Positions 1 through 59,784 of a DNA stretch of 59,784 bases are shown piece after piece. The notes under the pieces were generated by a model, which did not search any database, was not told the origin of the DNA, and saw only the letters and a program-made list of their open reading frames with translations. The stretch is from Patescibacteria group bacterium (lineage in GTDB: Bacteria; Patescibacteriota; Minisyncoccia; UBA6257; JAKLIH01), in assembly GCA_022709715.1 (NCBI GenBank), contig JAKLIH010000002.1, positions 1 to 59,784 of the forward strand. Reading direction: 5' to 3'. Made by a program: the position numbers and the translations under genes. Position 1 is the stretch's first letter. The number at the start of each line of letters is the position of its first letter.

Positions 1-128
1 TACGAGCTCAAGCCCTAAATGCCTTAAAGAGACGTATAAAGAAATCTCTTGAAGCTTAATGAAAGTTGGTGTGGGGGTCCACCCCCAAAAGAATATAATA
101 ATTAAAATTTAAATTTTTATAAATAATA

Positions 129-608
129 ATGATAGAACGTACAAAAAAAGTAAGATTAATAGGTGTTGATGCCAAGATGATTGGTGTGCTTGAATATGGT
201 GAAGCTGAAGCTATGGCTCATGATCAAAATTTAGATTTAATTTTGGTTACTCAAAATGCTGAAATTCCAGTTTTTAAATTAGGTGATGCCAAGAAAATGC
301 GTTATCATGAAGAAAAAATGAAACGCAAAGAAGCTAGAAAACAAAGAGGAGATGTTATGAAAATTGTAAAAATTAGTTTTAATGAAGGAACTCACGATAT
401 GCAAACTAAAATCAAAAGATTAGAAGAATTTTTGGATGACGGTTTAAAAGTTAAAGTAGTAATGTTTTTAGCTGGTAGAGAAAAAAGTCATTTTGATTTA
501 GCTCTAGAAAAAACCAAAGTATTTTTAAGCATGATATCAACCGAATACAAAACGGCTTCTGAACTTAAAAAACTATCTAATGGATTTGAAACAATTATAT
601 TTAAATAA
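129..608 (+). CDS. infC: translation initiation factor IF-3
   Basis: 159-aa ORF with IF-3-like sequence, in the classical infC-rpmI-rplT order. Confidence 0.85.
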   Translation: MIERTKKVRLIGVDAKMIGVLEYGEAEAMAHDQNLDLILVTQNAEIPVFKLGDAKKMRYHEEKMKRKEARKQRGDVMKIVKISFNEGTHDMQTKIKRLEEFLDDGLKVKVVMFLAGREKSHFDLALEKTKVFLSMISTEYKTASELKKLSNGFETIIFK

Positions 609-626
609 AAAATTAAAACAACTATA

Positions 627-815
627 ATGAATCGCAATTTTTATGCTAAACGAATAAGAGTTACAAAAAATGATAAAGTTTTGCGTCGAGCTAGTAATAC
701 AGCTCATACCACGTCTAGTGATAGACCAGTAACAAAACAACGTCGAAAAAGAAAAACAACATTATCTAAGGCCTTTACTAAAAAAGTGCTTAGAATTATG
801 AAACAGAAGAAATAG
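627..815 (+). CDS. rpmI: 50S ribosomal protein L35
   Basis: 62-aa very basic ORF between infC and rplT; KR-rich L35-like pattern. Confidence 0.7.
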   Translation: MNRNFYAKRIRVTKNDKVLRRASNTAHTTSSDRPVTKQRRKRKTTLSKAFTKKVLRIMKQKK

Positions 816-839
816 ATTAACAATTAATAAATAATATAT

Positions 840-1187
840 ATGGCAAGAGTAAAAACAGGTGTCGTTTCTAGAAAACGAACCAATAAAATATTAAAACAAA
901 CAAAAGGTTTTCGCTATGGACGCAAGTCAAAAATAAGAGCCGCTAAAGAAGCATTACTTCATGCTGGTGAACATGCCATTCGTGGTCGCAAGGAAAAGAA
1001 AAGAGTTAATCGTTGTCTTTGACAAAATAAAATCAATGCTTTTGTAAGAGATAATGGTTTAACCTATAGTCAGTTCATAAAACTTTTAAAGGTCAAAAAT
1101 ATTGAATTAGATCGTAAAGTAATGGCTGAATTATGCAATAAAGAACCAGAAGTAATGAAAAAAATTATTGATTTTGTTCAAAAATAA
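840..1187 (+). CDS. rplT: 50S ribosomal protein L20
   Basis: Track fragment 840..1022 continues in frame through TGA 1020-1022 to TAA 1185-1187. The TGA falls on the conserved Trp of the L20 'LWIxRIN' motif. Confidence 0.9.
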
Positions 1188-1200
1188 TATTACTATAAAA

Positions 1201-1228
1201 ACAGCAAACTTGAGGTTTGCTGTTTTTT
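1201..1228 (+). terminator. rho-independent terminator after rplT
   Basis: Hairpin cagcaaac/gtttgctg followed by a T-run. Confidence 0.7.
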
Positions 1229-1282
1229 AATTAACCTTGATTTTTTTAGGGTTTTATTTTATACTATAGTTAATAATAATTG

Positions 1283-1840
1283 ATGATTTTAATGTTTTTA
1301 TTTACTAAAAAATCTAAAAATTACAGAGCTTTTTCGTTGATTGAATCGTTGGTGGCGATATCTATTTTAATGTTGGGTATTTTGAGTGCTTTTATTTTAG
1401 TAATTAGAACATTAGCCAATACGCCTCATATTCAAAGTCGATTAATTGCATCCAACTTAGCTCAAGAAGGTATTGAATTGATAAGACAAATTCGAGATAC
1501 TAATTTTATTGGTTCAGAAAATGATTTTAGGGCTAATTTGGAAAATGGTGAATACCAAATTGATATTGAAAATAGAGAACTTGAACAATTTAACCAAGAC
1601 GATTTTTTAAAGTTTGACAATGACAAAAAAATGTATGTTTATTCTTCGGGTGAAAATTTGCCATATTTTTTTAAACGAAAAATTATTTTAAGTAGTGTTG
1701 GCGAAAAAACCAATGTTTTTAGGGTTAATGTAATTGTTACTTGATGTGTAAAGCGTAATGAAAGACAATGTCAAAATAATCCAACTTATACATTAAACGT
1801 CGAAGATTATTTGTATAATTATTATGGTTTATCTGAATAA
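1283..1840 (+). CDS. type IV pilin-like / competence pseudopilin
   Basis: N-terminus ..RAFSLIESLVAISILMLGIL matches the prepilin cleavage/methylation motif plus hydrophobic helix. One in-frame TGA at 1742. Confidence 0.7.
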
Positions 1841-1849
1841 AAATATAAA

Positions 1850-2416
1850 ATGCAAAAATCAAAATGTAAAAAATCATTTACTTTAATTGAAGCCTTAACA
1901 TCGGTAGCGGTTTTTATGATCATTGCTACTATTTTGATTAATATTTATGTGGCTACAGTTAGAGCCGAAAGAATTGCTTATACCATTTTACGAGATAGCG
2001 ATATTACTCAAAATGTTTTAGAAACAATGTCTAGGGCCATTCGCATGGGTAGTGATTTTGAATTAATTGATAACAAGAGTTTAACTTTTAAAACCGAAGA
2101 GGAAGGCAAAAAGTTTTTTACCGTATTTAGATATCAGTATGATGATGTAAAACAAAACGGTTGGATAGAAAGAATAAAATATACTAACCAGACGGATTTG
2201 ACTCCACCTAGTGATTTGGTTATTAGACCCGGGGACGTGGTGCGTTTAATACCCGAAAGCATGAATATTGATGATTTTGCTTTTGATATTTTTGGTGAAG
2301 CTGGTGAGCAAAAAAATATTTCAATAAAATTTAATGCGGTATCAAATGTTTATGGCGTAGAATATAAAACCTTTATACAAACGTCTATTACACCTAGATT
2401 ATTTATTACTAATTAA
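1850..2416 (+). CDS. type IV pilin-like / competence pseudopilin
   Basis: N-terminus KKSFTLIEALTSVAVFMII is a prepilin-type N-terminal motif. Confidence 0.75.
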   Translation: MQKSKCKKSFTLIEALTSVAVFMIIATILINIYVATVRAERIAYTILRDSDITQNVLETMSRAIRMGSDFELIDNKSLTFKTEEEGKKFFTVFRYQYDDVKQNGWIERIKYTNQTDLTPPSDLVIRPGDVVRLIPESMNIDDFAFDIFGEAGEQKNISIKFNAVSNVYGVEYKTFIQTSITPRLFITN

Positions 2417-2425
2417 TTATTTTTT

Positions 2426-2818
2426 ATGATTTATCACAATATGATGGTTAAAAAAAGAAAAGCTCAAGTTTTTTTAATGAGCGCTTTAATTTTAGCTAGC
2501 GTGGCGGCTTTGGGTTTGTCACTAGTAAGTGTTTATTTAAAAAATTTGCGTATGGTATATCAAATTTCTGAATCAACTCGAGCTTTTTATTTAGCTGATG
2601 GTTGTGCGGAATGAAGATTATATAATAAATGGCAATCTAATGAAGACGATACCGAAAAACCGACCTTTACTATTGATAACGGTAAAAAAATGTTTTATTG
2701 TGAATACGATCCAGTTTATGAATTACCGGAGAATAATCAGATAAAGACAGTTGGTTTTACACCATCGGTTCAAAGAGGTATAAACATTTATTTTGATGAT
2801 GAATTTTTTGATTTTTAA
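2426..2818 (+). CDS. minor-pilin/PilX-like membrane-anchored protein
   Basis: N-terminal hydrophobic helix (VFLMSALILASVAALGLSLV). Third gene of the pilin cluster. In-frame TGA at 2612; TAA at 2816. Confidence 0.45.
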
Positions 2819-2820
2819 TA

Positions 2821-2896
2821 GGGGGAGTAAGTAGTAAGTAGTGATAAAAAGAGTAATTGGTAAATGGTAATTAGTAATGAAAAAACAATAGTAAAA
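2821..2896 (+). repeat. degenerate heptamer (GTAA-word) array
   Basis: agtaagt agtaagt ... gagtaattggtaaatggtaattagtaat. Contains a 33-nt exact copy (2846..2878) of 56268..56300. Starts 2 nt after the stop codon. Confidence 0.8.
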
Positions 2897-3040
2897 CCCC
2901 CACACCCAGAAAGGTTAAGATTAAAAATAAAATTTTTAATCGGGGAATGAATAAATCCAATTTATAATTATGCTTTCAATTTGAATGTTAAAACTAATAA
3001 AATAATGTTAACCGCTCACAACCTTTGCTGGGTGTGGGGG
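2897..3040. repeat. MITE-like / long-hairpin element with about 20-bp terminal inverted repeats
   Basis: ccccacacccagaaaggtt ... aacctttgctgggtgtgggg flanking about 100 bp. A homologous copy lies at 58726..58901. Confidence 0.6.
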
Positions 3041-3049
3041 CCAGCAATG

Positions 3050-3170
3050 GCAAAACAATTGTAAAGAGTAAGAAGCAAGTAGTAATTGGTAATTAGTAAT
3101 AAAAAGAGTAAAGAAAAGAGAAAGTAGTAAGTAGTAAGTAGCAAGTAGTAATTGGTAAGAATACAATAAC
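3050..3170 (+). repeat. degenerate heptamer (GTAA-word) array
   Basis: gtagtaa gtagtaa gtagcaa gtagtaa ttggtaa; 7-nt periodicity. Confidence 0.8.
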
Positions 3171-3177
3171 CTAATAA

Positions 3178-3266
3178 CCCTGCCTACCGGCAGGCAGGCT
3201 AATATTCTAAACGAAATACACTAAATAAAATTCTCCACCACGACCAACCAAAGGTTGGTGTGGGGA
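3178..3266. repeat. GC-rich palindromic repeats (type B cctgcc..ggcagg and type A ccacaccaacc-aaa-ggttggtgtgggg)
   Basis: ccctgcctaccggcaggcagg at 3178-3199 and hairpin ctccaccacgaccaacc aaa ggttggtgtgggga at 3233-3266. Both families recur elsewhere in the window. Confidence 0.75.
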
Positions 3267-3326
3267 CTAGCAAGTTTCAAAATCAATGTTCATAAGCACG
3301 CAAATATAAAAAATGATTGAAAAACA

Positions 3327-5432
3327 ATGATAAAAGGTGAAATTAAAAAAAGAATAGAAAAATTAAAAGATGAGATAAATTATCATAATTATCTTTATCA
3401 TGTTTTAGATAATCCGAGTATATCGGATGAAGCATATGATGACTTGTTTAAGGAATTGAGAAAACTTGAAAATGATAATCCTGAATTTAAAACTACTGAT
3501 TCACCAACTCAAAAAACTGGCGGTAAAGCTATTGATAATTTTAAAAAAGTAAAACATCAGAAAAAGATGCTATCTTTATATGATTTAAAAACCAAAGATG
3601 AATTTAAAGATTGAGATACAAGAGTTAAGAAATTGATAGTCGAACATAATTTAAAGATTAATGGTGATATTGAATATTATTGCGAATATAAATTTGATGG
3701 ACTTTCGATGGCTTTGATTTATGAAGATTCTAAATTTATTTTAGGAGCAACGCGAGGAGATGGTGAAATTGGAGAAGATGTGACAGAAAATTTAAAAACA
3801 ATTAGAACAATTCCTTTGAAATTGTTTAACGAAAAACAAATTAAAGAAAGTTTAAAAAAGAATAAAGCTGAATATTTGTTGGAAGGAATTATTGCGAATT
3901 TAAAAGGTAGAATTGAAATTCGAGGAGAAGTTATTATTGATGAAAAAGAATTTAATAGAATTAATAGGGAACAAAAGAAAAAGGGATTAATGGTATATGC
4001 AAATCCAAGAAATTTAGCAGCTGGATCAATCCGCCAGTTAGATCCTAGTATTACGCATGACCGTAAATTAACTTTTAATGGTTATGACTTGGTTACTGAT
4101 ATGGGACAAATAAAACATAGTGAAGCCCACATTATTTTAGAAGCGTTAGGATTTATGGCGAATAATAATATTAATCAAGCATGTTTGGGCGTTCAAGATG
4201 TTTTTAAATTTTATGATGAAGTTTTAAATAAACGAGAAAAATTGGATTTTGAAATTGATGGAATAGTTGTACAAGCTGATGATATTAAAACTTTTAATAA
4301 ATTAGGGCTTATTGGTAAAGGCCCACGAGCGGGTATTGCTTTTAAATTTCCGCCGATTGAAGGTGTTACCAAAGTTATTGATATTAAATTGCAAGTTGGG
4401 CGGACAGGAGTTTTGACACCAGTAGCGTTTTTAAATCCAATAAAAATTGGTGGGGCCAAAGTTACACGCTCGACTTTACATAATAAAGAAGAAATAAAGA
4501 GATTAAATTTAAAAATAGGTGATACCGTGGTAGTGACTAGATCGGGCGATGTGATCCCCAAAGTTTTAAAGGTTTTGGTTAACTTGCGAACTGGAAAAGA
4601 GAAAGAATTTATTATGCCAGATAAATGTCCATTATGTAATAATAAAATAGTTGAAGATGAATCCGGAATTTTAGTGAGATGTATTAATAAAAAATGTCCA
4701 GGTAGAAACGAAGGGTATTTAAACCATTTTGTTTCTCGCCAAGCTTTTGATATTAAAGGGTTGGGGGATAAGATTTTAAAGAAATTAATTGATGAATGCT
4801 TGGTAACCGATGTATCGGATCTATTTGATTTAGAAGAAGGCGATCTAAAGGTACTGGAAAGATTTGGTGAAAAATCTAGCAAAAATATAATTGAAAGTAT
4901 AAATAAATCAAAAACTATAAATATTAATAAATTTATTTTTGCATTGGGTATTTTAAATATTGGTAAAGAAAGTGCCGAAGTAATTGCTAATAGACTTTTA
5001 GAATTGGGCGATATTAAAAGCCCTGATGATTTATTAAAATTGGCTAAAAAATTATCTAAACAGGACTTTGATGATTTACAAGATTTCGGAGAAAAAATGG
5101 CGGAAAGTGTTTATGAATATTTTAATAATAAATATACTTTAAATTTATTTGATAAATTAACAAAAGCCGGTGTAAATATTTTAACCAATAAGAAAATTAT
5201 TAATCAAAAACTAAAAAATTTAAAGTTTTTGTTTACAGGAGAATTAAGTACAATGTCGCGCGAAAAAGCTCAGGATAAAGTTAAAGAAAGAGGCGGGATT
5301 ATAAAAGAAACAGTGACCAAGGACTTAGATTATTTAGTGGTTGGTAGTGAACCCGGGAGCAAATTAGAAAAAGCTAAGAAATTGGGGGTTAAAATTCTAA
5401 ATGAAGAAGAATTTCTAAAAATGGTGAAATAG
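3327..5432 (+). CDS. ligA: NAD-dependent DNA ligase
   Basis: KxDG adenylation motif (YKFDGLS), Cys4 zinc finger (CPLCN..C..C), HhH region and BRCT-like C-terminus. Two track pieces share a frame, joined by TGA at 3612. Confidence 0.9.
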
Positions 5433-5436
5433 AAAT

Positions 5437-6176
5437 ATGTTTATACCTAAAACGGAAAAAATAAAAAAATTATCAGAAAAATATTCTAAAAATATACAAG
5501 AACTAGAATCTATTTTTGATAAAAATACTTATGTATATATAGATTTTGCAAATGTTATTCATTGGCAAGATAAATTACAATGACATATTTCGGTGAAAAG
5601 GTTAAAACAATTTTTAGAATCATTTAATACCATAAAGGATATAAAAATTTATTATGGTACTTTGGAAAATAATGAACATTCGTTAGATTTAATACAAAGT
5701 TTTAATGAATGTAAATATCATTGTAAAACAAAAAAAGTTAAAATAATAAAAAATCTATAGATGTTTCTAGTATAGATTTAACTTCTATAGATTTATTAAA
5801 AAATTTTATTAAGAAACCTCTTTTATCAAAATTTACTATTGAGACAATAAAATTTATAAATAATGAACTTAAAAAATTAAATCAAAATGGTATCTTAGAG
5901 TTGGAGGATGAAAAATGCAATTTTGATGTAGAAATTGGTATAGATATGTTGACTGATTATAGAAATAACAATGTAGATAATTTTATTTTGTGAAGTGGCG
6001 ATAGTGATTTTGCTTATCCAATACAAGAGTTATTATTAAATAACAAGAAGGCGATTATTTTTACTATTTCTAGGCGTGTTGGTCCTGAATTGACCGACAC
6101 TAAGGTTAAAGTTTTTGATATAAGAAAAATAAAAAATTTTATTTGTTGAAATAAAGAAATAAGATGAGAAAAATAG
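5437..6176 (+). pseudogene. NYN/LabA-like (DUF88) nuclease-domain gene, frameshifted
   Basis: Frame 1 runs 5437..5760 and stops at TAG. The reading continues in another frame from the A-rich run at about 5741-5756 to TAG 6174-6176, giving ..CNFDVEIGIDMLTD..FILWSGDSDFAYPIQ.. (NYN motifs). Confidence 0.6.
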
Positions 6177-6201
6177 GTATTTTAGTTTTCCACAAAGATA
6201 A

Positions 6202-6231
6202 TTGACAATTTAATATTTTGTGTGATATAAT
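6202..6231 (+). promoter_or_regulatory. sigma70-like promoter (TTGACA-N18-TGTGATATAAT)
   Basis: ttgacaatttaatattttgtgtgatataat with an extended -10. Confidence 0.5.
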
Positions 6232-6237
6232 AGTGTT

Positions 6238-6297
6238 AACTAGAAATAGTTAAAATGTCAATGGCTTGGGGCTACTTTTTGTAGTCCCCTTTGCATT
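6238..6297 (+). ncRNA. candidate small RNA (about 60 nt)
   Basis: Promoter at 6202-6231; GAAA-tetraloop hairpin ttaacta-gaaa-tagttaa; terminator ggggctac-ttttt-gtagtcccc followed by ttt. No plausible ORF. Confidence 0.3.
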
Positions 6298-6342
6298 TAT
6301 GTATTTGTTTATATATTAAAATAAGATCAGATGATTAAATAG

Positions 6343-6535
6343 AAAAACCCCCCAACACTGTTGAGGGGGGAGATTTTCATTGTTGCGTTAATCCTGAGCT
6401 GCTCTGGTATTTTCTTCCAGCAACGGTTCATTCTGCTATGTGTGGGGATCTCCACTTCCCAGTGTATAGCTAAGTCTGGTTTGCCAATTATCATGAGGGT
6501 GTTTATTCCTCACTAGTGCCAGCCTTGGCTCACTA
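6343..6535 (-). ncRNA. candidate structured RNA (about 190 nt), class unknown
   Basis: Minus-strand TTGACA (6568-6563) N16 TAGCAT (6546-6541). Locally GC-rich with several hairpins. Ends in cccccc-N11-gggggg plus ttttt (6370-6343). No ORF. Confidence 0.4.
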
Positions 6536-6633
6536 ACGATATGCTATCATATTTTTCTAGTGTGTCAACGACATGGTTGTTTCTTTGATTTTTATTATAT
6601 TTTGTGGTATACTTAAGATGAAAAAATAAAATT

Positions 6634-7038
6634 ATGGATAAAAAAGAAATTAAGAAAATTCAAGAAATTTTTAAGAAATATTCAAAGATAAAATTGGCCT
6701 ATTTTTTTGATCCAAACAGTATTGGTTATTTTAATACAGGGAGTAATTGTGATTTTGCGCTTTATATTAAAGAAAAAGATATCATTAAAACATTTAATAT
6801 AAGATCAAAATTAATGAATGAAATTTCTAGAATAATAAAAAATGACAATGTTAATATTATTGTTTTAAATGAAATTGATGATCCAACTTTAAAATTTGAA
6901 ATTATTAGAGAAGGAACATTGATATATGAAGTTGAACCCTATAGAGTTTTAGTACCGCCACAAATATTAAATGAATATGAAGATTTTATACTAACTTTTA
7001 GAAGAAATCAATATGATAAATACAAAGAAATTTATTAA
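6634..7038 (+). CDS. MntA/pol-beta-type nucleotidyltransferase-like protein with degenerate active site
   Basis: 134 aa. Layout resembles minimal nucleotidyltransferases, but the usual G-S and DxD positions read ..FFDPNS.. and ..NCDFALY.. Confidence 0.4.
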   Translation: MDKKEIKKIQEIFKKYSKIKLAYFFDPNSIGYFNTGSNCDFALYIKEKDIIKTFNIRSKLMNEISRIIKNDNVNIIVLNEIDDPTLKFEIIREGTLIYEVEPYRVLVPPQILNEYEDFILTFRRNQYDKYKEIY

Positions 7039-7067
7039 TAAAATTAACAAATATATATATAATATTT

Positions 7068-8330
7068 ATGAATTTAATTGAAGATTTTAAATATCGAGGG
7101 TTGGTAAATCAGGCTATTGATCTAGATTTATTTAAAAAGAGGATGGATGTTAGTCCGATTACTTTTTATTGTGGGTTTGATCCATCGGCGGATAGTTTAC
7201 AACTGGGTAATTTGTTGGTTATTATGACAGCCAAAAGATTATCCAAATATGGGCATAAGCCAATTATTTTAGTTGGTGGTATGACAGGCCTTATTGGTGA
7301 TCCGTCGGGGCGTGATTCGGAAAGATTATTGCCGGATGAAGCTTTGGTGTTTTTGAGAGTTGAAAAATTTAAAAATGAAATGTCAAAATTTTTTGATTTT
7401 AAAACTGAAGCGGACTTAGTAAATAATTATGATTGATTTAAAGATTTTAAATTAATTGATTTTTTAAGAGATATTGGCAAAAATTTTACAGTCAGTTATT
7501 TATTGAATAAAGAATTTATTAAAACTCGATTAAATAGCGAAGTGGGTATATCTTATACTGAATTTTCTTATGGATTAATCCAAGCTTATGATTTTTATCA
7601 CTTATTTAAAGAATATAATTGTGAAATGCAATTAGCTGGATCGGATCAATGGGGCAATATTACTAGTGGCGCGACATTAATTGAACAAATGACTGGAAAT
7701 AAAGTTTTTGGTTTAACACTACCAATTTTAACAGATGAAAATGGTAAAAAACTATCAAAAAGTTTTAACAATACAGTTTTTCTAAATAAAGAGGTAACCA
7801 CACCTTTTAGATTTTATCAGTATTTTATAAATTTAGCCGATAATTTGGCCTATGATTGAATAAAAATGTTTACATTTTTAAGTCACGATGAAATTGAAGA
7901 AAAAATCAAAGAACAAAAGAAAAAGCCCGAGACAAGACTATGCCAAAAATATTTAGCTAAATATTTAACTGATTTTGTTCATGGAGTTGAAACTACTGAT
8001 CGAGTAGAAAAAATTACCAATATTTTATTCAATGGCGATATTACTAATTTAGATGAAGAAGATTTCGAAGAGGCATTTAGTGACGTTGAACAGGTAAATC
8101 TCAAAATAAATGACTTAATAAATGTTAATTTAGCTGATATTTTAGTAAAAATTGGAATTTGTTCTTCTAAGCGACAAGCCAGAGAAGATATCGAAAATAA
8201 AGCTATAAATATTAATGGTATTATTTATTGCGATGTTGATGAAAAAATTACTGAAGATAAAATCTTGTTTAATAAATATATAGTTATTAGGCGAGGCAAG
8301 AAGAATTATTTTTTGATAAGGAGTAATTAG
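7068..8330 (+). CDS. tyrS: tyrosine--tRNA ligase
   Basis: Three same-frame track pieces joined by TGA at 7434 and 7857. Class I motifs and S4-like C-terminus. TGA 7434 falls on the 'NYDWF' Trp. Confidence 0.9.
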
Positions 8331-8352
8331 TAAATGGTAATTGGTAATTAGA
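8322..8352 (+). repeat. heptamer array, left arm of the inverted pair around the four-helix-bundle ORF
   Basis: gagtaat tagtaaa tggtaat tggtaat tag overlaps the tyrS stop. 8337..8351 gtaattggtaattag is the exact reverse complement of 8793..8807. Confidence 0.75.
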
Positions 8353-8401
8353 AAAATAACAAAACAATAAAATGCGAATACAAAAATAATAAAAACATTT
8401 T

Positions 8402-8761
8402 ATGAAGTTGATTGATCCAGAAATTTATAAAATGACACTACAATTAAGTGATAACGCTTGAGAGGTTTATAATAAAATGAGTAAAACTGAACAAATTATA
8501 ATTGGTACACAGTTTATAACAGCGATTGATTCAATCGGAGCCAATATAGCCGAAGGTTGTGGCAGATTTCATTATTTAGATAAAAATAAATTCATGTATA
8601 ATGCCCGTGGGTCGCTTATGGAAAGTATTTATTGAGTAGAACAATTATACAAAAGACGTATGATACCAATTGATATTTTTGAATCATTAAATGTAAAATT
8701 AGACCAAGAATTATATAAGCTGAACGCTTTTATATCGGTAACCAAAAAACAAGTAGAATAG
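8402..8761 (+). CDS. four-helix-bundle protein (23S rRNA intervening-sequence protein family)
   Basis: 119 aa with ..SIGANIAEGCGR..ARGSLMES.. signature. Two in-frame TGA codons. Confidence 0.7.
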
Positions 8762-8830
8762 TTAATTACTTCTCTCTCTTTACTCTTTCCCCCTAATTAC
8801 CAATTACTACTTTCTACTTACTCCTATTCT
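8762..8830 (-). repeat. heptamer array in reverse orientation, right arm
   Basis: ttaattacttctctctctttactctttccccctaattaccaattactac.. is the reverse complement of GTAA-type words. Confidence 0.75.
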
Positions 8831-8893
8831 CCTTTACAAATTTAATATAATTTGATATAATGACTTTTAATAAAGCAATATAATAATTTTACA

Positions 8894-9901
8894 ATGGCTA
8901 AAAAAACAAAGACAAGTGAGACTGCTCCAACTAGTAATTTAGAAACAACTGTTAGAGAAATAAAGGATAGGTTTGGAGAAGGATCGATTATGGTATTGGG
9001 AGAAGCTAAAAAAGTTGATATTGGCTCGATTTCAACCGGATCACCATCGCTGGATATTGCCTTAGGTGTAGGCGGTATTCCCAGAGGACGAATTATTGAA
9101 ATCTATGGTGCCGAATCATCGGGAAAAACTACATTGTCTTTACATATAGTAGCAGAAATCCAAAAACAAGGAGGAACTGCCGCCTATATTGATGCTGAAC
9201 ATGCTTTAGATCCCGAATATGCTAAAAGAGTAGGGGTTAAAATCAATGACTTATTGATTTCTCAACCCGATCATGGCGAACAAGCATTGGAAATTATAGA
9301 AGCTTTGGTTAGGTCTGGTTCGATTGATTTAATTGTAGTTGATTCCGTGGCAGCATTAACGCCATTGGCAGAAATTGAAGGAGAAATGAGTGATCAACAA
9401 ATTGGTCTTCAAGCTAGATTAATGAGTAAAGCTCTGAGAAAATTAACAGCTCTAACGGCTAAAGTTAATACCACCATAATTTTTATCAATCAAATTAGAA
9501 TGAAAATTGGGATGATGGCTTATGGCAATCCGGAAACAACCCCGGGTGGCAAAGCTCTAAAATTCTTTACTTCAGTCAGAATTGAACTTAAAAGAATTGC
9601 TCAAATTAAAAAAGGTGATGATGTGGTTGGGAATCGCGTGGTAGCAAAAGTTGTAAAAAATAAAGTAGCCTCGCCGTTTAAAACTGGTGAATTTAATATT
9701 ATGTTTAACGAAGGGATTGCTTATTTTAATGACTTAGTAAACTTAGCCTTTAAAAATGGTATAGTTCAAAGATCGGGTACAACCTATAATTATAATGACA
9801 CAAAATTGGGAGTAGGAATTGACAATGCGGCTGAATTTTTACGAGAAAATCCTAAAGTGGCAAAAGAAATTCTAAAAAGCGTTCAAAGCAAGTTAGCCTA
9901 A
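8894..9901 (+). CDS. recA: recombinase RecA
   Basis: 335 aa. Walker [10 protein letters not shown], ..[10 protein letters not shown].. and other RecA hallmarks. Confidence 0.95.
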
Positions 9902-9928
9902 TTAAATAATTAAAATAAAAAGTAGAAA

Positions 9929-10429
9929 ATGAAAACGATAAAATATGATCTCACTTTGATTATTAAAGGAGATAAAAATCTTGAAGAAGCTCAAAAAATA
10001 TTTGATAATATTAAAACTAAATTGGAAAAATTGGGATTTATAATTGAAAAAACAATTAACCCAGTTTTAAAAGAGTTGGCATTTGAAATTAATAAATTTA
10101 AACAAGGTTATTTTGGGACTTTTATTTTTTCAATTGATAACTATGATCGAAAACAAGTGGAAGAGTTGTTTAAATTTGATGAAAATGTTTTGAGATTTTT
10201 AACAGTTATTTATAATGATGTTACAGCTAAACCAAAAATGAGATTAAGTCATAAAAGACAATCCGAAGTAAAATCAAAAGACGAAGCTATTGAATTGGCT
10301 GTTAATGAAGTAATATCTCCAACTCAAGAAGTGGTACAAGAAGAAAAAAATGTTCAAGAAAATATTGAGGAAAAGAAATCAATTGACCTAGAACATTTAG
10401 ATGAAAAGTTAGACGAATTACTAAAATAA
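9929..10429 (+). CDS. rpsF: 30S ribosomal protein S6 with acidic C-terminal extension
   Basis: S6-like N-terminal 95 aa (..VLRFLTV..) and position upstream of ssb. Confidence 0.8.
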   Translation: MKTIKYDLTLIIKGDKNLEEAQKIFDNIKTKLEKLGFIIEKTINPVLKELAFEINKFKQGYFGTFIFSIDNYDRKQVEELFKFDENVLRFLTVIYNDVTAKPKMRLSHKRQSEVKSKDEAIELAVNEVISPTQEVVQEEKNVQENIEEKKSIDLEHLDEKLDELLK

Positions 10430-10466
10430 AACTTACATTATTTAAACAAAATATTAATTTGTATTT

Positions 10467-10940
10467 ATGGATTTAAATTTAGTAATGCTCATAGGTAGAA
10501 TTACTCGCGATGCCGAATCGAAGGTAACACCTAGCGGGCAAAATGTCGTTAATTTTTCAATTGCTACTAATTCGGTTTGGATTGATAAAAATCAACAAAA
10601 ACAAGAAAGGACAGAATATCATAATTTAGTTTTTTGAGGAAAACGAGGCGAAACTTTAGCTCCTTATTTAACTAAAGGTAAGTTGGTTTTTATTGAAGGT
10701 GAACTAAGAACTAATTCTTGAGTTGGTCAAGACAGCCAGAAAAAATATAAAACTGAGATATTTGTAAAAAACTTACAGTTTGGTCCAAGAGCTAGCAATG
10801 ATGCTTCATTTTCTCAGATGGATAATAGCAATAAAGAAAGTTCTAAAAATGCTAGTGATGAAGAAATCCCTACCATTCAAGTGGGCAGTGAAGATAGTCC
10901 ATTTGAAGAAGATTTAGAAGGTGATGAAATACCGTTTTAA
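10467..10940 (+). CDS. ssb: single-stranded DNA-binding protein
   Basis: Absent from the track because of two in-frame TGA codons. OB-fold sequence MDLNLVMLIGRITRDAE.., acidic tail ..DEIPF. Both TGA codons lie at conserved SSB Trp positions. Confidence 0.85.
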
Positions 10941-11040
10941 TCAATATTTTTAATCGTAGAACTAGTCGGTTAAATTTAACTTGATTAATCAAGTTTTTTG
11001 TGATATAATTTAAAATGTTAATTAAATTAATAGAATTGGT

Positions 11041-11322
11041 ATGAAAAAAGATATACATCCAAAATATTATGAATCAAAAGTAAAATGTGCTTGTGGAAAT
11101 ACTTTTGTAGTAGGTTCAACCAGCGAAAGTTTAGATATTGAAGTTTGCTCTCAATGTCACCCTTTTTATACTGGTAAATCAAAAAAATTAGATATTGCTG
11201 GTAGAGTTAATAAATTTGAAAAGAAAGTCAGTAAAGCCAAAGAATTAAAAGCCAAAGCCGGTACTAAAAAAGTTAGAGCTAAAAAAGAAACCAAGAAAAC
11301 TCAAAAAATTGGCAATAAATAA
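11041..11322 (+). CDS. rpmE: 50S ribosomal protein L31 with Lys-rich tail
   Basis: [22 protein letters not shown] signature. Confidence 0.85.
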
Positions 11323-11330
11323 CCCAAATA

Positions 11331-11365
11331 AAAACTACTATCTTTTAGGGGGTAGTAGTTTTTTA
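11331..11365 (+). terminator. rho-independent terminator after rpmE
   Basis: actacta..tagtagt hairpin plus T-run. Confidence 0.6.
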
Positions 11366-11415
11366 TTTAAAAAAATGATAAAATAATATAAGTATTATAA
11401 AATAATTAAATAATT

Positions 11416-12510
11416 ATGAATAACGATTTAAAAGCCAAGTTAGAAAAACTAAGACTAGATAAAAATGAGGTTATTAATAAGATGAGTGACCCTGAGGTTT
11501 TAAAAAATCAAAAAGAATATGAATCGCTAGTTCGGGATTTAAAAGATATTGATAAATGATTGTTTTATTTAGAAGATTTAGATCGGGTTGAAAAGCATAT
11601 TAATGATGACAATTCAATGCTTGAAAGTGAAACCGATGATGAAATTATTAATGAAATAAATAAAGATTTAACAAAAAATCAAGAAAAACAGGAAAAGCTT
11701 TTGGGCCAAATAAATAAATTAATCGAGGAAGAAAACGTATCCGAAGACGATAAAATCAATAATATTATTTTAGAGGTTAGGGCTGGCACGGGTGGAGATG
11801 AGGCAGCCATTTTTGCTTTTGATTTATATAGAATGTACATGCGTTATTGCGAAAAGAAAAACTGAGATATAAATATGTTGGATGTTAGTGAAAATACTAC
11901 TGGTGGTTATAAAGAGGTAGTGGCGGAAATAAAAGGAGACGGTTGTTATCGCGAGTTGAAATATGAAGCTGGTGTTCATCGAGTACAAAGAGTTCCAGTT
12001 ACTGAAAAACAAGGACGCATTCATACTTCAACGGCCACAGTGGCAATACTTCCAAAAGTAACTGAAAAAGAAGTAGAATTAAAAGATAGTGATTTAGAAT
12101 ATGATTTTTTTAAATCATCAGGTAAAGGTGGTCAAAATGTTCAAAAGGTTGAAACGGCAGTGAGAATTAAACATAAACCAACGGGGATTGTGGTTACTTG
12201 TCAAGTAGAAAGATCACAATTGAAAAATCGCGAAAGGGCGTTGAGCGTTTTGAGGTCTAAACTATGAGAAATTGAAAAAGAAAAACAATTTGGGGATATT
12301 GATGATACTAGAAGATCACAAGTGGGTACAGCCAAAAGATGCGAAAAAATACGAACCTATAATTTTCCCCAAGATAGAATTACCGATCATAGACTGGGCG
12401 AAAGCTTCCATAACATTGAATCAATCATGGAAGGGAATATTGAAAATATTTTAAACGCTATGAAAAAATTAGACGATCCAAACTTTGTTCCAGGACAAGA
12501 CGAAGAGTAA
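11416..12510 (+). CDS. prfA: peptide chain release factor 1
   Basis: Four same-frame pieces joined by TGA at 11557, 11863 and 12265. GGQ motif ([10 protein letters not shown]), RF1-type tripeptide (PVT) and ..RTYNFPQ.. Confidence 0.9.
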
Positions 12511-12556
12511 CCTTATTGTTGATTAAAACAATTTTAATATATTTGCTTTAATATTT

Positions 12557-14575
12557 ATGAAAAAATTATTATATGTTTTGTCGTTAGTATGCTTATTTTT
12601 TGTAGTTTTAATTAGTAATGTTAAAGCTGGGTTTTACGATGAATGAGCTAAATTTTTTCAAAATGCTTTATTCTATCAAGAAAATAAACCGACAGAGTCA
12701 TTAGATGTTACAGGTAACGATATAGTTGTTGATGAATTTAAAAATGATAATATTTGCTTCCATAGCGAAATGTCTATTGGTCACGAAAACAATGATGTTA
12801 AAAATTTGCAGCAATTTCTCTATAAAAAAGGATTTTATAAAGAGGGGTTGATAACTGGTTATTTCGGTATTTTAACGGAGAAAGCAGTGATCAATTTTCA
12901 AAATTATTATTTTAACGATATATTAAAATCGACGGGATTGTCAAAGGCCACTGGTTATGTGGGCCAAGCTACTTTGGCAAAGCTTCACGAATTAACTCAG
13001 TGCAGTTTTGGTGAAAGCAAAGCATTGGAAAATAATGGTAATGAAATAGCTGATGTCAAACCGGAGACTGATGTTGATTTAACTGATATTTTGAATAAAT
13101 CAACGGATAAAGAACCAACATTAAAATGATATAGATTAGACAGAGCATTTATTAAAGGTTGCCATTCAGATACATGAGATAATTATTGTTATCAAAATAT
13201 GGCAATTTTGGGGGTTGATGCTTTTAAGTTTGAGCCTTGCATAAAATATTATATAGAAAAACAGGGAATAAGAATAAATGATTTAAAAAATAATGTTTAT
13301 TTGCCGTGCTCTGCTTGCGGATGTGAAATTCCCGATACATATGTTCAGATTGAACCAATGTATGTTGAAAAATTAAAATCAATTGGTTTTGTCGAAACGT
13401 TAAATAATTCTTTTATACCTACGACCACCACTACTAAAAAACCATTTCAAGTTGTGAGCGCTATAGATGTTCCTTGTTATGCTTTTCCTCACGAAGCGTA
13501 TGTAAACGAACCAGTTCATATTGTTTCTTGGTGAGACTCAAAAAAAGTAGCCAAAAAAGATCAATTTCCTTCAATAAATGATGTTAACGGCGAATGATTG
13601 CTGGCGGATGGGCAAATCTTGAATGATATACAAGTGATCGATAATTCTTTGTGTCAAACATTTTTCTGGCCATACAAAGACCCTTATGATTATAGTAATA
13701 ATATAGTTTTTGGCCGTCTATCAAGTATAAGGTATAGTGAGGCTGATTGCTATGCTTTTAAAAAGCCAGGAACATATATATATCGGGCTTCTTATATAAA
13801 AGAAGAAAAATATCAAAAAACTACTTATAACTATAATTGTGAATTTAAAGTTGAAGAAAATCCAAAATATAAAATTATTTTTGTAACTGAAGATCGCTAT
13901 CCAGGCAATTTTGCATGAGATCCATATATGAAAAACGATTATCAAATAGTTGGTAATGGTTTGTGTACTGAGCAAGCTAAAAAATTTGGTTTTGTAGGAG
14001 AATTTGAGGCAATTTTTGATTTGAATTTAATCAGTAAATATGTGTATCGATCAATTAAACCAAAAAAATATATAATGGACGACGATATATTAAAAGATGG
14101 ACTTACGGATGGACAAAAAACCAGTATTCAATCAAAAGGTTTGATTTATAAAAATTTGTATTGCGACGGTCGATATGTTAAATTTTTTGATGTTTTTAAT
14201 TGTTCGAAAAGCACATCTGGATTTTTGGAGAATTCCATTTTTTGCCAATTACCAAACCTTTCAGAGTTACTACAACATAGAATTATTGATTCTGTTTGGA
14301 ATAGACAATCTTTTCATGAATGCGAGCAACTCTTTACGGTGGCCGATTGCAGTGAAAAATATTCAGCTTTTAATAAGCCATATACGTCGAATAACGATAA
14401 AGTTTATGGGCGAACATTGAAAGAGCCTCTTGCGGATTGTAGACGGATCAATCCATGAGATTCATGCGCAATAGATAAAACCACTAGCTTGGTTTCTTGT
14501 GATGAGAAGCATTATCTATTATGTACCGAAAAAGAAGCCAGGACTGATTTAGAGAGGCAAAGTGATGAGCGATAG
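12557..14575 (+). CDS. large secreted Cys-rich protein with a peptidoglycan-binding (PG_binding_1-like) domain
   Basis: Five same-frame track pieces plus an N-terminal piece, joined by about 9 TGA codons. Signal peptide MKKLLYVLSLVCLFFVVLISNVKA. ..VKNLQQFLYKKGFY..GYFG..T..AV..FQ.. motif. Many Cys. Confidence 0.65.
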
Positions 14576-14732
14576 GTCACTATCGATAAAAGCATAACCC
14601 TTGATTTTCATTAGATTTTGTGATATAATAAAACCATAATAAAAATCGGTAAAGTCCGTATTTTTTATCATCGAAACATAAAAGATACCATAACCGTGGA
14701 CTTGCTTAATAAATAAAAATAAAGAAAAAATT

Positions 14733-15422
14733 ATGGAAATTGATTCAAAAAAGATTCAAGATATGATACAAAGTGGACTTCACTATGGTCATAAGAAGAA
14801 TAAAACTCACCCTAAAGCTGCTCAGTTTATCTTGCCAACCAAGAACAATATAGAAATTATGAACTTGGAAATTACTTATACTAAGATGCAAGAGGCAATT
14901 GAAAAAATCCAAAAAACCATTAACAATAATGGTATTGTGTTGTTTGTTTCAACCTTGCCTTCAGCTCGTGATTGTATAAAAGATATTGCCAAATATCTTA
15001 ATCAACCCTATGTTGTTAGTCGTTGAATTGGTGGATTGCTTACAAACTATAAAACTATTAGTGAAAGAGTCAAACACTATATGGAGGTAAAACAAAAATT
15101 GCAAGATGGTGAATTTGATAAATATACTAAAAAAGAAAGAGTTAAGATGGAAAAGGAATTAGCCAAGCTTGAAGAAAAGTTCGGAGGCTTAACGGTTATG
15201 CATAAAAAACCAGATTTAGTTTTTATAGTTGATCCTAACTATCATAAAACTGCTGTACTTGAAGCTAATTCAAGTGATATTGATATTATTGCTGTGCTTG
15301 ATAATGATGACAATCCAACTAATATTGATTGTCCTATCCCAGCTAACGATAGTTCGGTGTCTTCAATTAGTTATATTCTAGGAGAAATCAAATCTAATGT
15401 TAAGACAAAAACTATTATTTAA
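14733..15422 (+). CDS. rpsB: 30S ribosomal protein S2
   Basis: Two same-frame pieces joined by TGA at 15024, which sits at the 'RW(L/I)GG' Trp. Confidence 0.9.
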
Positions 15423-15442
15423 TAATTTATTAAATTTGTATT

Positions 15443-16297
15443 ATGGAAGCAATGGATTTAATTAAACAATTAAGAGATGAAACTGGCGTAGCGGTTATGG
15501 ATTGTAAAAGAGCTCTTGATAAAGCTGGTAATGATATTGAAAAAGCTAGAATTATTTTAAAAGAAGAAGGATTAGCCAAAGCTGATAAAAAAGCTGAAAG
15601 AGAAACTAAAATTGGTGTAATCGCTACTTTTGTTGATGATCAAAATAAAAATGGAGCTATTGTAGAATTTCGATGTGAAACTGATTTTGTGGCTAAAAAT
15701 GAAGGATTTATTAAAGTGGCCGATGAAATAGCTAAAATAACAGCTTTAAACAATCCAACTGATAATGCTGATTTATTACAAAAAGCTAATGAAAGCGGTG
15801 AAACGGTAGATTTAATCATTCGTAATTTAGTTGCTAAGATTGGTGAAAAAATGGAAGTAAGCCGATTTAATAAAGTTGAAACCAGTGGTTATTTAACTTC
15901 ATATATTCACGCGGGTAATCGTTTAGGTGTTTTGTTAGAAATGAGTGCGGATCAAGATATATGAAGCAATAATGTTGCCAAAGAATTGGCTCATGATATA
16001 GCCATGCAAATTGCAGCAATGTCACCAATCGCTGTTTCTTCTGAAAATTTGTCTGCGGAAGATGTTAAAAATGTTAAAGATTATATAGAAGATGAATTAA
16101 CAAAAGAAAATAAGCCAGAAGAAATTAAAGCGAAAATTAGAGATGGTCGAATTCAAAAAAGATTCTCCGAAATTTGTTTGAATTGTCAGCCATTTATTAA
16201 AAACGATTCTTTAACGGTAGAAAAACTTTTAGCCGAAAAAGGTAAAGAATTAAACGCCAATATTAAAATTGTTAATTTTATAAGATATCAAATTTAA
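15443..16297 (+). CDS. tsf: elongation factor Ts
   Basis: UBA-like N-terminus (..LRDETGVAVMDCKRAL..). Follows rpsB. Joined by TGA at 15962. Confidence 0.9.
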
Positions 16298-16300
16298 AAT

Positions 16301-16849
16301 ATGTTTGACTATTGATTTTTATTAACATTAACTTTGGGTGTCATTGGCATTTTTTGGTTAGTTAATAAAAAAATACAATCAAATAATAACGATGATAAAA
16401 GTGTTGAAATTAATGAACAGCGAGTTGTTATTAAAAAATTTGATTTAGAAAACATTGAAAAGAAAGTAGTTGTTACTCTCGAGAAGATTTTAAAAAGATT
16501 GAGAATTTTGGTTTTGAGAACTGACAATAATCTAAGCCAATTTTTGAAAAAATTGAAATCTCAAAAAAATGATGAAAAAATATTTTCGGTCAGCAAATTA
16601 ACTAGTTGTGAAATTATAACCGAAGCTGATAGAGAAACAACTCGAGTTCTAGAAATTAATTATTTAGAAAGCGTAAAAGACAATCCTAATATTGATAATT
16701 TCTTGAAACTAGCTGAACTATATTTAAATTATCATGATTTTAATTCGTGCAGAGCATTGTTGTATAAGATTTGAGAAATTGATAACAAAAATGAAAAGTT
16801 AGCTCAATTATTGAAAGATCTTAAAAGTATTGAATGTAATCAAAAATAA
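16301..16849 (+). CDS. hypothetical membrane-anchored protein
   Basis: N-terminal TM helix. In-frame TGA at 16313 and 16772; TAA at 16847. Confidence 0.5.
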
Positions 16850-16864
16850 TTTTGATTACATTGT

Positions 16865-16936
16865 GCCGAGATAGCTCAACGGTAGAGCAACGGTTTTGTA
16901 AACCGTAGGTTGAAGGTTCAAATCCTTTTCTCGGCT
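16865..16936 (+). tRNA. tRNA-Thr (anticodon UGU)
   Basis: Cloverleaf: acceptor gccgaga/tctcggc; anticodon stem acggt/accgt with loop tt-TGT-aa; T-arm gaagg-ttcaaat-ccttt. Confidence 0.85.
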
Positions 16937-16986
16937 CAGAGTTAATTTAAAAAAGTTAGCTCCATTGTAGTAAATAATTTTTTGAA

Positions 16987-17784
16987 ATGCCTAGCAGATG
17001 AACAAAAGAAGAAGAAAGCAAAAAACGCAAAGAATTATTAGCTCTTTATATAAAAGAAAATAAAACCATAGGTGAGATATCCAAGATTTTAAATATTGGC
17101 CAAAGTACAGTTTTTGATAGGTTGCTACGTTTAAATATTAAATCTCAACCATCCAAAAAGAAATATTATAAAAATAGAAAATACTATGTTAATATTCCTA
17201 AAAGAAAATCTAATAAACTTGCTGAGTTTATAGGAATTATGTTAGGAGATGGACATATAAGTCATTTTCAGATTACTGTTACTCTAGGAACAAAAGAATG
17301 CGAATATGTGAAATATGTATCTAATTTAATGAATGAAGTATTTAAAACTCAATCTAAAATTACTATAAGAAAATGTGGATATAAAACAGTATATGTCGGT
17401 TCTACGGAAGTAGTAAAATGATTAGAATCCATGGGTTTAGTAAATAATAAAGTTAAAAGCCAAGTGGATATTCCAGATTGAATATTAGAAAAAGATTGTT
17501 TTATGAAAAATGTTTTACGTGGATTGATAGACACTGATGGTACAATTTATAAATTGAGGTTTGGAGTTCAAATTATGTTTTGCAACAGATCAATGTTTTT
17601 ATTAAATGGAGTAAGGAGTATTTTTGTAAAATTAGGGTATCATCCTTCTAAAATTAGTGGTTTTCAAGTATATTTAACTAGAAGACAAGAAGTATTAAAA
17701 TTTATTAAAGAAATTGGTTTTCATAATTCAAAGCATAAAAAACGTTGTTCCAAATTTCTTAAAAAATATGGGTACGTCGTATAG
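16987..17784 (+). CDS. free-standing LAGLIDADG homing endonuclease-like protein with N-terminal HTH
   Basis: Three same-frame pieces joined by TGA. Two LAGLIDADG motifs (LAEFIGIMLGDGHI; VLRGLIDTDGTIY). The last 15 nt overlap tRNA-Tyr. Confidence 0.75.
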
Positions 17785-17852
17785 CGGCAATTACAACAGA
17801 CTGTAAATCTGTCGGCTTAAAGCCTACGTAGGTTCGAGTCCTACCGTGCCCA
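17770..17852 (+). tRNA. tRNA-Tyr (anticodon GUA)
   Basis: Acceptor gggtacg/cgtgccc; anticodon arm acaga-ct-GTA-aa-tctgt; long variable arm typical of bacterial tRNA-Tyr. Confidence 0.85.
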
Positions 17853-17857
17853 CATTT

Positions 17858-17929
17858 GCCGGAGTGGCTCAGTGGTAAAGCACGTCCTTGGTAAGGACGG
17901 GATCGAGAGTCCGATTCTCTCCTCCGGCT
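17858..17929 (+). tRNA. tRNA-Thr (anticodon GGU)
   Basis: Acceptor gccggag/ctccggc; anticodon arm cgtcc-tt-GGT-aa-ggacg. The T-loop tccgatt is slightly non-canonical. Confidence 0.8.
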
Positions 17930-17972
17930 CAAAGCAAAAATATAATAAAAAATAAATATATAAACAAAAAAT

Positions 17973-18131
17973 ATGAAAAAAGAAGTTTTGATAAAGATAC
18001 AATGTAATGATTGTAAAAGCATTAACTATTGTACTCGAAAAAATAAAAAAACTATAAAGGGTAAAATAGAATTAAAAAAACATTGCTCAAAATGCAGAAA
18101 ACATACATTGCATAAAGAAACCAAGAAATAA
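17973..18131 (+). CDS. rpmG: 50S ribosomal protein L33
   Basis: 52-aa ORF below the track cutoff: MKKEVLIKIQCNDCKSINYCTRKNKK..LKKHCSKCRKHTLHKETK matches the L33 pattern. Confidence 0.8.
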   Translation: MKKEVLIKIQCNDCKSINYCTRKNKKTIKGKIELKKHCSKCRKHTLHKETKK

Positions 18132-18182
18132 ATCAAAAGTCAAAGGTCAAAAATCAAAAATATATCTAAAAAATCAAAAATA
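18132..18182 (+). repeat. heptamer (TCAAA-word) array, left arm
   Basis: aatcaaa agtcaaa ggtcaaa aatcaaa ... Confidence 0.7.
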
Positions 18183-18543
18183 ATGGAAACTAATAATTTT
18201 CATAATAGATTAGTAGATTATGCACAAGATGTGTTATTTTTTTGTTAGGGATTTACCGAATGAAAAATTATTTTGATCTATATCAGACCAATTGTTAAGA
18301 TCTGCAACTTCAATTGGTGCTAACATCATTGAAGCAAGAGCTTCAAGCTCAAAAAAAGATTTTATTAAGTTTTATGAAATTGCTTTGAAGAGTGCTAACG
18401 AAACAATTTATTGATTAGAGATTATTATAGAAATAGTGCCAAAGAATTTATTAGATAAATTAAAAATATTACAAAAAGAGACTGATGAGCTAGCAAAAAT
18501 TGTAGCTGCTAGTATTTTGACAATGAAAAATAAAAAAATTTAA
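18183..18543 (+). pseudogene. four-helix-bundle (23S-IVS-type) gene, frameshifted in a T7 run
   Basis: The ATG 18183 frame hits TAG at 18246. Shifting frame at T-run 18237-18243 gives ..LLRSATSIGANIIEARASSSKKDFIKFYEIALKSANETIYW.. Confidence 0.6.
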
Positions 18544-18544
18544 T

Positions 18545-18596
18545 AAGATTTGATTTATAGATTTGATATTTGATTTATGAGATTTGATTTAATTTT
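18545..18596 (-). repeat. heptamer array in reverse orientation (TTTGATT words), right arm
   Basis: gatttgatttatagatttgatatttgatttatgagatttgattt is the reverse complement of the TCAAA words. Confidence 0.7.
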
Positions 18597-18669
18597 AGGG
18601 GCGTAGCTCAACTGGTAGAGCTGCAGTCTTCAAAACTGATGGTTGCGGGTTCGACTCCTGCCGCCCCTG
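18597..18669 (+). tRNA. tRNA-Trp (anticodon UCA), the UGA decoder
   Basis: aggggcg..cgcccct acceptor with A1-U72, G73 discriminator and anticodon loop ct-TCA-aa (18630-18632). Overall very similar to E. coli tRNA-Trp and to the CCA copy at 31289. Confidence 0.9.
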
Positions 18670-18703
18670 CCTATGATAAATCTCCGACAGGCAGGCCTGC
18701 AAA

Positions 18704-18729
18704 CCCTTGACGAAAGTCAAGGGGTTTTT
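18704..18729 (+). terminator. rho-independent terminator after tRNA-Trp(UCA)
   Basis: cccttgac-gaaa-gtcaaggg plus ttttt. Confidence 0.7.
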
Positions 18730-18784
18730 GATTTGCAAAAGATATAGGAAGTGTGGTATAATGGAAATATAATAAAATAAACAT

Positions 18785-19264
18785 ATGAAAAGTATTAGAA
18801 AAATAAGAATTCGAAAAGTTAAAAAGGATGATTGGAAATATTTTAAGATATGGTGGAAACATCCAGCATTAGATGATTTAAGTGGCGATACTAATCCAAA
18901 ACATTCTACGGATAAGTGATTATTTGGAAGTTTTATGAGAATGATTAATGATTCAAAAAGATTAGATTATATTGTTTTAAATGAGAAAGGGATTATTATC
19001 GGCCATTTTAATTTAATTTTATATAAAAATTATGTGCAATTTGATATCAAAATTGGTGAAGAAAAATATCGAAATAAAGGATACGGGACTTTGATGACAA
19101 AGAAAGCGATTCAGATCGTGTTTAAAAAATTAAAATATAAAAAATTGGTTTTGGATGTTAAAGTAACAAATTTAAGAGCAATTAGGGTATATGAAAAATG
19201 TGGATTTAAAATAATAAGAAAAACAAAGGATGGGAAGCTATATAGAATGGTTATTATAACCTAA
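18785..19264 (+). CDS. GNAT family N-acetyltransferase
   Basis: ..YRNKGYGTLMTKKAIQIVF..LDV...N..AIRVYEKCGF.. is a GNAT motif A region. One in-frame TGA, so native code usage. Confidence 0.7.
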
Positions 19265-19357
19265 ATAGTATTTCTCATAAAGAAAGTTTTAACTTTGTCT
19301 AGTTATTCTAGCAGATAAATATGCTACTTAAAAGTAGTGTTTTGGGTTTGACAATGC

Positions 19358-19386
19358 GTGTTTTTTGCGGTAGTATTTAGAAAAAT
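19358..19386 (+). promoter_or_regulatory. cassette promoter TTGACA-N17-TAGTAT
   Basis: ttgacaatgcgtgttttttgcggtagtat, followed by RBS aggagg. Confidence 0.5.
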
Positions 19387-19420
19387 AGATTAGAACTTTG
19401 GATTTGAAGGAGGGAAAATA

Positions 19421-19669
19421 ATGAAATCAGTTCAAAAAGGCAATGGTAAAGCTGGCCAGGTTGTTTGGATAAATAACGCTGATCTCGGTTTTCAGGAGAT
19501 GGAATGCCATTGCGGTAGGCCAGGACATGAAGAGTGCACGTGTTACGAGGAAGGTGTCTTAGCAACAATCAATGGCAAGGTGGTATTAATCAGAAAGTGC
19601 GTTTCTAACGAGATAGGGGTTTGTCTTGATTGGGAAAAATGCCATACAAACTTCCAAATACGTGAATGA
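19421..19669 (+). CDS. small Cys-rich protein (82 aa), no recognisable family
   Basis: Strong SD (gaaggaggg). GC-richer than surroundings. 7 Cys (..CHCGRPGHEECTCY..). Both Trp codons are TGG. Ends in TGA just before a terminator-like element. Confidence 0.55.
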   Translation: MKSVQKGNGKAGQVVWINNADLGFQEMECHCGRPGHEECTCYEEGVLATINGKVVLIRKCVSNEIGVCLDWEKCHTNFQIRE

Positions 19670-19775
19670 CGAAACATGGTTTCTTATCGAAAGGACACCG
19701 GCAATCGGCCAGGCCCTTTTTTATTTTAATTTATTTAGGGTGTGGCAGTGAAGAATAGAACTTGCTGTTTTGGTG

Positions 19776-19804
19776 TTGACAGGATAATTAACTTGTGTTA
19801 GTAT
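19776..19804 (+). promoter_or_regulatory. cassette promoter TTGACA-N17-TAGTAT
   Basis: ttgacaggataattaacttgtgttagtat. Confidence 0.5.
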
Positions 19805-19863
19805 TCTATTAATTATGTTCTTTGGAAAATATAATTAAAATTATTTTAAGGGGGAAAAGTTAG

Positions 19864-20925
19864 ATGAACTGCTTAATAATTAATCCTGGTTCTAGTGATC
19901 CGAAGTCTGTGAAAATTTCAAAGTTAACTGGATTGCCAACAGATCCGTTGGCTATTCCAATTATAATAAATTTTCCTGATTTTCCAAGTGGTATTTCTTA
20001 TTGCGAAGCGGCGAAATTGCTTGTGCCAGTTTTACAAGACTATATGCTAAATACAGATTTTATTTTGTTTCGCTGTCCAGCTTTTAATTTCAATGTGTTA
20101 GGAATAACACAATTGACAGAAGAGTTAGCAGAAAATTTTTCAAGTAAAATTGCCATTCAACATGGATCGGAAATTGGTTTTTGGCTTGCTTATGAGTTGA
20201 CGCAAATTTACAAAATACCCGCAGTTTTTAGTAGAGGAATTCCGACTAGTAGATTGCCTGATTATGCAACCATAACTGGCCATCCAAACATAAAAAAAAC
20301 CTGCATGTCTCATTGGGAGGCAGTAGAGGGAGTTGCACATCATGTCGCTACGAAAGAAAAGCCAGTTTCTGAAGTCGAGTTTATTTTAATAATGCTCGGA
20401 AGTGGAACGGGCATTTATCTTTGGGAGAAGCCAGGAGCTATTTCTGCTTTCAAAATCCGCCAATGGGAAGGGCCAATGAGTCCTTCGAGTATTGGCGGGC
20501 TTGATACTTTGGCTTTGCTTGATTTTATGTTAAGCCAGGGAGAAACATCTTTGAAAGAAGCTCGAAAAAAAATAAGTGCACTCGTCGGTAGTAAAGGAGG
20601 ATTTCAATTATTTGATCCTCGCTGGCTAGACTTGCGTGAGTTTCGGAAAGATGTGGAAAATTTTCATCCTTTAGCAACTTCTCTTTTTGAAGCCTGGATT
20701 ATTCAGATTTCTGGGAAGGTTGGAGAAGTAAAACTCTCTATGAAACAACCAAAGCAACCAACTCCTGTTTACTTTTATGGAGGTGGATCTAATTGGCCTG
20801 AATTGGTTAGTAGAATTTCTGATAGATTGAGTGAACATTTGTTTCTCAATCCAGAAGTTATTACTATCGATCCAGAAAATGAGTTTTTTATTTCCCAAGC
20901 TATCGAATTTTCGAAATCTTTGTAA
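19864..20925 (+). CDS. divergent butyrate-kinase-like (ASKHA superfamily) protein
   Basis: 353 aa. CLIINPGSSDPK vs Buk ILxINPGSTSTK; ..ITGHPNIKK..; ..MLGSGTGI..; ..GPMSPSSIGG..; ..YGGGSNWPELV... 7 Trp, all TGG, and no TGA. SD aaggggg. Confidence 0.6.
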   Translation: MNCLIINPGSSDPKSVKISKLTGLPTDPLAIPIIINFPDFPSGISYCEAAKLLVPVLQDYMLNTDFILFRCPAFNFNVLGITQLTEELAENFSSKIAIQHGSEIGFWLAYELTQIYKIPAVFSRGIPTSRLPDYATITGHPNIKKTCMSHWEAVEGVAHHVATKEKPVSEVEFILIMLGSGTGIYLWEKPGAISAFKIRQWEGPMSPSSIGGLDTLALLDFMLSQGETSLKEARKKISALVGSKGGFQLFDPRWLDLREFRKDVENFHPLATSLFEAWIIQISGKVGEVKLSMKQPKQPTPVYFYGGGSNWPELVSRISDRLSEHLFLNPEVITIDPENEFFISQAIEFSKSL

Positions 20926-20951
20926 TAATTTTAACTGGAATTGAACAACAG

Positions 20952-20980
20952 GGAGCCCTTTTTTTAAAAGGGCTCCACTT
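20952..20980 (+). terminator. rho-independent terminator
   Basis: ggagcccttttt..aaaagggctcc hairpin. Confidence 0.65.
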
Positions 20981-21057
20981 TATTTTCTAATAAAAATGCG
21001 TTTTTGGTTTTGGTTTAAAAATATGATATAATAAATATATAACAAAAATGTTAAAAT

Positions 21058-21486
21058 ATGATAGTTTATACTTTTAAAAATTTTCCTTATATAAATGAAT
21101 TATCTAATACAAAAGTTGTAATATTTGAAAAATTAAATAAGGATATAGAAGCTTTTTGTCAAACAATAATTAAAATAAAGCCAAATTTTATTTTAGGAAT
21201 TGCTAGATCGGAAGAAAAATATTCTATAGTAGAAAAATATACTATTAATAAATTTCATGGTAATAAAAAAGTAATATCAAACGCTCGTGATAAATATGAA
21301 CTGTTTATCCCTAACGAAATTAGAAAATATTGTATTATACGAGAAAAGGCTACTGAATCGTTTTGTAATTTAAGCGTATTTAAGATTAAGAATTTTTTGA
21401 TAAATAACGATTTAGATATACCGTTTTCTTTTATTCATGTGACGCAAAATGATATAGTTAAAATCATGAATATCCTTAATAAATAA
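21058..21486 (+). CDS. short pyroglutamyl-peptidase I (C15)-like protein
   Basis: 142 aa. Aligns by eye to the Pcp core with Glu (IVEKYTIN), Cys (ESFCN) and His (FIHV) in order. Shorter than canonical Pcp (about 215 aa). Confidence 0.45.
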   Translation: MIVYTFKNFPYINELSNTKVVIFEKLNKDIEAFCQTIIKIKPNFILGIARSEEKYSIVEKYTINKFHGNKKVISNARDKYELFIPNEIRKYCIIREKATESFCNLSVFKIKNFLINNDLDIPFSFIHVTQNDIVKIMNILNK

Positions 21487-21503
21487 TAATTTAATAATTT
21501 GCT

Positions 21504-22469
21504 ATGATAAATATTTTAGAAAGTACAAAATATGTAGTAGACAATTCTGTTTTTGTTAAAATTAACAAACAAAATTTAGAAAACATTGCTGCTAAAATTA
21601 AAGAAAATAATATTAATTCTAATCTTTTTGTTGTGGAGGAATCTTTTAAACATTTAAATACAGAGCAAATATTGGCTTATAATGTCATTTATAATGCAAT
21701 TAATTTTTGTTTTTGGGGCAATCCAAAATGAGAAATAGAATTTAATGGTAAAAATTATGGCGGAAGTGTTGGCTTAGTAAAATGTTTTGCCAGGGCTTTA
21801 GAAAATAATATTGATATTTTAAACCCAGAATATTTAAAAAATATGACAGAAGATCAATTTGAAATATTAACAAAAGGAAATGTTATGATACCATTAGCTA
21901 ATGAACGATTAAAACAATTAAATGTTTTAGGAAAATTGATAATAGAAAAATTTGATGGCAAATTTATTAATATTTTTGAGAAAGGTGAATACAATGCTTT
22001 AAAAATTACAGATGTATTAGTAGAAGATTTAAAAGAAGTATTTTGTGATGAAAGTATGTATGATAATAAAAAAGTAGCATTTTATAAAAGGGCTCAAATA
22101 GTTTCTGTTATGATAGACGATTTTGTTCAATCAAATATTGCAAAATTTCAAATTACTGGGTTGGAAAAATTAACAGCTTTAGCTGACTATAAAATACCTC
22201 AAATTTTAAGAGAGTTTGAGATATTAAAATATAACGATGATTTAGCTGATCGAATAGATAAAGGAATATTAATAGCTCAGGATAGTCAAGAAGAAGTAGA
22301 AATTAGAGCTAATACGGTTTGGTCAATTGAATTATTAAAAGAATTATTGATCAAGGAATATCCAAATATTATGTCTGTTCAAATAGATAAAACTTTATGG
22401 CTAATGAGTCGCAAGTTTAATAAAGAGAGTGTTAAACCTTATCATAAAACGATAACAACTGCTTATTAA
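21504..22469 (+). CDS. queuosine-salvage family protein (DUF2419/Qng1-like)
   Basis: Two same-frame pieces joined by TGA at 21729. Motifs INFCFWG, FYKRAQI, ADYKIPQILR and C-terminal ..TTAY. Confidence 0.65.
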
Positions 22470-22577
22470 ACAACTCATTAAAACACCACTTGAAAGATGG
22501 TGTTTTTGCATTTGTATAAATGCTATAAAAATGATATAATTTGTATGTATAAATGATATAGTTTGTAAACTCATAAT

Positions 22578-23426
22578 ATGAAAATTATAATATTAGGTAA
22601 TGGAGCATGAGGATCAGCAATTTTTTCAGTTGTTTCTAAAAAGAATAAAGATGTTTCGTACTGAGACGAAAAGAATAAAATTGAATTAGCCGATGTTTAT
22701 ATAGTTTGTTTACCAGTTCAAGTGATGAGAAATGCATTGAAAAGAGCAAAATTTGATAATAATAAAAAAATAATTATTATTAATGGTAGTAAAGGAATAG
22801 AAAGAAAAACTAATAAATTACCTTATGAAATTATTAAAGAAGCAATATTATGCGATTTTGATTATTATAATTTAATCGGCCCTAGTTTTTCAATGGAAGT
22901 AAAAGATAAAAAACCTACAATTGTAAATATAGGATATAAAGAAAGATGTAATCGCAAATTAATAAAAGAATTATTGGTAACAAATTATTTTAGAATAAAA
23001 TTTACTAAAGGTGTTAAAGAATTAGAATTGTCTAGTGCTTTGAAAAATGTATATGCCATTGCTTGTGGAATATGTGATGGTCTTGGTTATAGATATAATA
23101 CTAGAATATTAATTATTAGTACGGCAATAGTTGAATTATATAAAATAATTAATCTTAAAAGGACTGGTATTATTGGTACAATTGGAGATTTAATTTTGAC
23201 CTGTAGTAGTAATGAAAGCCGTAATTTTAAATTTGGACAATTAATAACTAAATACAAAGTAGAAGAAGCTTTAAAAAGAATAGGAGCAACGGTGGAAGGA
23301 TTAGGAACGGTTGATTCCGTTAAAATGTTTAATAAACCATTATTAAATTTTGTTGATGATGTTATTAAAACCGATAATCCTAAAAAAATTAAATGTAAAT
23401 TTGATGAGTTTTTAAATAAATTATAA
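22578..23426 (+). CDS. gpsA: NAD(P)H-dependent glycerol-3-phosphate dehydrogenase
   Basis: MKIIILGNGA-TGA-GSA (the 'GAWG' dinucleotide-binding motif with Trp as TGA), GPSF..EV, KNVYAIACGI and GDLILTC..ESRN. Confidence 0.8.
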
Positions 23427-23427
23427 C

Positions 23428-24030
23428 ATGGAATATACTATTAATGATGAAAAATTAAGACAAATAAAAGATGAAGTTTTGCTTTGTAAACATTGTGATT
23501 TATATAAAGGTAGAAATGGTAATGAATTTTATCCAGTGATTGGGGAAGGTAACCATGAAGCTAATATTATGTTTGTGGGCGAAGCCCCAGGTTTACAAGA
23601 AGCCAAAACCGGGAGACCATTTTGTGGTCGAGCTGGTAAGATATTGAGTGAACTTTTGATGTCAATTAATATTAAAAGAGAAGATGTTTATATTGCTAAT
23701 TTACTTAAATGTCGTCCACCGGATAATCGCGATCCATTGCCAAATGAAATTCAGATTTGTACACATTTTGTAGAAAGACAGATTGAGATTATTAAACCAA
23801 AAGTGATTTGTCCCCTGGGGAGATATTCGATGAAATTTTTAATGGAGAAATTTGGTTTAGGTGAGAAGGTAGATGGCATTAGTAAAATTCATGGTCAAAT
23901 GTTTAAGAGCGGTACAGATTTTAAAGAGATTGTGATTATTCCATTTTACCATCCGGCGGTAGTAGCCTATAATCCATCAATGAAAAAAATATTATTAGAA
24001 GATATAAAAATTTTAGAAAAATTTAAATAA
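23428..24030 (+). CDS. uracil-DNA glycosylase, family 4
   Basis: CKHCDL..., [18 protein letters not shown]...GRPF.GRAG motifs. Confidence 0.8.
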
Positions 24031-24099
24031 TTTTTTGAAATTGGCTTTAAAATATTTAAATTATATTAAATCTATAATAAACTAATTAAATAATTAACC

Positions 24100-25329
24100 A
24101 TGAAAAATAAAATTATCTTTTTTATACTGCTAGTGACAATTGTAACAATGTATATGGTATATATAAATAGGAAAAATAATAATAATAACAATATAATACC
24201 TGAAGAAATATCGGTGTCGACTACAAAAAATACTTCTAAGAATACAATTGCTAATTTAAGTGACTATCCAGATAAAATTTTAGAAATAAAAAAGGAAGTA
24301 ATAAATAATGAAAATCAATATGTTGTAAGCGGATGGATTAATACTAATGATATTGATGTAATGGCTACTTCAATTAAGATGGATTTATTTCCTTTTAGTT
24401 ATTCAGTAAATTGCTTGGCAATTGATATGAGTATATCAAAAGATAAAGTATATATAATTAAAGATAACGAAGAAAAACTAATTGCTACGAAAGATACTAT
24501 TAATTGGCAGAACGACCAATGAATAAATTATAAGGTTTATGCTACGATTAAACAAGAAAGCATGGTTGAACGAGTATTTAAAGGATTAATAGGAGATGAG
24601 GTCCAGGCATCATGCCATGCTACAGAAACTTTAAAAAATATTAAAAAAATTGTATTTCAAATGCCAGAAGTAAAAGAAAAACAAACAATAGAAGCAATGG
24701 AAATCTATAAGGATGATGAATGAGATTCAGATAGATATACAATAGTAGTTCCAAAAGAAAATCAAAATTTAAGTTTATTAATTAACAATGGTGCAAATAC
24801 TCACAATCGTTTACCAGAACAGCCGTTTTTAAGAAGTATTTCACTTAACAATCAAAAGATTTTTGTTCGTTTAATTAACGATGAATTGATAGAAATTAAA
24901 CATATTGCATCTCTGCCTTTTTTTGTTTTTAAAGATTATACATTGGAAGGGAAAACTTATTGCTCTAAGTTTAATCAACATTGTGTATTTAGTATTGAAA
25001 AATTAATAGTCAATACCACATTGGAAAAAAATGAAAATAATATAACTGCTCCTTTTGAATATACCTTTAAAGTGGATGACTATATTTATAGTGATAATAT
25101 TTCATTATCGGCAGATGAAGGTATACTTGATTATTTAAATTTAAAATATAAATCAACAACGATTAATGTAAAAGATGTTTTAGATAATAATATAAATATA
25201 GAAGAAAAAAATGGACGTAAACATATTTCAGGCGATCTATATGTTAAAGGAAAAACAATTTGTGAAATTGATAAAACAAAACCTAATTTAAATTGTATAA
25301 TAGAACCGGCAGTTATAGAGATGAAATAA
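24100..25329 (+). CDS. membrane-anchored hypothetical protein (paralogue A)
   Basis: Two track pieces plus a gap in the same frame with no TAA/TAG and 2 TGA. N-terminal TM helix and Asn-rich linker. Confidence 0.5.
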
Positions 25330-25494
25330 ACTATAAAATTAATCACAACGGTAATTAGTACCGTTGTGATTATCAAATCTAGTATATTTTGATTAATATT
25401 TTCATATTTTACTTAGATTTTGACTGGTGTGATTTAACAAATTGTATAAATTATGGAAATTTGATATAATTGTAATAATATTAATTTGGTTAAT

Positions 25495-26781
25495 ATGAAG
25501 AATAAAAATTTGATTTATTTGGCTGTTTTGATAGTAATCGTTGTTTTAATTATAATATTAAATAAGCTTGATATTATACGTATTAATTTTAATGTGCCAA
25601 ATACTATCAATACTAGTACATCGATGCCATTAGATAATGAAAACATAAATTCGTTAAAAGGAACAACATCTAGTTTCTCGGATTTATCTAAATGTAAAAA
25701 GGAAGTTATAGATAATAATGAATTTAATGTTTTTGAAGGATGATCGGATAATTTTAGTTCTTATACTCAAGAGGGTGTTAGCAAATTTAATATTTATAAT
25801 ATAAAGATATCGGACGATAATTATAATGCCGAAATATCAGCAAATTTTTCCAAGGTTTATATTATGGAAAATGGAGCAGAAAGAAAATTAAATATGGATG
25901 AATTCGATTGATACGGAGAAGATCTTTGAAATTTTAAGGTATATTATAAAGTGGTATCACTGGACGATTCTTTGAGCAACAGTTGTCCTGGCTGAGAAGA
26001 GGATTTAACAAATTCGTTTGTTTATAAAATTGTCATGCAAAAACCAATAATAGAACGTCAAACTATTACTGCAAATCAATGGCAATGTGCTGGGAATGAT
26101 TTTATAAGTTTATGGCATGATGGTACTTGGATTTTTGCCAATGATATAACTCTTAATGAAGGCTGTAATATAAAATTTGCTAATCGTAGTGATTACTCAT
26201 ATATTACTAAATGTGATTTTCTTGATCCAGTGTTGGTTAACTCGATAAAAGTAGAAGGCAATTTAGCCCATTCTAAATTTAATGGCACTAGCTTTTTGTA
26301 TGCAGATAATATTTATTTTGATACAAAATTATCGATAGACAAAGATACTAATATATCAATGAGTAATTTTGTATATAATAGTAAAGATTTTGCCGAAGAT
26401 ATGCAATCTTTTGATTTGATAAATTATAATATGAATAATTATTGAAAAACACGAAAGAAAACTGTGGTTAATAAATATTATCTTCAACCCTATATCGATA
26501 ATTGCTATGGTCGTTGTACTTTTTATTGATGCGGTAATTTGCTTATCGATATTTCTGATAATATAAGCGATAACACATCCTTAGCTTATTTAATTAATCA
26601 CGTGGAACAAAAACAAGTTGATTATAGTGTGAAAAATGGCGTTATAGATCAGGCTATTAGTTTGGATTTTAAAGCTAAAGGAACATTGTATTGTGGGCGT
26701 TTGGTTAATTTTATGAGTAATAACCAATATGCCTGTGTTTTGAAGCCCGATACAGTGACCGTTTCAAAAGTAAGCAATTAA
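25495..26781 (+). CDS. membrane-anchored Cys/Trp-rich hypothetical protein (paralogue B)
   Basis: Three same-frame track pieces joined by TGA codons. The N-terminal region is homologous to 24100..25329 (..KKEVI(N/D)NNE..GW.. and ..KVYI...W....W(I)N(Y/F)KVY..). Confidence 0.5.
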
Positions 26782-26786
26782 ATTAT

Positions 26787-27914
26787 ATGGAACCACTAGC
26801 TTCAAAAATAAGACCAAAAAATTTGGATGAGTTTGTAGGTCAAGAGCATTTGGTAGGGATGGATAAACCATTAAGACGGGCTATTGAACAAGGTCATTTG
26901 TTTTCATTTATTTTATGAGGCCCGCCAGGAGTAGGAAAAACAACGTTGGCAAAAATTTATGCTAAAAGTTTAAAAGCTGAACTTTTTGAATTATCAGCGG
27001 TATCGGCTGGTAAAGATGATATTCGCAAAATTGTTAAACAAGGAGATTTAATTAATAAGATTTTATTTTTAGATGAAATTCATAGATTTAATAAAGCTCA
27101 ACAAGATTTTTTATTACCTTATGTGGAAAGCGGGGAACTAACGCTTATCGGGGCTACAACTGAAAATCCAAGTTTTGAAGTTATTTCACCATTACTTTCA
27201 AGGTGCCGAGTTTTTGTTTTAAATGAATTGACGGATGAAAATATCAAAACCATTTTGAAGAGAACAAAAATTAAAATGGATAAAAAATCGGTTGATTGAT
27301 TGGTCAATATGGCTAATGGCGACGCCAGGCAAGCGATCACTGTTCTAGAAAATTGTTTGAATTTGTATAAAGAAATAAATATTGAAAATTTAAAAAATAC
27401 ATTACAATCAAAATTTTTAAGATATGACAAAAGGGCTGAAGAACATTATAATTTAATTAGCGCCTATATTAAAAGTATGCGAGCCAGTCAAGTAGATGCA
27501 GCATTATATTATTTAGCTAGACTAGTAGAAGGAGGTGAGGATCCAAAATTTATTGCTAGACGTATGGTAGTTTTTGCTAGTGAAGATATTGGTGTAGCTG
27601 TGCCAACAGCATTGGTGGTGGCAAACGAAGTGTTTAGGGCGGTGGATACAATCGGGATGCCTGAAGCTCAAATTAATTTAGCTCACGGAACGGTTTATTT
27701 AACGAATTGCAAAAAAGATCGAAGTGCTTACAATGCTTTTTTTGAAGCTATGGAAGATGTAAAAAATTATGGTAATTTACCAATACCGCTTAAAATACGA
27801 AATCCCGAGACAAAATTGATGAAAGAATTAAATTATGGGAAAGGTTATGAAAAATATGATAAGGAATCGTATTTGCCAGATAAAATAAAAAATAAAAAAT
27901 ATTTTAAAAAATAA
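26787..27914 (+). CDS. rarA: replication-associated recombination protein A (AAA+ ATPase)
   Basis: ..[10 protein letters not shown].., Walker [15 protein letters not shown] (the 'LWGPPG' Trp), [11 protein letters not shown], and C-terminal MgsA domain. Confidence 0.85.
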
Positions 27915-27916
27915 CT

Positions 27917-28447
27917 ATGAAAAATATATTATTAGTTTTATCCACAGTAATTATGCTATGATCCTATATATTAGGGATTTATAGTATTATAAGAGGTAAT
28001 TTTCGTCCACAAAGAATGACAAGATTTTTAATATTGGTATTTTCTGCAATTTATGTAATATCATTATTTGTTCAAGGAGACAGAAATGCTATTTGATTGG
28101 CGTTGGTATCATTAATAAGTACTTTAGTGATATTTTTATTATCAATTAAAAAGGGTATGGGTGGTTTTGCTAAATTAGATATAATAGTATTAGTAATAGT
28201 GGTTTTTTCAATAATTGTTTGAAAAATAACCAACAATCCGGTTTTGGGACTTACTATGTCTTTAGTGGCGGATTTAACCTCTTATATTCCTACATTTGTA
28301 AAGGTCTGAAAATTTCCCGAAACAGAAGAATGAAAATTTTATGCTTCTGTTGTTCTAGCAAATTTTTTAAATCTTTTGTCAATTTCTAATTATACTTTTA
28401 GCAAAATTATTTTACAATCTTATTTGTTAGGAGTGAATGCTACTATA
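27917..28447 (+). CDS. multi-pass membrane protein, unknown function
   Basis: Invisible in the track because of 5 in-frame TGA codons. Reading through gives 176 aa with about 5 hydrophobic helices; TAA at 28445. Confidence 0.55.
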
Positions 28448-28637
28448 ATTTTAATCATAGTTTTTAGAGAGCGTATCTTAAAGAAGAATATTTGCAAATA
28501 GAATTTGATTTTCAAAATATTAGTGTGCTTGATTTATATAATAAATATCTTAACCTAATAAATACTTTTCTCAAAAATAGAATTGAAATTGTAAATCAAT
28601 TAAAAATTAATTTAAAAAATAAAAAATAAATATACTG

Positions 28638-28665
28638 TTGATTTTTGAGGTAATTATGTTAATAT
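28638..28665 (+). promoter_or_regulatory. cassette promoter TTGATT-N16-TAATAT
   Basis: ttgatttttgaggtaattatgttaatat, then RBS gaaaggagatgaataATG. Confidence 0.45.
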
Positions 28666-28697
28666 ATGGTTAGAAATTTATAGAAAGGAGATGAATA

Positions 28698-29003
28698 ATG
28701 CCATTAGCAATATTTATTAAGCCACGAGCCGAGGATTTAGAAATGCAAAGAATTTGGCGATTATTAAAAAATAATCCACCAATTTATGGTAAAACTATAA
28801 TTCATCGTTGGTATTATGGTGGGTATGTGCATATTTCTTGTGCTTTTCAATGCAAAGTTGAATCATTACTCAATATTGTTTCAGAGCATGATTTAGAAAT
28901 TTGGCTCAAAATATCTGTGAAACAGTTAAAACAGCAAAATTTTATTAATTTTTCTATGGAACAAGTTATGGTGATAACCAATGATAATGAACCAATTGCT
29001 TAA
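28698..29003 (+). CDS. hypothetical protein (101 aa), cassette gene
   Basis: Strong SD. 3 Trp, all TGG, and no TGA. Own terminator. The 5' UTR and start are nearly identical to those of 31528. Confidence 0.5.
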   Translation: MPLAIFIKPRAEDLEMQRIWRLLKNNPPIYGKTIIHRWYYGGYVHISCAFQCKVESLLNIVSEHDLEIWLKISVKQLKQQNFINFSMEQVMVITNDNEPIA

Positions 29004-29004
29004 A

Positions 29005-29034
29005 AGCGGGAATGAAAATCACTCTCGCTTTTTT
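29005..29034 (+). terminator. rho-independent terminator
   Basis: agcggga..tctcgct hairpin plus tttttt. Confidence 0.6.
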
Positions 29035-29074
29035 GATGTTTTTTTGATAGAATGGACTAGTAAAACAGAATATT

Positions 29075-31021
29075 ATGGAAAAGGAAAAAGAATTTTTAAT
29101 TTTAAATGTTACCCCCTATTTTTTAGAAAGGGATGAAGTTTGATTTAAAAAAAATGAAACAAAGTTAAAAAATGCAATTAAAAGACAATCGTGATGAGGT
29201 GACAAAGGATTATTAATTTATCAAGGCCAAAAAATTGTTCAATCTACTTTAATTAAAGCGATTAATGATTTAAATTTTGAAAAAGTTGATTTTGTAAGAT
29301 TTAAAGGTGAATATAGCGTTCGAGGCAATATTGTTGATATTTTTACAATCAATTATCTAAAACCAATTAGAATTGAATTTGTGTCAAACTATGTTTCGGA
29401 TGTTGATTTTATGGAAGTTAGAGAAATAGAGCCAGAGTATATTAAAAAAAGAGAAAAATTGTTGAAACATTTGCCAGAGCTCAAAGGTTTAAGAGATGGT
29501 GATTATGTGGTTCATATTGATCATGGCATCGGCATTTTTAGAGGTTTTTTTGAAGAAAATGAACAAAAGTATTTTGATATTGAATATGCGCCACCTAGTA
29601 ATAGCAATAATCCGGATAGATTGCTGGTGCCACTGGATAAGAGTGAAAAATTAAATTTATATTATGGGTTTGATAAACCAACCATTCATCGATTATCAAC
29701 TCAAACTTGGTTTAATACTAAGAAAAAAGTTAAAGAAGATTTAATTAAATTAGCAGGTGAACTTTTAAGGTTATATGCTAAGGTAAATTTAGCTAAAGCG
29801 CCAAAACTTGAAAAAGACGACTATTTAGAAGAAGAATTTAGAAAAACATTTGACTATTCAGAAACACCTGATCAAGAAAAAGCTATTGATGAAGTTTTAA
29901 GTGATTTAGAAAAAGACGAGCCAATGGACAGATTGGTTTTAGGTGATGTTGGTTTTGGCAAGACCGAAGTGGCACTGCGGGCATCTTTTCGATCAGTAAT
30001 AAATAAAAAACAAGTAATTGTATTGGCGCCTACAACTATTTTGGCTAAGCAGCATTTTGAAAATTTTTCCGAAAGAATGAAAAAATTTGATATAAAAATA
30101 GCCATGCTATCGCGTATGCAAAAACCAAAGGAAGTAAAAACAATATTACAAAATTTAAAAAATGGGAAAATAGATATTGTGATTGGCACTCATAAATTAC
30201 TTGGAAAGGCAATTACTTTTAAAGATTTAGGACTATTGATTATTGATGAAGAGCAAAGATTTGGGGTCAAACAAAAAGAAAAATTGAGGAGCAATTATGA
30301 AAATGTTCATATTTTAAATTTATCCGCTACACCAATTCCAAGAACTTTAAATATGGCATTGTCCGGTTTTAAAAAAATATCAAACATTTTAACTCCGCCA
30401 ATTAATCGCCAGGAAATACAAACTTATATTTTACCTTATAAAGATGATTTGGTGGTGAACGCTATTTCGGATGAAATAAAACGAGGTGGTCAAGTTTTCT
30501 ATATTCATAATAGAGTGGCTAATATTTATAATGAAGTAGTGAGATTACAAAAACTATTGCCAAAGGTGTCGATTGAATTTTTGCATGGTAGATTGTCTGA
30601 AAACCAAATATTAAAAGTTATGGATGATTTTAAAAATAATAAAATTCAAGTTTTGGTAACTACGGTAATTGTTGAAAATGGTTTGGATTTAAGTAATGTA
30701 AATACTTTGATTGTGGATGATGCAACTCGGTTTGGTTTATCACAATCCTATCAACTTCGAGGTAGAATCGGACGAGGAATAACTAAGGCCTATGCTTACT
30801 TTTTATATAATAAAGATTTGAAAGATAAAGCCAAACAAAGATTGGAAGCATTGAAAGAAGCAAATTATTTGGGAGCAGGGTATCAAATTGCTATGAAAGA
30901 TTTAGAATTACGTGGTTCAGGAAATATATTGGGCAAAGAACAATCAGGAAATATTAATAAAATAGGTCTTAATTTGTATTGTCAAATGTTGAATGAGACA
31001 ATGGAGGCATTAAATACGTAA
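29075..31021 (+). CDS. mfd: Mfd-like transcription-repair coupling factor lacking the UvrB-homology N-terminus
   Basis: The N-terminal piece joins ORF 29381 in frame via TGA codons. CarD/TRCF-like domain (DYVVHIDHGIG.F), SF2 helicase motifs (GDVGFGKTEVA, DEEQRFG, SATPIPRT, QLRGRIGR). Confidence 0.75.
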
Positions 31022-31222
31022 ATAGTAATTAGTAAGTAGTAATAAAAAGAGTAAATAGTAATTAGTAATGAAAAGAGTAATTAGTAAAAATGTAATATTC
31101 TAATAATCTTATTATTGTATTTTCTTTTTTACTATTGTCTTCCCATCGTCTTACCATTGTTTTACTGCTGTATTCCAGTTGTTTTCCTAATTACTAATTA
31201 TCATTTGTCAATTACTCTTTCT
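31022..31222. repeat. inverted pair of heptamer arrays with no ORF between them
   Basis: Forward GTAA words at 31022-31095 abut the mfd stop. Reverse-orientation words (..cctaattactaattatcatttgtcaattactc..) at 31128-31222. Confidence 0.7.
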
Positions 31223-31288
31223 GCTTTGTATTTGCTAAGAAAATAGTTTGACATTTTAAGTATAGTGATATAAGATTAATTCAATATT

Positions 31289-31359
31289 AGGGGCATAGTT
31301 CAATGGTAGAATAGCGGTCTCCAAAACCGTGGATCCCCGTTCGAATCGAGGTGCCCCTG
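31289..31359 (+). tRNA. tRNA-Trp (anticodon CCA)
   Basis: aggggca..tgcccct acceptor, G73, anticodon loop ct-CCA-aa (31321-31323). Paralogous to the tRNA at 18597. Confidence 0.9.
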
Positions 31360-31418
31360 CCTCCGGCAGGCAGGCCTGCCTACGGTAGGTAAACCTGCCT
31401 TTGGCAGGCAGGCCTGCA
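31356..31418. repeat. three tandem type-B GC palindromes (cctgcc-N3/4-ggcagg) starting inside the tRNA 3' end
   Basis: cctgcctccggcagg / cctgcctacggtagg / cctgcctttggcagg, followed by caggcctgcaaac as after the tRNA at 18669. Confidence 0.75.
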
Positions 31419-31456
31419 AACAGAAAACATCATCTGAAAAGATGGTGTTTTTTGGT

Positions 31457-31485
31457 TTGACAAAAGATATTTATTGTGTTAATGT
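31457..31485 (+). promoter_or_regulatory. cassette promoter TTGACA-N17-TAATGT
   Basis: ttgacaaaagatatttattgtgttaatgt, then RBS taaggagatgaaatATG. Confidence 0.5.
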
Positions 31486-31527
31486 TTTTTTAGAAAATTC
31501 AACAATTTATATATAAGGAGATGAAAT

Positions 31528-32370
31528 ATGCCATTAAAAGAAGATTTATTAAAAATATATGACTTGGTTAGTCATTTTTCAGAAGGATTAGCTGCAGTTA
31601 AACAGGGCGAGAAATATTTTCACATTAAACCTGACGGCGCTCCTGCGTATGAAGAAAGGTTTGATTGGGTCCTTCATTTTTCAGAAGGATTAGCTTTAGT
31701 AAAACAAGCAAACCAATGTTTTCATATCAAGCCTGACGGTGTCCCTGCTTATGAAGAAAGGTTTAACAGTGTTCGTTCTTTTTCAGAAGGATTAGCTGCA
31801 GTTAAACAGGGCAAGAAATGTTTTCACATTAAACATGATGGTACCCCTGCTTACGAAGAAAGGTTTGATGATTCTGCGTCTTTCTTAGAAGGATTGGCTG
31901 CTGTTAAACAATTTGGACAATGGTTTCATATCAGACCTGATGGGACCTCTGCTTACGAAGAAAGGTTTGGTAGGGTTGAATCTTTCTTTGAAGGAGTAGC
32001 TGCAGCAGAACAAGATGGAGAACGTTTTCATATTCAACGTGATGGTACCCCTGCTTACAAAGAAACGTTTGACTTGGTTAGTTATTTTTCAGAAGGGTTG
32101 GCAAGTGTTAAACAAGGCAAGATATGGTTTCACATTAAACATGATGGTACCTCTGCTTACGAAGAAAGGTTTGACTGGGTTAGTTCTTTTTCAGAAGGAT
32201 TAGCTGCAGTTAAACAAGGCAAGATATGGTTTCACATTAAACATGATGGTACCCCTGCTTACGAAGAAAGGTTTGATGTTGTTCAATGTTTTGTAAAAGG
32301 GTTGGCTGTGGTTAAACAAAATAGGAAATGGTTTCATATCAAATTTGATGGTACTCCTGTTCAAAAATAA
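31528..32370 (+). CDS. WG/KWG-type repeat protein (8 repeats of about 34 aa)
   Basis: Repeating unit FSEGLAAVKQG.K.FHIK.DGTPAYEERFD.V. DNA repeats are nearly identical in places. 6 Trp, all TGG, and no TGA. Confidence 0.7.
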   Translation: MPLKEDLLKIYDLVSHFSEGLAAVKQGEKYFHIKPDGAPAYEERFDWVLHFSEGLALVKQANQCFHIKPDGVPAYEERFNSVRSFSEGLAAVKQGKKCFHIKHDGTPAYEERFDDSASFLEGLAAVKQFGQWFHIRPDGTSAYEERFGRVESFFEGVAAAEQDGERFHIQRDGTPAYKETFDLVSYFSEGLASVKQGKIWFHIKHDGTSAYEERFDWVSSFSEGLAAVKQGKIWFHIKHDGTPAYEERFDVVQCFVKGLAVVKQNRKWFHIKFDGTPVQK

Positions 32371-32509
32371 AAGTGAAGATAGCAAAAAAGGACACCGGCG
32401 ATCGGCCAGGACCTTTTTTATTTTAGTTTAACAACATCAATTATATTTTCTATGAAGAAAGTTATGGCTTTGTCTAGCCACCCCTGCCTTCGGCAGGGGT
32501 GGCATGCAT

Positions 32510-32538
32510 TTGACTTATGAATGAAAATATGTTACAAT
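32510..32538 (+). promoter_or_regulatory. cassette promoter TTGACT-N17-TACAAT
   Basis: ttgacttatgaatgaaaatatgttacaat. Confidence 0.5.
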
Positions 32539-32603
32539 GTAAATAACTTGTTTTTTTGTTCTTTCTAAATATATGCCGGCGGGCTAATACGCAAAGGAGA
32601 CAA

Positions 32604-32762
32604 ATGAAAAATATAAAAGTAACAAAGAGGGGAAATGATTATCATGCCTGTTTAGTTGAACAACCTGATATTTGGGGTTGTGGTAGAAGCATCGATGAGG
32701 CTATCGGTGATTTAATTAGAAATCATCAAGATACATTTGATATTACGATACACGAATGGTGA
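32604..32762 (+). CDS. small HicB/UPF0150-like protein (52 aa)
   Basis: SD aaaggagac before ATG 32604. ..YHACLVEQPDIWGCGRSIDEAIGDLI.. resembles the HicB-type antitoxin N-domain. Ends ..TGG TGA just before the terminator. No HicA partner seen. Confidence 0.45.
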   Translation: MKNIKVTKRGNDYHACLVEQPDIWGCGRSIDEAIGDLIRNHQDTFDITIHEW

Positions 32763-32788
32763 TTTATACTGGGCATTTGTAGCATAAT

Positions 32789-32815
32789 GGAACAGGGAAA
32801 ACCTGTTCCTTTTTT
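32789..32815 (+). terminator. rho-independent terminator
   Basis: ggaacagg-gaaaa-cctgttcc plus tttttt. Confidence 0.7.
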
Positions 32816-32896
32816 ATTTAGCGATTAATATATAACTTGAATATTTTGGGTAAATTTGATAGAGTATGGGTGTTAATAAAAAATTAATAATTTGCT

Positions 32897-33334
32897 ATGA
32901 AAAAGATTATAACGATTGTTTTTATTGCTATTGTTATATTGGCTTTGGTGATTACTTTTATTTATTTTAAAAATAAAAATACATCTAAAACTACAACTAT
33001 GAATACAGAACCATATGTTAAAACCGTTATTTTAAAAGAAGGTAATGGGGATGAAGCTGTTAATGGCAGCCGGGTTACAGTTAATTATACTGGTTGACTT
33101 ACCAATGGTAAAAAATTTGACTCAAGCTTAGATAGAAATAGGCCATTAGAATTTACTTTAGGAAATAGCGAAGTGATTGAAGGTTGAGAGAAAGGAGTAT
33201 TGGGTATGAAAGTCGGAGAAATTAGAAGATTAGAGATTCCTTCAAAAATGGCTTATGGCGAGCAAGATTTGGGGATTATTCCACCAAATTCGGATTTAGT
33301 TTTTGAAGTCGAATTATTAAAGGTTACGAAGTAA
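32897..33334 (+). CDS. FKBP-type peptidyl-prolyl cis-trans isomerase, membrane-anchored
   Basis: N-terminal TM helix. ..VTVNYTG-TGA-L.NGKKFDSS..R..P..F.LG...VI.G-TGA-E.G..GMKVGE.R.L.IP...AYG. Both TGA codons lie at canonical FKBP Trp positions. Confidence 0.85.
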
Positions 33335-33397
33335 TTTGACCTTGCAATTCATTAGATTTTATGATATAATTACTTGTATAAAATAAATCATTCAAAT

Positions 33398-33592
33398 ATG
33401 GGGATTTTTAGAAAAATTAAGAATGTTTTTAAAGAAGCATTTTTGGAATTAAAAAAAGTGCATTGACCAACCAAAAAGGAAGCTAGAGTTTTAACTGGTG
33501 CTGTGCTTGTGATTACAATTTTTTATGCTTTGCTATTAACAAGTATGGATTTTGGTTTGGCAGAATTATTAAAAATTATTATTATTAAATAA
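33398..33592 (+). CDS. secE: preprotein translocase subunit SecE
   Basis: 64 aa, ..ELKKVH-TGA-PTKKEA.. plus one TM helix. Immediately upstream of nusG. Confidence 0.75.
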
Positions 33593-33597
33593 CTTTT

Positions 33598-34146
33598 ATG
33601 GCTCGTCAGGAATTAGATTTAGGTAAAAATTGATATGTGCTTCACACTTCACCGGGTTATGAAGAAGCCGTGGCTAAAAATTTGAAATCAAGAATCGAAG
33701 CTTTTGATTTAGCTGATAAAGTTTTTGATGTTTTGGTACCAATAGAAAAGAAAATTAAAATTAAATCGGGTAAACGTCAAACGGTGGAAGAAAAGATTTT
33801 TCCTGGTTATGTGTTTGTGGAAATGTTGGTGGATGATACTTCTTGATATGTGGTGCGTAATACTCCACATGTAACTGGATTTATCGGTGCGGGAACAACT
33901 CCACTACCAGTGGATCAAGGCGAAATGAATATTATTTTTCAACGAATTGGAGGAGCGGAACCACATTATAAAATTAATTTTGATATTAAAGAAAGAGTAA
34001 AAATTACTGATGGCCCGTTTAAAGATTTTGAAGGTGTGATTGAAGAAATTGATAATGAAAAAGGTCGGATTAAAGTTTCAGTTGGTATTTTTGGCAGAGA
34101 AACTCCAGTTGATGTTGATTTCTTACAAATAAGTAAATTATCTTAA
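33598..34146 (+). CDS. nusG: transcription termination/antitermination factor NusG
   Basis: ..KN-TGA-YVLHT.PGYE.., KOW motif. Three same-frame pieces. Confidence 0.9.
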
Positions 34147-34170
34147 TAACTAGAAAATAAAAATTATATT

Positions 34171-34596
34171 ATGGCAGAAAAGAAAATAAAAGCACAAATT
34201 AAATTAGAAATTGCCGCTGGGGCCGCTAATCCAGCTCCACCCGTTGGTCCAGCTTTGGGACAACACGGTGTTAATATTCAAGAGTTTTGTTCAGCTTTTA
34301 ATGCTCAAACTCAAGAAAAAAAGGGAGATATTATTCCTGTAGAAATTACTGTTTATGAAGACAGAACTTTTTCTTTGGTTTTTAAAGAACCACCAGTAGC
34401 TAGCTTAATTTTAAAAATGGCTAATATCCAAAAAGGATCAGCTAATCCACTAGAAAAGAAAGTCGCCAAAATTACTAAAGATCAAGCTAGAGAAATTGCT
34501 CAAAGAAAAATGGTTGATCTTAATGCTAATGATATTGATGCAGCCGTTAAAATTGTTGAAGGCACAGCTAGAAGTATGGGGATAGAAGTACAATAG
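34171..34596 (+). CDS. rplK: 50S ribosomal protein L11
   Basis: ..[26 protein letters not shown].. is a canonical L11 sequence. Confidence 0.95.
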
Positions 34597-34790
34597 AAAA
34601 TCAAAGAGTAAGTGGTAAAAAGTAATTAGTAATTAAAAGAGTGAATAGTAATAAAAAGAGAAAAGAGTAATACAATAGTAAAACAATTGTAAAGCAGTAG
34701 TAAGACAGTAGTAAAAGAAAGAGTAAAAAGTAAATAGTAATTGGTAAATAGTAAAAAGTAATAAAACAATATTCCAATATTCAATATTCA
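34597..34790 (+). repeat. long degenerate heptamer (GTAA-word) array abutting the rplK stop
   Basis: agtaaaa agtaaat agtaatt ggtaaat agtaaaa ... Followed by terminator aaccatgac..gtcgtggtttttt (34796-34828). Confidence 0.8.
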
Positions 34791-34889
34791 AAAACCAAAA
34801 AACCATGACAATTAAGTCGTGGTTTTTTGGTTGAATAAAAATTGCGATTATGTTATAATGTCTTTAATATCAAAAAATAAATATTTTTA

Positions 34890-36371
34890 ATGATTAGCGA
34901 AGAAATACGAAAAAAATATATGCCGACAATTGGCCTGGAAATTCATTTTGAGCCAAAAACCAAACATAAAATGTTTTGTAATTGTTTAAATGATCCCGAT
35001 GAAACTATTCCGAATAAAAATGTTTGTCCAATTTGTTTAGCTCATCCCGGAGCACTGCCAACAATTAATAAAGAAGCTATTGAGTCTATTTTAAAATTGG
35101 GTATGGCTCTTGATTGTACAATTCCAGAAGTGGCACGATTTGATAGGAAAAATTATTTTTATCCAGATTTACCAAAAAGTTATCAAATTACTCAAGCCTT
35201 TTTACCTTTTTGTCAAAATGGTAAGTTAACACCATTTTTAGAGGACAACATTGAAGAAGTGTTAATAAAGGAAATTCATTTAGAAGAAGATACTGGAAAA
35301 CTGTTGCATAATGGGGATAAAACTTTAATTGATTATAATCGAGCTTCTCGACCTTTGATTGAGCTCGTTACACAAGCTTGTATACATGATGGTAAGACCG
35401 CTCGGGTGTTTGCAGAAAGTTTACAAGTTATATTAAGAAGTTTAAATATTTCAGATGCGGATATGGAAAAAGGGCAAATGAGAGTTGAAGTGAATGTGTC
35501 GGTTAGTCAGGATGATAAATTAGGAACAAAAACAGAAGTCAAAAATATTAATTCCTTTAAATCAGCCGAGAAAGCAATTGATTATGAAATTGAAAGACAA
35601 ATTGAATTATTGGAAAAAGGTGAAAAGATTTTGCAAGAAACCAGAGGGTGAGACGATACAAACACATGCACAATATCTCAGCGTATTAAAGAAGGGGCTG
35701 ATGATTATCGATATTTTCCTGAACCCGATCTACCCAATATAATTGTACGTGGCGAAAATGGGATGTTTGATTTAGAAAAATTGAAAAATGATTTAGGCGA
35801 ACTACCAAACAATAAAAAGAATAGATTGATGAATGAATATGGTTTGATATCAAATAAAGCTACATTTTTGGTGGTTAATAATTTAATTAGTGATTTTTTT
35901 GAAAAAACTAACGTTGAATTAAAAATATTAATTGGTGATAATCTAGTGACTGATCAAACTGTTAATTTAATTTATAATTATTTAGTGACCGATATTTTGG
36001 GAGGATTAGTAAATAAAAATTTAACCTTTAATGATTTAAAAATTTCACCTATTGAATTTGCAAAATTAATTAAATTGTTAGTTGAGAATAAATTGTCATC
36101 AAGAGGTGCAAAAATTATTTTAGAAAAAATGCTGATGGGTGAAAAAGACCCAGAAACAATAATGAAAAATAATAATTTGGAGCAAGTTTCCAATGATGAA
36201 GAATTACAAAAAATGATTGAACTAGTTTTAAATGAAAATGATAAATCAGTTCAAGAATATAAATCGGGAAAAGTGACAGTACTGCAATTTTTAATTGGTA
36301 AAACTATGGCTAAAACCAAAGGATCGGGCAATCCGGAAAAAATAAAAGAATTACTAGAAAAAATGTTATAG
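34890..36371 (+). CDS. gatB: Asp/Glu-tRNA amidotransferase subunit B
   Basis: Two same-frame pieces joined by TGA at 35649, at the 'TRGWD' Trp. ..DYRYFPEPDLP.. Confidence 0.9.
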
Positions 36372-36417
36372 TAGTATAATCTCATGAAACAAATTCAAAA
36401 TCAAAGACAATAATAAA

Positions 36418-36516
36418 ACCCGCCACGACTAACCAAAGGTTAGTGTGGGCCTGCCTGCCGGTAGGCAGGGGCTAGCCCCGCTTCGCTCCACAACCAACCA
36501 GAGGTTGGTGTGGGGG
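36418..36516. repeat. cluster of GC-rich palindromes (types A and B)
   Basis: ccgccacgactaacc-aaa-ggttagtgtggg, gcctgcctgccggtaggcagggg, and ctccacaaccaacc-aga-ggttggtgtggggg. The 34-mer 36438..36471 is identical to 59179..59212. Confidence 0.8.
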
Positions 36517-36729
36517 CTAGCAATATTCAATATCCAACGTTTTAAAAAATTAAATAAAAATATGATATAAAACAGCCAATATTGTTATAAATGTTGGCTG
36601 TTTTTTATTAAAAAGGGACTTGTATTTTAGGTACTTTTTTGGTATAATGATGTAGATTTATTTAATAATCCAATCGTAAAAAATATCTGTTTTTTCTTAG
36701 GTTTTAAGTTACGATTTAACATTTTTAAC

Positions 36730-37278
36730 ATGAAAAATTTGAAGGGTTATTTGTTAGAATTAGTGGAAGTGATTGCAATTGCTTTATTAATTGTTATACC
36801 AATTAGAATGTATTTAATTACACCGTTTTTTGTTAGGGGGCAAAGTATGGAGCCGAATTTTGAAGATGGTGATTATTTAATTATCGATAAATTGAGTTTT
36901 AGAGTTTCGGAACCAAAGCGTGGTGATATTGTAGTCTTTAAAGCTCCACTAGATGCCAAGAGTTTTTATATCAAAAGAATTATTGGCATGCCAGGAGAAA
37001 CAGTTGTTGTTTCCGAAGGAAAAGTTAAAATTATTAATGATGAACATTTAGATGGTTGGGAATTAAGTGAAAAATATTTGGAAAATCATTTTAACACTCC
37101 AGGCAATATTCAGATTAAATTGAATGTTGGTGAATATTTTGTGATGGGTGATAATCGGGAGGCCTCTTACGATTCTCGAGAATGAGGCAGTTTAAGAGCT
37201 GATAAAATTGTTGGCAAAGTTTGATTAAGACTAGCACCAATTAATAAAGCTCAAGCGTTTTTTGTAACGCAATATTAA
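36730..37278 (+). CDS. lepB: signal peptidase I
   Basis: ..GQSMEPN.., ..GDIVVF.., ..YIKRIIG.PGE.., ..GDNR..S.DSR.-TGA-G.. Confidence 0.85.
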
Positions 37279-37296
37279 TAATTATAAATATTAGTG

Positions 37297-38649
37297 ATGG
37301 CAAAAAAAGGTATACGGTTTGTGGATATTAAAGAAAAATTGAATCACAAAACTGATTCAAAGCGTAGTATCAAAACTAATAAAAATATAACATTAAAAAC
37401 CGTTAGTAAAACTAAAGATGTTTTCGGGCATAATTTAAAATTATGGAAATTACTAGAACACAAAATAGAAAAAATTTTGAATTTTTATCAATATAACAAA
37501 ATAGAAACACCCATGATAGAATATACAGAATTAATTTTAGGGGGTATTTTAAAAAATGAAGCCGAAAATAAAAAACAGTTTTTTCTAGTGGATAAGGTCG
37601 GTGAAAAATCGATAATTTTGAGACCGGAATTAATTTCAAGTATGATCCGAAGTTATTTCGAAAATAAAATGCAGAATCAAAATCAACCAGTTAAGATGTA
37701 TGAACTGGGCCAAGTGTTTTGAGACAAAACCGATAGTATTTTTAGCCAATTTTATCAATTAAGCTTAGAAGCCATTGGGGACGAAAGTCCAATTGTGGAA
37801 GTGGAAATGATTAATACCATTAAAAAGTTACTCGAAGAATTTAAGATTAATAATGTTAATTTTGAGATTAATAATATTGGTTGTGAGCATTGTCGAGATT
37901 TGTATGTTAAAGAGATAAAAAAGTTTTACAAAGAGAAAAAAACTAAATTGTGTAGTAAATGCAAAAAAGCTTTAAAAGAAAATATTTGAGATATATTTAA
38001 TTGTCATGAAGAGAAATGTAAAGCTTTAAGATCAGGACTTACTAATTTTGAAGAATTTTGATGTAATGATTGTAAAAATCATTTTTCAACTATTGTTGAA
38101 TATTTAGAATTTTTGAAAATTCCTTATGAAATTAATTCAAAATTATGAGGAGTCGGGCAATTTGAAAATAAATTTGTTTTTAAAATCAATTATAATGAAG
38201 GTGATAAAAAGAAAACTATTGGTCATGGTTTTAGGCATGATGATTTAGTGAAGACCATAAGTAATAATGGTAAGCATGGTATGGGAGTAACTTTGGATGT
38301 AAATACCTTATTTAAAATGATTCGAGATCAAAAAGCCGATAAAGAAGATAAAGATTTTTCAGTATTTTTAGTTCAAATTGGCGATACCGCTAAAAGAAAA
38401 GCATTTGAAATTGTAGAGAACCTAAGAAAAGAAAATATTTTAGTTAAAACTAATTTAAGTAAGGATAGCTTGCGAGCTCAAATCGCTATTGCTGAAAAAG
38501 AAAAAGTAAATTGCATTTTGGTGATTGGTCAAGAGGAAGTAATGAGAGGAGAAGTGATAATTCGTGATTTTCAATCAGGGTTGCAAGAAAGTGTTTCTTT
38601 TGCTAAACTAATACCAAATTTAGTGAAAAGAAAGAACCAAATTAATTAA
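37297..38649 (+). CDS. hisS: histidine--tRNA ligase (divergent)
   Basis: Three same-frame track pieces and the gaps between them joined by several TGA codons. Class II core, Cys-rich insertion and C-terminal anticodon-binding domain (..VFLVQIGD....A..I...LR..). Confidence 0.75.
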
Positions 38650-38674
38650 TAAAATTTAAATAAAAGAAAGAATA

Positions 38675-38899
38675 ATGGCTATTAAAATTACTAAGAAAGA
38701 TAAAGAATCAACTTCAGCTTTTTTGTATAGAGTTAGTCAAGTGATACAAAAAAGTGGTGTTTTATTGGAAGCTAATAAACATCAAACCGCTGCCAGAAAA
38801 AACAATGAAAGAGGGAAAAAATTATCAGCAATCCATAAATTAAAAGTTCGAAAAGAAATCGAACATAAGAAAAAAATGGGTATATCTTTAAAAAAATAA
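38675..38899 (+). CDS. rpsU: 30S ribosomal protein S21
   Basis: 74 aa and basic. ..FLYRVSQVIQKSGVLLEANKH.. parallels E. coli S21 ..[20 protein letters not shown].. Confidence 0.7.
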   Translation: MAIKITKKDKESTSAFLYRVSQVIQKSGVLLEANKHQTAARKNNERGKKLSAIHKLKVRKEIEHKKKMGISLKK

Positions 38900-38903
38900 T
38901 ATT

Positions 38904-39350
38904 ATGGGATTTGAGTGTTTTGTGTTTGATGAATTTGGAATTGATGATTGACAACGAAAAATTATTGATAAAATTGTTTCTAAAATTTTTAAAACCGATT
39001 CATTTTGTCAAATTTTAAAATCAAAAAAGATAAAGAATGTTGAATTTTCTTTGGTCTTGTTAGAAGATAAGCCGGCCAAAAAAATAAATAATAACTTTCG
39101 GCATAAAAATAAAATTCCAGATATTTTATCTTTCCCATTTAAAGAAAAAGAAAGTGACAAAACTATTTTAGGAGATATAATTATTACACCACATCAACTG
39201 GGAAAAAATTATAAAGATGCTATCGAAGGTTATCAAAAATTATTGATTCATGGTTTGCTTCATTTGTTAGATTTTGATCATATTAAAAATTCTGATTTTA
39301 AAAAAATGTATTCTTGAGAAAAAACTATTTTTCAAGAATTAAACAATTAG
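38904..39350 (+). CDS. ybeY: rRNA maturation endoribonuclease YbeY
   Basis: HGLLHLLDFDH zinc-binding motif. In-frame TGA at 38949 and 39315. Confidence 0.8.
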
Positions 39351-39365
39351 TTAAAATTAATATTT

Positions 39366-40571
39366 ATGAAAAATGCCTTTTTGTCTTTAGACATTGGAAG
39401 TAACAATATATATGCAGTTTTGTTTAAATACGAACAAAAGCCGCAAATATTATTTTCAATTAAACGACCATCCAATGGTATTAGAAAAGGTGATGTTCAA
39501 AATATTAATGAAGTGGTAAACAGTGTTAGTGATTTATTAGAAGAAATTGAGCAAGCAACAGCTACCAATGTTTCACAAATAGTTATTGGTATTGGTGGCA
39601 CAAAAATTAACATGAATAATAGTCGCGGTATTGCCTATATTTCTGGACGTAACAATACCGTTGATAAAGAAACAATTTTTAGAGCTCAAAATTCATCGAA
39701 GGCTTTATGCTTACCACCCGGAAGAGCCACACTCCATGCTATTCCACAAAAATATATAATTGACGGTAATGAATTTGATGTAGAACCTTTGAACATGACT
39801 GGCATGAGATTGGAAGTTGAAAGCGCAATTATTGATGTTGACCTAATGATGATGAATCACATCGCTCAATTAAGTGATAGTTTGGGTATTAGAATACCAA
39901 CTATTTTTGCTAGTCCACTATCGGGATGTTTTTCAACGTTAAATAAACGTGAGAAAGATTTAGGTGTTGTGGGAATTGATTTGGGAGCTAGCACAACAAC
40001 CATGACGGTTTTTGAAGAAGATAAATTAATATTTATGAAAGTGCTACCAATTGGTTGCGGAAAGATTAGTGATGATATTTGTTTGTTTTTACAAATACCG
40101 CATGATGATGGTGAAAAAATTAAAATTACAGTTGGCGAAGCTTATCCGGATAAAGTGCCAAATCAAGAAATTATTAAATTAAGTGATTTTTGTGCTAATG
40201 AAGAAAAAAGTTTTAAAAAGAAAGATTTAGCAACGGTAATTTCGGCACGACTTGAACAAATTTTTGATTTAGTTAACAAGGAACTTAAACAAATTAATAA
40301 ATATGCTAATTTGCCAGGTGGAGCTGTGCTTTATGGCGGAGGGGCAATGACAAAACATATTGTGGAATTAGCTAGAGATTGTTTAAAACTACCAGTAAGA
40401 ATTGCTCAGCCAGAATTTGGAGGATTTATTAGCGATGATCCAGGTTTTGCGGTCTCAATCGGTAATATTAAGTTTTTCTGCGAAGACAAAGATGATAATG
40501 AATTTAATAATGAAGGAAAAGGTGGTGGCTTAATTGCCAAGATTTTAAAGCGTTTTGATGTAAAATATTAA
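39366..40571 (+). CDS. ftsA: cell division protein FtsA
   Basis: Actin-like ATPase motifs (LDIGSNNIY.., GIDLGASTTT.., GGGA). Upstream of ftsZ. Confidence 0.85.
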   Translation: MKNAFLSLDIGSNNIYAVLFKYEQKPQILFSIKRPSNGIRKGDVQNINEVVNSVSDLLEEIEQATATNVSQIVIGIGGTKINMNNSRGIAYISGRNNTVDKETIFRAQNSSKALCLPPGRATLHAIPQKYIIDGNEFDVEPLNMTGMRLEVESAIIDVDLMMMNHIAQLSDSLGIRIPTIFASPLSGCFSTLNKREKDLGVVGIDLGASTTTMTVFEEDKLIFMKVLPIGCGKISDDICLFLQIPHDDGEKIKITVGEAYPDKVPNQEIIKLSDFCANEEKSFKKKDLATVISARLEQIFDLVNKELKQINKYANLPGGAVLYGGGAMTKHIVELARDCLKLPVRIAQPEFGGFISDDPGFAVSIGNIKFFCEDKDDNEFNNEGKGGGLIAKILKRFDVKY

Positions 40572-40595
40572 TAAACAATCTTTTAACAACTGATT

Positions 40596-41846
40596 ATGGT
40601 AAATACTAATATAGCTAGTGAAAATGATAACGAAGTTGTTCGCTCGTCGAATGTAACTAGCGCTAAACCTAAGGTAAAAATCAAGATTATTGGTATAGGT
40701 GGGGCTGGTGGTAATATTTTAACTCGTATGTATAAGAAAAAAGCTGACGGTGTTGATTTTGTGGCTGTTAATACTGACACTCAAGGTTTACATTTTACAA
40801 AAGCCGATGAAAAAATAAATATTGGTTTAAATATTACGCGTGGTTTAGGAGCTGGCATGGATCCAGAAATTGGAAGACAATCGGCTGAAGAAAGTTCAAA
40901 AGAAATTACCGATATGTTAGGCAAACCCGATTTAATTTTTATTGCATCTGGCTTAGGTGGTGGTACTGGCAGTGGAGCTGCACCAATTATTGCTAAGATC
41001 GCAAAAGAAACGGGCGCAATTGTTGTAGCGGTTGTGACTAAACCATTTTTCTTTGAAGGACCAAAGAGAATGGATATTGCTAATGAATCTTGAGAAAAAT
41101 TATATCAAAATGTTGATTCGATGATCACAATTAATAATGATCGAATATTTAATGTTATTGATAAAGATACTCCGATACTAGATGCTTTTAAACAAATTGA
41201 TGAAATTTTAAAACAGGGTGTGCAAGGTATTTCGGATTTAATAAATTATCCTGGTCTTATTAATTTGGACTTTGCTAATTTAAAAACTATTTTAAAAAAT
41301 TCGGGTGAATCGATTATTGGTATTGGTAGAGCGGTTGGAAAAGATCGAGCGGTTAAATCAGCGAAGATGGCAATTGAATCACCATTACTAGATTTATCAA
41401 TTAACGGGGCTTCACGTATTTTATTTAATATTAGTGGTGCGAACGATTTGTCATTATCGGAAATAACGGAAGCAGCTCGTATTATTACTGACAATGCGGC
41501 TAAAGATGCGAAGATAATTTTTGGAGCTTCTTATGACAATGAATTAAAAAACGGCGAAATTAAAATTACAGTTATTGCGGGTGGCTTTAATAACGATAAA
41601 GAAGCGGAAAAAATAGTAACCAATGATCAATTTATTTCTTTTTTCAAAAAAGATAGCGATGATTTTTATAATTTAAATCAAAAATCGGATGATGATGAAG
41701 AAATTGATAATCGACGTACAAAAATAGAAGTTAAAAAAGAAAATGAGGAAGAAATTGAAGAATTGGATGAAGAAAAAAATGAAATTAATGAAGATGACGA
41801 TACTGATATTCCACCATTTTTGAGAAAATTTAAAAAATTAAAATAG
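40596..41846 (+). CDS. ftsZ: cell division protein FtsZ
   Basis: GGAGGN, GLGAGMDP and GGGTGSGAAP tubulin signature. Joined by TGA at 41091. Acidic C-terminal linker and ..IPPFLRK tail. Confidence 0.95.
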
Positions 41847-42015
41847 TAATTTGTCAAGAATATAGATTTTTTGGTTTTTAGAAAAAATTGCTCAAAAACA
41901 CGTTAAAGTCAACCCTTTTAAGGGGTTGACTTTTTCTTTGGATTCTATATAATATTCTTACCATTTTAACTAAGGTGGAAAAGGTCAAAATTTTAAAAAA
42001 ATTTAAGAAAGCATT

Positions 42016-45000
42016 ATGCCTAAAAATAAAAAAATAGCCAGAAAGGTAACAAAAAAAATTGTTGCCAAGAAAAATGTCAAAAAAGTTGATAAAAAAGAAA
42101 CTGAAGAAACAAAAAGTTTGAACAATCACATCAGAAATATAAAAACTCGAGACGGTTTGATAAATAAATTTGATATTCAGAAAATTCGTAATGCTATTTT
42201 TAAGGCCTTTACCACAACTGACGAAGGAAATGAAAATATAATTGGTAAAGTTTTAGAAAAAACACTTTTTATATTAAATAAAAGATTTAATAAAGATGAA
42301 AATCCAAGTGTTGAAAATATTCAAGACATTGTGGAGGAAAGTTTAATGTTACTTAATTGTACGGAAACAGCTAAAAATTATATTTTGTATCGTGAACAAC
42401 GTCGTCGAGTTCGAGAAAGCAAATTAGCAACAGATGAAGCGGTGGATATTATTGATGAATATTTACAAGAACTTGATTGAGAAGTAAAAGAAAATAGTAA
42501 TACAACTTATTCACTACAAAGTATGAATAATTATGTAGCTAACTATGTTTCAAAAAAATATTGATTAAATAAAATTTATCCAGGTGAAATTAGAAAAGCT
42601 AGTCGCGAAAATTTCTTTCACATTCATGATTTAGGAACAATCGGCGCTTATTGTTGCGGATGGGATTTATATGATTTACTTAAAAAAGGTTTTGGTGGTG
42701 TGCCAAGTAAAATTCAATCAAAACCAGCAAAACATTTTCGAACCGCTCTAGGCCAAATTGTAAATTATTTTTATACTTTGCAAGGCGAAGTGGCTGGAGC
42801 CCAAGCTTTTTCAAACTTTGATACTTATTTAGCTCCATTTATTAGATACGATCGTTTAAATGAAAGTGAAATTAAACAAGCATTACAAGAATTTATTTTT
42901 AATTGTAATGTTCCAACTAGAGTGGGGTTTCAATGTTTATCACAAGATACAGAAATTTTAACCAATGAAGGTTGAAAGAACTATGAAGAAGTAAATGAAG
43001 GCGATACAATTAAAACTTTTAATTTAGATAAACAAATAATTGAAGAAAAGAAAATATCCTATATTTTTAGAAAAAAATATACCGGCGAAATGTATAATTT
43101 GAAAAACCGAATACAAGATCAATTAATTTCACCAAAACATAGAGTGGTGAGAAAATTATTTAATTCTAATAAATATGTTTTAGAGCCAATTGAAGATGTT
43201 TTGAAGCTAAAATCGCCTGTAATTATCCCGGTTTCAGCCAAAAATGTGTTAAAAGATGCTAAAATTAGTGATGAGCAAATTAAATTAATGGCTTGGATTA
43301 TTAGCGAGGGCACAATAGAAAGATCAACAAAATATCGTTCAGCTTTTAGAGTTTCTATTTATCAATCTAAGGTCAAAAACCCTAAAAATTATGATGAAAT
43401 TAAAAATTTGTTGAAAAAATTTAAATTAAATTATTCTACTTATGCATCTTCATCGTTGGGAGACGAAGTAGAGCGTTTTAGATTGGACGCTAGTAGTTCT
43501 AAAACAATTCATGGTTGGTTTGGAACAAAAGATAATGTTCATTTTATTCCGGATATTTTACTTAATATGAGTGAAAGACAATCAAGATTATTTATTGAAA
43601 CTTATTTAAAGGGCGATGGATTTGAAGATTGTAAAATTACAGTAACGGACATCGAATTATTGGATGCAATGCAAATTATATGTGTTAATGCTGGTTATGG
43701 TTTTACTGTTTTGAAACGTAAACCAACAATTGGAACTAAAGACATATTTGTCCTGAGATTAATCAAACATCAAGAATCCTATATTAATAAAATTGAAAAA
43801 ATAAAATATAGTGGGGTTATTTGATCGGTACATACTGATAATGAAACTGTAATCGCTAGAAGAAAGGGAAAAGTATTTATTACCGGTAATACTCCATTTA
43901 CAAATATTACTTGCGATCTTAAATGTCCAACTCATTTAAAAGAGATGCCAGCGATAATTGGTGGTGAATTACAAAAAGAAAAGTATGGTGAATTTCAAAT
44001 GGAGATGGATGTTTTAAATCGAATTTTATGTCAGGTTTACACCGAAGGTGATGCTTCCGGACGAGTTTTTACTTTTCCAATTCCAACTTACAATATAACT
44101 AAAGATTTTGAATGAGATAATCCTAATTTCGATGGAATTTGGCAAATGACAGCTAAATATGGTATTCCTTATTTCTCGAATTTTATTAATTCGGATATGT
44201 CGCCAGAAGATGCTAGATCGATGTGTATTGATAAAGACGAGGATATAATGATTAAAAAAGATGATACCATACAAAAATGTAAGATAGGCGAACTAATAAA
44301 TAATTTAAATATTCAATTTGATAAAGACGGTTGAGCTGATAACAATAATAATATTGAAGCTCTATCTTTTAACCCCAATAATTATAAAATTGAATGATCA
44401 AAAATAACAAGTTTTTTGAAGAAAGAAAAGGATATTGTTTATGAAATTAAAAATTCCGATGGTAAAACTATTAAAGTATCGGGTGACCATTTGGTGGCAG
44501 TATATGACAGAGAAGGCATTGATTATAAAAAGGCTAAAGATTTAACATTAAATGATTTATTGTTAACGACCCGAAAAGCGGATATGGTTTTAAATGAAAA
44601 TGATACTGCTTTTGGCGGATATAAATTGGATAATGACCTAGCTTTCTTTTTGGGAATTTTTATGGCGGATGGTGTTTATATACGCGATTCACGAAAACAA
44701 TTTTCGTCTTTTGGAAAGCCCAAGGGGATACAAATATCTTTTAATAAAAATCATACTCAATTAATAGAAAAGGTTTCGAATATTATTGAAAATAAATTTG
44801 ATAAAAAGTTAAAGATTGTTGTTGATAGTAGGTTTGATAATACAGTTAATGGTATTTTTAATAGTCGAGAAATTTGTGAGAAACTTGAAAATAGTGGTTT
44901 ATATAAATACCATAAAGTTCCTAATATATTATTTAATTCTAAAAAAGAAATTATCGAATCGTTTTTGAATGGTTTTTTTGCTGGCGATGGCTATGCCAAA

Positions 45001-46425
45001 GGACAGGAAATACATATAAATGATCAAGAGTTAGCCAAAGAATTAGTTTGATTATATACTTTGATAGGTGTTCCGGTTACTTATAATGAAAGGCAAAATA
45101 GTCAAGTTATTAGGATTCAACATATTGATGGTCGTTCATTAATAGATCATTCAGTTGTAAACGATATATTATATAATCGAGTTCCTAATTATATAGTACA
45201 AAAATCAAAAAATCAACCTTTTTATAATAATACTAGCTTAGTTTGTAAAACTTCAATTGAAAAACACGAAGCTTTTACCGATGAAGCCTGAAAAGTTTTG
45301 ACAAGTGATATGGCTATTGTAAAAGTGAAAGAAATAAATATTTTAAATAAACAAAAAAATACATTTTATGATATTGAGCTAGAAAGAAACCATTATTTTG
45401 TGCATTCAATGGGACAAATTACTCATAATTGTTGCAGGCTTCGTCTGGATAATCGAGAACTTTATAAACGTGGAGGTGGACTTTTTGGAGCTAATCCAAA
45501 AACTGGTAGTTTAGGTGTGGTTACTTTAAATTTGCCGAGAATTGCCTATGTTTCAAAAACTAAAACTGATTTTTTCAAAAATTTAAGAAAATATATGGAT
45601 TTGGCCAAAGATTCATTAGAAATTAAAAGAAAAACGGTTGAAAATCTAACTGAAAAAGGTCTGTATCCTTATAGTCGTTATTATTTACAAGATGTCAAAA
45701 CTATGCGAGGGTCGTATTGAGCTAATCATTTTTCAACAATTGGTCTGGTCGGGGGTCACGAAATGGCTGTAAATTTTATTGGTGAAGGCATTGATACTAA
45801 AACTGGTCAAAAATTTATTTTGGAAGTTTTAGATTTTATGAGAAATGTTTTAGTTGAATATCAAAAAGATGGTGGACTGTATAACTTAGAAGCCACTCCG
45901 GCGGAGGGCACTAGCTATCGTTTAGCTAGAATTGATAAAAAAGATTTTTCGGATATTTTTACATCAGGAACACCAGAAACTCCTTATTATACCAATTCAA
46001 CTCAAATGCCAGTAAATTATTCAGATGATTTGTTTGAAGTTTTAGATAATCAAGATAATTTTCAAACTAAATATACGGGCGGAACAGTTTTGCATGGGTT
46101 TATCGGCGAAGAAATAATGGATTATCGTTCTATTAAATCACTATTAAAAACGGTTTTTTCTGATTATCGTTTGCCATATTTAACAATTACGCCAACTTTT
46201 AGTGTTTGTCCAGTGCATGGCTATATTGCGGGAGAACATCATATTTGTCCAAAATGTGTAGTGGAACAAAAATGTGAAGTTTATTCTCGAGTTGTTGGTT
46301 ATATCCGTCCGATATCAAATTGACACGATGGTAAAAAACAAGAATTCAAAGATCGCATTACCTTTAATTATAAAAAGGGAATTAATGCTATTATCAAGCC
46401 GAATGTTTTATCAAAAAAGAAATAA
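42016..46425 (+). CDS. nrdD: anaerobic ribonucleoside-triphosphate reductase (class III) with ATP-cone, interrupted by two inteins
   Basis: Eight same-frame track pieces (all in frame 1) joined by TGA. ATP-cone N-terminus, ..FHIHDL..YCCGW.., ..RSM[intein]CCRLRLD.., C-terminal glycyl-radical region ..SRVVGYIRPI.. Confidence 0.85.
42934..43890 (+). mobile_element. NrdD intein 1 (319 aa) with LAGLIDADG endonuclease domain
   Basis: Starts CLSQDTEI (block A) and ends ..VFITGN followed by Thr. Removing it restores RVGFQ|TPFTNIT. Motifs LMAWIISEGT and IETYLKGDGF. Confidence 0.8.
44224..45429 (+). mobile_element. NrdD intein 2 (402 aa) with LAGLIDADG endonuclease domain
   Basis: Starts CIDKDEDI and ends ..GQITHN followed by Cys. 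Removing it restores ..ARSM|CCRLRLD. Motifs FFLGIFMADG and FLNGFFAGDG. Confidence 0.8.
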
Positions 46426-46440
46426 TATTATAAAATCAAT

Positions 46441-47139
46441 ATGTTAATCGGTGGTATTCAAAAAATGACATTAATTGATTATCCATCTAAAGTTGCAGCC
46501 ATTATCTTTACGGTTGGCTGCAATTTTCGATGTCGTTTTTGTTATAATGTTAAATTGGTGGATGAATCGTTGTTCAAAGAAATTGAAACGATTGATGAAA
46601 AAGAAATAATCGAATTTTTAAAAACTAGAATTGGTAAATTAGAAGCCATAGTTATAACGGGAGGAGAACCAACTATGCAGTCAGATTTGAAGGCCTTTAT
46701 TTTGAAAATTAAAAAGATGGGCTTTTTAGTTAAATTGGATACTAATGGCACAAACCCAGATGTAATCAGCGATTTGCTAAATAGAAAAATAATTGATTAT
46801 ATTGCTATGGATATTAAAAATGAATTAACCGAAAGCGATTATACAAAAATTGTTAACAGAGTTATTGATATGGAAAATATTAAAAAAAGCATTGATATAA
46901 TTATGAAAAGTGGAATTGATTATGAATTTCGTACAACGGTGGCACCAGGCGTAAGTAGAGAAAATATAAAAAACATTGTAAAAACTATTAAAGGCGCCAA
47001 AAAATATTATTTGCAAGAATTTCAAGCTGGCGATGTACTAGATAATCAATGCAAAAAAGATAAATGATTGTCTAAAGAAGAGCTGGATGAAATAGCCGAA
47101 GAAATTAAAAACAGTTTTGGTGAATGTAAAGCTAGATAA
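46441..47139 (+). CDS. nrdG: anaerobic ribonucleotide reductase activating protein (radical SAM)
   Basis: CNFRCRFC radical-SAM cluster motif. Follows nrdD. TGA at 47065 is read through to TAA 47137. Confidence 0.85.
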
Positions 47140-47141
47140 TT

Positions 47142-48614
47142 ATGAAAAACTTACTAGCCATGTATTTATTTAGAACTTTTACAATTAGTTTACTGGGTTT
47201 ATATATAGGAAGTCAAATAGATAATACTTTAATAAAATATTTATTATTAATTTTAATTTTGTTTTTGATTGTTTATTATTATAAATATTTAAAATTAATA
47301 ATAAAACCAGTTTGATTGTTTATCTTAACGGTATTATTAGCATGAGGAGTGGTAAAAGGGATACTTTTGATTAATCAATCGAAAAAAATATGTTTAAATC
47401 GTGAAAATCAACCCTATCAAATTTTAGTAATTCGAGATACAATTTTACAAAATGATATTAATATTACTTTAGGCAAAATTCAAAACCACTGTTTAAAAAA
47501 CGAATTAATCTTGATTCGTTCCGGAATTGATGAAGAGTTTAAAATTAATGATGTTTTGTCAACGATGTCAATTCCAAAAGACAATAGTAATAAATCCAAT
47601 CCATTTGACATGCTTTTCTTTGGTAGAGTTAATTATCAATTAAACTTTGTAACGATTGAGAAACTGTATAAAGTAAACAAAATATCTTTGTCGGTTATAA
47701 TTTCAAATATTAGAGATAAAATTGATCAAAATATAAAATCGACAGTGGGTTTGAAAAATTATAATTTAGTGTCAATGTGACTATTGGGAAAATCCAAAAT
47801 TAACGATCAAGAATTAAATAATTTATTTAAAAATTTAGGAATTAGTCATATTTTAGTAGTATCAGGTACCCATCTTTCGATATTATTTAATGTAGTTAGT
47901 TGGTTTTTAGTGATAATATCACCTAGTTATGGAATATATTTAATTTTAGTTACATTGTTTCTAGTATTTTTTCTGTTTTTAGCTGGATTTTCTAGTTCAA
48001 TTTTAAGAGCTACGGTATTTTGAATGTTAATAATGTTAGGAAAAATCAATGGTAAAATTATAAATTATACTAATGTTTTATTATTAATTTTACTAATAGT
48101 TTTTATGATTAATCCATTAGTGGTTGTTTATGATTTGGGCTTTCATTTAAGTTTTTTATCAATTGTGGCTTTAATTTATATATTGCCAATTATTCAAGCA
48201 TATTTTAAATGCAATAATAAAAACCTTGATTTAGTATTTAATATTTTTAGTGCGACCATAGCAATTATGGTTTTGTTAATGCCGTATTTGATGTATTGAT
48301 TTTCAGAGTTTAATCTTTTAAGTATAATTTTTAATATTATTTTAATTCCGTTGTCGGGATTGATTTTGAGCGTGGCTTTGTTAACTGCCATTTTGAGTTT
48401 TTTACAAGGTTGAGTCGCTCAATTTTTAGGTTGATTAGTTTATTGATTGGTAAATATTTTTTTATTGATATTAAATTGATTGGAAAATGTCAGTTTAAAT
48501 GTAAATGTATTTTTCTTTGATTCAATAGTTTTAGTGATTATTTATTATGCGGTTTTGCTAATACTAGTTATTGATTTTTATAAAAAGAATAAAAGCTTAA
48601 CTATTAATATTTAA
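47142..48614 (+). CDS. comEC: ComEC/Rec2 DNA-uptake channel, membrane domain only
   Basis: Same-frame pieces joined by many TGA codons. ..LGISHILVVSGTHLSILF.. competence-domain motif. Polytopic. Confidence 0.75.
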
Positions 48615-48639
48615 AAAATAATTATTATAAATATTTTTT

Positions 48640-49452
48640 ATGGAAACTAGCTTGATAAAAAAATGATTGATTGTTTTGTTAGTTTTAATCAATGCCTATA
48701 TATGACATTTGATTGGTGAATATTATTTTTTCAAATCAAAAATAGTTTTTTTGAATGTTTATGAAGGGGATAGTTCATTAATTATCAATCGAGCTGGTAA
48801 TTTTTTGATCGATGCCGGCAAAAAAAATTATTTGATTAAGCCATTATCGTCAGTTTTACCTTTTTTTGATAAAACTATCGATGTTGTGTTTATTTCTCAT
48901 GCGGATTTAGACCATTTTGAAGGATTAAATTATATTTTAGATAATTACAAAGTGCGATTAATGGTGCTAAGTGATTTTAATAATAATACGGAAAGTTATC
49001 AAAAATTATTGAAAAAAATTGCAGATAAAAATATTCAAATTGCGATTGGTAAAACCGATTTAAAAGTAAACGCTTTAGATTTAAAAATAAAAATGATTTA
49101 CCCAGCTCTTAGCAATTGATCTTTAACTAAAACTAATGAAAAATCGCAAATTTTGTTAGTAAACACTTTACAAAAAGATTGATTATTTACCGGAGACATT
49201 ACTAGTAAAATTTTAAACAAAATGGTAGCCGATTGAGATATAAAAGACATTGACGTTTTAAAAGTGCCTCATCATGGTGGCAAAAACACAATCGACGATC
49301 AAATTTTAAATAAAATTAACCCTAAACAAGCTATTATTTCGGTGGGCGAAAATTATTATGGCCATCCTAACATTGATATTATTAATTTACTAGACAGATG
49401 ACAGGTTGAAATATTGAGAACCGATTTACTAGGAAATATCACTATAAAATAG
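48640..49452 (+). CDS. metallo-beta-lactamase domain protein (ComEC C-terminal domain as a separate ORF)
   Basis: Own TM helix. ..VVFISHADLDHFEG.. (HxHxDH-like) and ..LKVPHHG.. Confidence 0.7.
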
Positions 49453-49548
49453 GTTTGAATTTCGTGGTTTTTAAAAATAAAGTAAAGTGGTTCTTGCTTA
49501 TTATGAGAAATTTTGATAAAATAGTATTATAAAAGTAAGATTAATTTT

Positions 49549-50613
<1,065 letters not shown>

Positions 50614-50624
50614 TTTTAAATAGT

Positions 50625-55290
<4,666 letters not shown>

Positions 55291-55296
55291 GATATT

Positions 55297-55365
55297 AAAT
55301 AGAAGAGCAAATAGTAAATAGTAAATAGTAATTGGTAATACAAATCAAAATCAATAACGCAAATC
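55297..55365 (+). repeat. heptamer array (GTAA then TCAAA words) abutting the gyrB stop
   Basis: aatagta aatagta aatagta attggta ... aaatcaa aatcaat .. Confidence 0.75.
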
Positions 55366-55398
55366 AAAAATGACCCGGCTTTTGGCTAGGTCATTTTT
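55366..55398. terminator. bidirectional terminator hairpin
   Basis: aaaaatgacc-N13-ggtcattttt. Overlaps the TAG stop of the minus-strand gene. Confidence 0.65.
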
Positions 55399-56117
55399 AT
55401 TCTGTGCTGTTTACAAAACTCTATAATGAGTTTTAATTTTTCGCAATCAATTTCCATTTCTTTTCCATTTTGGAAAGTGATTGTATTGTTTTCAATAATG
55501 TACGTGGAACGTTGTATTGGTTGTTGATTGTTGAGATGTTGCTCGGCGTCTTTTATTAAATTATGGAATGTTTCAGGGGACATCGGTGTGTGTTTAATTT
55601 CGATTATTACTATTTCTTTATTACGACGAATTCGTATATCAATTTCTGGGTTAATTGCATTGTATTCTGATTTTTCTTGCTGTGCAGTTGATTTGATTAT
55701 TCGTTCTTTCTTTGGTGTTGGATTTGTATCTTGTGACTTGACCAATGGTTTTTCTAGTTGTTTTTTTCGTGGTCTGCCACGTTTTTTGGGAACTAATTTT
55801 ATTTCTGGTTCTGGGGTTTGCGGTGGTTTTACTTCCAATTTTTGAGCTGCAGATGTTTCTGCAATTTGAATGCCTTCATTTAACAATAATTCGATTGATG
55901 CTATTTTTTTATCAGAAATAGTTATATCGTATTCGCATGCTAATATGTGGGTTGTTTTCCAATTATTCAAGTTTTCTTGATTTATAGGAATTATTGTTTG
56001 TTCATCAGGATTTTTGCAAGGATTATACACAATTATTGTCAATTTTTCAGGACCAAAAACTGCAACGAAATCGGTAGTATTAGATCTACCAACTATATCA
56101 CTAGACAGCATTTCCAC
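55386..56117 (-). CDS. AT-hook-containing two-domain protein, unknown function
   Basis: The only intact minus-strand gene in the window. 243 aa with a Pro/Lys-rich linker carrying KKRGRPRKK. No TGA. GC-richer than surroundings. Own promoter and terminator. Confidence 0.55.
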   Translation of the reverse strand: MEMLSSDIVGRSNTTDFVAVFGPEKLTIIVYNPCKNPDEQTIIPINQENLNNWKTTHILACEYDITISDKKIASIELLLNEGIQIAETSAAQKLEVKPPQTPEPEIKLVPKKRGRPRKKQLEKPLVKSQDTNPTPKKERIIKSTAQQEKSEYNAINPEIDIRIRRNKEIVIIEIKHTPMSPETFHNLIKDAEQHLNNQQPIQRSTYIIENNTITFQNGKEMEIDCEKLKLIIEFCKQHRIKMT

Positions 56118-56154
56118 TTTCTTCCTTTCTTTTTAAATGTGCTTGTTTAGTATA

Positions 56155-56183
56155 AGATTACATAATTTTTTATTGAATGTCAA
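56155..56183 (-). promoter_or_regulatory. cassette promoter TTGACA-N17-TAATCT (minus strand)
   Basis: The reverse complement reads ttgacattcaataaaaaattatgtaatct. Confidence 0.45.
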
Positions 56184-56225
56184 GTTGTAATAAACACTAT
56201 ATTTTGTTGTTTTTTGGATAAAATT

Positions 56226-56342
56226 ATGGTAAAATAATGAAATAAGGTAATATAATAGTAAGACAATAAAAAGAGTAATTGGTAAATGGTAATTAGTAAT
56301 ATGAAGAGTAAGAATAAAAAACAATGGTAAGACAATTGTAAA
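56226..56342 (+). repeat. heptamer (GTAA-word) array
   Basis: Contains 56268..56300, a 33-nt exact copy of 2846..2878. Same orientation as the array at 55297. Confidence 0.8.
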
Positions 56343-56362
56343 AAATAACTTAAAATATAAAA

Positions 56363-56650
56363 ATGATTGATGTAAATGAAATAGATCATTTGTTAGAGCT
56401 TTCAAGATTAGAAATTTCTAACGAAGAAAAAAATAATTTACAAGCCGATTTAGACAAGATTTTAAAATACATTGAAAAATTGTCGATTGTTGATACTGAA
56501 AATGTTGAGCCCATGACGGGGGGAACTTTTAATGTTAATGAATATAGAAAAGATACGTTTGAAAGTCGAGAATTTGATAGGAATAAAATTTTAGAAGCCA
56601 TTCCTAAGAAAGATAATGATTTTTTTGAAGTGCCAAAGATTTTTGGCTAA
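56363..56650 (+). CDS. gatC: Asp/Glu-tRNA amidotransferase subunit C
   Basis: 95 aa. ..LSRLEISNEEK..L..DL..IL.Y...L...DT..VEPM.. is the GatC pattern. Confidence 0.8.
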   Translation: MIDVNEIDHLLELSRLEISNEEKNNLQADLDKILKYIEKLSIVDTENVEPMTGGTFNVNEYRKDTFESREFDRNKILEAIPKKDNDFFEVPKIFG

Positions 56651-56676
56651 AATAAAAGATTTTAAAATAGATAATA

Positions 56677-58101
56677 ATGTTTAAAGATATTCAAGAAAAA
56701 ATAAAAAATAATGATATTAATTTGATTCAATCAATCGATGATTTTTTAAATAATTTTGATGAAAAAAATCAAGAAATAAATGCTTTTATTTCTAAAAATG
56801 ATGAAGTAAAGCAATTAGTTAAATTAAGCGAAGAAAGAATAAAGACCAATAAAAGTTTAATGCTGGATGGTATTAAAATTGCGATTAAAGATAATATTTT
56901 GGTAGAAGGATTATTATCAACAGCCGGATCAAAAATGTTAAAAGATTATCGAGCTAGTTATGATTCCACTGTAATTAAAAAAATTAAAGAAGCTGGTGGT
57001 TTGATTGTTGGCAAAACCAATATGGACGAATTTGCTATGGGGTCATCAAACGAAACATCGTATTTTGGTGTGGTTAGAAATCCAATTGATTTAAATAGAG
57101 TGCCGGGCGGATCATCGGGTGGATCAACTTCAGCTGTAGCTAGCGGTATGGTGGATGTAGCTTTAGGATCAGATACGGCTGGATCAATAAGACAACCAGC
57201 TAGTTTTTGTGGTGTGGTTGGTTTTAAGCCAACCTATGGAGCTGTTTCCAGATTTGGTTTAATAGCCATGAGTTCATCATTAGATGTGATTGGACCTATT
57301 GCAAAAAATGTAACCGATTGCGAATCAATTTTTAATATTATAGCTGGCAAAGATGATTATGATGCAACCAGTATTGATGTTTTAACTGAAGATAAAGAAT
57401 GAAATATTGATGATGTAAAGAAATTAACCATTGGCGTGCCCAAGGAATATTTTGTAGAGGGAATTAATGAGGAAGTAAAAGAAAATATAAATAATTTTGT
57501 TAGTAAATTAAAATCTTTGGGTGTTAATATTAAAGAAATTAGTTTAACTCATACTCAATATGCTATTCCTTGTTATTATATAATTATGCCAGCCGAAGTT
57601 AGTTCCAATTTGGCTAGATATGATAATATTCGTTATGGTAGCAAGGTAAATGATTTAAATATTTCTAATTTAAAAGATTTATATTTTAAAACTCGAGGTG
57701 ATGGCTTTGGACGAGAAGTAAAAAGAAGAATTTTATTAGGCACATATGTTTTGTCCAAAGGGTTTTATGATCAATATTATTCTAAAGCTCAAAAAGTCAG
57801 AAGGTTGATAAAACAAGATTTTGATCAAGCGTTTAAAGAAGTGGGTTTAATTTTGACGCCTACTTGTCCGGATGTGGCTTTTGCTTTTGGAGAAAAAAGC
57901 CAAGATCCAGTTTCAATGTATTTATCAGATATCTTTACGGTGCCAATGAATTTAGCTGGAATCCCAGCTATTAGCTTGCCTTTGACAAAAAATAAAGATG
58001 GTTTGCCTATTGGACTGCAATTAACTATGCAAGAAAAATTAGACAGAAGATTGTTAAAAATTAGTAAGGTTTTTGAATCACTAATAAATTATAATTCATA
58101 A
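56677..58101 (+). CDS. gatA: Asp/Glu-tRNA amidotransferase subunit A
   Basis: Amidase signature GGSSGGS..AVA....ALGSDTGGSIRQPA. Two same-frame pieces joined by TGA at 57400. Confidence 0.9.
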
Positions 58102-58105
58102 TCAT

Positions 58106-58669
58106 ATGGAAAGTTTAAATAATGCTTTGACATTAGTCGATTTACAAACAGCCGTTGGAATTATGGCGCCATTGTTTTTGCGTCAAACATTTTTAAATTT
58201 TTTATTTTGATCTAGAATTACTGGGTTAATTATAAGCTGTTTGATAGTGATGTTTATTATGATTGTTAAAATTAAAACCAAACAATTAAAAAAACCGAAA
58301 GTCGTAAAGGTGGGTGTAAGCGGTAAAGAAAAATGATCATTTTTAAATGAGTTCAAAATTAATTCAACATTTAAAAAAATTAGTGATTATATAAATTTTG
58401 AAAATATTTTATATTGAAAATTGGCTCTAGCTGAGATTGATAGTTATTTTAATAATGTTTTAACAGAAGTCGGTTTTAGAGGCGATACCATGACGGATAA
58501 ATTGACAAAATTATCTAAAATTTATTTATCTAATTTAGATGAAATTGCGTCTACCCATCTTAAAATTAATGAAATTTTGAATGATAATAATTATTTATTA
58601 ACTAAAGAAGAAACGGAAAAGTTAATTGATGTATATAAACAGGGAATAGAAGAATTAAAAAAATTGTAA
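58106..58669 (+). CDS. hypothetical membrane protein
   Basis: The ATG 58106 frame joins track ORF 58421 through 3 TGA codons. One or two TM helices. Confidence 0.45.
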
Positions 58670-58725
58670 TATTATTTAAAGATAGAAAACGGTCATAAAC
58701 TTTTAGTTTATGACCGTTTCTTGAT

Positions 58726-58901
58726 CCCCACACCCAGAAAGTTTAAGGTTAAAAATTATATTTTTAACCGAGGAACGTTAAGTTTGTTGCATAGTGTGTA
58801 TTTTAACTAGAATAATTAACCCCCACACCAACCAAAGGTTGGTGTGGGGGCATGCCTTTTAATATTACGTTTATCACTCAAAAACTTTGCTGGGTGTGGG
58901 G
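58726..58901. repeat. second copy of the MITE-like element, with a nested type-A palindrome
   Basis: ccccacacccagaaag.. ... ..aactttgctgggtgtgggg. The first 50 nt are about 85% identical by eye to 2897... The hairpin cccccacaccaacc-aaa-ggttggtgtggggg is nested at 58820-58850. Confidence 0.6.
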
Positions 58902-58902
58902 A

Positions 58903-58931
58903 TTGACATTCATTTATTTGTATGTTATTTT
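58903..58931 (+). promoter_or_regulatory. cassette promoter TTGACA-N17-TATTTT
   Basis: The -35 starts 1 nt after the MITE-like right end. RBS gaaaggagatgaaATG. Confidence 0.4.
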
Positions 58932-58951
58932 TGTTTTAGAAAGGAGATGAA

Positions 58952-59053
58952 ATGGAAAAATTCATCGAAAATTTTTTAACCATCATGTCTGTCTTAGAAG
59001 TCGCATGTATGACATGGATGGTTATCTCGGTGCTAATAGTAGTACTGAAATGA
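58952..59053 (+). CDS. 33-aa hydrophobic peptide (candidate small membrane protein or toxin)
   Basis: MEKFIENFLTIMSVLEVACMTWMVISVLIVVLK. Strong SD. TGA lies directly before the terminator hairpin. Confidence 0.3.
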   Translation: MEKFIENFLTIMSVLEVACMTWMVISVLIVVLK

Positions 59054-59056
59054 TTA

Positions 59057-59090
59057 GGTAATACTTTAGAAAATAAAGTATTACCTTTTT
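59057..59090 (+). terminator. rho-independent terminator
   Basis: ggtaatacttt-agaaaat-aaagtattacc plus ttttt. Confidence 0.65.
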
Positions 59091-59102
59091 AAAATTTGAT
59101 CC

Positions 59103-59212
59103 CGCTTAACTGTTTTAAAATAGTTAAGCCCCACACCAACCATAGGTCGGTGTGGGGACGTGCCTTTGATTTTTTATTGGTTAGTGTGGGCCTGCCTGCC
59201 GGTAGGCAGGGG
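59103..59212. repeat. cluster of hairpin and GC-palindrome repeats
   Basis: gcttaactgttttaaaatagttaagc; ccccacaccaacc-ata-ggtcggtgtgggg; and the 34-mer 59179..59212, identical to 36438..36471. Confidence 0.75.
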
Positions 59213-59218
59213 TGTCAA

Positions 59219-59261
59219 TCCAAGATAGAAATGTCCGCCTTTCTCCAAGATAGAAATGTCC
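59219..59261 (+). repeat. 18-bp direct repeat x2 (tccaagatagaaatgtcc), 25-bp period
   Basis: Exact copies at 59219-59236 and 59244-59261, just outside the 3' end of the transposase gene. Confidence 0.8.
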
Positions 59262-59275
59262 TCCCCTCTGGGTAT

Positions 59276-59784
59276 TTAGTGTTTTGGACTTTTTGAAAAT
59301 ATTTTGGTATTTCTAGGAATGTAGAAAGATTTCTTGTTTTCACTAGCATTGATTCTCATCTTGCTTTTAATTTCTGACATTGTGATTTTCTTTTTAGGGG
59401 CTGGTCTTGCGTTTAGTATTTCAAAATTAAGATATTTATCTTTTAGAGATAATTTGATCTCACCATTTAAATGTTGCTCGACTGTTATCTTGGCTTTTCT
59501 GTAAAGCAAACAAGGTTGTTTCTTTAAAAGTTGGTAAAAGATTTTATTGTGTTGAATAGTGAAGTCATTTGATAGAACTCTTTTCTCTTTGGCACAGAAT
59601 ATTTGAGGAAGTTTCTTAATTTGAGCAGCAGTTAATTCTCTATGAAAATCTGTTTTCTCTTTAGGTTTTACACCATATTTTTTATTAAATCAAGGAACAA
59701 ATGTTTCCATTAAAAATTTATTGGCTTCTTCTATAGTATTAATATTATTTAATCTCATTTCCTTTATTAATCTATTCTGTAATG
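59276..59784 (-). CDS. DDE (rve-type) transposase, C-terminal part; gene continues beyond the window
   Basis: The minus-strand frame is open from the window edge: ..LIKEMRLNNINTIEEANKFLMETFVP-TGA-FNKKYG...RVLSNDFTIQHNKIFYQL.. resembles IS481/ISNCY-type C-termini. Uses TGA as a sense codon. Confidence 0.55.

What the first reader, a model, noticed from the sequence alone, without database searches (positions are those of the whole stretch)
6202..6568. Convergent pair of promoter-to-terminator units with no ORFs: a GC-rich RNA of about 190 nt and an RNA of about 60 nt
Seen, minus strand: TTGACA (6568-6563), N16, TAGCAT (6546-6541), then about 190 nt that is much more GC-rich than the surroundings. 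It contains several hairpins: tagtgagc/gctggcacta, tgagg/cctca, gctat..atagc enclosing gtgg/ccac, and gttgctgg/ccagagcagc. A possible 5'/3' closing pair is cgtta/taacg. It ends in cccccc-N11-gggggg-ttttt (6370-6343). Seen, plus strand: TTGACA-N18-TGTGATATAAT (6202-6231), a GAAA-tetraloop hairpin and the terminator ggggctac/gtagtcccc (6268-6289). The two 3' ends face each other about 50 nt apart. I could not match the long RNA to SRP RNA, RNase P, tmRNA or 6S from memory.
Basis: partly seen in the sequence, partly recalled or inferred. Interest (0 to 1): 0.65.

Follow-up and report, generated by a model that had tools for sequence, protein, structure and literature searches.

The report
Two unrelated small RNA genes
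The two facing promoter-to-terminator units are real but are not a pair: the 60-nt one is a conserved, undescribed small RNA that always sits beside a NYN ribonuclease gene in Patescibacteria, and the 190-nt one is a fast-changing, lineage-restricted RNA slot whose function is doubtful in this genome.

Summary
The window is an AT-rich Patescibacteria (CPR) chromosome that reads UGA as Trp. The plus-strand promoter is the only 12/12 sigma-70 match in the 59.8-kb window. Both terminators are found. Neither unit matches any Rfam family.

The two units are separate cassettes placed side by side in a variable islet between ligA and tyrS.

The ~60-nt plus-strand RNA recurs next to the 3' end of a LabA-like NYN RNase gene in four independent lineages with full loci. 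These lie in three genomic contexts and both orientations. Promoter, GAAA hairpin, linker and terminator are conserved, with compensatory changes. A covariance model found it only beside NYN genes in 1.3 Mb. I read it as the RNA partner of the RNase, most likely an inhibitor.

The ~190-nt minus-strand RNA exists as such only in this species. Relatives have differently sequenced RNAs in the same slot, with the same promoter and a similar 3' block. Many relatives have none. Its fold is no better than shuffles (z = -0.5), and its neighbouring MNT-HepT module is decayed here. It is not a housekeeping RNA.

The parts
5437..6176 (+). LabA-like NYN (PF01936) ribonuclease gene. It starts 4 nt after the ligA stop. 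In the window it is broken by a 1-nt deletion near 5748; it is intact (246 aa) in the 99.5% identical contig L005.
   Evidence: frameshift; L005 gene call; Pfam NYN, E=1.6e-15; AF2 pLDDT 92; best PDB match 2qip, a LabA-like NYN.
6185..6199 (+). Conserved motif GTTTTCCACAAAGAT upstream of the small-RNA promoter. It contains the DnaA-box-like TTTTCCACA.
   Evidence: Identical in L004 and near-identical in L180. An inverted TTATCCACAAG lies upstream of the -35 in L183.
6202..6231 (+). Promoter of the small RNA: TTGACA-N18-(TGTGA)TATAAT.
   Evidence: 12/12 with TG. Only 12/12 match in the window. The -35 and -10 are conserved in L004, L180, L181 and L183.
6238..6297 (+). Small RNA of about 60 nt: P1 hairpin 6236-6253 (GAAA loop), linker 6254-6267 (AAUGUCAAUGGCUU), P2 terminator hairpin 6268-6289 with an invariant G.U pair, and tail UUUGCAUUU.
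   Evidence: Covariance model R1 scores 81.7 bits, E=6.5e-13. 97% of cells are paired and 6 pairs change on both sides. Fold z = -3.0. Ends are inferred from the promoter and terminator, not mapped.
6319..6345 (.). Junction scar. A 13-nt direct repeat of the NYN 3' end (AAATAAGATCAGA, compare 6157-6169) is followed by a GATTAAATAG+A-run that resembles the ligA stop region, which abuts the long-RNA terminator in relatives.
   Evidence: D1, 92% identity; alignment of post-terminator sequence with T11 and T16. This is inference.
6343..6534 (-). Long RNA of about 190 nt ('W type'), 47% GC, with an intrinsic terminator at 6368-6343. The 5' end is inferred at about 6534.
   Evidence: Identical in L005. 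No other homologue of the body in any locus.
6541..6568 (-). Promoter of the long RNA: TTGACA-N16-(TGA)TAGCAT. It is homologous to TTGACA/G-N16-TATTAT/TATAAT in relatives.
6585..6613 (+). Back-to-back operon promoter TTGATT-N17-(TGG)TATACT, which drives MNT(-HepT)-tyrS.
   Evidence: The same promoter lies directly after ligA or after the small RNA in relatives.
6634..7038 (+). Degenerate MNT-type nucleotidyltransferase gene. The G-S and D-x-D catalytic motifs are replaced, the C-terminus is altered, and the HepT toxin gene is deleted.
   Evidence: alignment with 9 relatives; relatives carry MNT+HepT.

Best explanation
The finding joins two unrelated RNA genes. They lie side by side because the ligA-tyrS gap of this Patescibacteria lineage is a hot spot where small cassettes are swapped.

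(1) The ~60-nt plus-strand unit is a real, conserved small RNA gene. It forms a two-gene module with the LabA-like NYN ribonuclease gene upstream. The NYN gene has no promoter-like gap of its own and starts 1-9 nt after whatever host gene precedes it. The RNA has a near-perfect promoter and lies at the 3' end of NYN in either orientation. I infer that the RNA binds the RNase through its conserved GAAA hairpin and linker. Most likely it keeps the RNase inactive, as an RNA antitoxin would. Less likely, it acts as a cofactor.

(2) The ~190-nt minus-strand unit is a lineage-restricted RNA gene. It is transcribed back-to-back with the MNT-HepT-tyrS operon promoter and ends at a terminator that in relatives abuts the ligA stop. 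Promoter, first nucleotides and a 3' block are homologous among four sequence types, but the middle is replaced or rearranged. That pattern fits a weakly constrained accessory RNA. In this genome it sits beside a decayed toxin-antitoxin module and may itself be losing function.

Shown: the anatomy, conservation, covariation and co-occurrence. Inferred: transcription, RNA-protein binding and inhibition.
For: Small RNA:
- Its promoter is the only 12/12 promoter match in the window.
- The unit is conserved after NYN in L004, L006-L010 and L098. It is also conserved in L180, where NYN is 61% identical in a different neighbourhood.
- In L181-L190 it lies on the opposite strand, with NYN embedded in a type I R-M operon.
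- 97.3% of cells are paired and 6 of 16 pairs change on both sides. No shuffle of 500 reached the covariation score, and slid controls fall to 37-63% paired.
- Model R1 found 8 hits in 1.3 Mb. Seven lie within about 100 nt of an NYN stop. The eighth (L179) is at a contig start.
- Every NYN homologue in the loci has a hit.
- There is no conserved ORF (direct reading) and no Rfam hit.
- NYN keeps its acidic active-site residues as invariant columns D36, D164, D189 and D191. NYN enzymes are Mn-dependent ssRNA RNases (PMC11346440).

Long RNA:
- Its promoter and terminator are present.
- The same slot, strand, -35/-10 register and back-to-back operon promoter occur in T16, T03 and T11.
- W and T11 share about 60 nt at the 3' end, including the terminator.
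- tmRNA in the same genomes is 89-94% identical. The long RNA therefore diverges far faster than a housekeeping RNA.

Separate modules: the units occur independently in relatives.
Against: - No transcription data are available.
- The small RNA rests on only five distinct sequences from four or five lineages. Part of its helix P2 would be conserved anyway as a terminator.
- A DNA-level palindrome bound by a protein would show the same compensatory pattern in P1.
- No direct evidence links the RNA to NYN activity. The single tested NYN defence candidate, HEC-09, gave no phage protection.
- The high sequence conservation of the NYN family is unlike typical toxins. Most members are more than 50% identical, and only 35 cluster representatives reach E<1e-30.
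- For the long RNA, the fold is no better than shuffles.
- The long RNA is absent from eight related locus types: L001/L002, L097, the L004 type, L018, L019, L177, L178 and L179. These include types with an intact MNT-HepT.
- The long RNA has no detectable complementarity to the adjacent operon.
- Its GC-rich hairpins could be selfish palindromic insertions.
Confidence: 0.6

Rival explanations
1. Neither unit is a functional RNA. The small unit is simply the terminator region of the NYN gene plus a DNA palindrome bound by a regulator. The long unit is intergenic spacer with a fortuitous divergent promoter and a bidirectional terminator for ligA.
For: - Promoter-like matches as a class are not enriched in this AT-rich region: 19 found against 15.5 +/- 3.2 expected.
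- The long RNA's fold z-score is -0.5.
- P2 of the small unit would be kept as a terminator in any case.
- A conserved DnaA-box-like motif next to the small unit hints at DNA-level recognition.
Against: - The small unit flips orientation as a whole, promoter and U-tract included, in L181-L190. On the NYN-sense strand there, the hairpin has no U-tract.
- The -35 and -10 are kept while the spacers diverge.
- The linker and the G.U pair are conserved.
- For the long unit, the -35 and -10 stay in register in four sequence types whose spacers differ.
Confidence: 0.15
2. The long RNA body is mostly a pile-up of selfish GC-rich palindromic (REP/MITE-like) insertions between a real promoter and terminator. 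This would explain why the middle differs between close relatives.
For: - The genome carries many GC-rich palindromes and a ~150-bp element with CCCCACACCCAG termini.
- GTGTGGGG occurs 8 times on the plus strand of the window. One copy (6440) lies inside the long RNA, as the 11-mer GTGTGGGGATC that also occurs at an element terminus (58723).
- T11 consists of three near-perfect hairpins, and T16 differs from T03 by an inserted perfect hairpin.
Against: - No part of the W, T11 or T16 bodies recurs elsewhere in about 250 kb of related loci or in the window, apart from that 11-mer.
- W's own hairpins are imperfect.
Confidence: 0.25
3. The long RNA is a divergent housekeeping RNA (6S, SRP or RNase P RNA) that Rfam models miss in CPR bacteria.
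For: - Its size (~190 nt) and a possible 5'/3' closing helix (CGUUAGU.../...GAUUAACG) appear in the MFE fold.
- It is GC-rich in an AT-rich genome.
Against: - Rfam gives no hit even at E<10.
- tmRNA of the same genomes is found easily and is 89-94% identical between them. The long RNA, by contrast, is unalignable between syntenic relatives and absent from the slot in most.
- The T11 form is three simple hairpins.
Confidence: 0.04
4. The two convergent RNAs form an antisense or type I toxin-antitoxin pair.
For: - The 3' ends face each other about 50 nt apart.
- A 55-aa ORF in the long RNA has its GAGG sequestered in a hairpin next to the AUG.
Against: - The predicted transcripts do not overlap.
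- The units occur separately in relatives.
- The ORF is not hydrophobic. Frames in the homologous slot are broken by indels.
- No 12-mer complementarity was found.
Confidence: 0.02
5. The small RNA regulates NYN in cis or in trans by base pairing, either as a 3'-UTR element or as an antisense regulator, rather than by binding the protein.
For: - In the co-directional arrangement, NYN read-through transcripts would contain the small RNA sequence.
- In the convergent arrangement, the two transcripts would share the terminator hairpin in antisense.
Against: - No duplex between the small RNA and NYN mRNA recurs across lineages. The best sites differ, and three of four are within shuffle range.
- The mechanism would have to differ between the two orientations.
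Confidence: 0.12

Closest known systems
Type III toxin-antitoxin systems (ToxIN, CptIN, TenpIN)
   Same: An endoribonuclease gene is paired with an adjacent, strongly expressed non-coding RNA that needs no complementarity to the toxin mRNA. The module is found in defence-like, horizontally shuffled contexts.
   Different: In type III systems the RNA is a tandem array upstream of the toxin, separated from it by a terminator, and the toxin processes it. Here the RNA is a single unit with its own promoter at the 3' end of the gene, in either orientation. No tandem repeats are present. The RNase has the NYN/PIN-like fold, not the ToxN fold.
HEC-09 and other NYN-domain defence candidates embedded in Hma or R-M systems (bioRxiv 10.1101/2024.01.29.577857)
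   Same: A NYN nuclease is embedded in restriction-type operons; in L181-L190 it lies between hsdM and hsdS. The PADLOC hit is weak (E=1.2e-8).
   Different: HEC-09 has an N-terminal HTH-like domain, no RNA partner was described, and it gave no defence in the test. The present family is a compact CPR-specific LabA-like group.
HepT-MntA (HEPN/MNT) type VII toxin-antitoxin system
   Same: Relatives carry an intact MNT+HepT pair in the same slot. The window's 134-aa protein is 59-76% identical to those MNTs.
   Different: The window copy has lost the G-S and D-x-D motifs and the HepT gene. No RNA component is known for this system, and the long RNA is present in only some MNT-HepT loci.
6S RNA
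   Same: The long RNA has a similar length, and its 5' and 3' ends can pair.
   Different: There is no Rfam match. No rod with a central bubble is predicted. It is not conserved between congeneric genomes and is absent from most.
REP/MITE-type palindromic repeats
   Same: GC-rich hairpins lie in AT-rich intergenic DNA. One 11-mer is shared with a repeat terminus.
   Different: The long RNA body is single-copy in all DNA examined, and it sits between a conserved promoter and terminator.

Membership tests
Any Rfam 15 family (incl. 6S, SRP, RNase P, tmRNA, T-box) | Covariance-model score at or above the family's gathering threshold | tested here: not met
   There is no hit in 6100-6700 at the gathering threshold. 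At E<10 only three chance hits appear, all far below threshold. The same holds for the T16 and T11 slots.
Sigma-70 promoter plus intrinsic terminator transcription unit | -35 and -10 hexamers at 16-18 nt spacing, and a GC hairpin followed by a U-tract on the same strand | tested here: met
   12/12 (plus strand) and 10/12 with TG (minus strand), with a terminator-like site on each strand; the plus-strand promoter is unique in the window.
NYN-associated small RNA (family defined here, model R1) | P1 hairpin with UAGAAAUA core, linker UC.A..GCUU, P2 with a G.U pair, UUUGC tail; adjacent to the 3' end of a LabA-like NYN gene | tested here: met
   The window scores 81.7 bits. All hits lie beside NYN genes, and all NYN genes have a hit. 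The model was built from these same sequences, so their scores are circular. The independent part is specificity: no other hit in 1.3 Mb.
Type III toxin-antitoxin | Antitoxin RNA encoded as tandem direct repeats | tested here: not met
   No tandem repeat lies in or near either RNA. Only one R1 hit is found per locus.
Type III toxin-antitoxin | RNA gene upstream of the toxin in one operon, separated from it by a terminator | tested here: not met
   The RNA is downstream of or convergent to NYN and has its own promoter.
Type III toxin-antitoxin | RNA binds and inhibits the RNase protein | not testable with these tools
   This needs toxicity-rescue and binding assays.
Type I toxin-antitoxin | Small hydrophobic toxin ORF with an overlapping or complementary antisense RNA | tested here: not met
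   The units do not overlap. The 55-aa ORF is not hydrophobic and the frame is not conserved. No complementarity was found.
HepT-MntA type VII toxin-antitoxin (neighbouring gene) | MNT with G-S...D-x-D catalytic motif and an adjacent HepT (HEPN) gene | tested here: not met
   The window has FFDPNSIG...SNCDFA where relatives have FFGSRNRG...SDYDFA. The gap between MNT and tyrS is 30 nt, so there is no HepT.
NYN / LabA-like nuclease (neighbouring gene) | PF01936 match and conserved acidic active-site residues | tested here: met
   Pfam E=1.6e-15. D36, N39, D164, E166, D189 and D191 are invariant in 44 homologues. The best structural match is 2qip. The window copy carries a frameshift.
6S RNA | Long closing stem, large central bubble, terminal stem; conserved among related species | tested here: not met
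   The MFE fold is multibranched with a 6-7 bp closing stem. The RNA is not conserved in syntenic relatives.

The most novel reading that the evidence does not exclude
The LabA-like NYN RNase and its 60-nt hairpin RNA form a new kind of RNA-controlled nuclease module that is widespread in Patescibacteria. It would be an RNA-antitoxin or defence system with a PIN-like toxin and a single, independently transcribed, non-repetitive RNA. The module inserts behind host genes such as ligA or hsdM and rides on their transcription.
Probability: 0.25. Interest if true: 0.75.

Novelty: new variant of a known kind. Interest (0 to 1): 0.55.

Why it matters
- Patescibacteria have tiny genomes and almost no described regulatory RNAs. 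A small RNA that accompanies one compact, highly conserved RNase family across several lineages would be one of the first gene-linked sRNA families described for this group.
- NYN nucleases are turning up in defence islands without a known control mechanism. An RNA partner would give a concrete hypothesis. It would also offer a possible reason why a NYN candidate cloned alone showed no phenotype.
- The long RNA matters less. It mainly shows that the ligA-tyrS gap is a cassette hot spot, and that promoter-to-terminator units can turn over very quickly there.

Tried and rejected
- **Rfam.** Searches at the gathering threshold and at permissive E-values on the window and on relatives' slots gave nothing.
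- **Homologues of the long RNA.** nhmmer with the long RNA against all fetched loci found only the same-species contig.
- **Viral contigs.** Pattern scans for the long RNA body and its promoter/5' end gave nothing. A pattern scan for the small RNA gave only chance hits. An NYN search there gave none.
- **Plasmid and phage collections.** No NYN homologue was found.
- **Coding potential.** ORFs in the long-RNA slot are not conserved.
- **Antisense targets.** The long RNAs show shuffle-level energies against the adjacent MNT-HepT operon. The small RNA has no consistent site on NYN mRNA. A 12-mer search of the window found nothing.
- **DGR template idea.** The 151-bp repeat near the RT gene differs mostly by transitions, not adenine-specific changes, and has inverted termini.
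- **T-box leader for tyrS on the plus strand.** There is no T-box motif and no Rfam hit.
- **Obligate partner of MNT-HepT.** Rejected, because L018, L019, L177 and L178 have MNT-HepT directly after ligA.
- **Joint alignment of the four long-RNA types.** Alignment and alifold were unreliable with four sequences.
- **Literature.** Searches for a HepT/MntA-linked or NYN-linked RNA found nothing specific.
- **Not fetched.** The contigs encoding P0129 and P0130 (frameshifted MNTs closest to the window's) are the most likely source of W-type variants.

Full report
**Context**

The window is 29% GC. Open reading frames become long and contiguous only if TGA is read as sense. A tRNA with anticodon UCA lies at 18597-18671. 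The two TGA codons of tyrS align with an invariant Trp and with an aromatic position in homologues. The organism therefore reads UGA as Trp.

Gene content is typical of Patescibacteria: infC, rplT, pseudopilins, ligA, tyrS, recA, rpsF, ssb, prfA, ftsA/Z and pheST, nearly all on one strand. The closest public contigs carry Patescibacteria-type labels ('Candidatus Paceibacterota' and a coarse 'Saccharibacteria' tag) and come from activated sludge, digesters and groundwater.

Around the finding the order is:
- ligA (3255-5432)
- a LabA-like NYN gene (5437-6176)
- the small plus-strand unit
- the long minus-strand unit
- an MNT-type nucleotidyltransferase gene (6634-7038)
- tyrS (7068-8330)

**Checking the observation**

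- The plus-strand promoter scores 12/12 with an extended -10. It is the only 12/12 match on either strand of the 59.8-kb window.
- The minus-strand promoter scores 10/12 with TG. It is the second-best promoter match in the 2-kb scan.
- One terminator-like site is found on each strand, against 0.3 expected in shuffles.
- GC reaches 0.45 across the long unit, against about 0.2 in the flanks.
- Rfam gives no hit for either unit at the gathering threshold. At E<10 only three chance hits appear.

There are three caveats.
- The long RNA folds no better than dinucleotide shuffles: z = -0.54 and -0.5.
- Mechanical ORFs of 55 and 51 aa overlap the long unit.
- GC-rich palindromes are common in this genome's intergenic DNA.

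**The locus in relatives**

TyrS homologues of 72-82% identity define a small clade. Their contigs show that the ligA-tyrS gap is variable. The arrangements found are:
- ligA directly before tyrS (L001, L002, L097)
- ligA-NYN-small unit-tyrS (L004, L006-L010, L098)
- ligA-long-slot unit-MNT-HepT-tyrS (L003, L013-L016)
- the same with an rve integrase inserted (L011, L012)
- ligA-MNT-HepT-tyrS with no RNA unit (L018, L019, L177, L178)
- small unit-MNT-tyrS (L179)
- the window's own arrangement, also in L005, which is 99.5% identical

So the two units of the finding occur independently. They are not a pair.

A 13-nt direct repeat of the NYN 3' end lies between the two terminators, together with a ligA-stop-like remnant. 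These look like junction scars of cassette exchange. This is inference.

**The small RNA**

The unit after NYN in the L004 type keeps several features while flanking intergenic sequence diverges:
- the -35 and -10
- a 15-nt upstream motif
- the hairpin with the GAAA loop
- the linker
- the terminator, with A-U to G-C and U-A to U-G changes

NYN homologues of about 60% identity in quite different neighbourhoods carry the same unit.
- In L180 it follows NYN on the same strand.
- In L181-L190, NYN sits between hsdM and hsdS of a type I R-M system. There the whole unit (promoter, hairpin, linker, terminator and U-tract) lies on the opposite strand, convergent with NYN.

Five distinct sequences align over 70 columns with 81% mean identity.
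- For the two-helix structure, 97.3% of cells are paired.
- Six of 16 pairs change on both sides.
- No shuffle of 500 reaches the covariation score.
- Sliding the partners drops pairing to 37-63%.
- A G.U pair in the terminator stem is invariant.

A covariance model built from these sequences (R1) was run over 1.3 Mb of fetched loci.
- It found eight hits and nothing else below E=0.8. Seven lie within about 100 nt of an NYN stop codon. The eighth is cut by the start of contig L179.
- Conversely, every tblastn-detectable NYN homologue in those loci has a hit.
- The scores of the training sequences are circular. The specificity is not.

No ORF is shared among the variants (direct reading). The predicted start lies at the base of P1, so the RNA would begin with a protective 5' hairpin.

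**The NYN partner**

- The protein matches PF01936.
- It models with pLDDT 92. Its only clear structural neighbour is the LabA-like protein 2qip.
- Its acidic residues are invariant in 44 homologues.
- The family is compact. More than 1,400 sequences were found, and the best 120 are all at least 52% identical. Only 35 cluster representatives at 50% identity reach E<1e-30.
- It has no relatives in the plasmid or phage collections.
- In all three contexts the gene starts 1-9 nt after the preceding gene, with no room for a promoter.
- NYN enzymes are Mn-dependent, sequence-nonspecific ssRNA nucleases (PMC11346440).
- A NYN protein embedded in defence operons, HEC-09, is a listed but unconfirmed defence candidate. 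Our protein hits that model only weakly.

**How the small RNA most likely works**

- The RNA shows no recurrent complementarity to NYN mRNA.
- Its orientation relative to NYN is free.
- Its most conserved nucleotides are the loop and loop-proximal stem of P1 and the single-stranded linker.

Together these features fit recognition by a protein better than base pairing. I therefore favour an RNA-protein partnership. The abundant RNA would hold a potentially harmful RNase in check, in the manner of an RNA antitoxin. A cofactor role is the alternative.

This is inference. It works like a type III toxin-antitoxin system, but it fails two defining features of that class: tandem repeats and an upstream operonic position. 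It should not be filed as a member.

In the window itself the NYN gene carries a 1-nt deletion relative to L005. This could be an assembly error or a recent inactivation.

**The long RNA**

Its sequence is identical in L005. It has no other homologue in any locus or in viral contigs.

Relatives nevertheless have a minus-strand unit in the same slot. Its features are:
- a TTGACA/G-N16-TATTAT/TATAAT promoter with TG (11/12), 3 nt from the -35 of the operon promoter in T16 and T03
- an RNA of about 135-225 nt
- a terminator that abuts the ligA stop

There are four sequence types: W (the window), T11, T16 and T03.
- T16 and T03 align at both ends and differ by a large hairpin-containing indel.
- W and T11 share about 60 nt at the 3' end, including the CCCCCCUCAA terminator arm.
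- All four have a UUAAC/UACAC...GCAA block before the terminator, and a 5' end that can pair with it. This comes from direct reading, and the alignment is uncertain.

The middles are unalignable, although tmRNA in the same genomes is 89-94% identical. So this is a homologous but very rapidly changing RNA gene, not a housekeeping RNA.

Frames are not conserved. There is no significant complementarity to the neighbouring operon.

T11 and T16 fold far better than shuffles (z = -4.1 and -3.5). W does not.

The unit is found only in loci that carry an MNT gene, but four MNT-HepT locus types lack it (L018, L019, L177, L178). It is therefore accessory.

In the window the MNT has lost its catalytic motifs and HepT is gone. 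The RNA's -10 has drifted from TATAAT to TAGCAT. This pattern fits a module in decay, but it rests on a single case. The high GC of W (47%) argues against long neutral drift.

A competing reading is that the variable middles are selfish palindromic insertions.
- For: the 11-mer GTGTGGGGATC shared with a repeat terminus, and the perfect hairpins of T11 and T16.
- Against: single-copy status in all the DNA I could examine.

**Verdict**

- The small unit is the valuable part. It is a conserved small RNA, absent from Rfam, that is specifically linked to a CPR-wide NYN RNase family and has a testable mechanism.
- The long unit is a real-looking but poorly constrained, lineage-restricted RNA slot.
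- The two are neighbours by cassette shuffling, not partners.

Noticed in passing
window 18597-18671 (tRNA-UCA); TGA codons throughout, e.g. in tyrS 7068-8330: This Patescibacteria lineage reads UGA as Trp (code 4-like), not Gly as in Gracilibacteria/Absconditabacteria. The UCA tRNA resembles the CCA tRNA-Trp at 31289 (A1-U72, G73). TGA aligns with an invariant Trp in TyrRS. NCBI gene calls for related MAGs (L013, L014, L177) are fragmented, apparently because code 11 was used.
   Followed up: partly
window ~5748 (within NYN 5437-6176): A 1-nt deletion in an A-run, relative to the 99.5% identical contig L005, frameshifts the NYN gene. It is either a recent pseudogene or an assembly error.
   Followed up: partly
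window 6634-7038: The MNT-type nucleotidyltransferase has lost its G-S and D-x-D catalytic motifs and gained a 9-aa C-terminal extension. The HepT toxin gene present in relatives is deleted. Database proteins P0129 and P0130 look like frameshifted versions from a close relative.
   Followed up: partly
window 6186-6194; L004, L180, L183: A DnaA-box-like TTTTCCACA lies about 10 nt upstream of the small-RNA -35 in three lineages. A perfect TTATCCACA lies in inverted orientation at the same place in L183. Its meaning is unknown.
   Followed up: partly
window 6201-6213 vs 6250-6262: The small RNA's linker is 92% complementary over 13 nt to its own -35 region. In L181 the sequence CAATGGCTTG of the window's linker recurs in a duplicated -35 region. 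Unexplained and possibly chance.
   Followed up: no
window 2896-3047 and 58723-58905; L005 1556-1707: A ~150-180-bp element with terminal inverted repeats CCCCACACCCAG...CTGGGTGTGGGG is present in several copies. Two copies are 91% identical and differ mostly by transitions. It looks like a MITE. It is not a DGR template/variable pair.
   Followed up: partly
window 31361-31420, 36420-36520, 58815-58850, 59125-59210: Clusters of GC-rich perfect palindromes (CCCCACACCAACC...GGTTGGTGTGGGG; GCCTGCCTGCCGGTAGGCAGG) lie in intergenic DNA, up to 68% GC in a 29% GC genome. They look like REP-type repeats.
   Followed up: no
window 8335-8832: A ~500-bp insertion relative to L005 carries a four-helix-bundle ('23S rRNA intervening sequence protein'-like) ORF at 8402-8761. 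A similar ORF lies at 18220-18543.
   Followed up: partly
L005 502-1542 (just upstream of the window start), tmRNA at L005 1887-2237: A 346-aa reverse transcriptase (RVT_1; PADLOC RT/UG-type hits) sits next to the tmRNA gene upstream of infC in the same species.
   Followed up: partly
L181-L190 (e.g. L181 703-3247): The NYN homologue is embedded in a type I restriction-modification operon, overlapping the hsdM stop and with hsdS downstream. This matches the 'embedded defence gene' pattern.
   Followed up: partly
window 16987-17784: A 265-aa ORF lies between tRNA genes. Its L005 counterpart has a faint LAGLIDADG hit, so it may be a homing-endonuclease-like gene in a tRNA cluster.
   Followed up: no

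Follow-up and report, generated by a model that had tools for sequence, protein, structure and literature searches.

The DNA analysed here, called the window throughout (59,784 nt), is part of the chromosome of a member of the Patescibacteria, class Minisyncoccia, in which UGA encodes tryptophan. Reading through TGA nearly doubles its ORF content, from 14,757 to 23,184 aa when ORFs of 100 aa or more are counted. TGA occupies invariant tryptophan sites in RarA ('ILWGPPG'), GatB ('TRGWD') and PheS ('DMWDTFW'), and in core proteins it aligns with conserved Trp, not Gly. Core genes of the window carry 114 TGA and 29 TGG tryptophan codons (80% TGA), and TGG is wholly absent from many of them. The two tRNA-Trp genes (Table 1) have their acceptor stem and discriminator in common, and tRNA-Trp(UCA) is also found in two sister genomes, L110 and L112. 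A 2026 preprint was the first to report this recoding in Minisyncoccia (gTranslate, 10.64898/2026.05.24.727570); it describes prfB (RF2) as missing in the published code-4 Minisyncoccia, and one code-4 genus as still having code-11 members.

Ordinary genes of the window have sigma-70-like promoters, and by anti-Shine-Dalgarno (anti-SD) duplex energy none of 54 has an SD site. Related standard-code Patescibacteria also make little use of SD sites as a rule, so a minority of SD-led genes is not special to the recoded clade. Pilin-like proteins with an N-terminal methylation motif are encoded at 1283-2818, and the sister L113 has a ComEC-type competence gene. Set among the ordinary genes are seven units, U1 to U7, each a single ORF with its own sigma-70-type promoter, SD site and terminator. 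All seven lie where a model's reading of the bare sequence (the sequence-only reading) had placed them.

Table 1. The seven units, their ORFs and the two tRNA-Trp genes, in window coordinates.
Feature	Position	Strand	Details
tRNA-Trp(UCA)	18597..18671	+	ARAGORN and Rfam; decoder making TGA a Trp codon
U1	19348..19728	+	promoter TTGACA-17-TAGTAT (19348-19376); SD GAAGGAGGG; terminator module 19690-19728
U1 ORF	19421-19669	+	82 aa, Cys-rich; 2 TGG; stop TGA
U2	19776..20986	+	promoter TTGACA-17-TAGTAT with TG (19776-19804); SD AAGGGGGA; hairpin 20952-20976 and T-run
U2 ORF	19864-20925	+	353 aa; 7 TGG; stop TAA
U3	28638..29045	+	promoter TTGATT-N16-TAATAT (28638-28665); SD AAAGGAGA; terminator 29002-29045
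U3 ORF	28698-29003	+	101 aa; 3 TGG; stop TAA
tRNA-Trp(CCA)	31289..31361	+	ARAGORN and Rfam; reads TGG only; U4 and U5 directly downstream
U4	31457..32425	+	promoter TTGACA-17-TAATGT (31457-31485); SD AAGGAGA; terminator module 32387-32425, in common with U1
U4 ORF	31528-32370	+	280 aa, WG-repeat protein, 102-nt tandem units; 6 TGG; stop TAA
U5	32510..32819	+	promoter TTGACT-17-TACAAT with TG (32510-32538); SD AAAGGAGA; hairpin 32789-32809 and T-run
U5 ORF	32604-32762	+	52 aa; 2 TGG; stop TGA
U6	55360..56183	-	promoter TTGACA-17-TAATCT (56183-56155); weaker SD GAAAGGAAG; terminator 55397-55360
U6 ORF	56111-55386	-	241 aa, AT-hook-like RGRPRKK; 1 TGG; stop TAG
U7	58903..59090	+	promoter TTGACA-17-TATTTT with TG (58903-58931); SD AAAGGAGA; terminator 59056-59090
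U7 ORF	58952-59053	+	33 aa, hydrophobic; 1 TGG; stop TGA

The signals of the units set them apart from their neighbours. Against an assumed anti-SD, duplex energies run from -8.7 to -12.2 kcal/mol in the six plus-strand units and stand at -5.6 kcal/mol in the minus-strand unit U6; the best of the 54 core genes reaches -3.3 kcal/mol, and none reaches -6. The sequence-only reading had described exactly this partition, with a strong SD in six of seven units, a weaker one in the minus-strand unit and none visible in core genes. A hairpin with T-run closes all seven, and the 3′ element said to be shared by U1 and U4 is a common terminator module with 93% identity over 44 nt and a 39-nt core. Two further proposals survive in part. 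The consensus TTGAC -35 box that had been assigned to every unit is present in six, U3 having the core-type TTGATT, and promoter-like matches overall do not exceed the shuffle expectation in the AT-rich DNA of the window. The near-identical 5′ UTR and start reduce to a leader, aaggagatgaaNNATGccatta, that is indeed shared but is low-information, since it also occurs in six unrelated phage contigs.

Codon content separates the units more sharply still. All 22 of their tryptophan codons are TGG (2, 7, 3, 6, 2, 1 and 1 in U1 to U7) and no sense TGA is present, as had been claimed, down to the individual counts for U2 and U4; the six in U4 lie in tandem repeats and are not independent. In twelve other NNA/NNG codon pairs the units are 75% A-ending (368:120) and core genes are alike, so the TGG-only pattern is not an effect of GC. 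The probability of the codon pattern is about 1e-13 to 1e-15 (in the window, and in the window with related loci). Three ORFs (U1, U5 and U7) reach a TGA as their first in-frame stop, directly upstream of the terminator, a feature that the sequence-only reading had not mentioned. The units are thus written in the standard code in the sense first proposed: they lack sense TGA, three end in TGA, and they carry SD sites in an otherwise SD-free genome. They were also described as GC-richer, which applies to U1, U2 and U4 (0.38-0.43 vs a core value of 0.285, sd 0.036) and marginally to U5 and U7, but not to U3 (0.30) or U6 (0.32). GC3 of U3-U6 is already near the core value while TGA is zero. Judged by these features, the units would be translatable from start to finish without the recoded machinery, needing no tRNA-Trp(UCA) and initiating in an SD-dependent manner.

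Four of the units are probably recent arrivals. U3, U4 and U5 are missing at the orthologous sites of three sisters (L094, L101 and L103). The genes that flank U3 abut in all three, and in L103 a tRNA-Trp(CCA) is followed by an amidase gene in place of U4 and U5. On this comparison, these three units are identified as species-specific insertions at variable intergenic sites. U1 is probably one too, since a different small Cys-rich cassette holds its relative position in L094. Read in code 4, the U1 ORF extends through the terminator to 19729. U4 encodes a WG-repeat protein (PF14903 above the gathering score, 134.8 bits, E 9e-40, six stretches), and the best matches listed are 40-46% identical. 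A standard-code relative, L106, has an SD-led WG-repeat gene bracketed by direct repeats of about 280 nt in a genome that is otherwise SD-poor. The AF2 model of U5 is beta-beta-alpha-beta (pLDDT 79) and had no PDB match with E<0.8; a HicB-like antitoxin fold was considered and rejected, as there was no Pfam, NCBIfam, PADLOC or fold match.

U2 has a longer history in the clade. Its predicted protein appears to be a remote butyrate-kinase/ASKHA relative, matching PDB 1x9j at E 4e-10 over residues 100-296 only. It was rejected as a bona fide butyrate kinase, with NF002834/TIGR02707 scores of 84.7 and 70.8 bits against cut-offs of 222 and 289. The syntenic ortholog in L094 has 70% aa identity, with dS about 2 and a dN/dS of 0.11 that indicates purifying selection, in a comparison that rests on this single ortholog pair. 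Conserved two-fold sites of the pair are fully randomised (AA 21, AG 25, GG 5, vs 23 AG and 6 GG expected), and despite this saturation all 15 tryptophan codons (7+8) are TGG. Other features would in principle allow two separate acquisitions of U2. Its upstream synteny differs from that in L094, its dS exceeds that of neighbouring core genes (1.15-1.37), and both copies have a GC3 of 0.27-0.28 vs 0.11-0.21 in core genes. In codon usage (NNA 0.66-0.67, GC3 0.28) it resembles a genome with a GC content near 40%, for example L106. A search of 5.8 billion proteins gave only two matches, each from a recoded genome.

U6 adjoins gatC divergently, and at least two other species (L113 and L115) have an ortholog that likewise lies beside gatC and on the strand opposite to it; a third relative, in L117, is beside gyrB. 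All of these relatives keep the TTGACA -35 box, SD, 5′ UTR box and terminator, and the promoters in the window and L113 are near-identical. Protein identity is about 36%, vs 78% for GatA, and a search of 1.8 billion proteins gave five matches, with relatives only within the clade. U6 evolves fast and has so far been found in this recoded clade alone. Its tryptophan codons, one per distinct sequence, are at non-conserved positions, and all five are TGG with no TGA. Every U2 or U6 relative on a contig that could be examined is in a recoded genome; no standard-code carrier was found. Direct repeats of 59 nt (58808-58866 and 59116-59174) flank U7, which also abuts a MITE-like element. Its 33-aa hydrophobic product was considered as a candidate type I toxin-like peptide. 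The same site in L113 and L115 holds a small hydrophobic SD-led ORF, without clear homology among the proteins across species.

The association of SD sites with TGG extends beyond the window. A count over the window plus 11 related code-4 loci gave 37 TGG and five TGA in 17 SD-led ORFs, compared with 115 TGG and 328 TGA in 150 non-SD ORFs (Fisher P 1.6e-15). Of the five TGAs, four occupy stop-like positions, with three of these four close to real ORF ends, and the fifth is in a spurious call. Among 68 non-SD genes with at least three tryptophan codons, two show a TGG excess at P<0.02, about the number expected by chance. There is no continuum and there are no intermediate, partly ameliorated genes. 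The TGA-free, SD-led pattern is clade-wide and is new here; such a class goes unmentioned in the accessible part of the Minisyncoccia recoding preprint (10.64898/2026.05.24.727570).

What maintains this pattern? Misassembly of foreign reads, or non-genes with an accidental codon pattern, has a negligible probability as an explanation of the units. No family could be detected for five of the seven ORFs and several are short, but the units are 99-100% identical in 13 loci from independently assembled samples (JGI, ENA and Logan), which rules out an assembly artefact, and the codon probability, the constraint on U2, the PF14903 match of U4 and the U6 orthologs refute the rest. A more substantial alternative is that all seven came from standard-code, SD-using donors without further constraint, their features being leftovers and the sister copies separate acquisitions at hot spots. 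The absence of U3, U4 and U5 from orthologous sister sites favours such imports, as do the higher GC of U1, U2 and U4, the three TGA stops, the tRNA-Trp genes and repeat clusters that adjoin units, the codon usage and high dS of U2, and the dissimilar proteins at the U7 site. The proposal of recent import accordingly fits U3, U4, U5 and probably U1. Syntenic conservation, which had been set beforehand against it, is observed for U2, U6 and the U7 site, and recent import therefore explains only part of the class. Indeed, U6 is clearly vertical, with place, -35 box, SD, UTR box and terminator alike in at least three species, and is still TGG-only. For neither U2 nor U6 were closer relatives found in a donor than in the recipient lineage among the few matches recovered. 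The lack of ameliorated intermediates and the core-like GC3 of the TGA-free U3-U6 tell against leftovers as well. Plain import does not fully explain the kept standard-code readability, and as a complete account we consider it unlikely.

Somewhat less likely again is a code-neutral cargo, the alternative offered in the sequence-only reading, that circulates, for instance through natural transformation, among kin that use UGA=Trp and kin with the standard code. A sense TGA would be lethal in half of its hosts and hence purged, and promoter, SD and terminator would travel along. Maintained TGA avoidance is what this idea predicted; the units are self-contained, and TGA stops would be natural. 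Close standard-code kin exist, judging from the code-11 members described in the preprint. The repeat-bracketed WG-repeat cassette of L106 is similar, and the ComEC-type and pilin-like genes would suit uptake of DNA. However, as every examined U2 and U6 relative is in a recoded genome, use in both codes stays conjectural. At best, standard-code GpsA relatives show 54-58% identity, too distant for homologous exchange at syntenic sites, and neither a recombinase nor an att site or vector was identified. Very improbable, finally, is that the genes are meant for another cell, being expressed in a standard-code partner or victim after transfer, while TGA run-through keeps products such as the U7 peptide harmless in the producer. 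This would account at once for the TTGAC -35 boxes, SD sites, absence of sense TGA, TGA stops before terminators and fast evolution. Against it, no transfer machinery or border sequences were seen, and core promoters are sigma-70-like too. Cultured Minisyncoccia parasitise methanogenic archaea, in which bacterial promoters would fail, and we know of no bacterial precedent for genes written for another cell.

We favour, with a probability of about 0.4, the reading that all seven are members of a separate class, found across the clade, of self-sufficient single-gene units that are partly imported, kept TGA-free by selection and independent of recoded decoding, in a genome whose ordinary genes write about 75-80% of tryptophan as TGA. 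New members would enter horizontally from standard-code, SD-using donors, as the TGA stops, the direct repeats around U7 and the repeat-bracketed WG-repeat gene of L106 also suggest. Import would be harmless, in that a UGA=Trp cell would read a standard-code ORF correctly and only run through a TGA stop into the terminator. Resident U2 and U6 appear to have remained TGA-free, with their SD sites, over divergence that saturates synonymous sites, which suggests that selection removes sense TGA from the class; the conserved members behind this are few (one U2 pair and five U6 tryptophan codons). We speculate that the benefit, the weakest step of the reading, is independence from UGA decoding, leaving the genes expressible when that decoding is unavailable or attacked. 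Possible triggers would include scarcity of tRNA-Trp(UCA), and an RF2 or tRNA nuclease brought in by a phage. The logic would match that of recoded phages, which have standard-code-compatible early genes, and would be the inverse of a rare-codon or tRNA-gated regulon. ORFs that end in TGA are left unexplained: without RF2 the ribosome would run into the terminator, and possibly off the end of the mRNA. A stronger form of the proposal, which we hold more tentatively than the class itself, is a selected second 'dialect': a small SD-dependent, TGA-free regulon that might be translated without the UGA-decoding tRNA when decoding is off or sabotaged, or even inside a partner cell that uses the standard code.

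Codon reassignment is commonly seen as affecting a whole genome and as hindering gene flow, and the present case bears on both views. Flow from the standard code to UGA=Trp would be permissive and would leave a countable signature of SD sites, TGG-only tryptophan and TGA stops; its retention by some genes over long residence points to selection on a gene's dialect. If confirmed genome-wide, the class would offer a handle on how recoded cells regulate or protect translation and on how SD-dependent and SD-independent initiation coexist in Patescibacteria, as well as a means to date and trace gene transfer in a recently recoded lineage. In practice, gene callers using table 4 will extend such ORFs past their real TGA ends.

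Several known systems resemble the units in part. Integron cassettes, which are promoterless, carry attC sites and lie next to an integrase, likewise hold single genes of varied function in small units and occupy recombination hot spots. No attC site or integrase was seen in the window (an ISNCY-like transposase fragment at its right end is all there is), and the integron cassette was rejected as an identity since the units have promoters and the flanking GC-rich palindromes lack R''/R' core sites. None of the seven matched a PADLOC anti-phage defence model. Phage morons and small acquired islets are single genes with their own promoter and terminator, often of atypical composition, between resident genes. 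The units share with them single-gene insertion and variable presence among relatives, but their host is not a phage, three are conserved in sisters and stay TGA-free, and no vector or donor was found. In the bldA/TTA-codon regulon of Streptomyces, a few genes depend on one tRNA. There too the availability of one tRNA decides which genes are translated; here nearly all genes would depend on tRNA-Trp(UCA) and a few would be independent, its regulation being hypothetical.

The published code-4 Minisyncoccia (10.64898/2026.05.24.727570) agree with the window in phylum, class, low GC, tRNA-Trp(UCA) and TGA at conserved tryptophans; the accessible part of that preprint describes the code change only, and no TGA-free, SD-led class. 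In SD-blind Bacteroidia, rpsU has kept a strong SD, which operates in a particular state of the ribosome (PMC7797042, PMC9976891), and is thus one of a few strong-SD genes in a genome that otherwise does not use SD. It is, however, a single autoregulated ribosomal gene whose anti-SD is sequestered by bS21/bS18/bS6, whereas the units are orphan accessory genes. In recoded phages, a standard-code-compatible gene set can be translated without the suppressor tRNA (10.1101/2021.08.26.457843). Common to both cases is a divided genome, in which one set of genes avoids the reassigned codon and the other uses it without restriction. Theirs is the partition of a phage in a standard-code host, drawn by infection programme; ours concerns a permanently recoded cellular chromosome, in which only a small minority of genes form the compatible set and SD sites mark them as well. 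A selected dialect, if true, would be the cellular counterpart of these code-partitioned phage genomes.

Judged from their sequences, seven self-contained units of the window (U1 to U7) are members of a distinct class of transcription units in a recoded clade, led by a Shine-Dalgarno (SD) sequence and free of TGA. By the same comparisons, part of this class consists of species-specific insertions, and other members are inherited under purifying selection, still TGA-free despite saturated synonymous change.

The 59.8-kb window has a GC content of 29%, with nearly all genes on the plus strand. Its core genes include infC, rpmI, rplT, ligA, tyrS, recA, rpsF, ssb, prfA, rpsB, tsf and rarA, together with mfd, secE, nusG, rplK, gatCAB, ftsA, ftsZ and pheST, and pilin-like proteins are also encoded. 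Long-ORF content nearly doubled once TGA was read as sense. A tRNA with anticodon UCA resembles tRNA-Trp(CCA), and TGA occupies sites where RarA, GatB and PheS have an invariant Trp; the code is therefore UGA=Trp (code 4). The same two observations reject TGA=Gly (table 25), known from other Patescibacteria. The nearest RarA matches in GTDB come from Patescibacteria, at most 78% identical and all using the standard code, and no recoded relative was found among the GTDB species representatives fetched by RarA (80 of 80 loci read well in the standard code). The background recoding is already known, since a 2026 preprint describes UGA-to-Trp reassignment for the first time in this phylum, Patescibacteriota, in family JAKLIH01 and genus GCA-2747955 of class Minisyncoccia, with tRNA-Trp(UCA) present, prfB absent and a few congeners still standard-code (10.64898/2026.05.24.727570). 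Its published genomes comprise 22 code-4 Minisyncoccia MAGs and 3 code-11 congeners.

Coordinates of the units, tRNAs, neighbouring genes and repeat elements in the window
Feature	Position	Remarks
U1 ORF	19421-19669	Small, Cys-rich product
U2 ORF	19864-20925	Remote butyrate kinase relative (ASKHA fold); scores far under family cut-offs
U3 ORF	28698-29003	
U4 ORF	31528-32370	WG-repeat protein, 102-nt tandem units
U5 ORF	32604-32762	
U6 ORF	56111-55386	Minus strand; AT-hook-like stretch RGRPRKK
U7 ORF	58952-59053	Hydrophobic peptide, 33 aa
tRNA, anticodon UCA	18597-18671	Acceptor stem and discriminator match those of tRNA-Trp(CCA)
tRNA-Trp(CCA)	31289-31361	
LAGLIDADG-like protein gene	16987-17784	Adjoins tRNA-Thr/Tyr/Thr cluster
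Four-helix-bundle / 23S rRNA intervening sequence protein genes	8402-8761, 18220-18543	One immediately 5' of tRNA-Trp(UCA)
Transposase-like ORF	59276-59784	Right edge, minus strand; ISNCY-like by eye
AAGAAAGTTnTAACTTnnTCTAG motif	19250-19305, 32425-32480	About 60 nt, intergenic
Heptad-like tracts	2794-3158, 8316-8393, 8763-8825, 31017-31220, 34601-34793, 55302-55377, 56270-56345	Degenerate (GTAATTA/GTAAATA/GTAAGTA...), intergenic, both orientations
GC-rich palindromes, first set	3238-3266, 36420-36449, 36488-36516, 58821-58849, 59129-59157	
GC-rich palindromes, second set	3170-3200, 18685-18700, 31355-31420, 32483-32506, 36449-36475, 59190-59215	
MITE-like element	2898-3039, 58726-58901	16-17-nt terminal inverted repeats (CCCCACACCCAGAAAG ... 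CTTTGCTGGGTGTGGGG)

All seven units were found where a sequence-only reading of this DNA had placed them. That reading also described a strong SD in six units, a weaker one in the minus-strand unit and none in the core, and anti-SD scoring bore it out. Pairing of the assumed 16S anti-SD to positions -20 to -3, with start codons picked automatically (first ATG), gave -8.7 to -12.2 kcal/mol for the six plus-strand units and -5.6 for U6; the best value among 54 ordinary plus-strand genes was -3.3 kcal/mol, and none of the 54 reached -6. When all start codons of the window were scanned, intergenic strong SDs appeared at the six plus-strand units only. The reported lack of internal TGA likewise held, with no sense TGA and 22 TGG in the units versus 114 TGA and 29 TGG in core genes. 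A-ending codons make up 75% (368:120) of the unit codons at twelve further NNA/NNG pairs, much as they do in the core. This rules out higher GC or codon bias as the source of TGG-only usage, and puts the chance of 22 successive TGG near 0.25^22, but the six TGG of U4 sit in tandem repeats and are not independent. Mis-assembly is excluded because the units agree at 99-100% identity in 13 loci fetched from samples that were assembled independently. Anaerobic digesters are among the sources of this organism, JGI samples 3300009776, 3300010429 and 3300037067 being examples.

Some other described signals needed correction. A TTGAC(A/T)-type -35 box in every unit fails for U3, which has TTGATT; U3 and U6 are not GC outliers, so the units are not uniformly GC-richer; and the shared 5' leader is a generic SD-ATG-Pro-Leu string, also seen in unrelated phages. 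The clear hairpins credited to five units extend to all seven, each followed by a T-run. The 3' element ascribed to U1 and U4 is indeed a common terminator module (93% identity over 44 nt), the 39-nt core of which occurs, among the fetched loci, in same-species contigs only; a slightly longer version of it had no match in IMG/VR. Missed earlier was that the ORFs of U1, U5 and U7 reach their first in-frame stop at a TGA immediately 5' of the terminator, such that a code-4 reading adds 12 to 21 codons across hairpin and T-run.

The coupling of SD presence and TGA absence is almost categorical across related genomes. In a pooled set of the window plus eleven related code-4 loci (partly redundant, as L112 overlaps or duplicates L109 and L118 does L117, and L115 shares a sample with L094), 17 SD-led ORFs hold 37 TGG and 5 TGA, against 115 TGG and 328 TGA in 150 non-SD ORFs (Fisher P 1.6e-15). 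Of the five TGA, four stand where the standard code would end the ORF. Two SD-led calls are spurious (L115 4255, and window 58852, which overlaps U7), and they hold the fifth TGA and one of the four end-type TGA. Gradual amelioration was considered and rejected: no half-ameliorated imports are visible, and of 68 SD-less genes having three or more Trp codons, two show a TGG excess at P<0.02, about chance level.

The suggestion that the units are recent imports divides them. Sister genomes were reached via GpsA homologs of 75-81% identity (L094, L101, L103), and further relatives (L109-L113, L115, L117) by other routes; all are UGA=Trp, 27-29% GC, and have ordinary genes without SD. The genes flanking the U3 site abut in L094, L101 and L103, and in L103 an amidase gene (three sense TGA, no SD) lies downstream of tRNA-Trp(CCA) in place of U4 and U5; these three units are therefore species-specific. 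U1 is probably so too, because L094 holds a different small Cys-rich, TGA-terminated cassette at the same relative position, with no significant similarity to U1 (E 0.07). For these units, the distribution fits recent import by horizontal acquisition. In both genomes the small Cys-rich SD-led ORF, with its TGA stop, lies directly 5' of the kinase-like gene of U2 (window 19421-20925; L094 9499-11056), and the two may form a functional pair. A GNAT acetyltransferase gene (18785-19264) and a Q-salvage gene (21504-22469) flank the U1-U2 block. Both lack an SD, are low in GC and have three TGG to one TGA, reversing the core ratio in numbers too small to call.

The closest relatives of U4 among the matches listed share 40-46% identity. 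One comes from L106, a Patescibacteria contig of 40% GC that uses the standard code and whose core genes lack an SD. This WG-repeat lipoprotein gene, led by a strong SD (-10.3), carries a promoter and a terminator of its own and lies between direct repeats of about 280 nt (L106 4628-4900 and 6150-6430); it looks like a recent insertion, Campbell-type or repeat-mediated. Related Patescibacteria with the standard code generally make little use of SDs, and SD-led genes are a minority in them.

Recency does not hold for U2, U6 and the U7 site, which have orthologs or similar ORFs at corresponding places in related recoded genomes. The single homolog of U2 in 5.8 billion proteins is in L094, the closest sister species, one or two genes 5' of gpsA as in the window. 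This one ortholog pair shows 70% protein identity, dN/dS 0.11 and dS of about 2. The A/G third positions of conserved Lys, Glu, Gln, Leu(TTR) and Arg(AGR) codons are statistically independent between the copies (AA 21, AG 25, GG 5; expected AG 23, GG 6), so TGG/TGA-type sites are saturated. All Trp codons of the pair (7 and 8) are TGG, with a chance of about 1e-7 given 66% A at such sites. A search of 1.8 billion representatives gave four relatives of U6. Those with readable contigs (L113, L115, L117/L118) are all in recoded genomes; in L113 and L115 the gene adjoins gatC on the opposite strand, and in L117 its neighbour is gyrB. Signals common to all these copies are a strong SD, a TTGACA -35 box, a terminator and a conserved box in the 5'UTR, and the promoters of the window and L113 are nearly identical. 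Protein identity is about 36%, compared with 78% for GatA, and the Trp codons, counting each distinct sequence once, are a small set of five, at differing positions, all TGG. At the U7 site, 3' of a 187-aa gene following gatA, SD-led small hydrophobic ORFs occur in L113 (72 aa, 2 TGG) and L115 (93 aa, 4 TGG, TGA end).

Profile searches against Pfam, NCBIfam, PADLOC and PHROGs gave no match for U1, U3, U5, U6 or U7, leaving U3 and U5 with no detectable family; SD-led ORFs of sister genomes likewise had no family match. None of the seven units matches defence models, or phage families save for weak U4 repeat matches to two PHROGs of unknown function. The predicted structure of U5 (pLDDT 79) had no significant PDB fold match, and that of U3 (pLDDT 59) was too poor for a fold search. 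The phage and IMG/VR collections searched gave no match to the terminator module or to the U1, U3, U5 and U6 proteins, and for the shared leader just six chance matches (SD-ATG-CCATTA), so a phage origin is not supported. Integron attC sites were also rejected, as the palindromes lack R''/R' core sites and the units carry promoters.

The intergenic AAGAAAGTTnTAACTTnnTCTAG motif also occurs in L094 (8103, 8523, 9349), L101 (about 3200-3265) and L109-L112. It is kept at nucleotide level across sister species, often 5' of a hairpin and a TTTGCAAAAG..TGGTATAAT promoter driving genes that differ between species. Because sister genomes having no cassettes conserve it, it is not cassette-specific, and we rejected it as a cassette boundary or att site. 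Two heptad-like tracts flank U6, and an inverted pair brackets the four-helix-bundle gene at 8402-8761. Within 33398-36371 a canonical secE-nusG-rplK cluster is followed by gatB in place of rplA-rplJ-rplL-rpoB, and another such tract occupies the junction. The GC-rich palindromes fall into two families, CCCCACACCAACCAAAGGTTGGTGTGGGG and CCTGCC..CGG..CAGG, which are clustered in a few intergenic regions and are REP-like; three tandem 19-nt palindrome units 3' of tRNA-Trp(CCA) coincide with a small indel in a same-species contig. A palindrome interrupts the right-hand MITE-like copy, and 2 nt past the right end of this copy the U7 promoter begins. Some 1 kb beyond the left edge of the window there is a reverse-transcriptase gene (L002 1-149), and L115 has a DGR-like RVT_1 and bAvd pair (6686-8325).

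We propose that new members of the class would come from standard-code, SD-using donors, a transfer that is harmless in a UGA=Trp cell because misreading is limited to TGA stops, and that selection would then exclude sense TGA. Plain import, in which hot spots acquire units repeatedly, would suit the species-specific units, and we regard it as an unlikely account of the class. Slightly less probable still is a shuttling of cassettes between code-4 and code-11 kin. No relative of U2 or U6 was found in a standard-code genome, and for this reason we favour an intrinsic cause of TGA exclusion, namely that these genes may be translatable without tRNA-Trp(UCA), by SD-dependent initiation. Expression of the cassettes in a partner cell seems very improbable. 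The favoured intrinsic cause does not account for the TGA-terminated ORFs, since without RF2 translation would be expected to continue into the terminator and might run past the end of the mRNA. None of these ORFs has a clear ortholog, and recent arrival may be the simple explanation.

Both elements of the favoured cause have analogies in known systems. The TGA-free state of the units recalls the standard-code-compatible genes of recoded phages (10.1101/2021.08.26.457843), and the presence of SD-led units in an SD-poor genome recalls the SD-led rpsU of SD-blind Bacteroidia (PMC7797042, PMC9976891).
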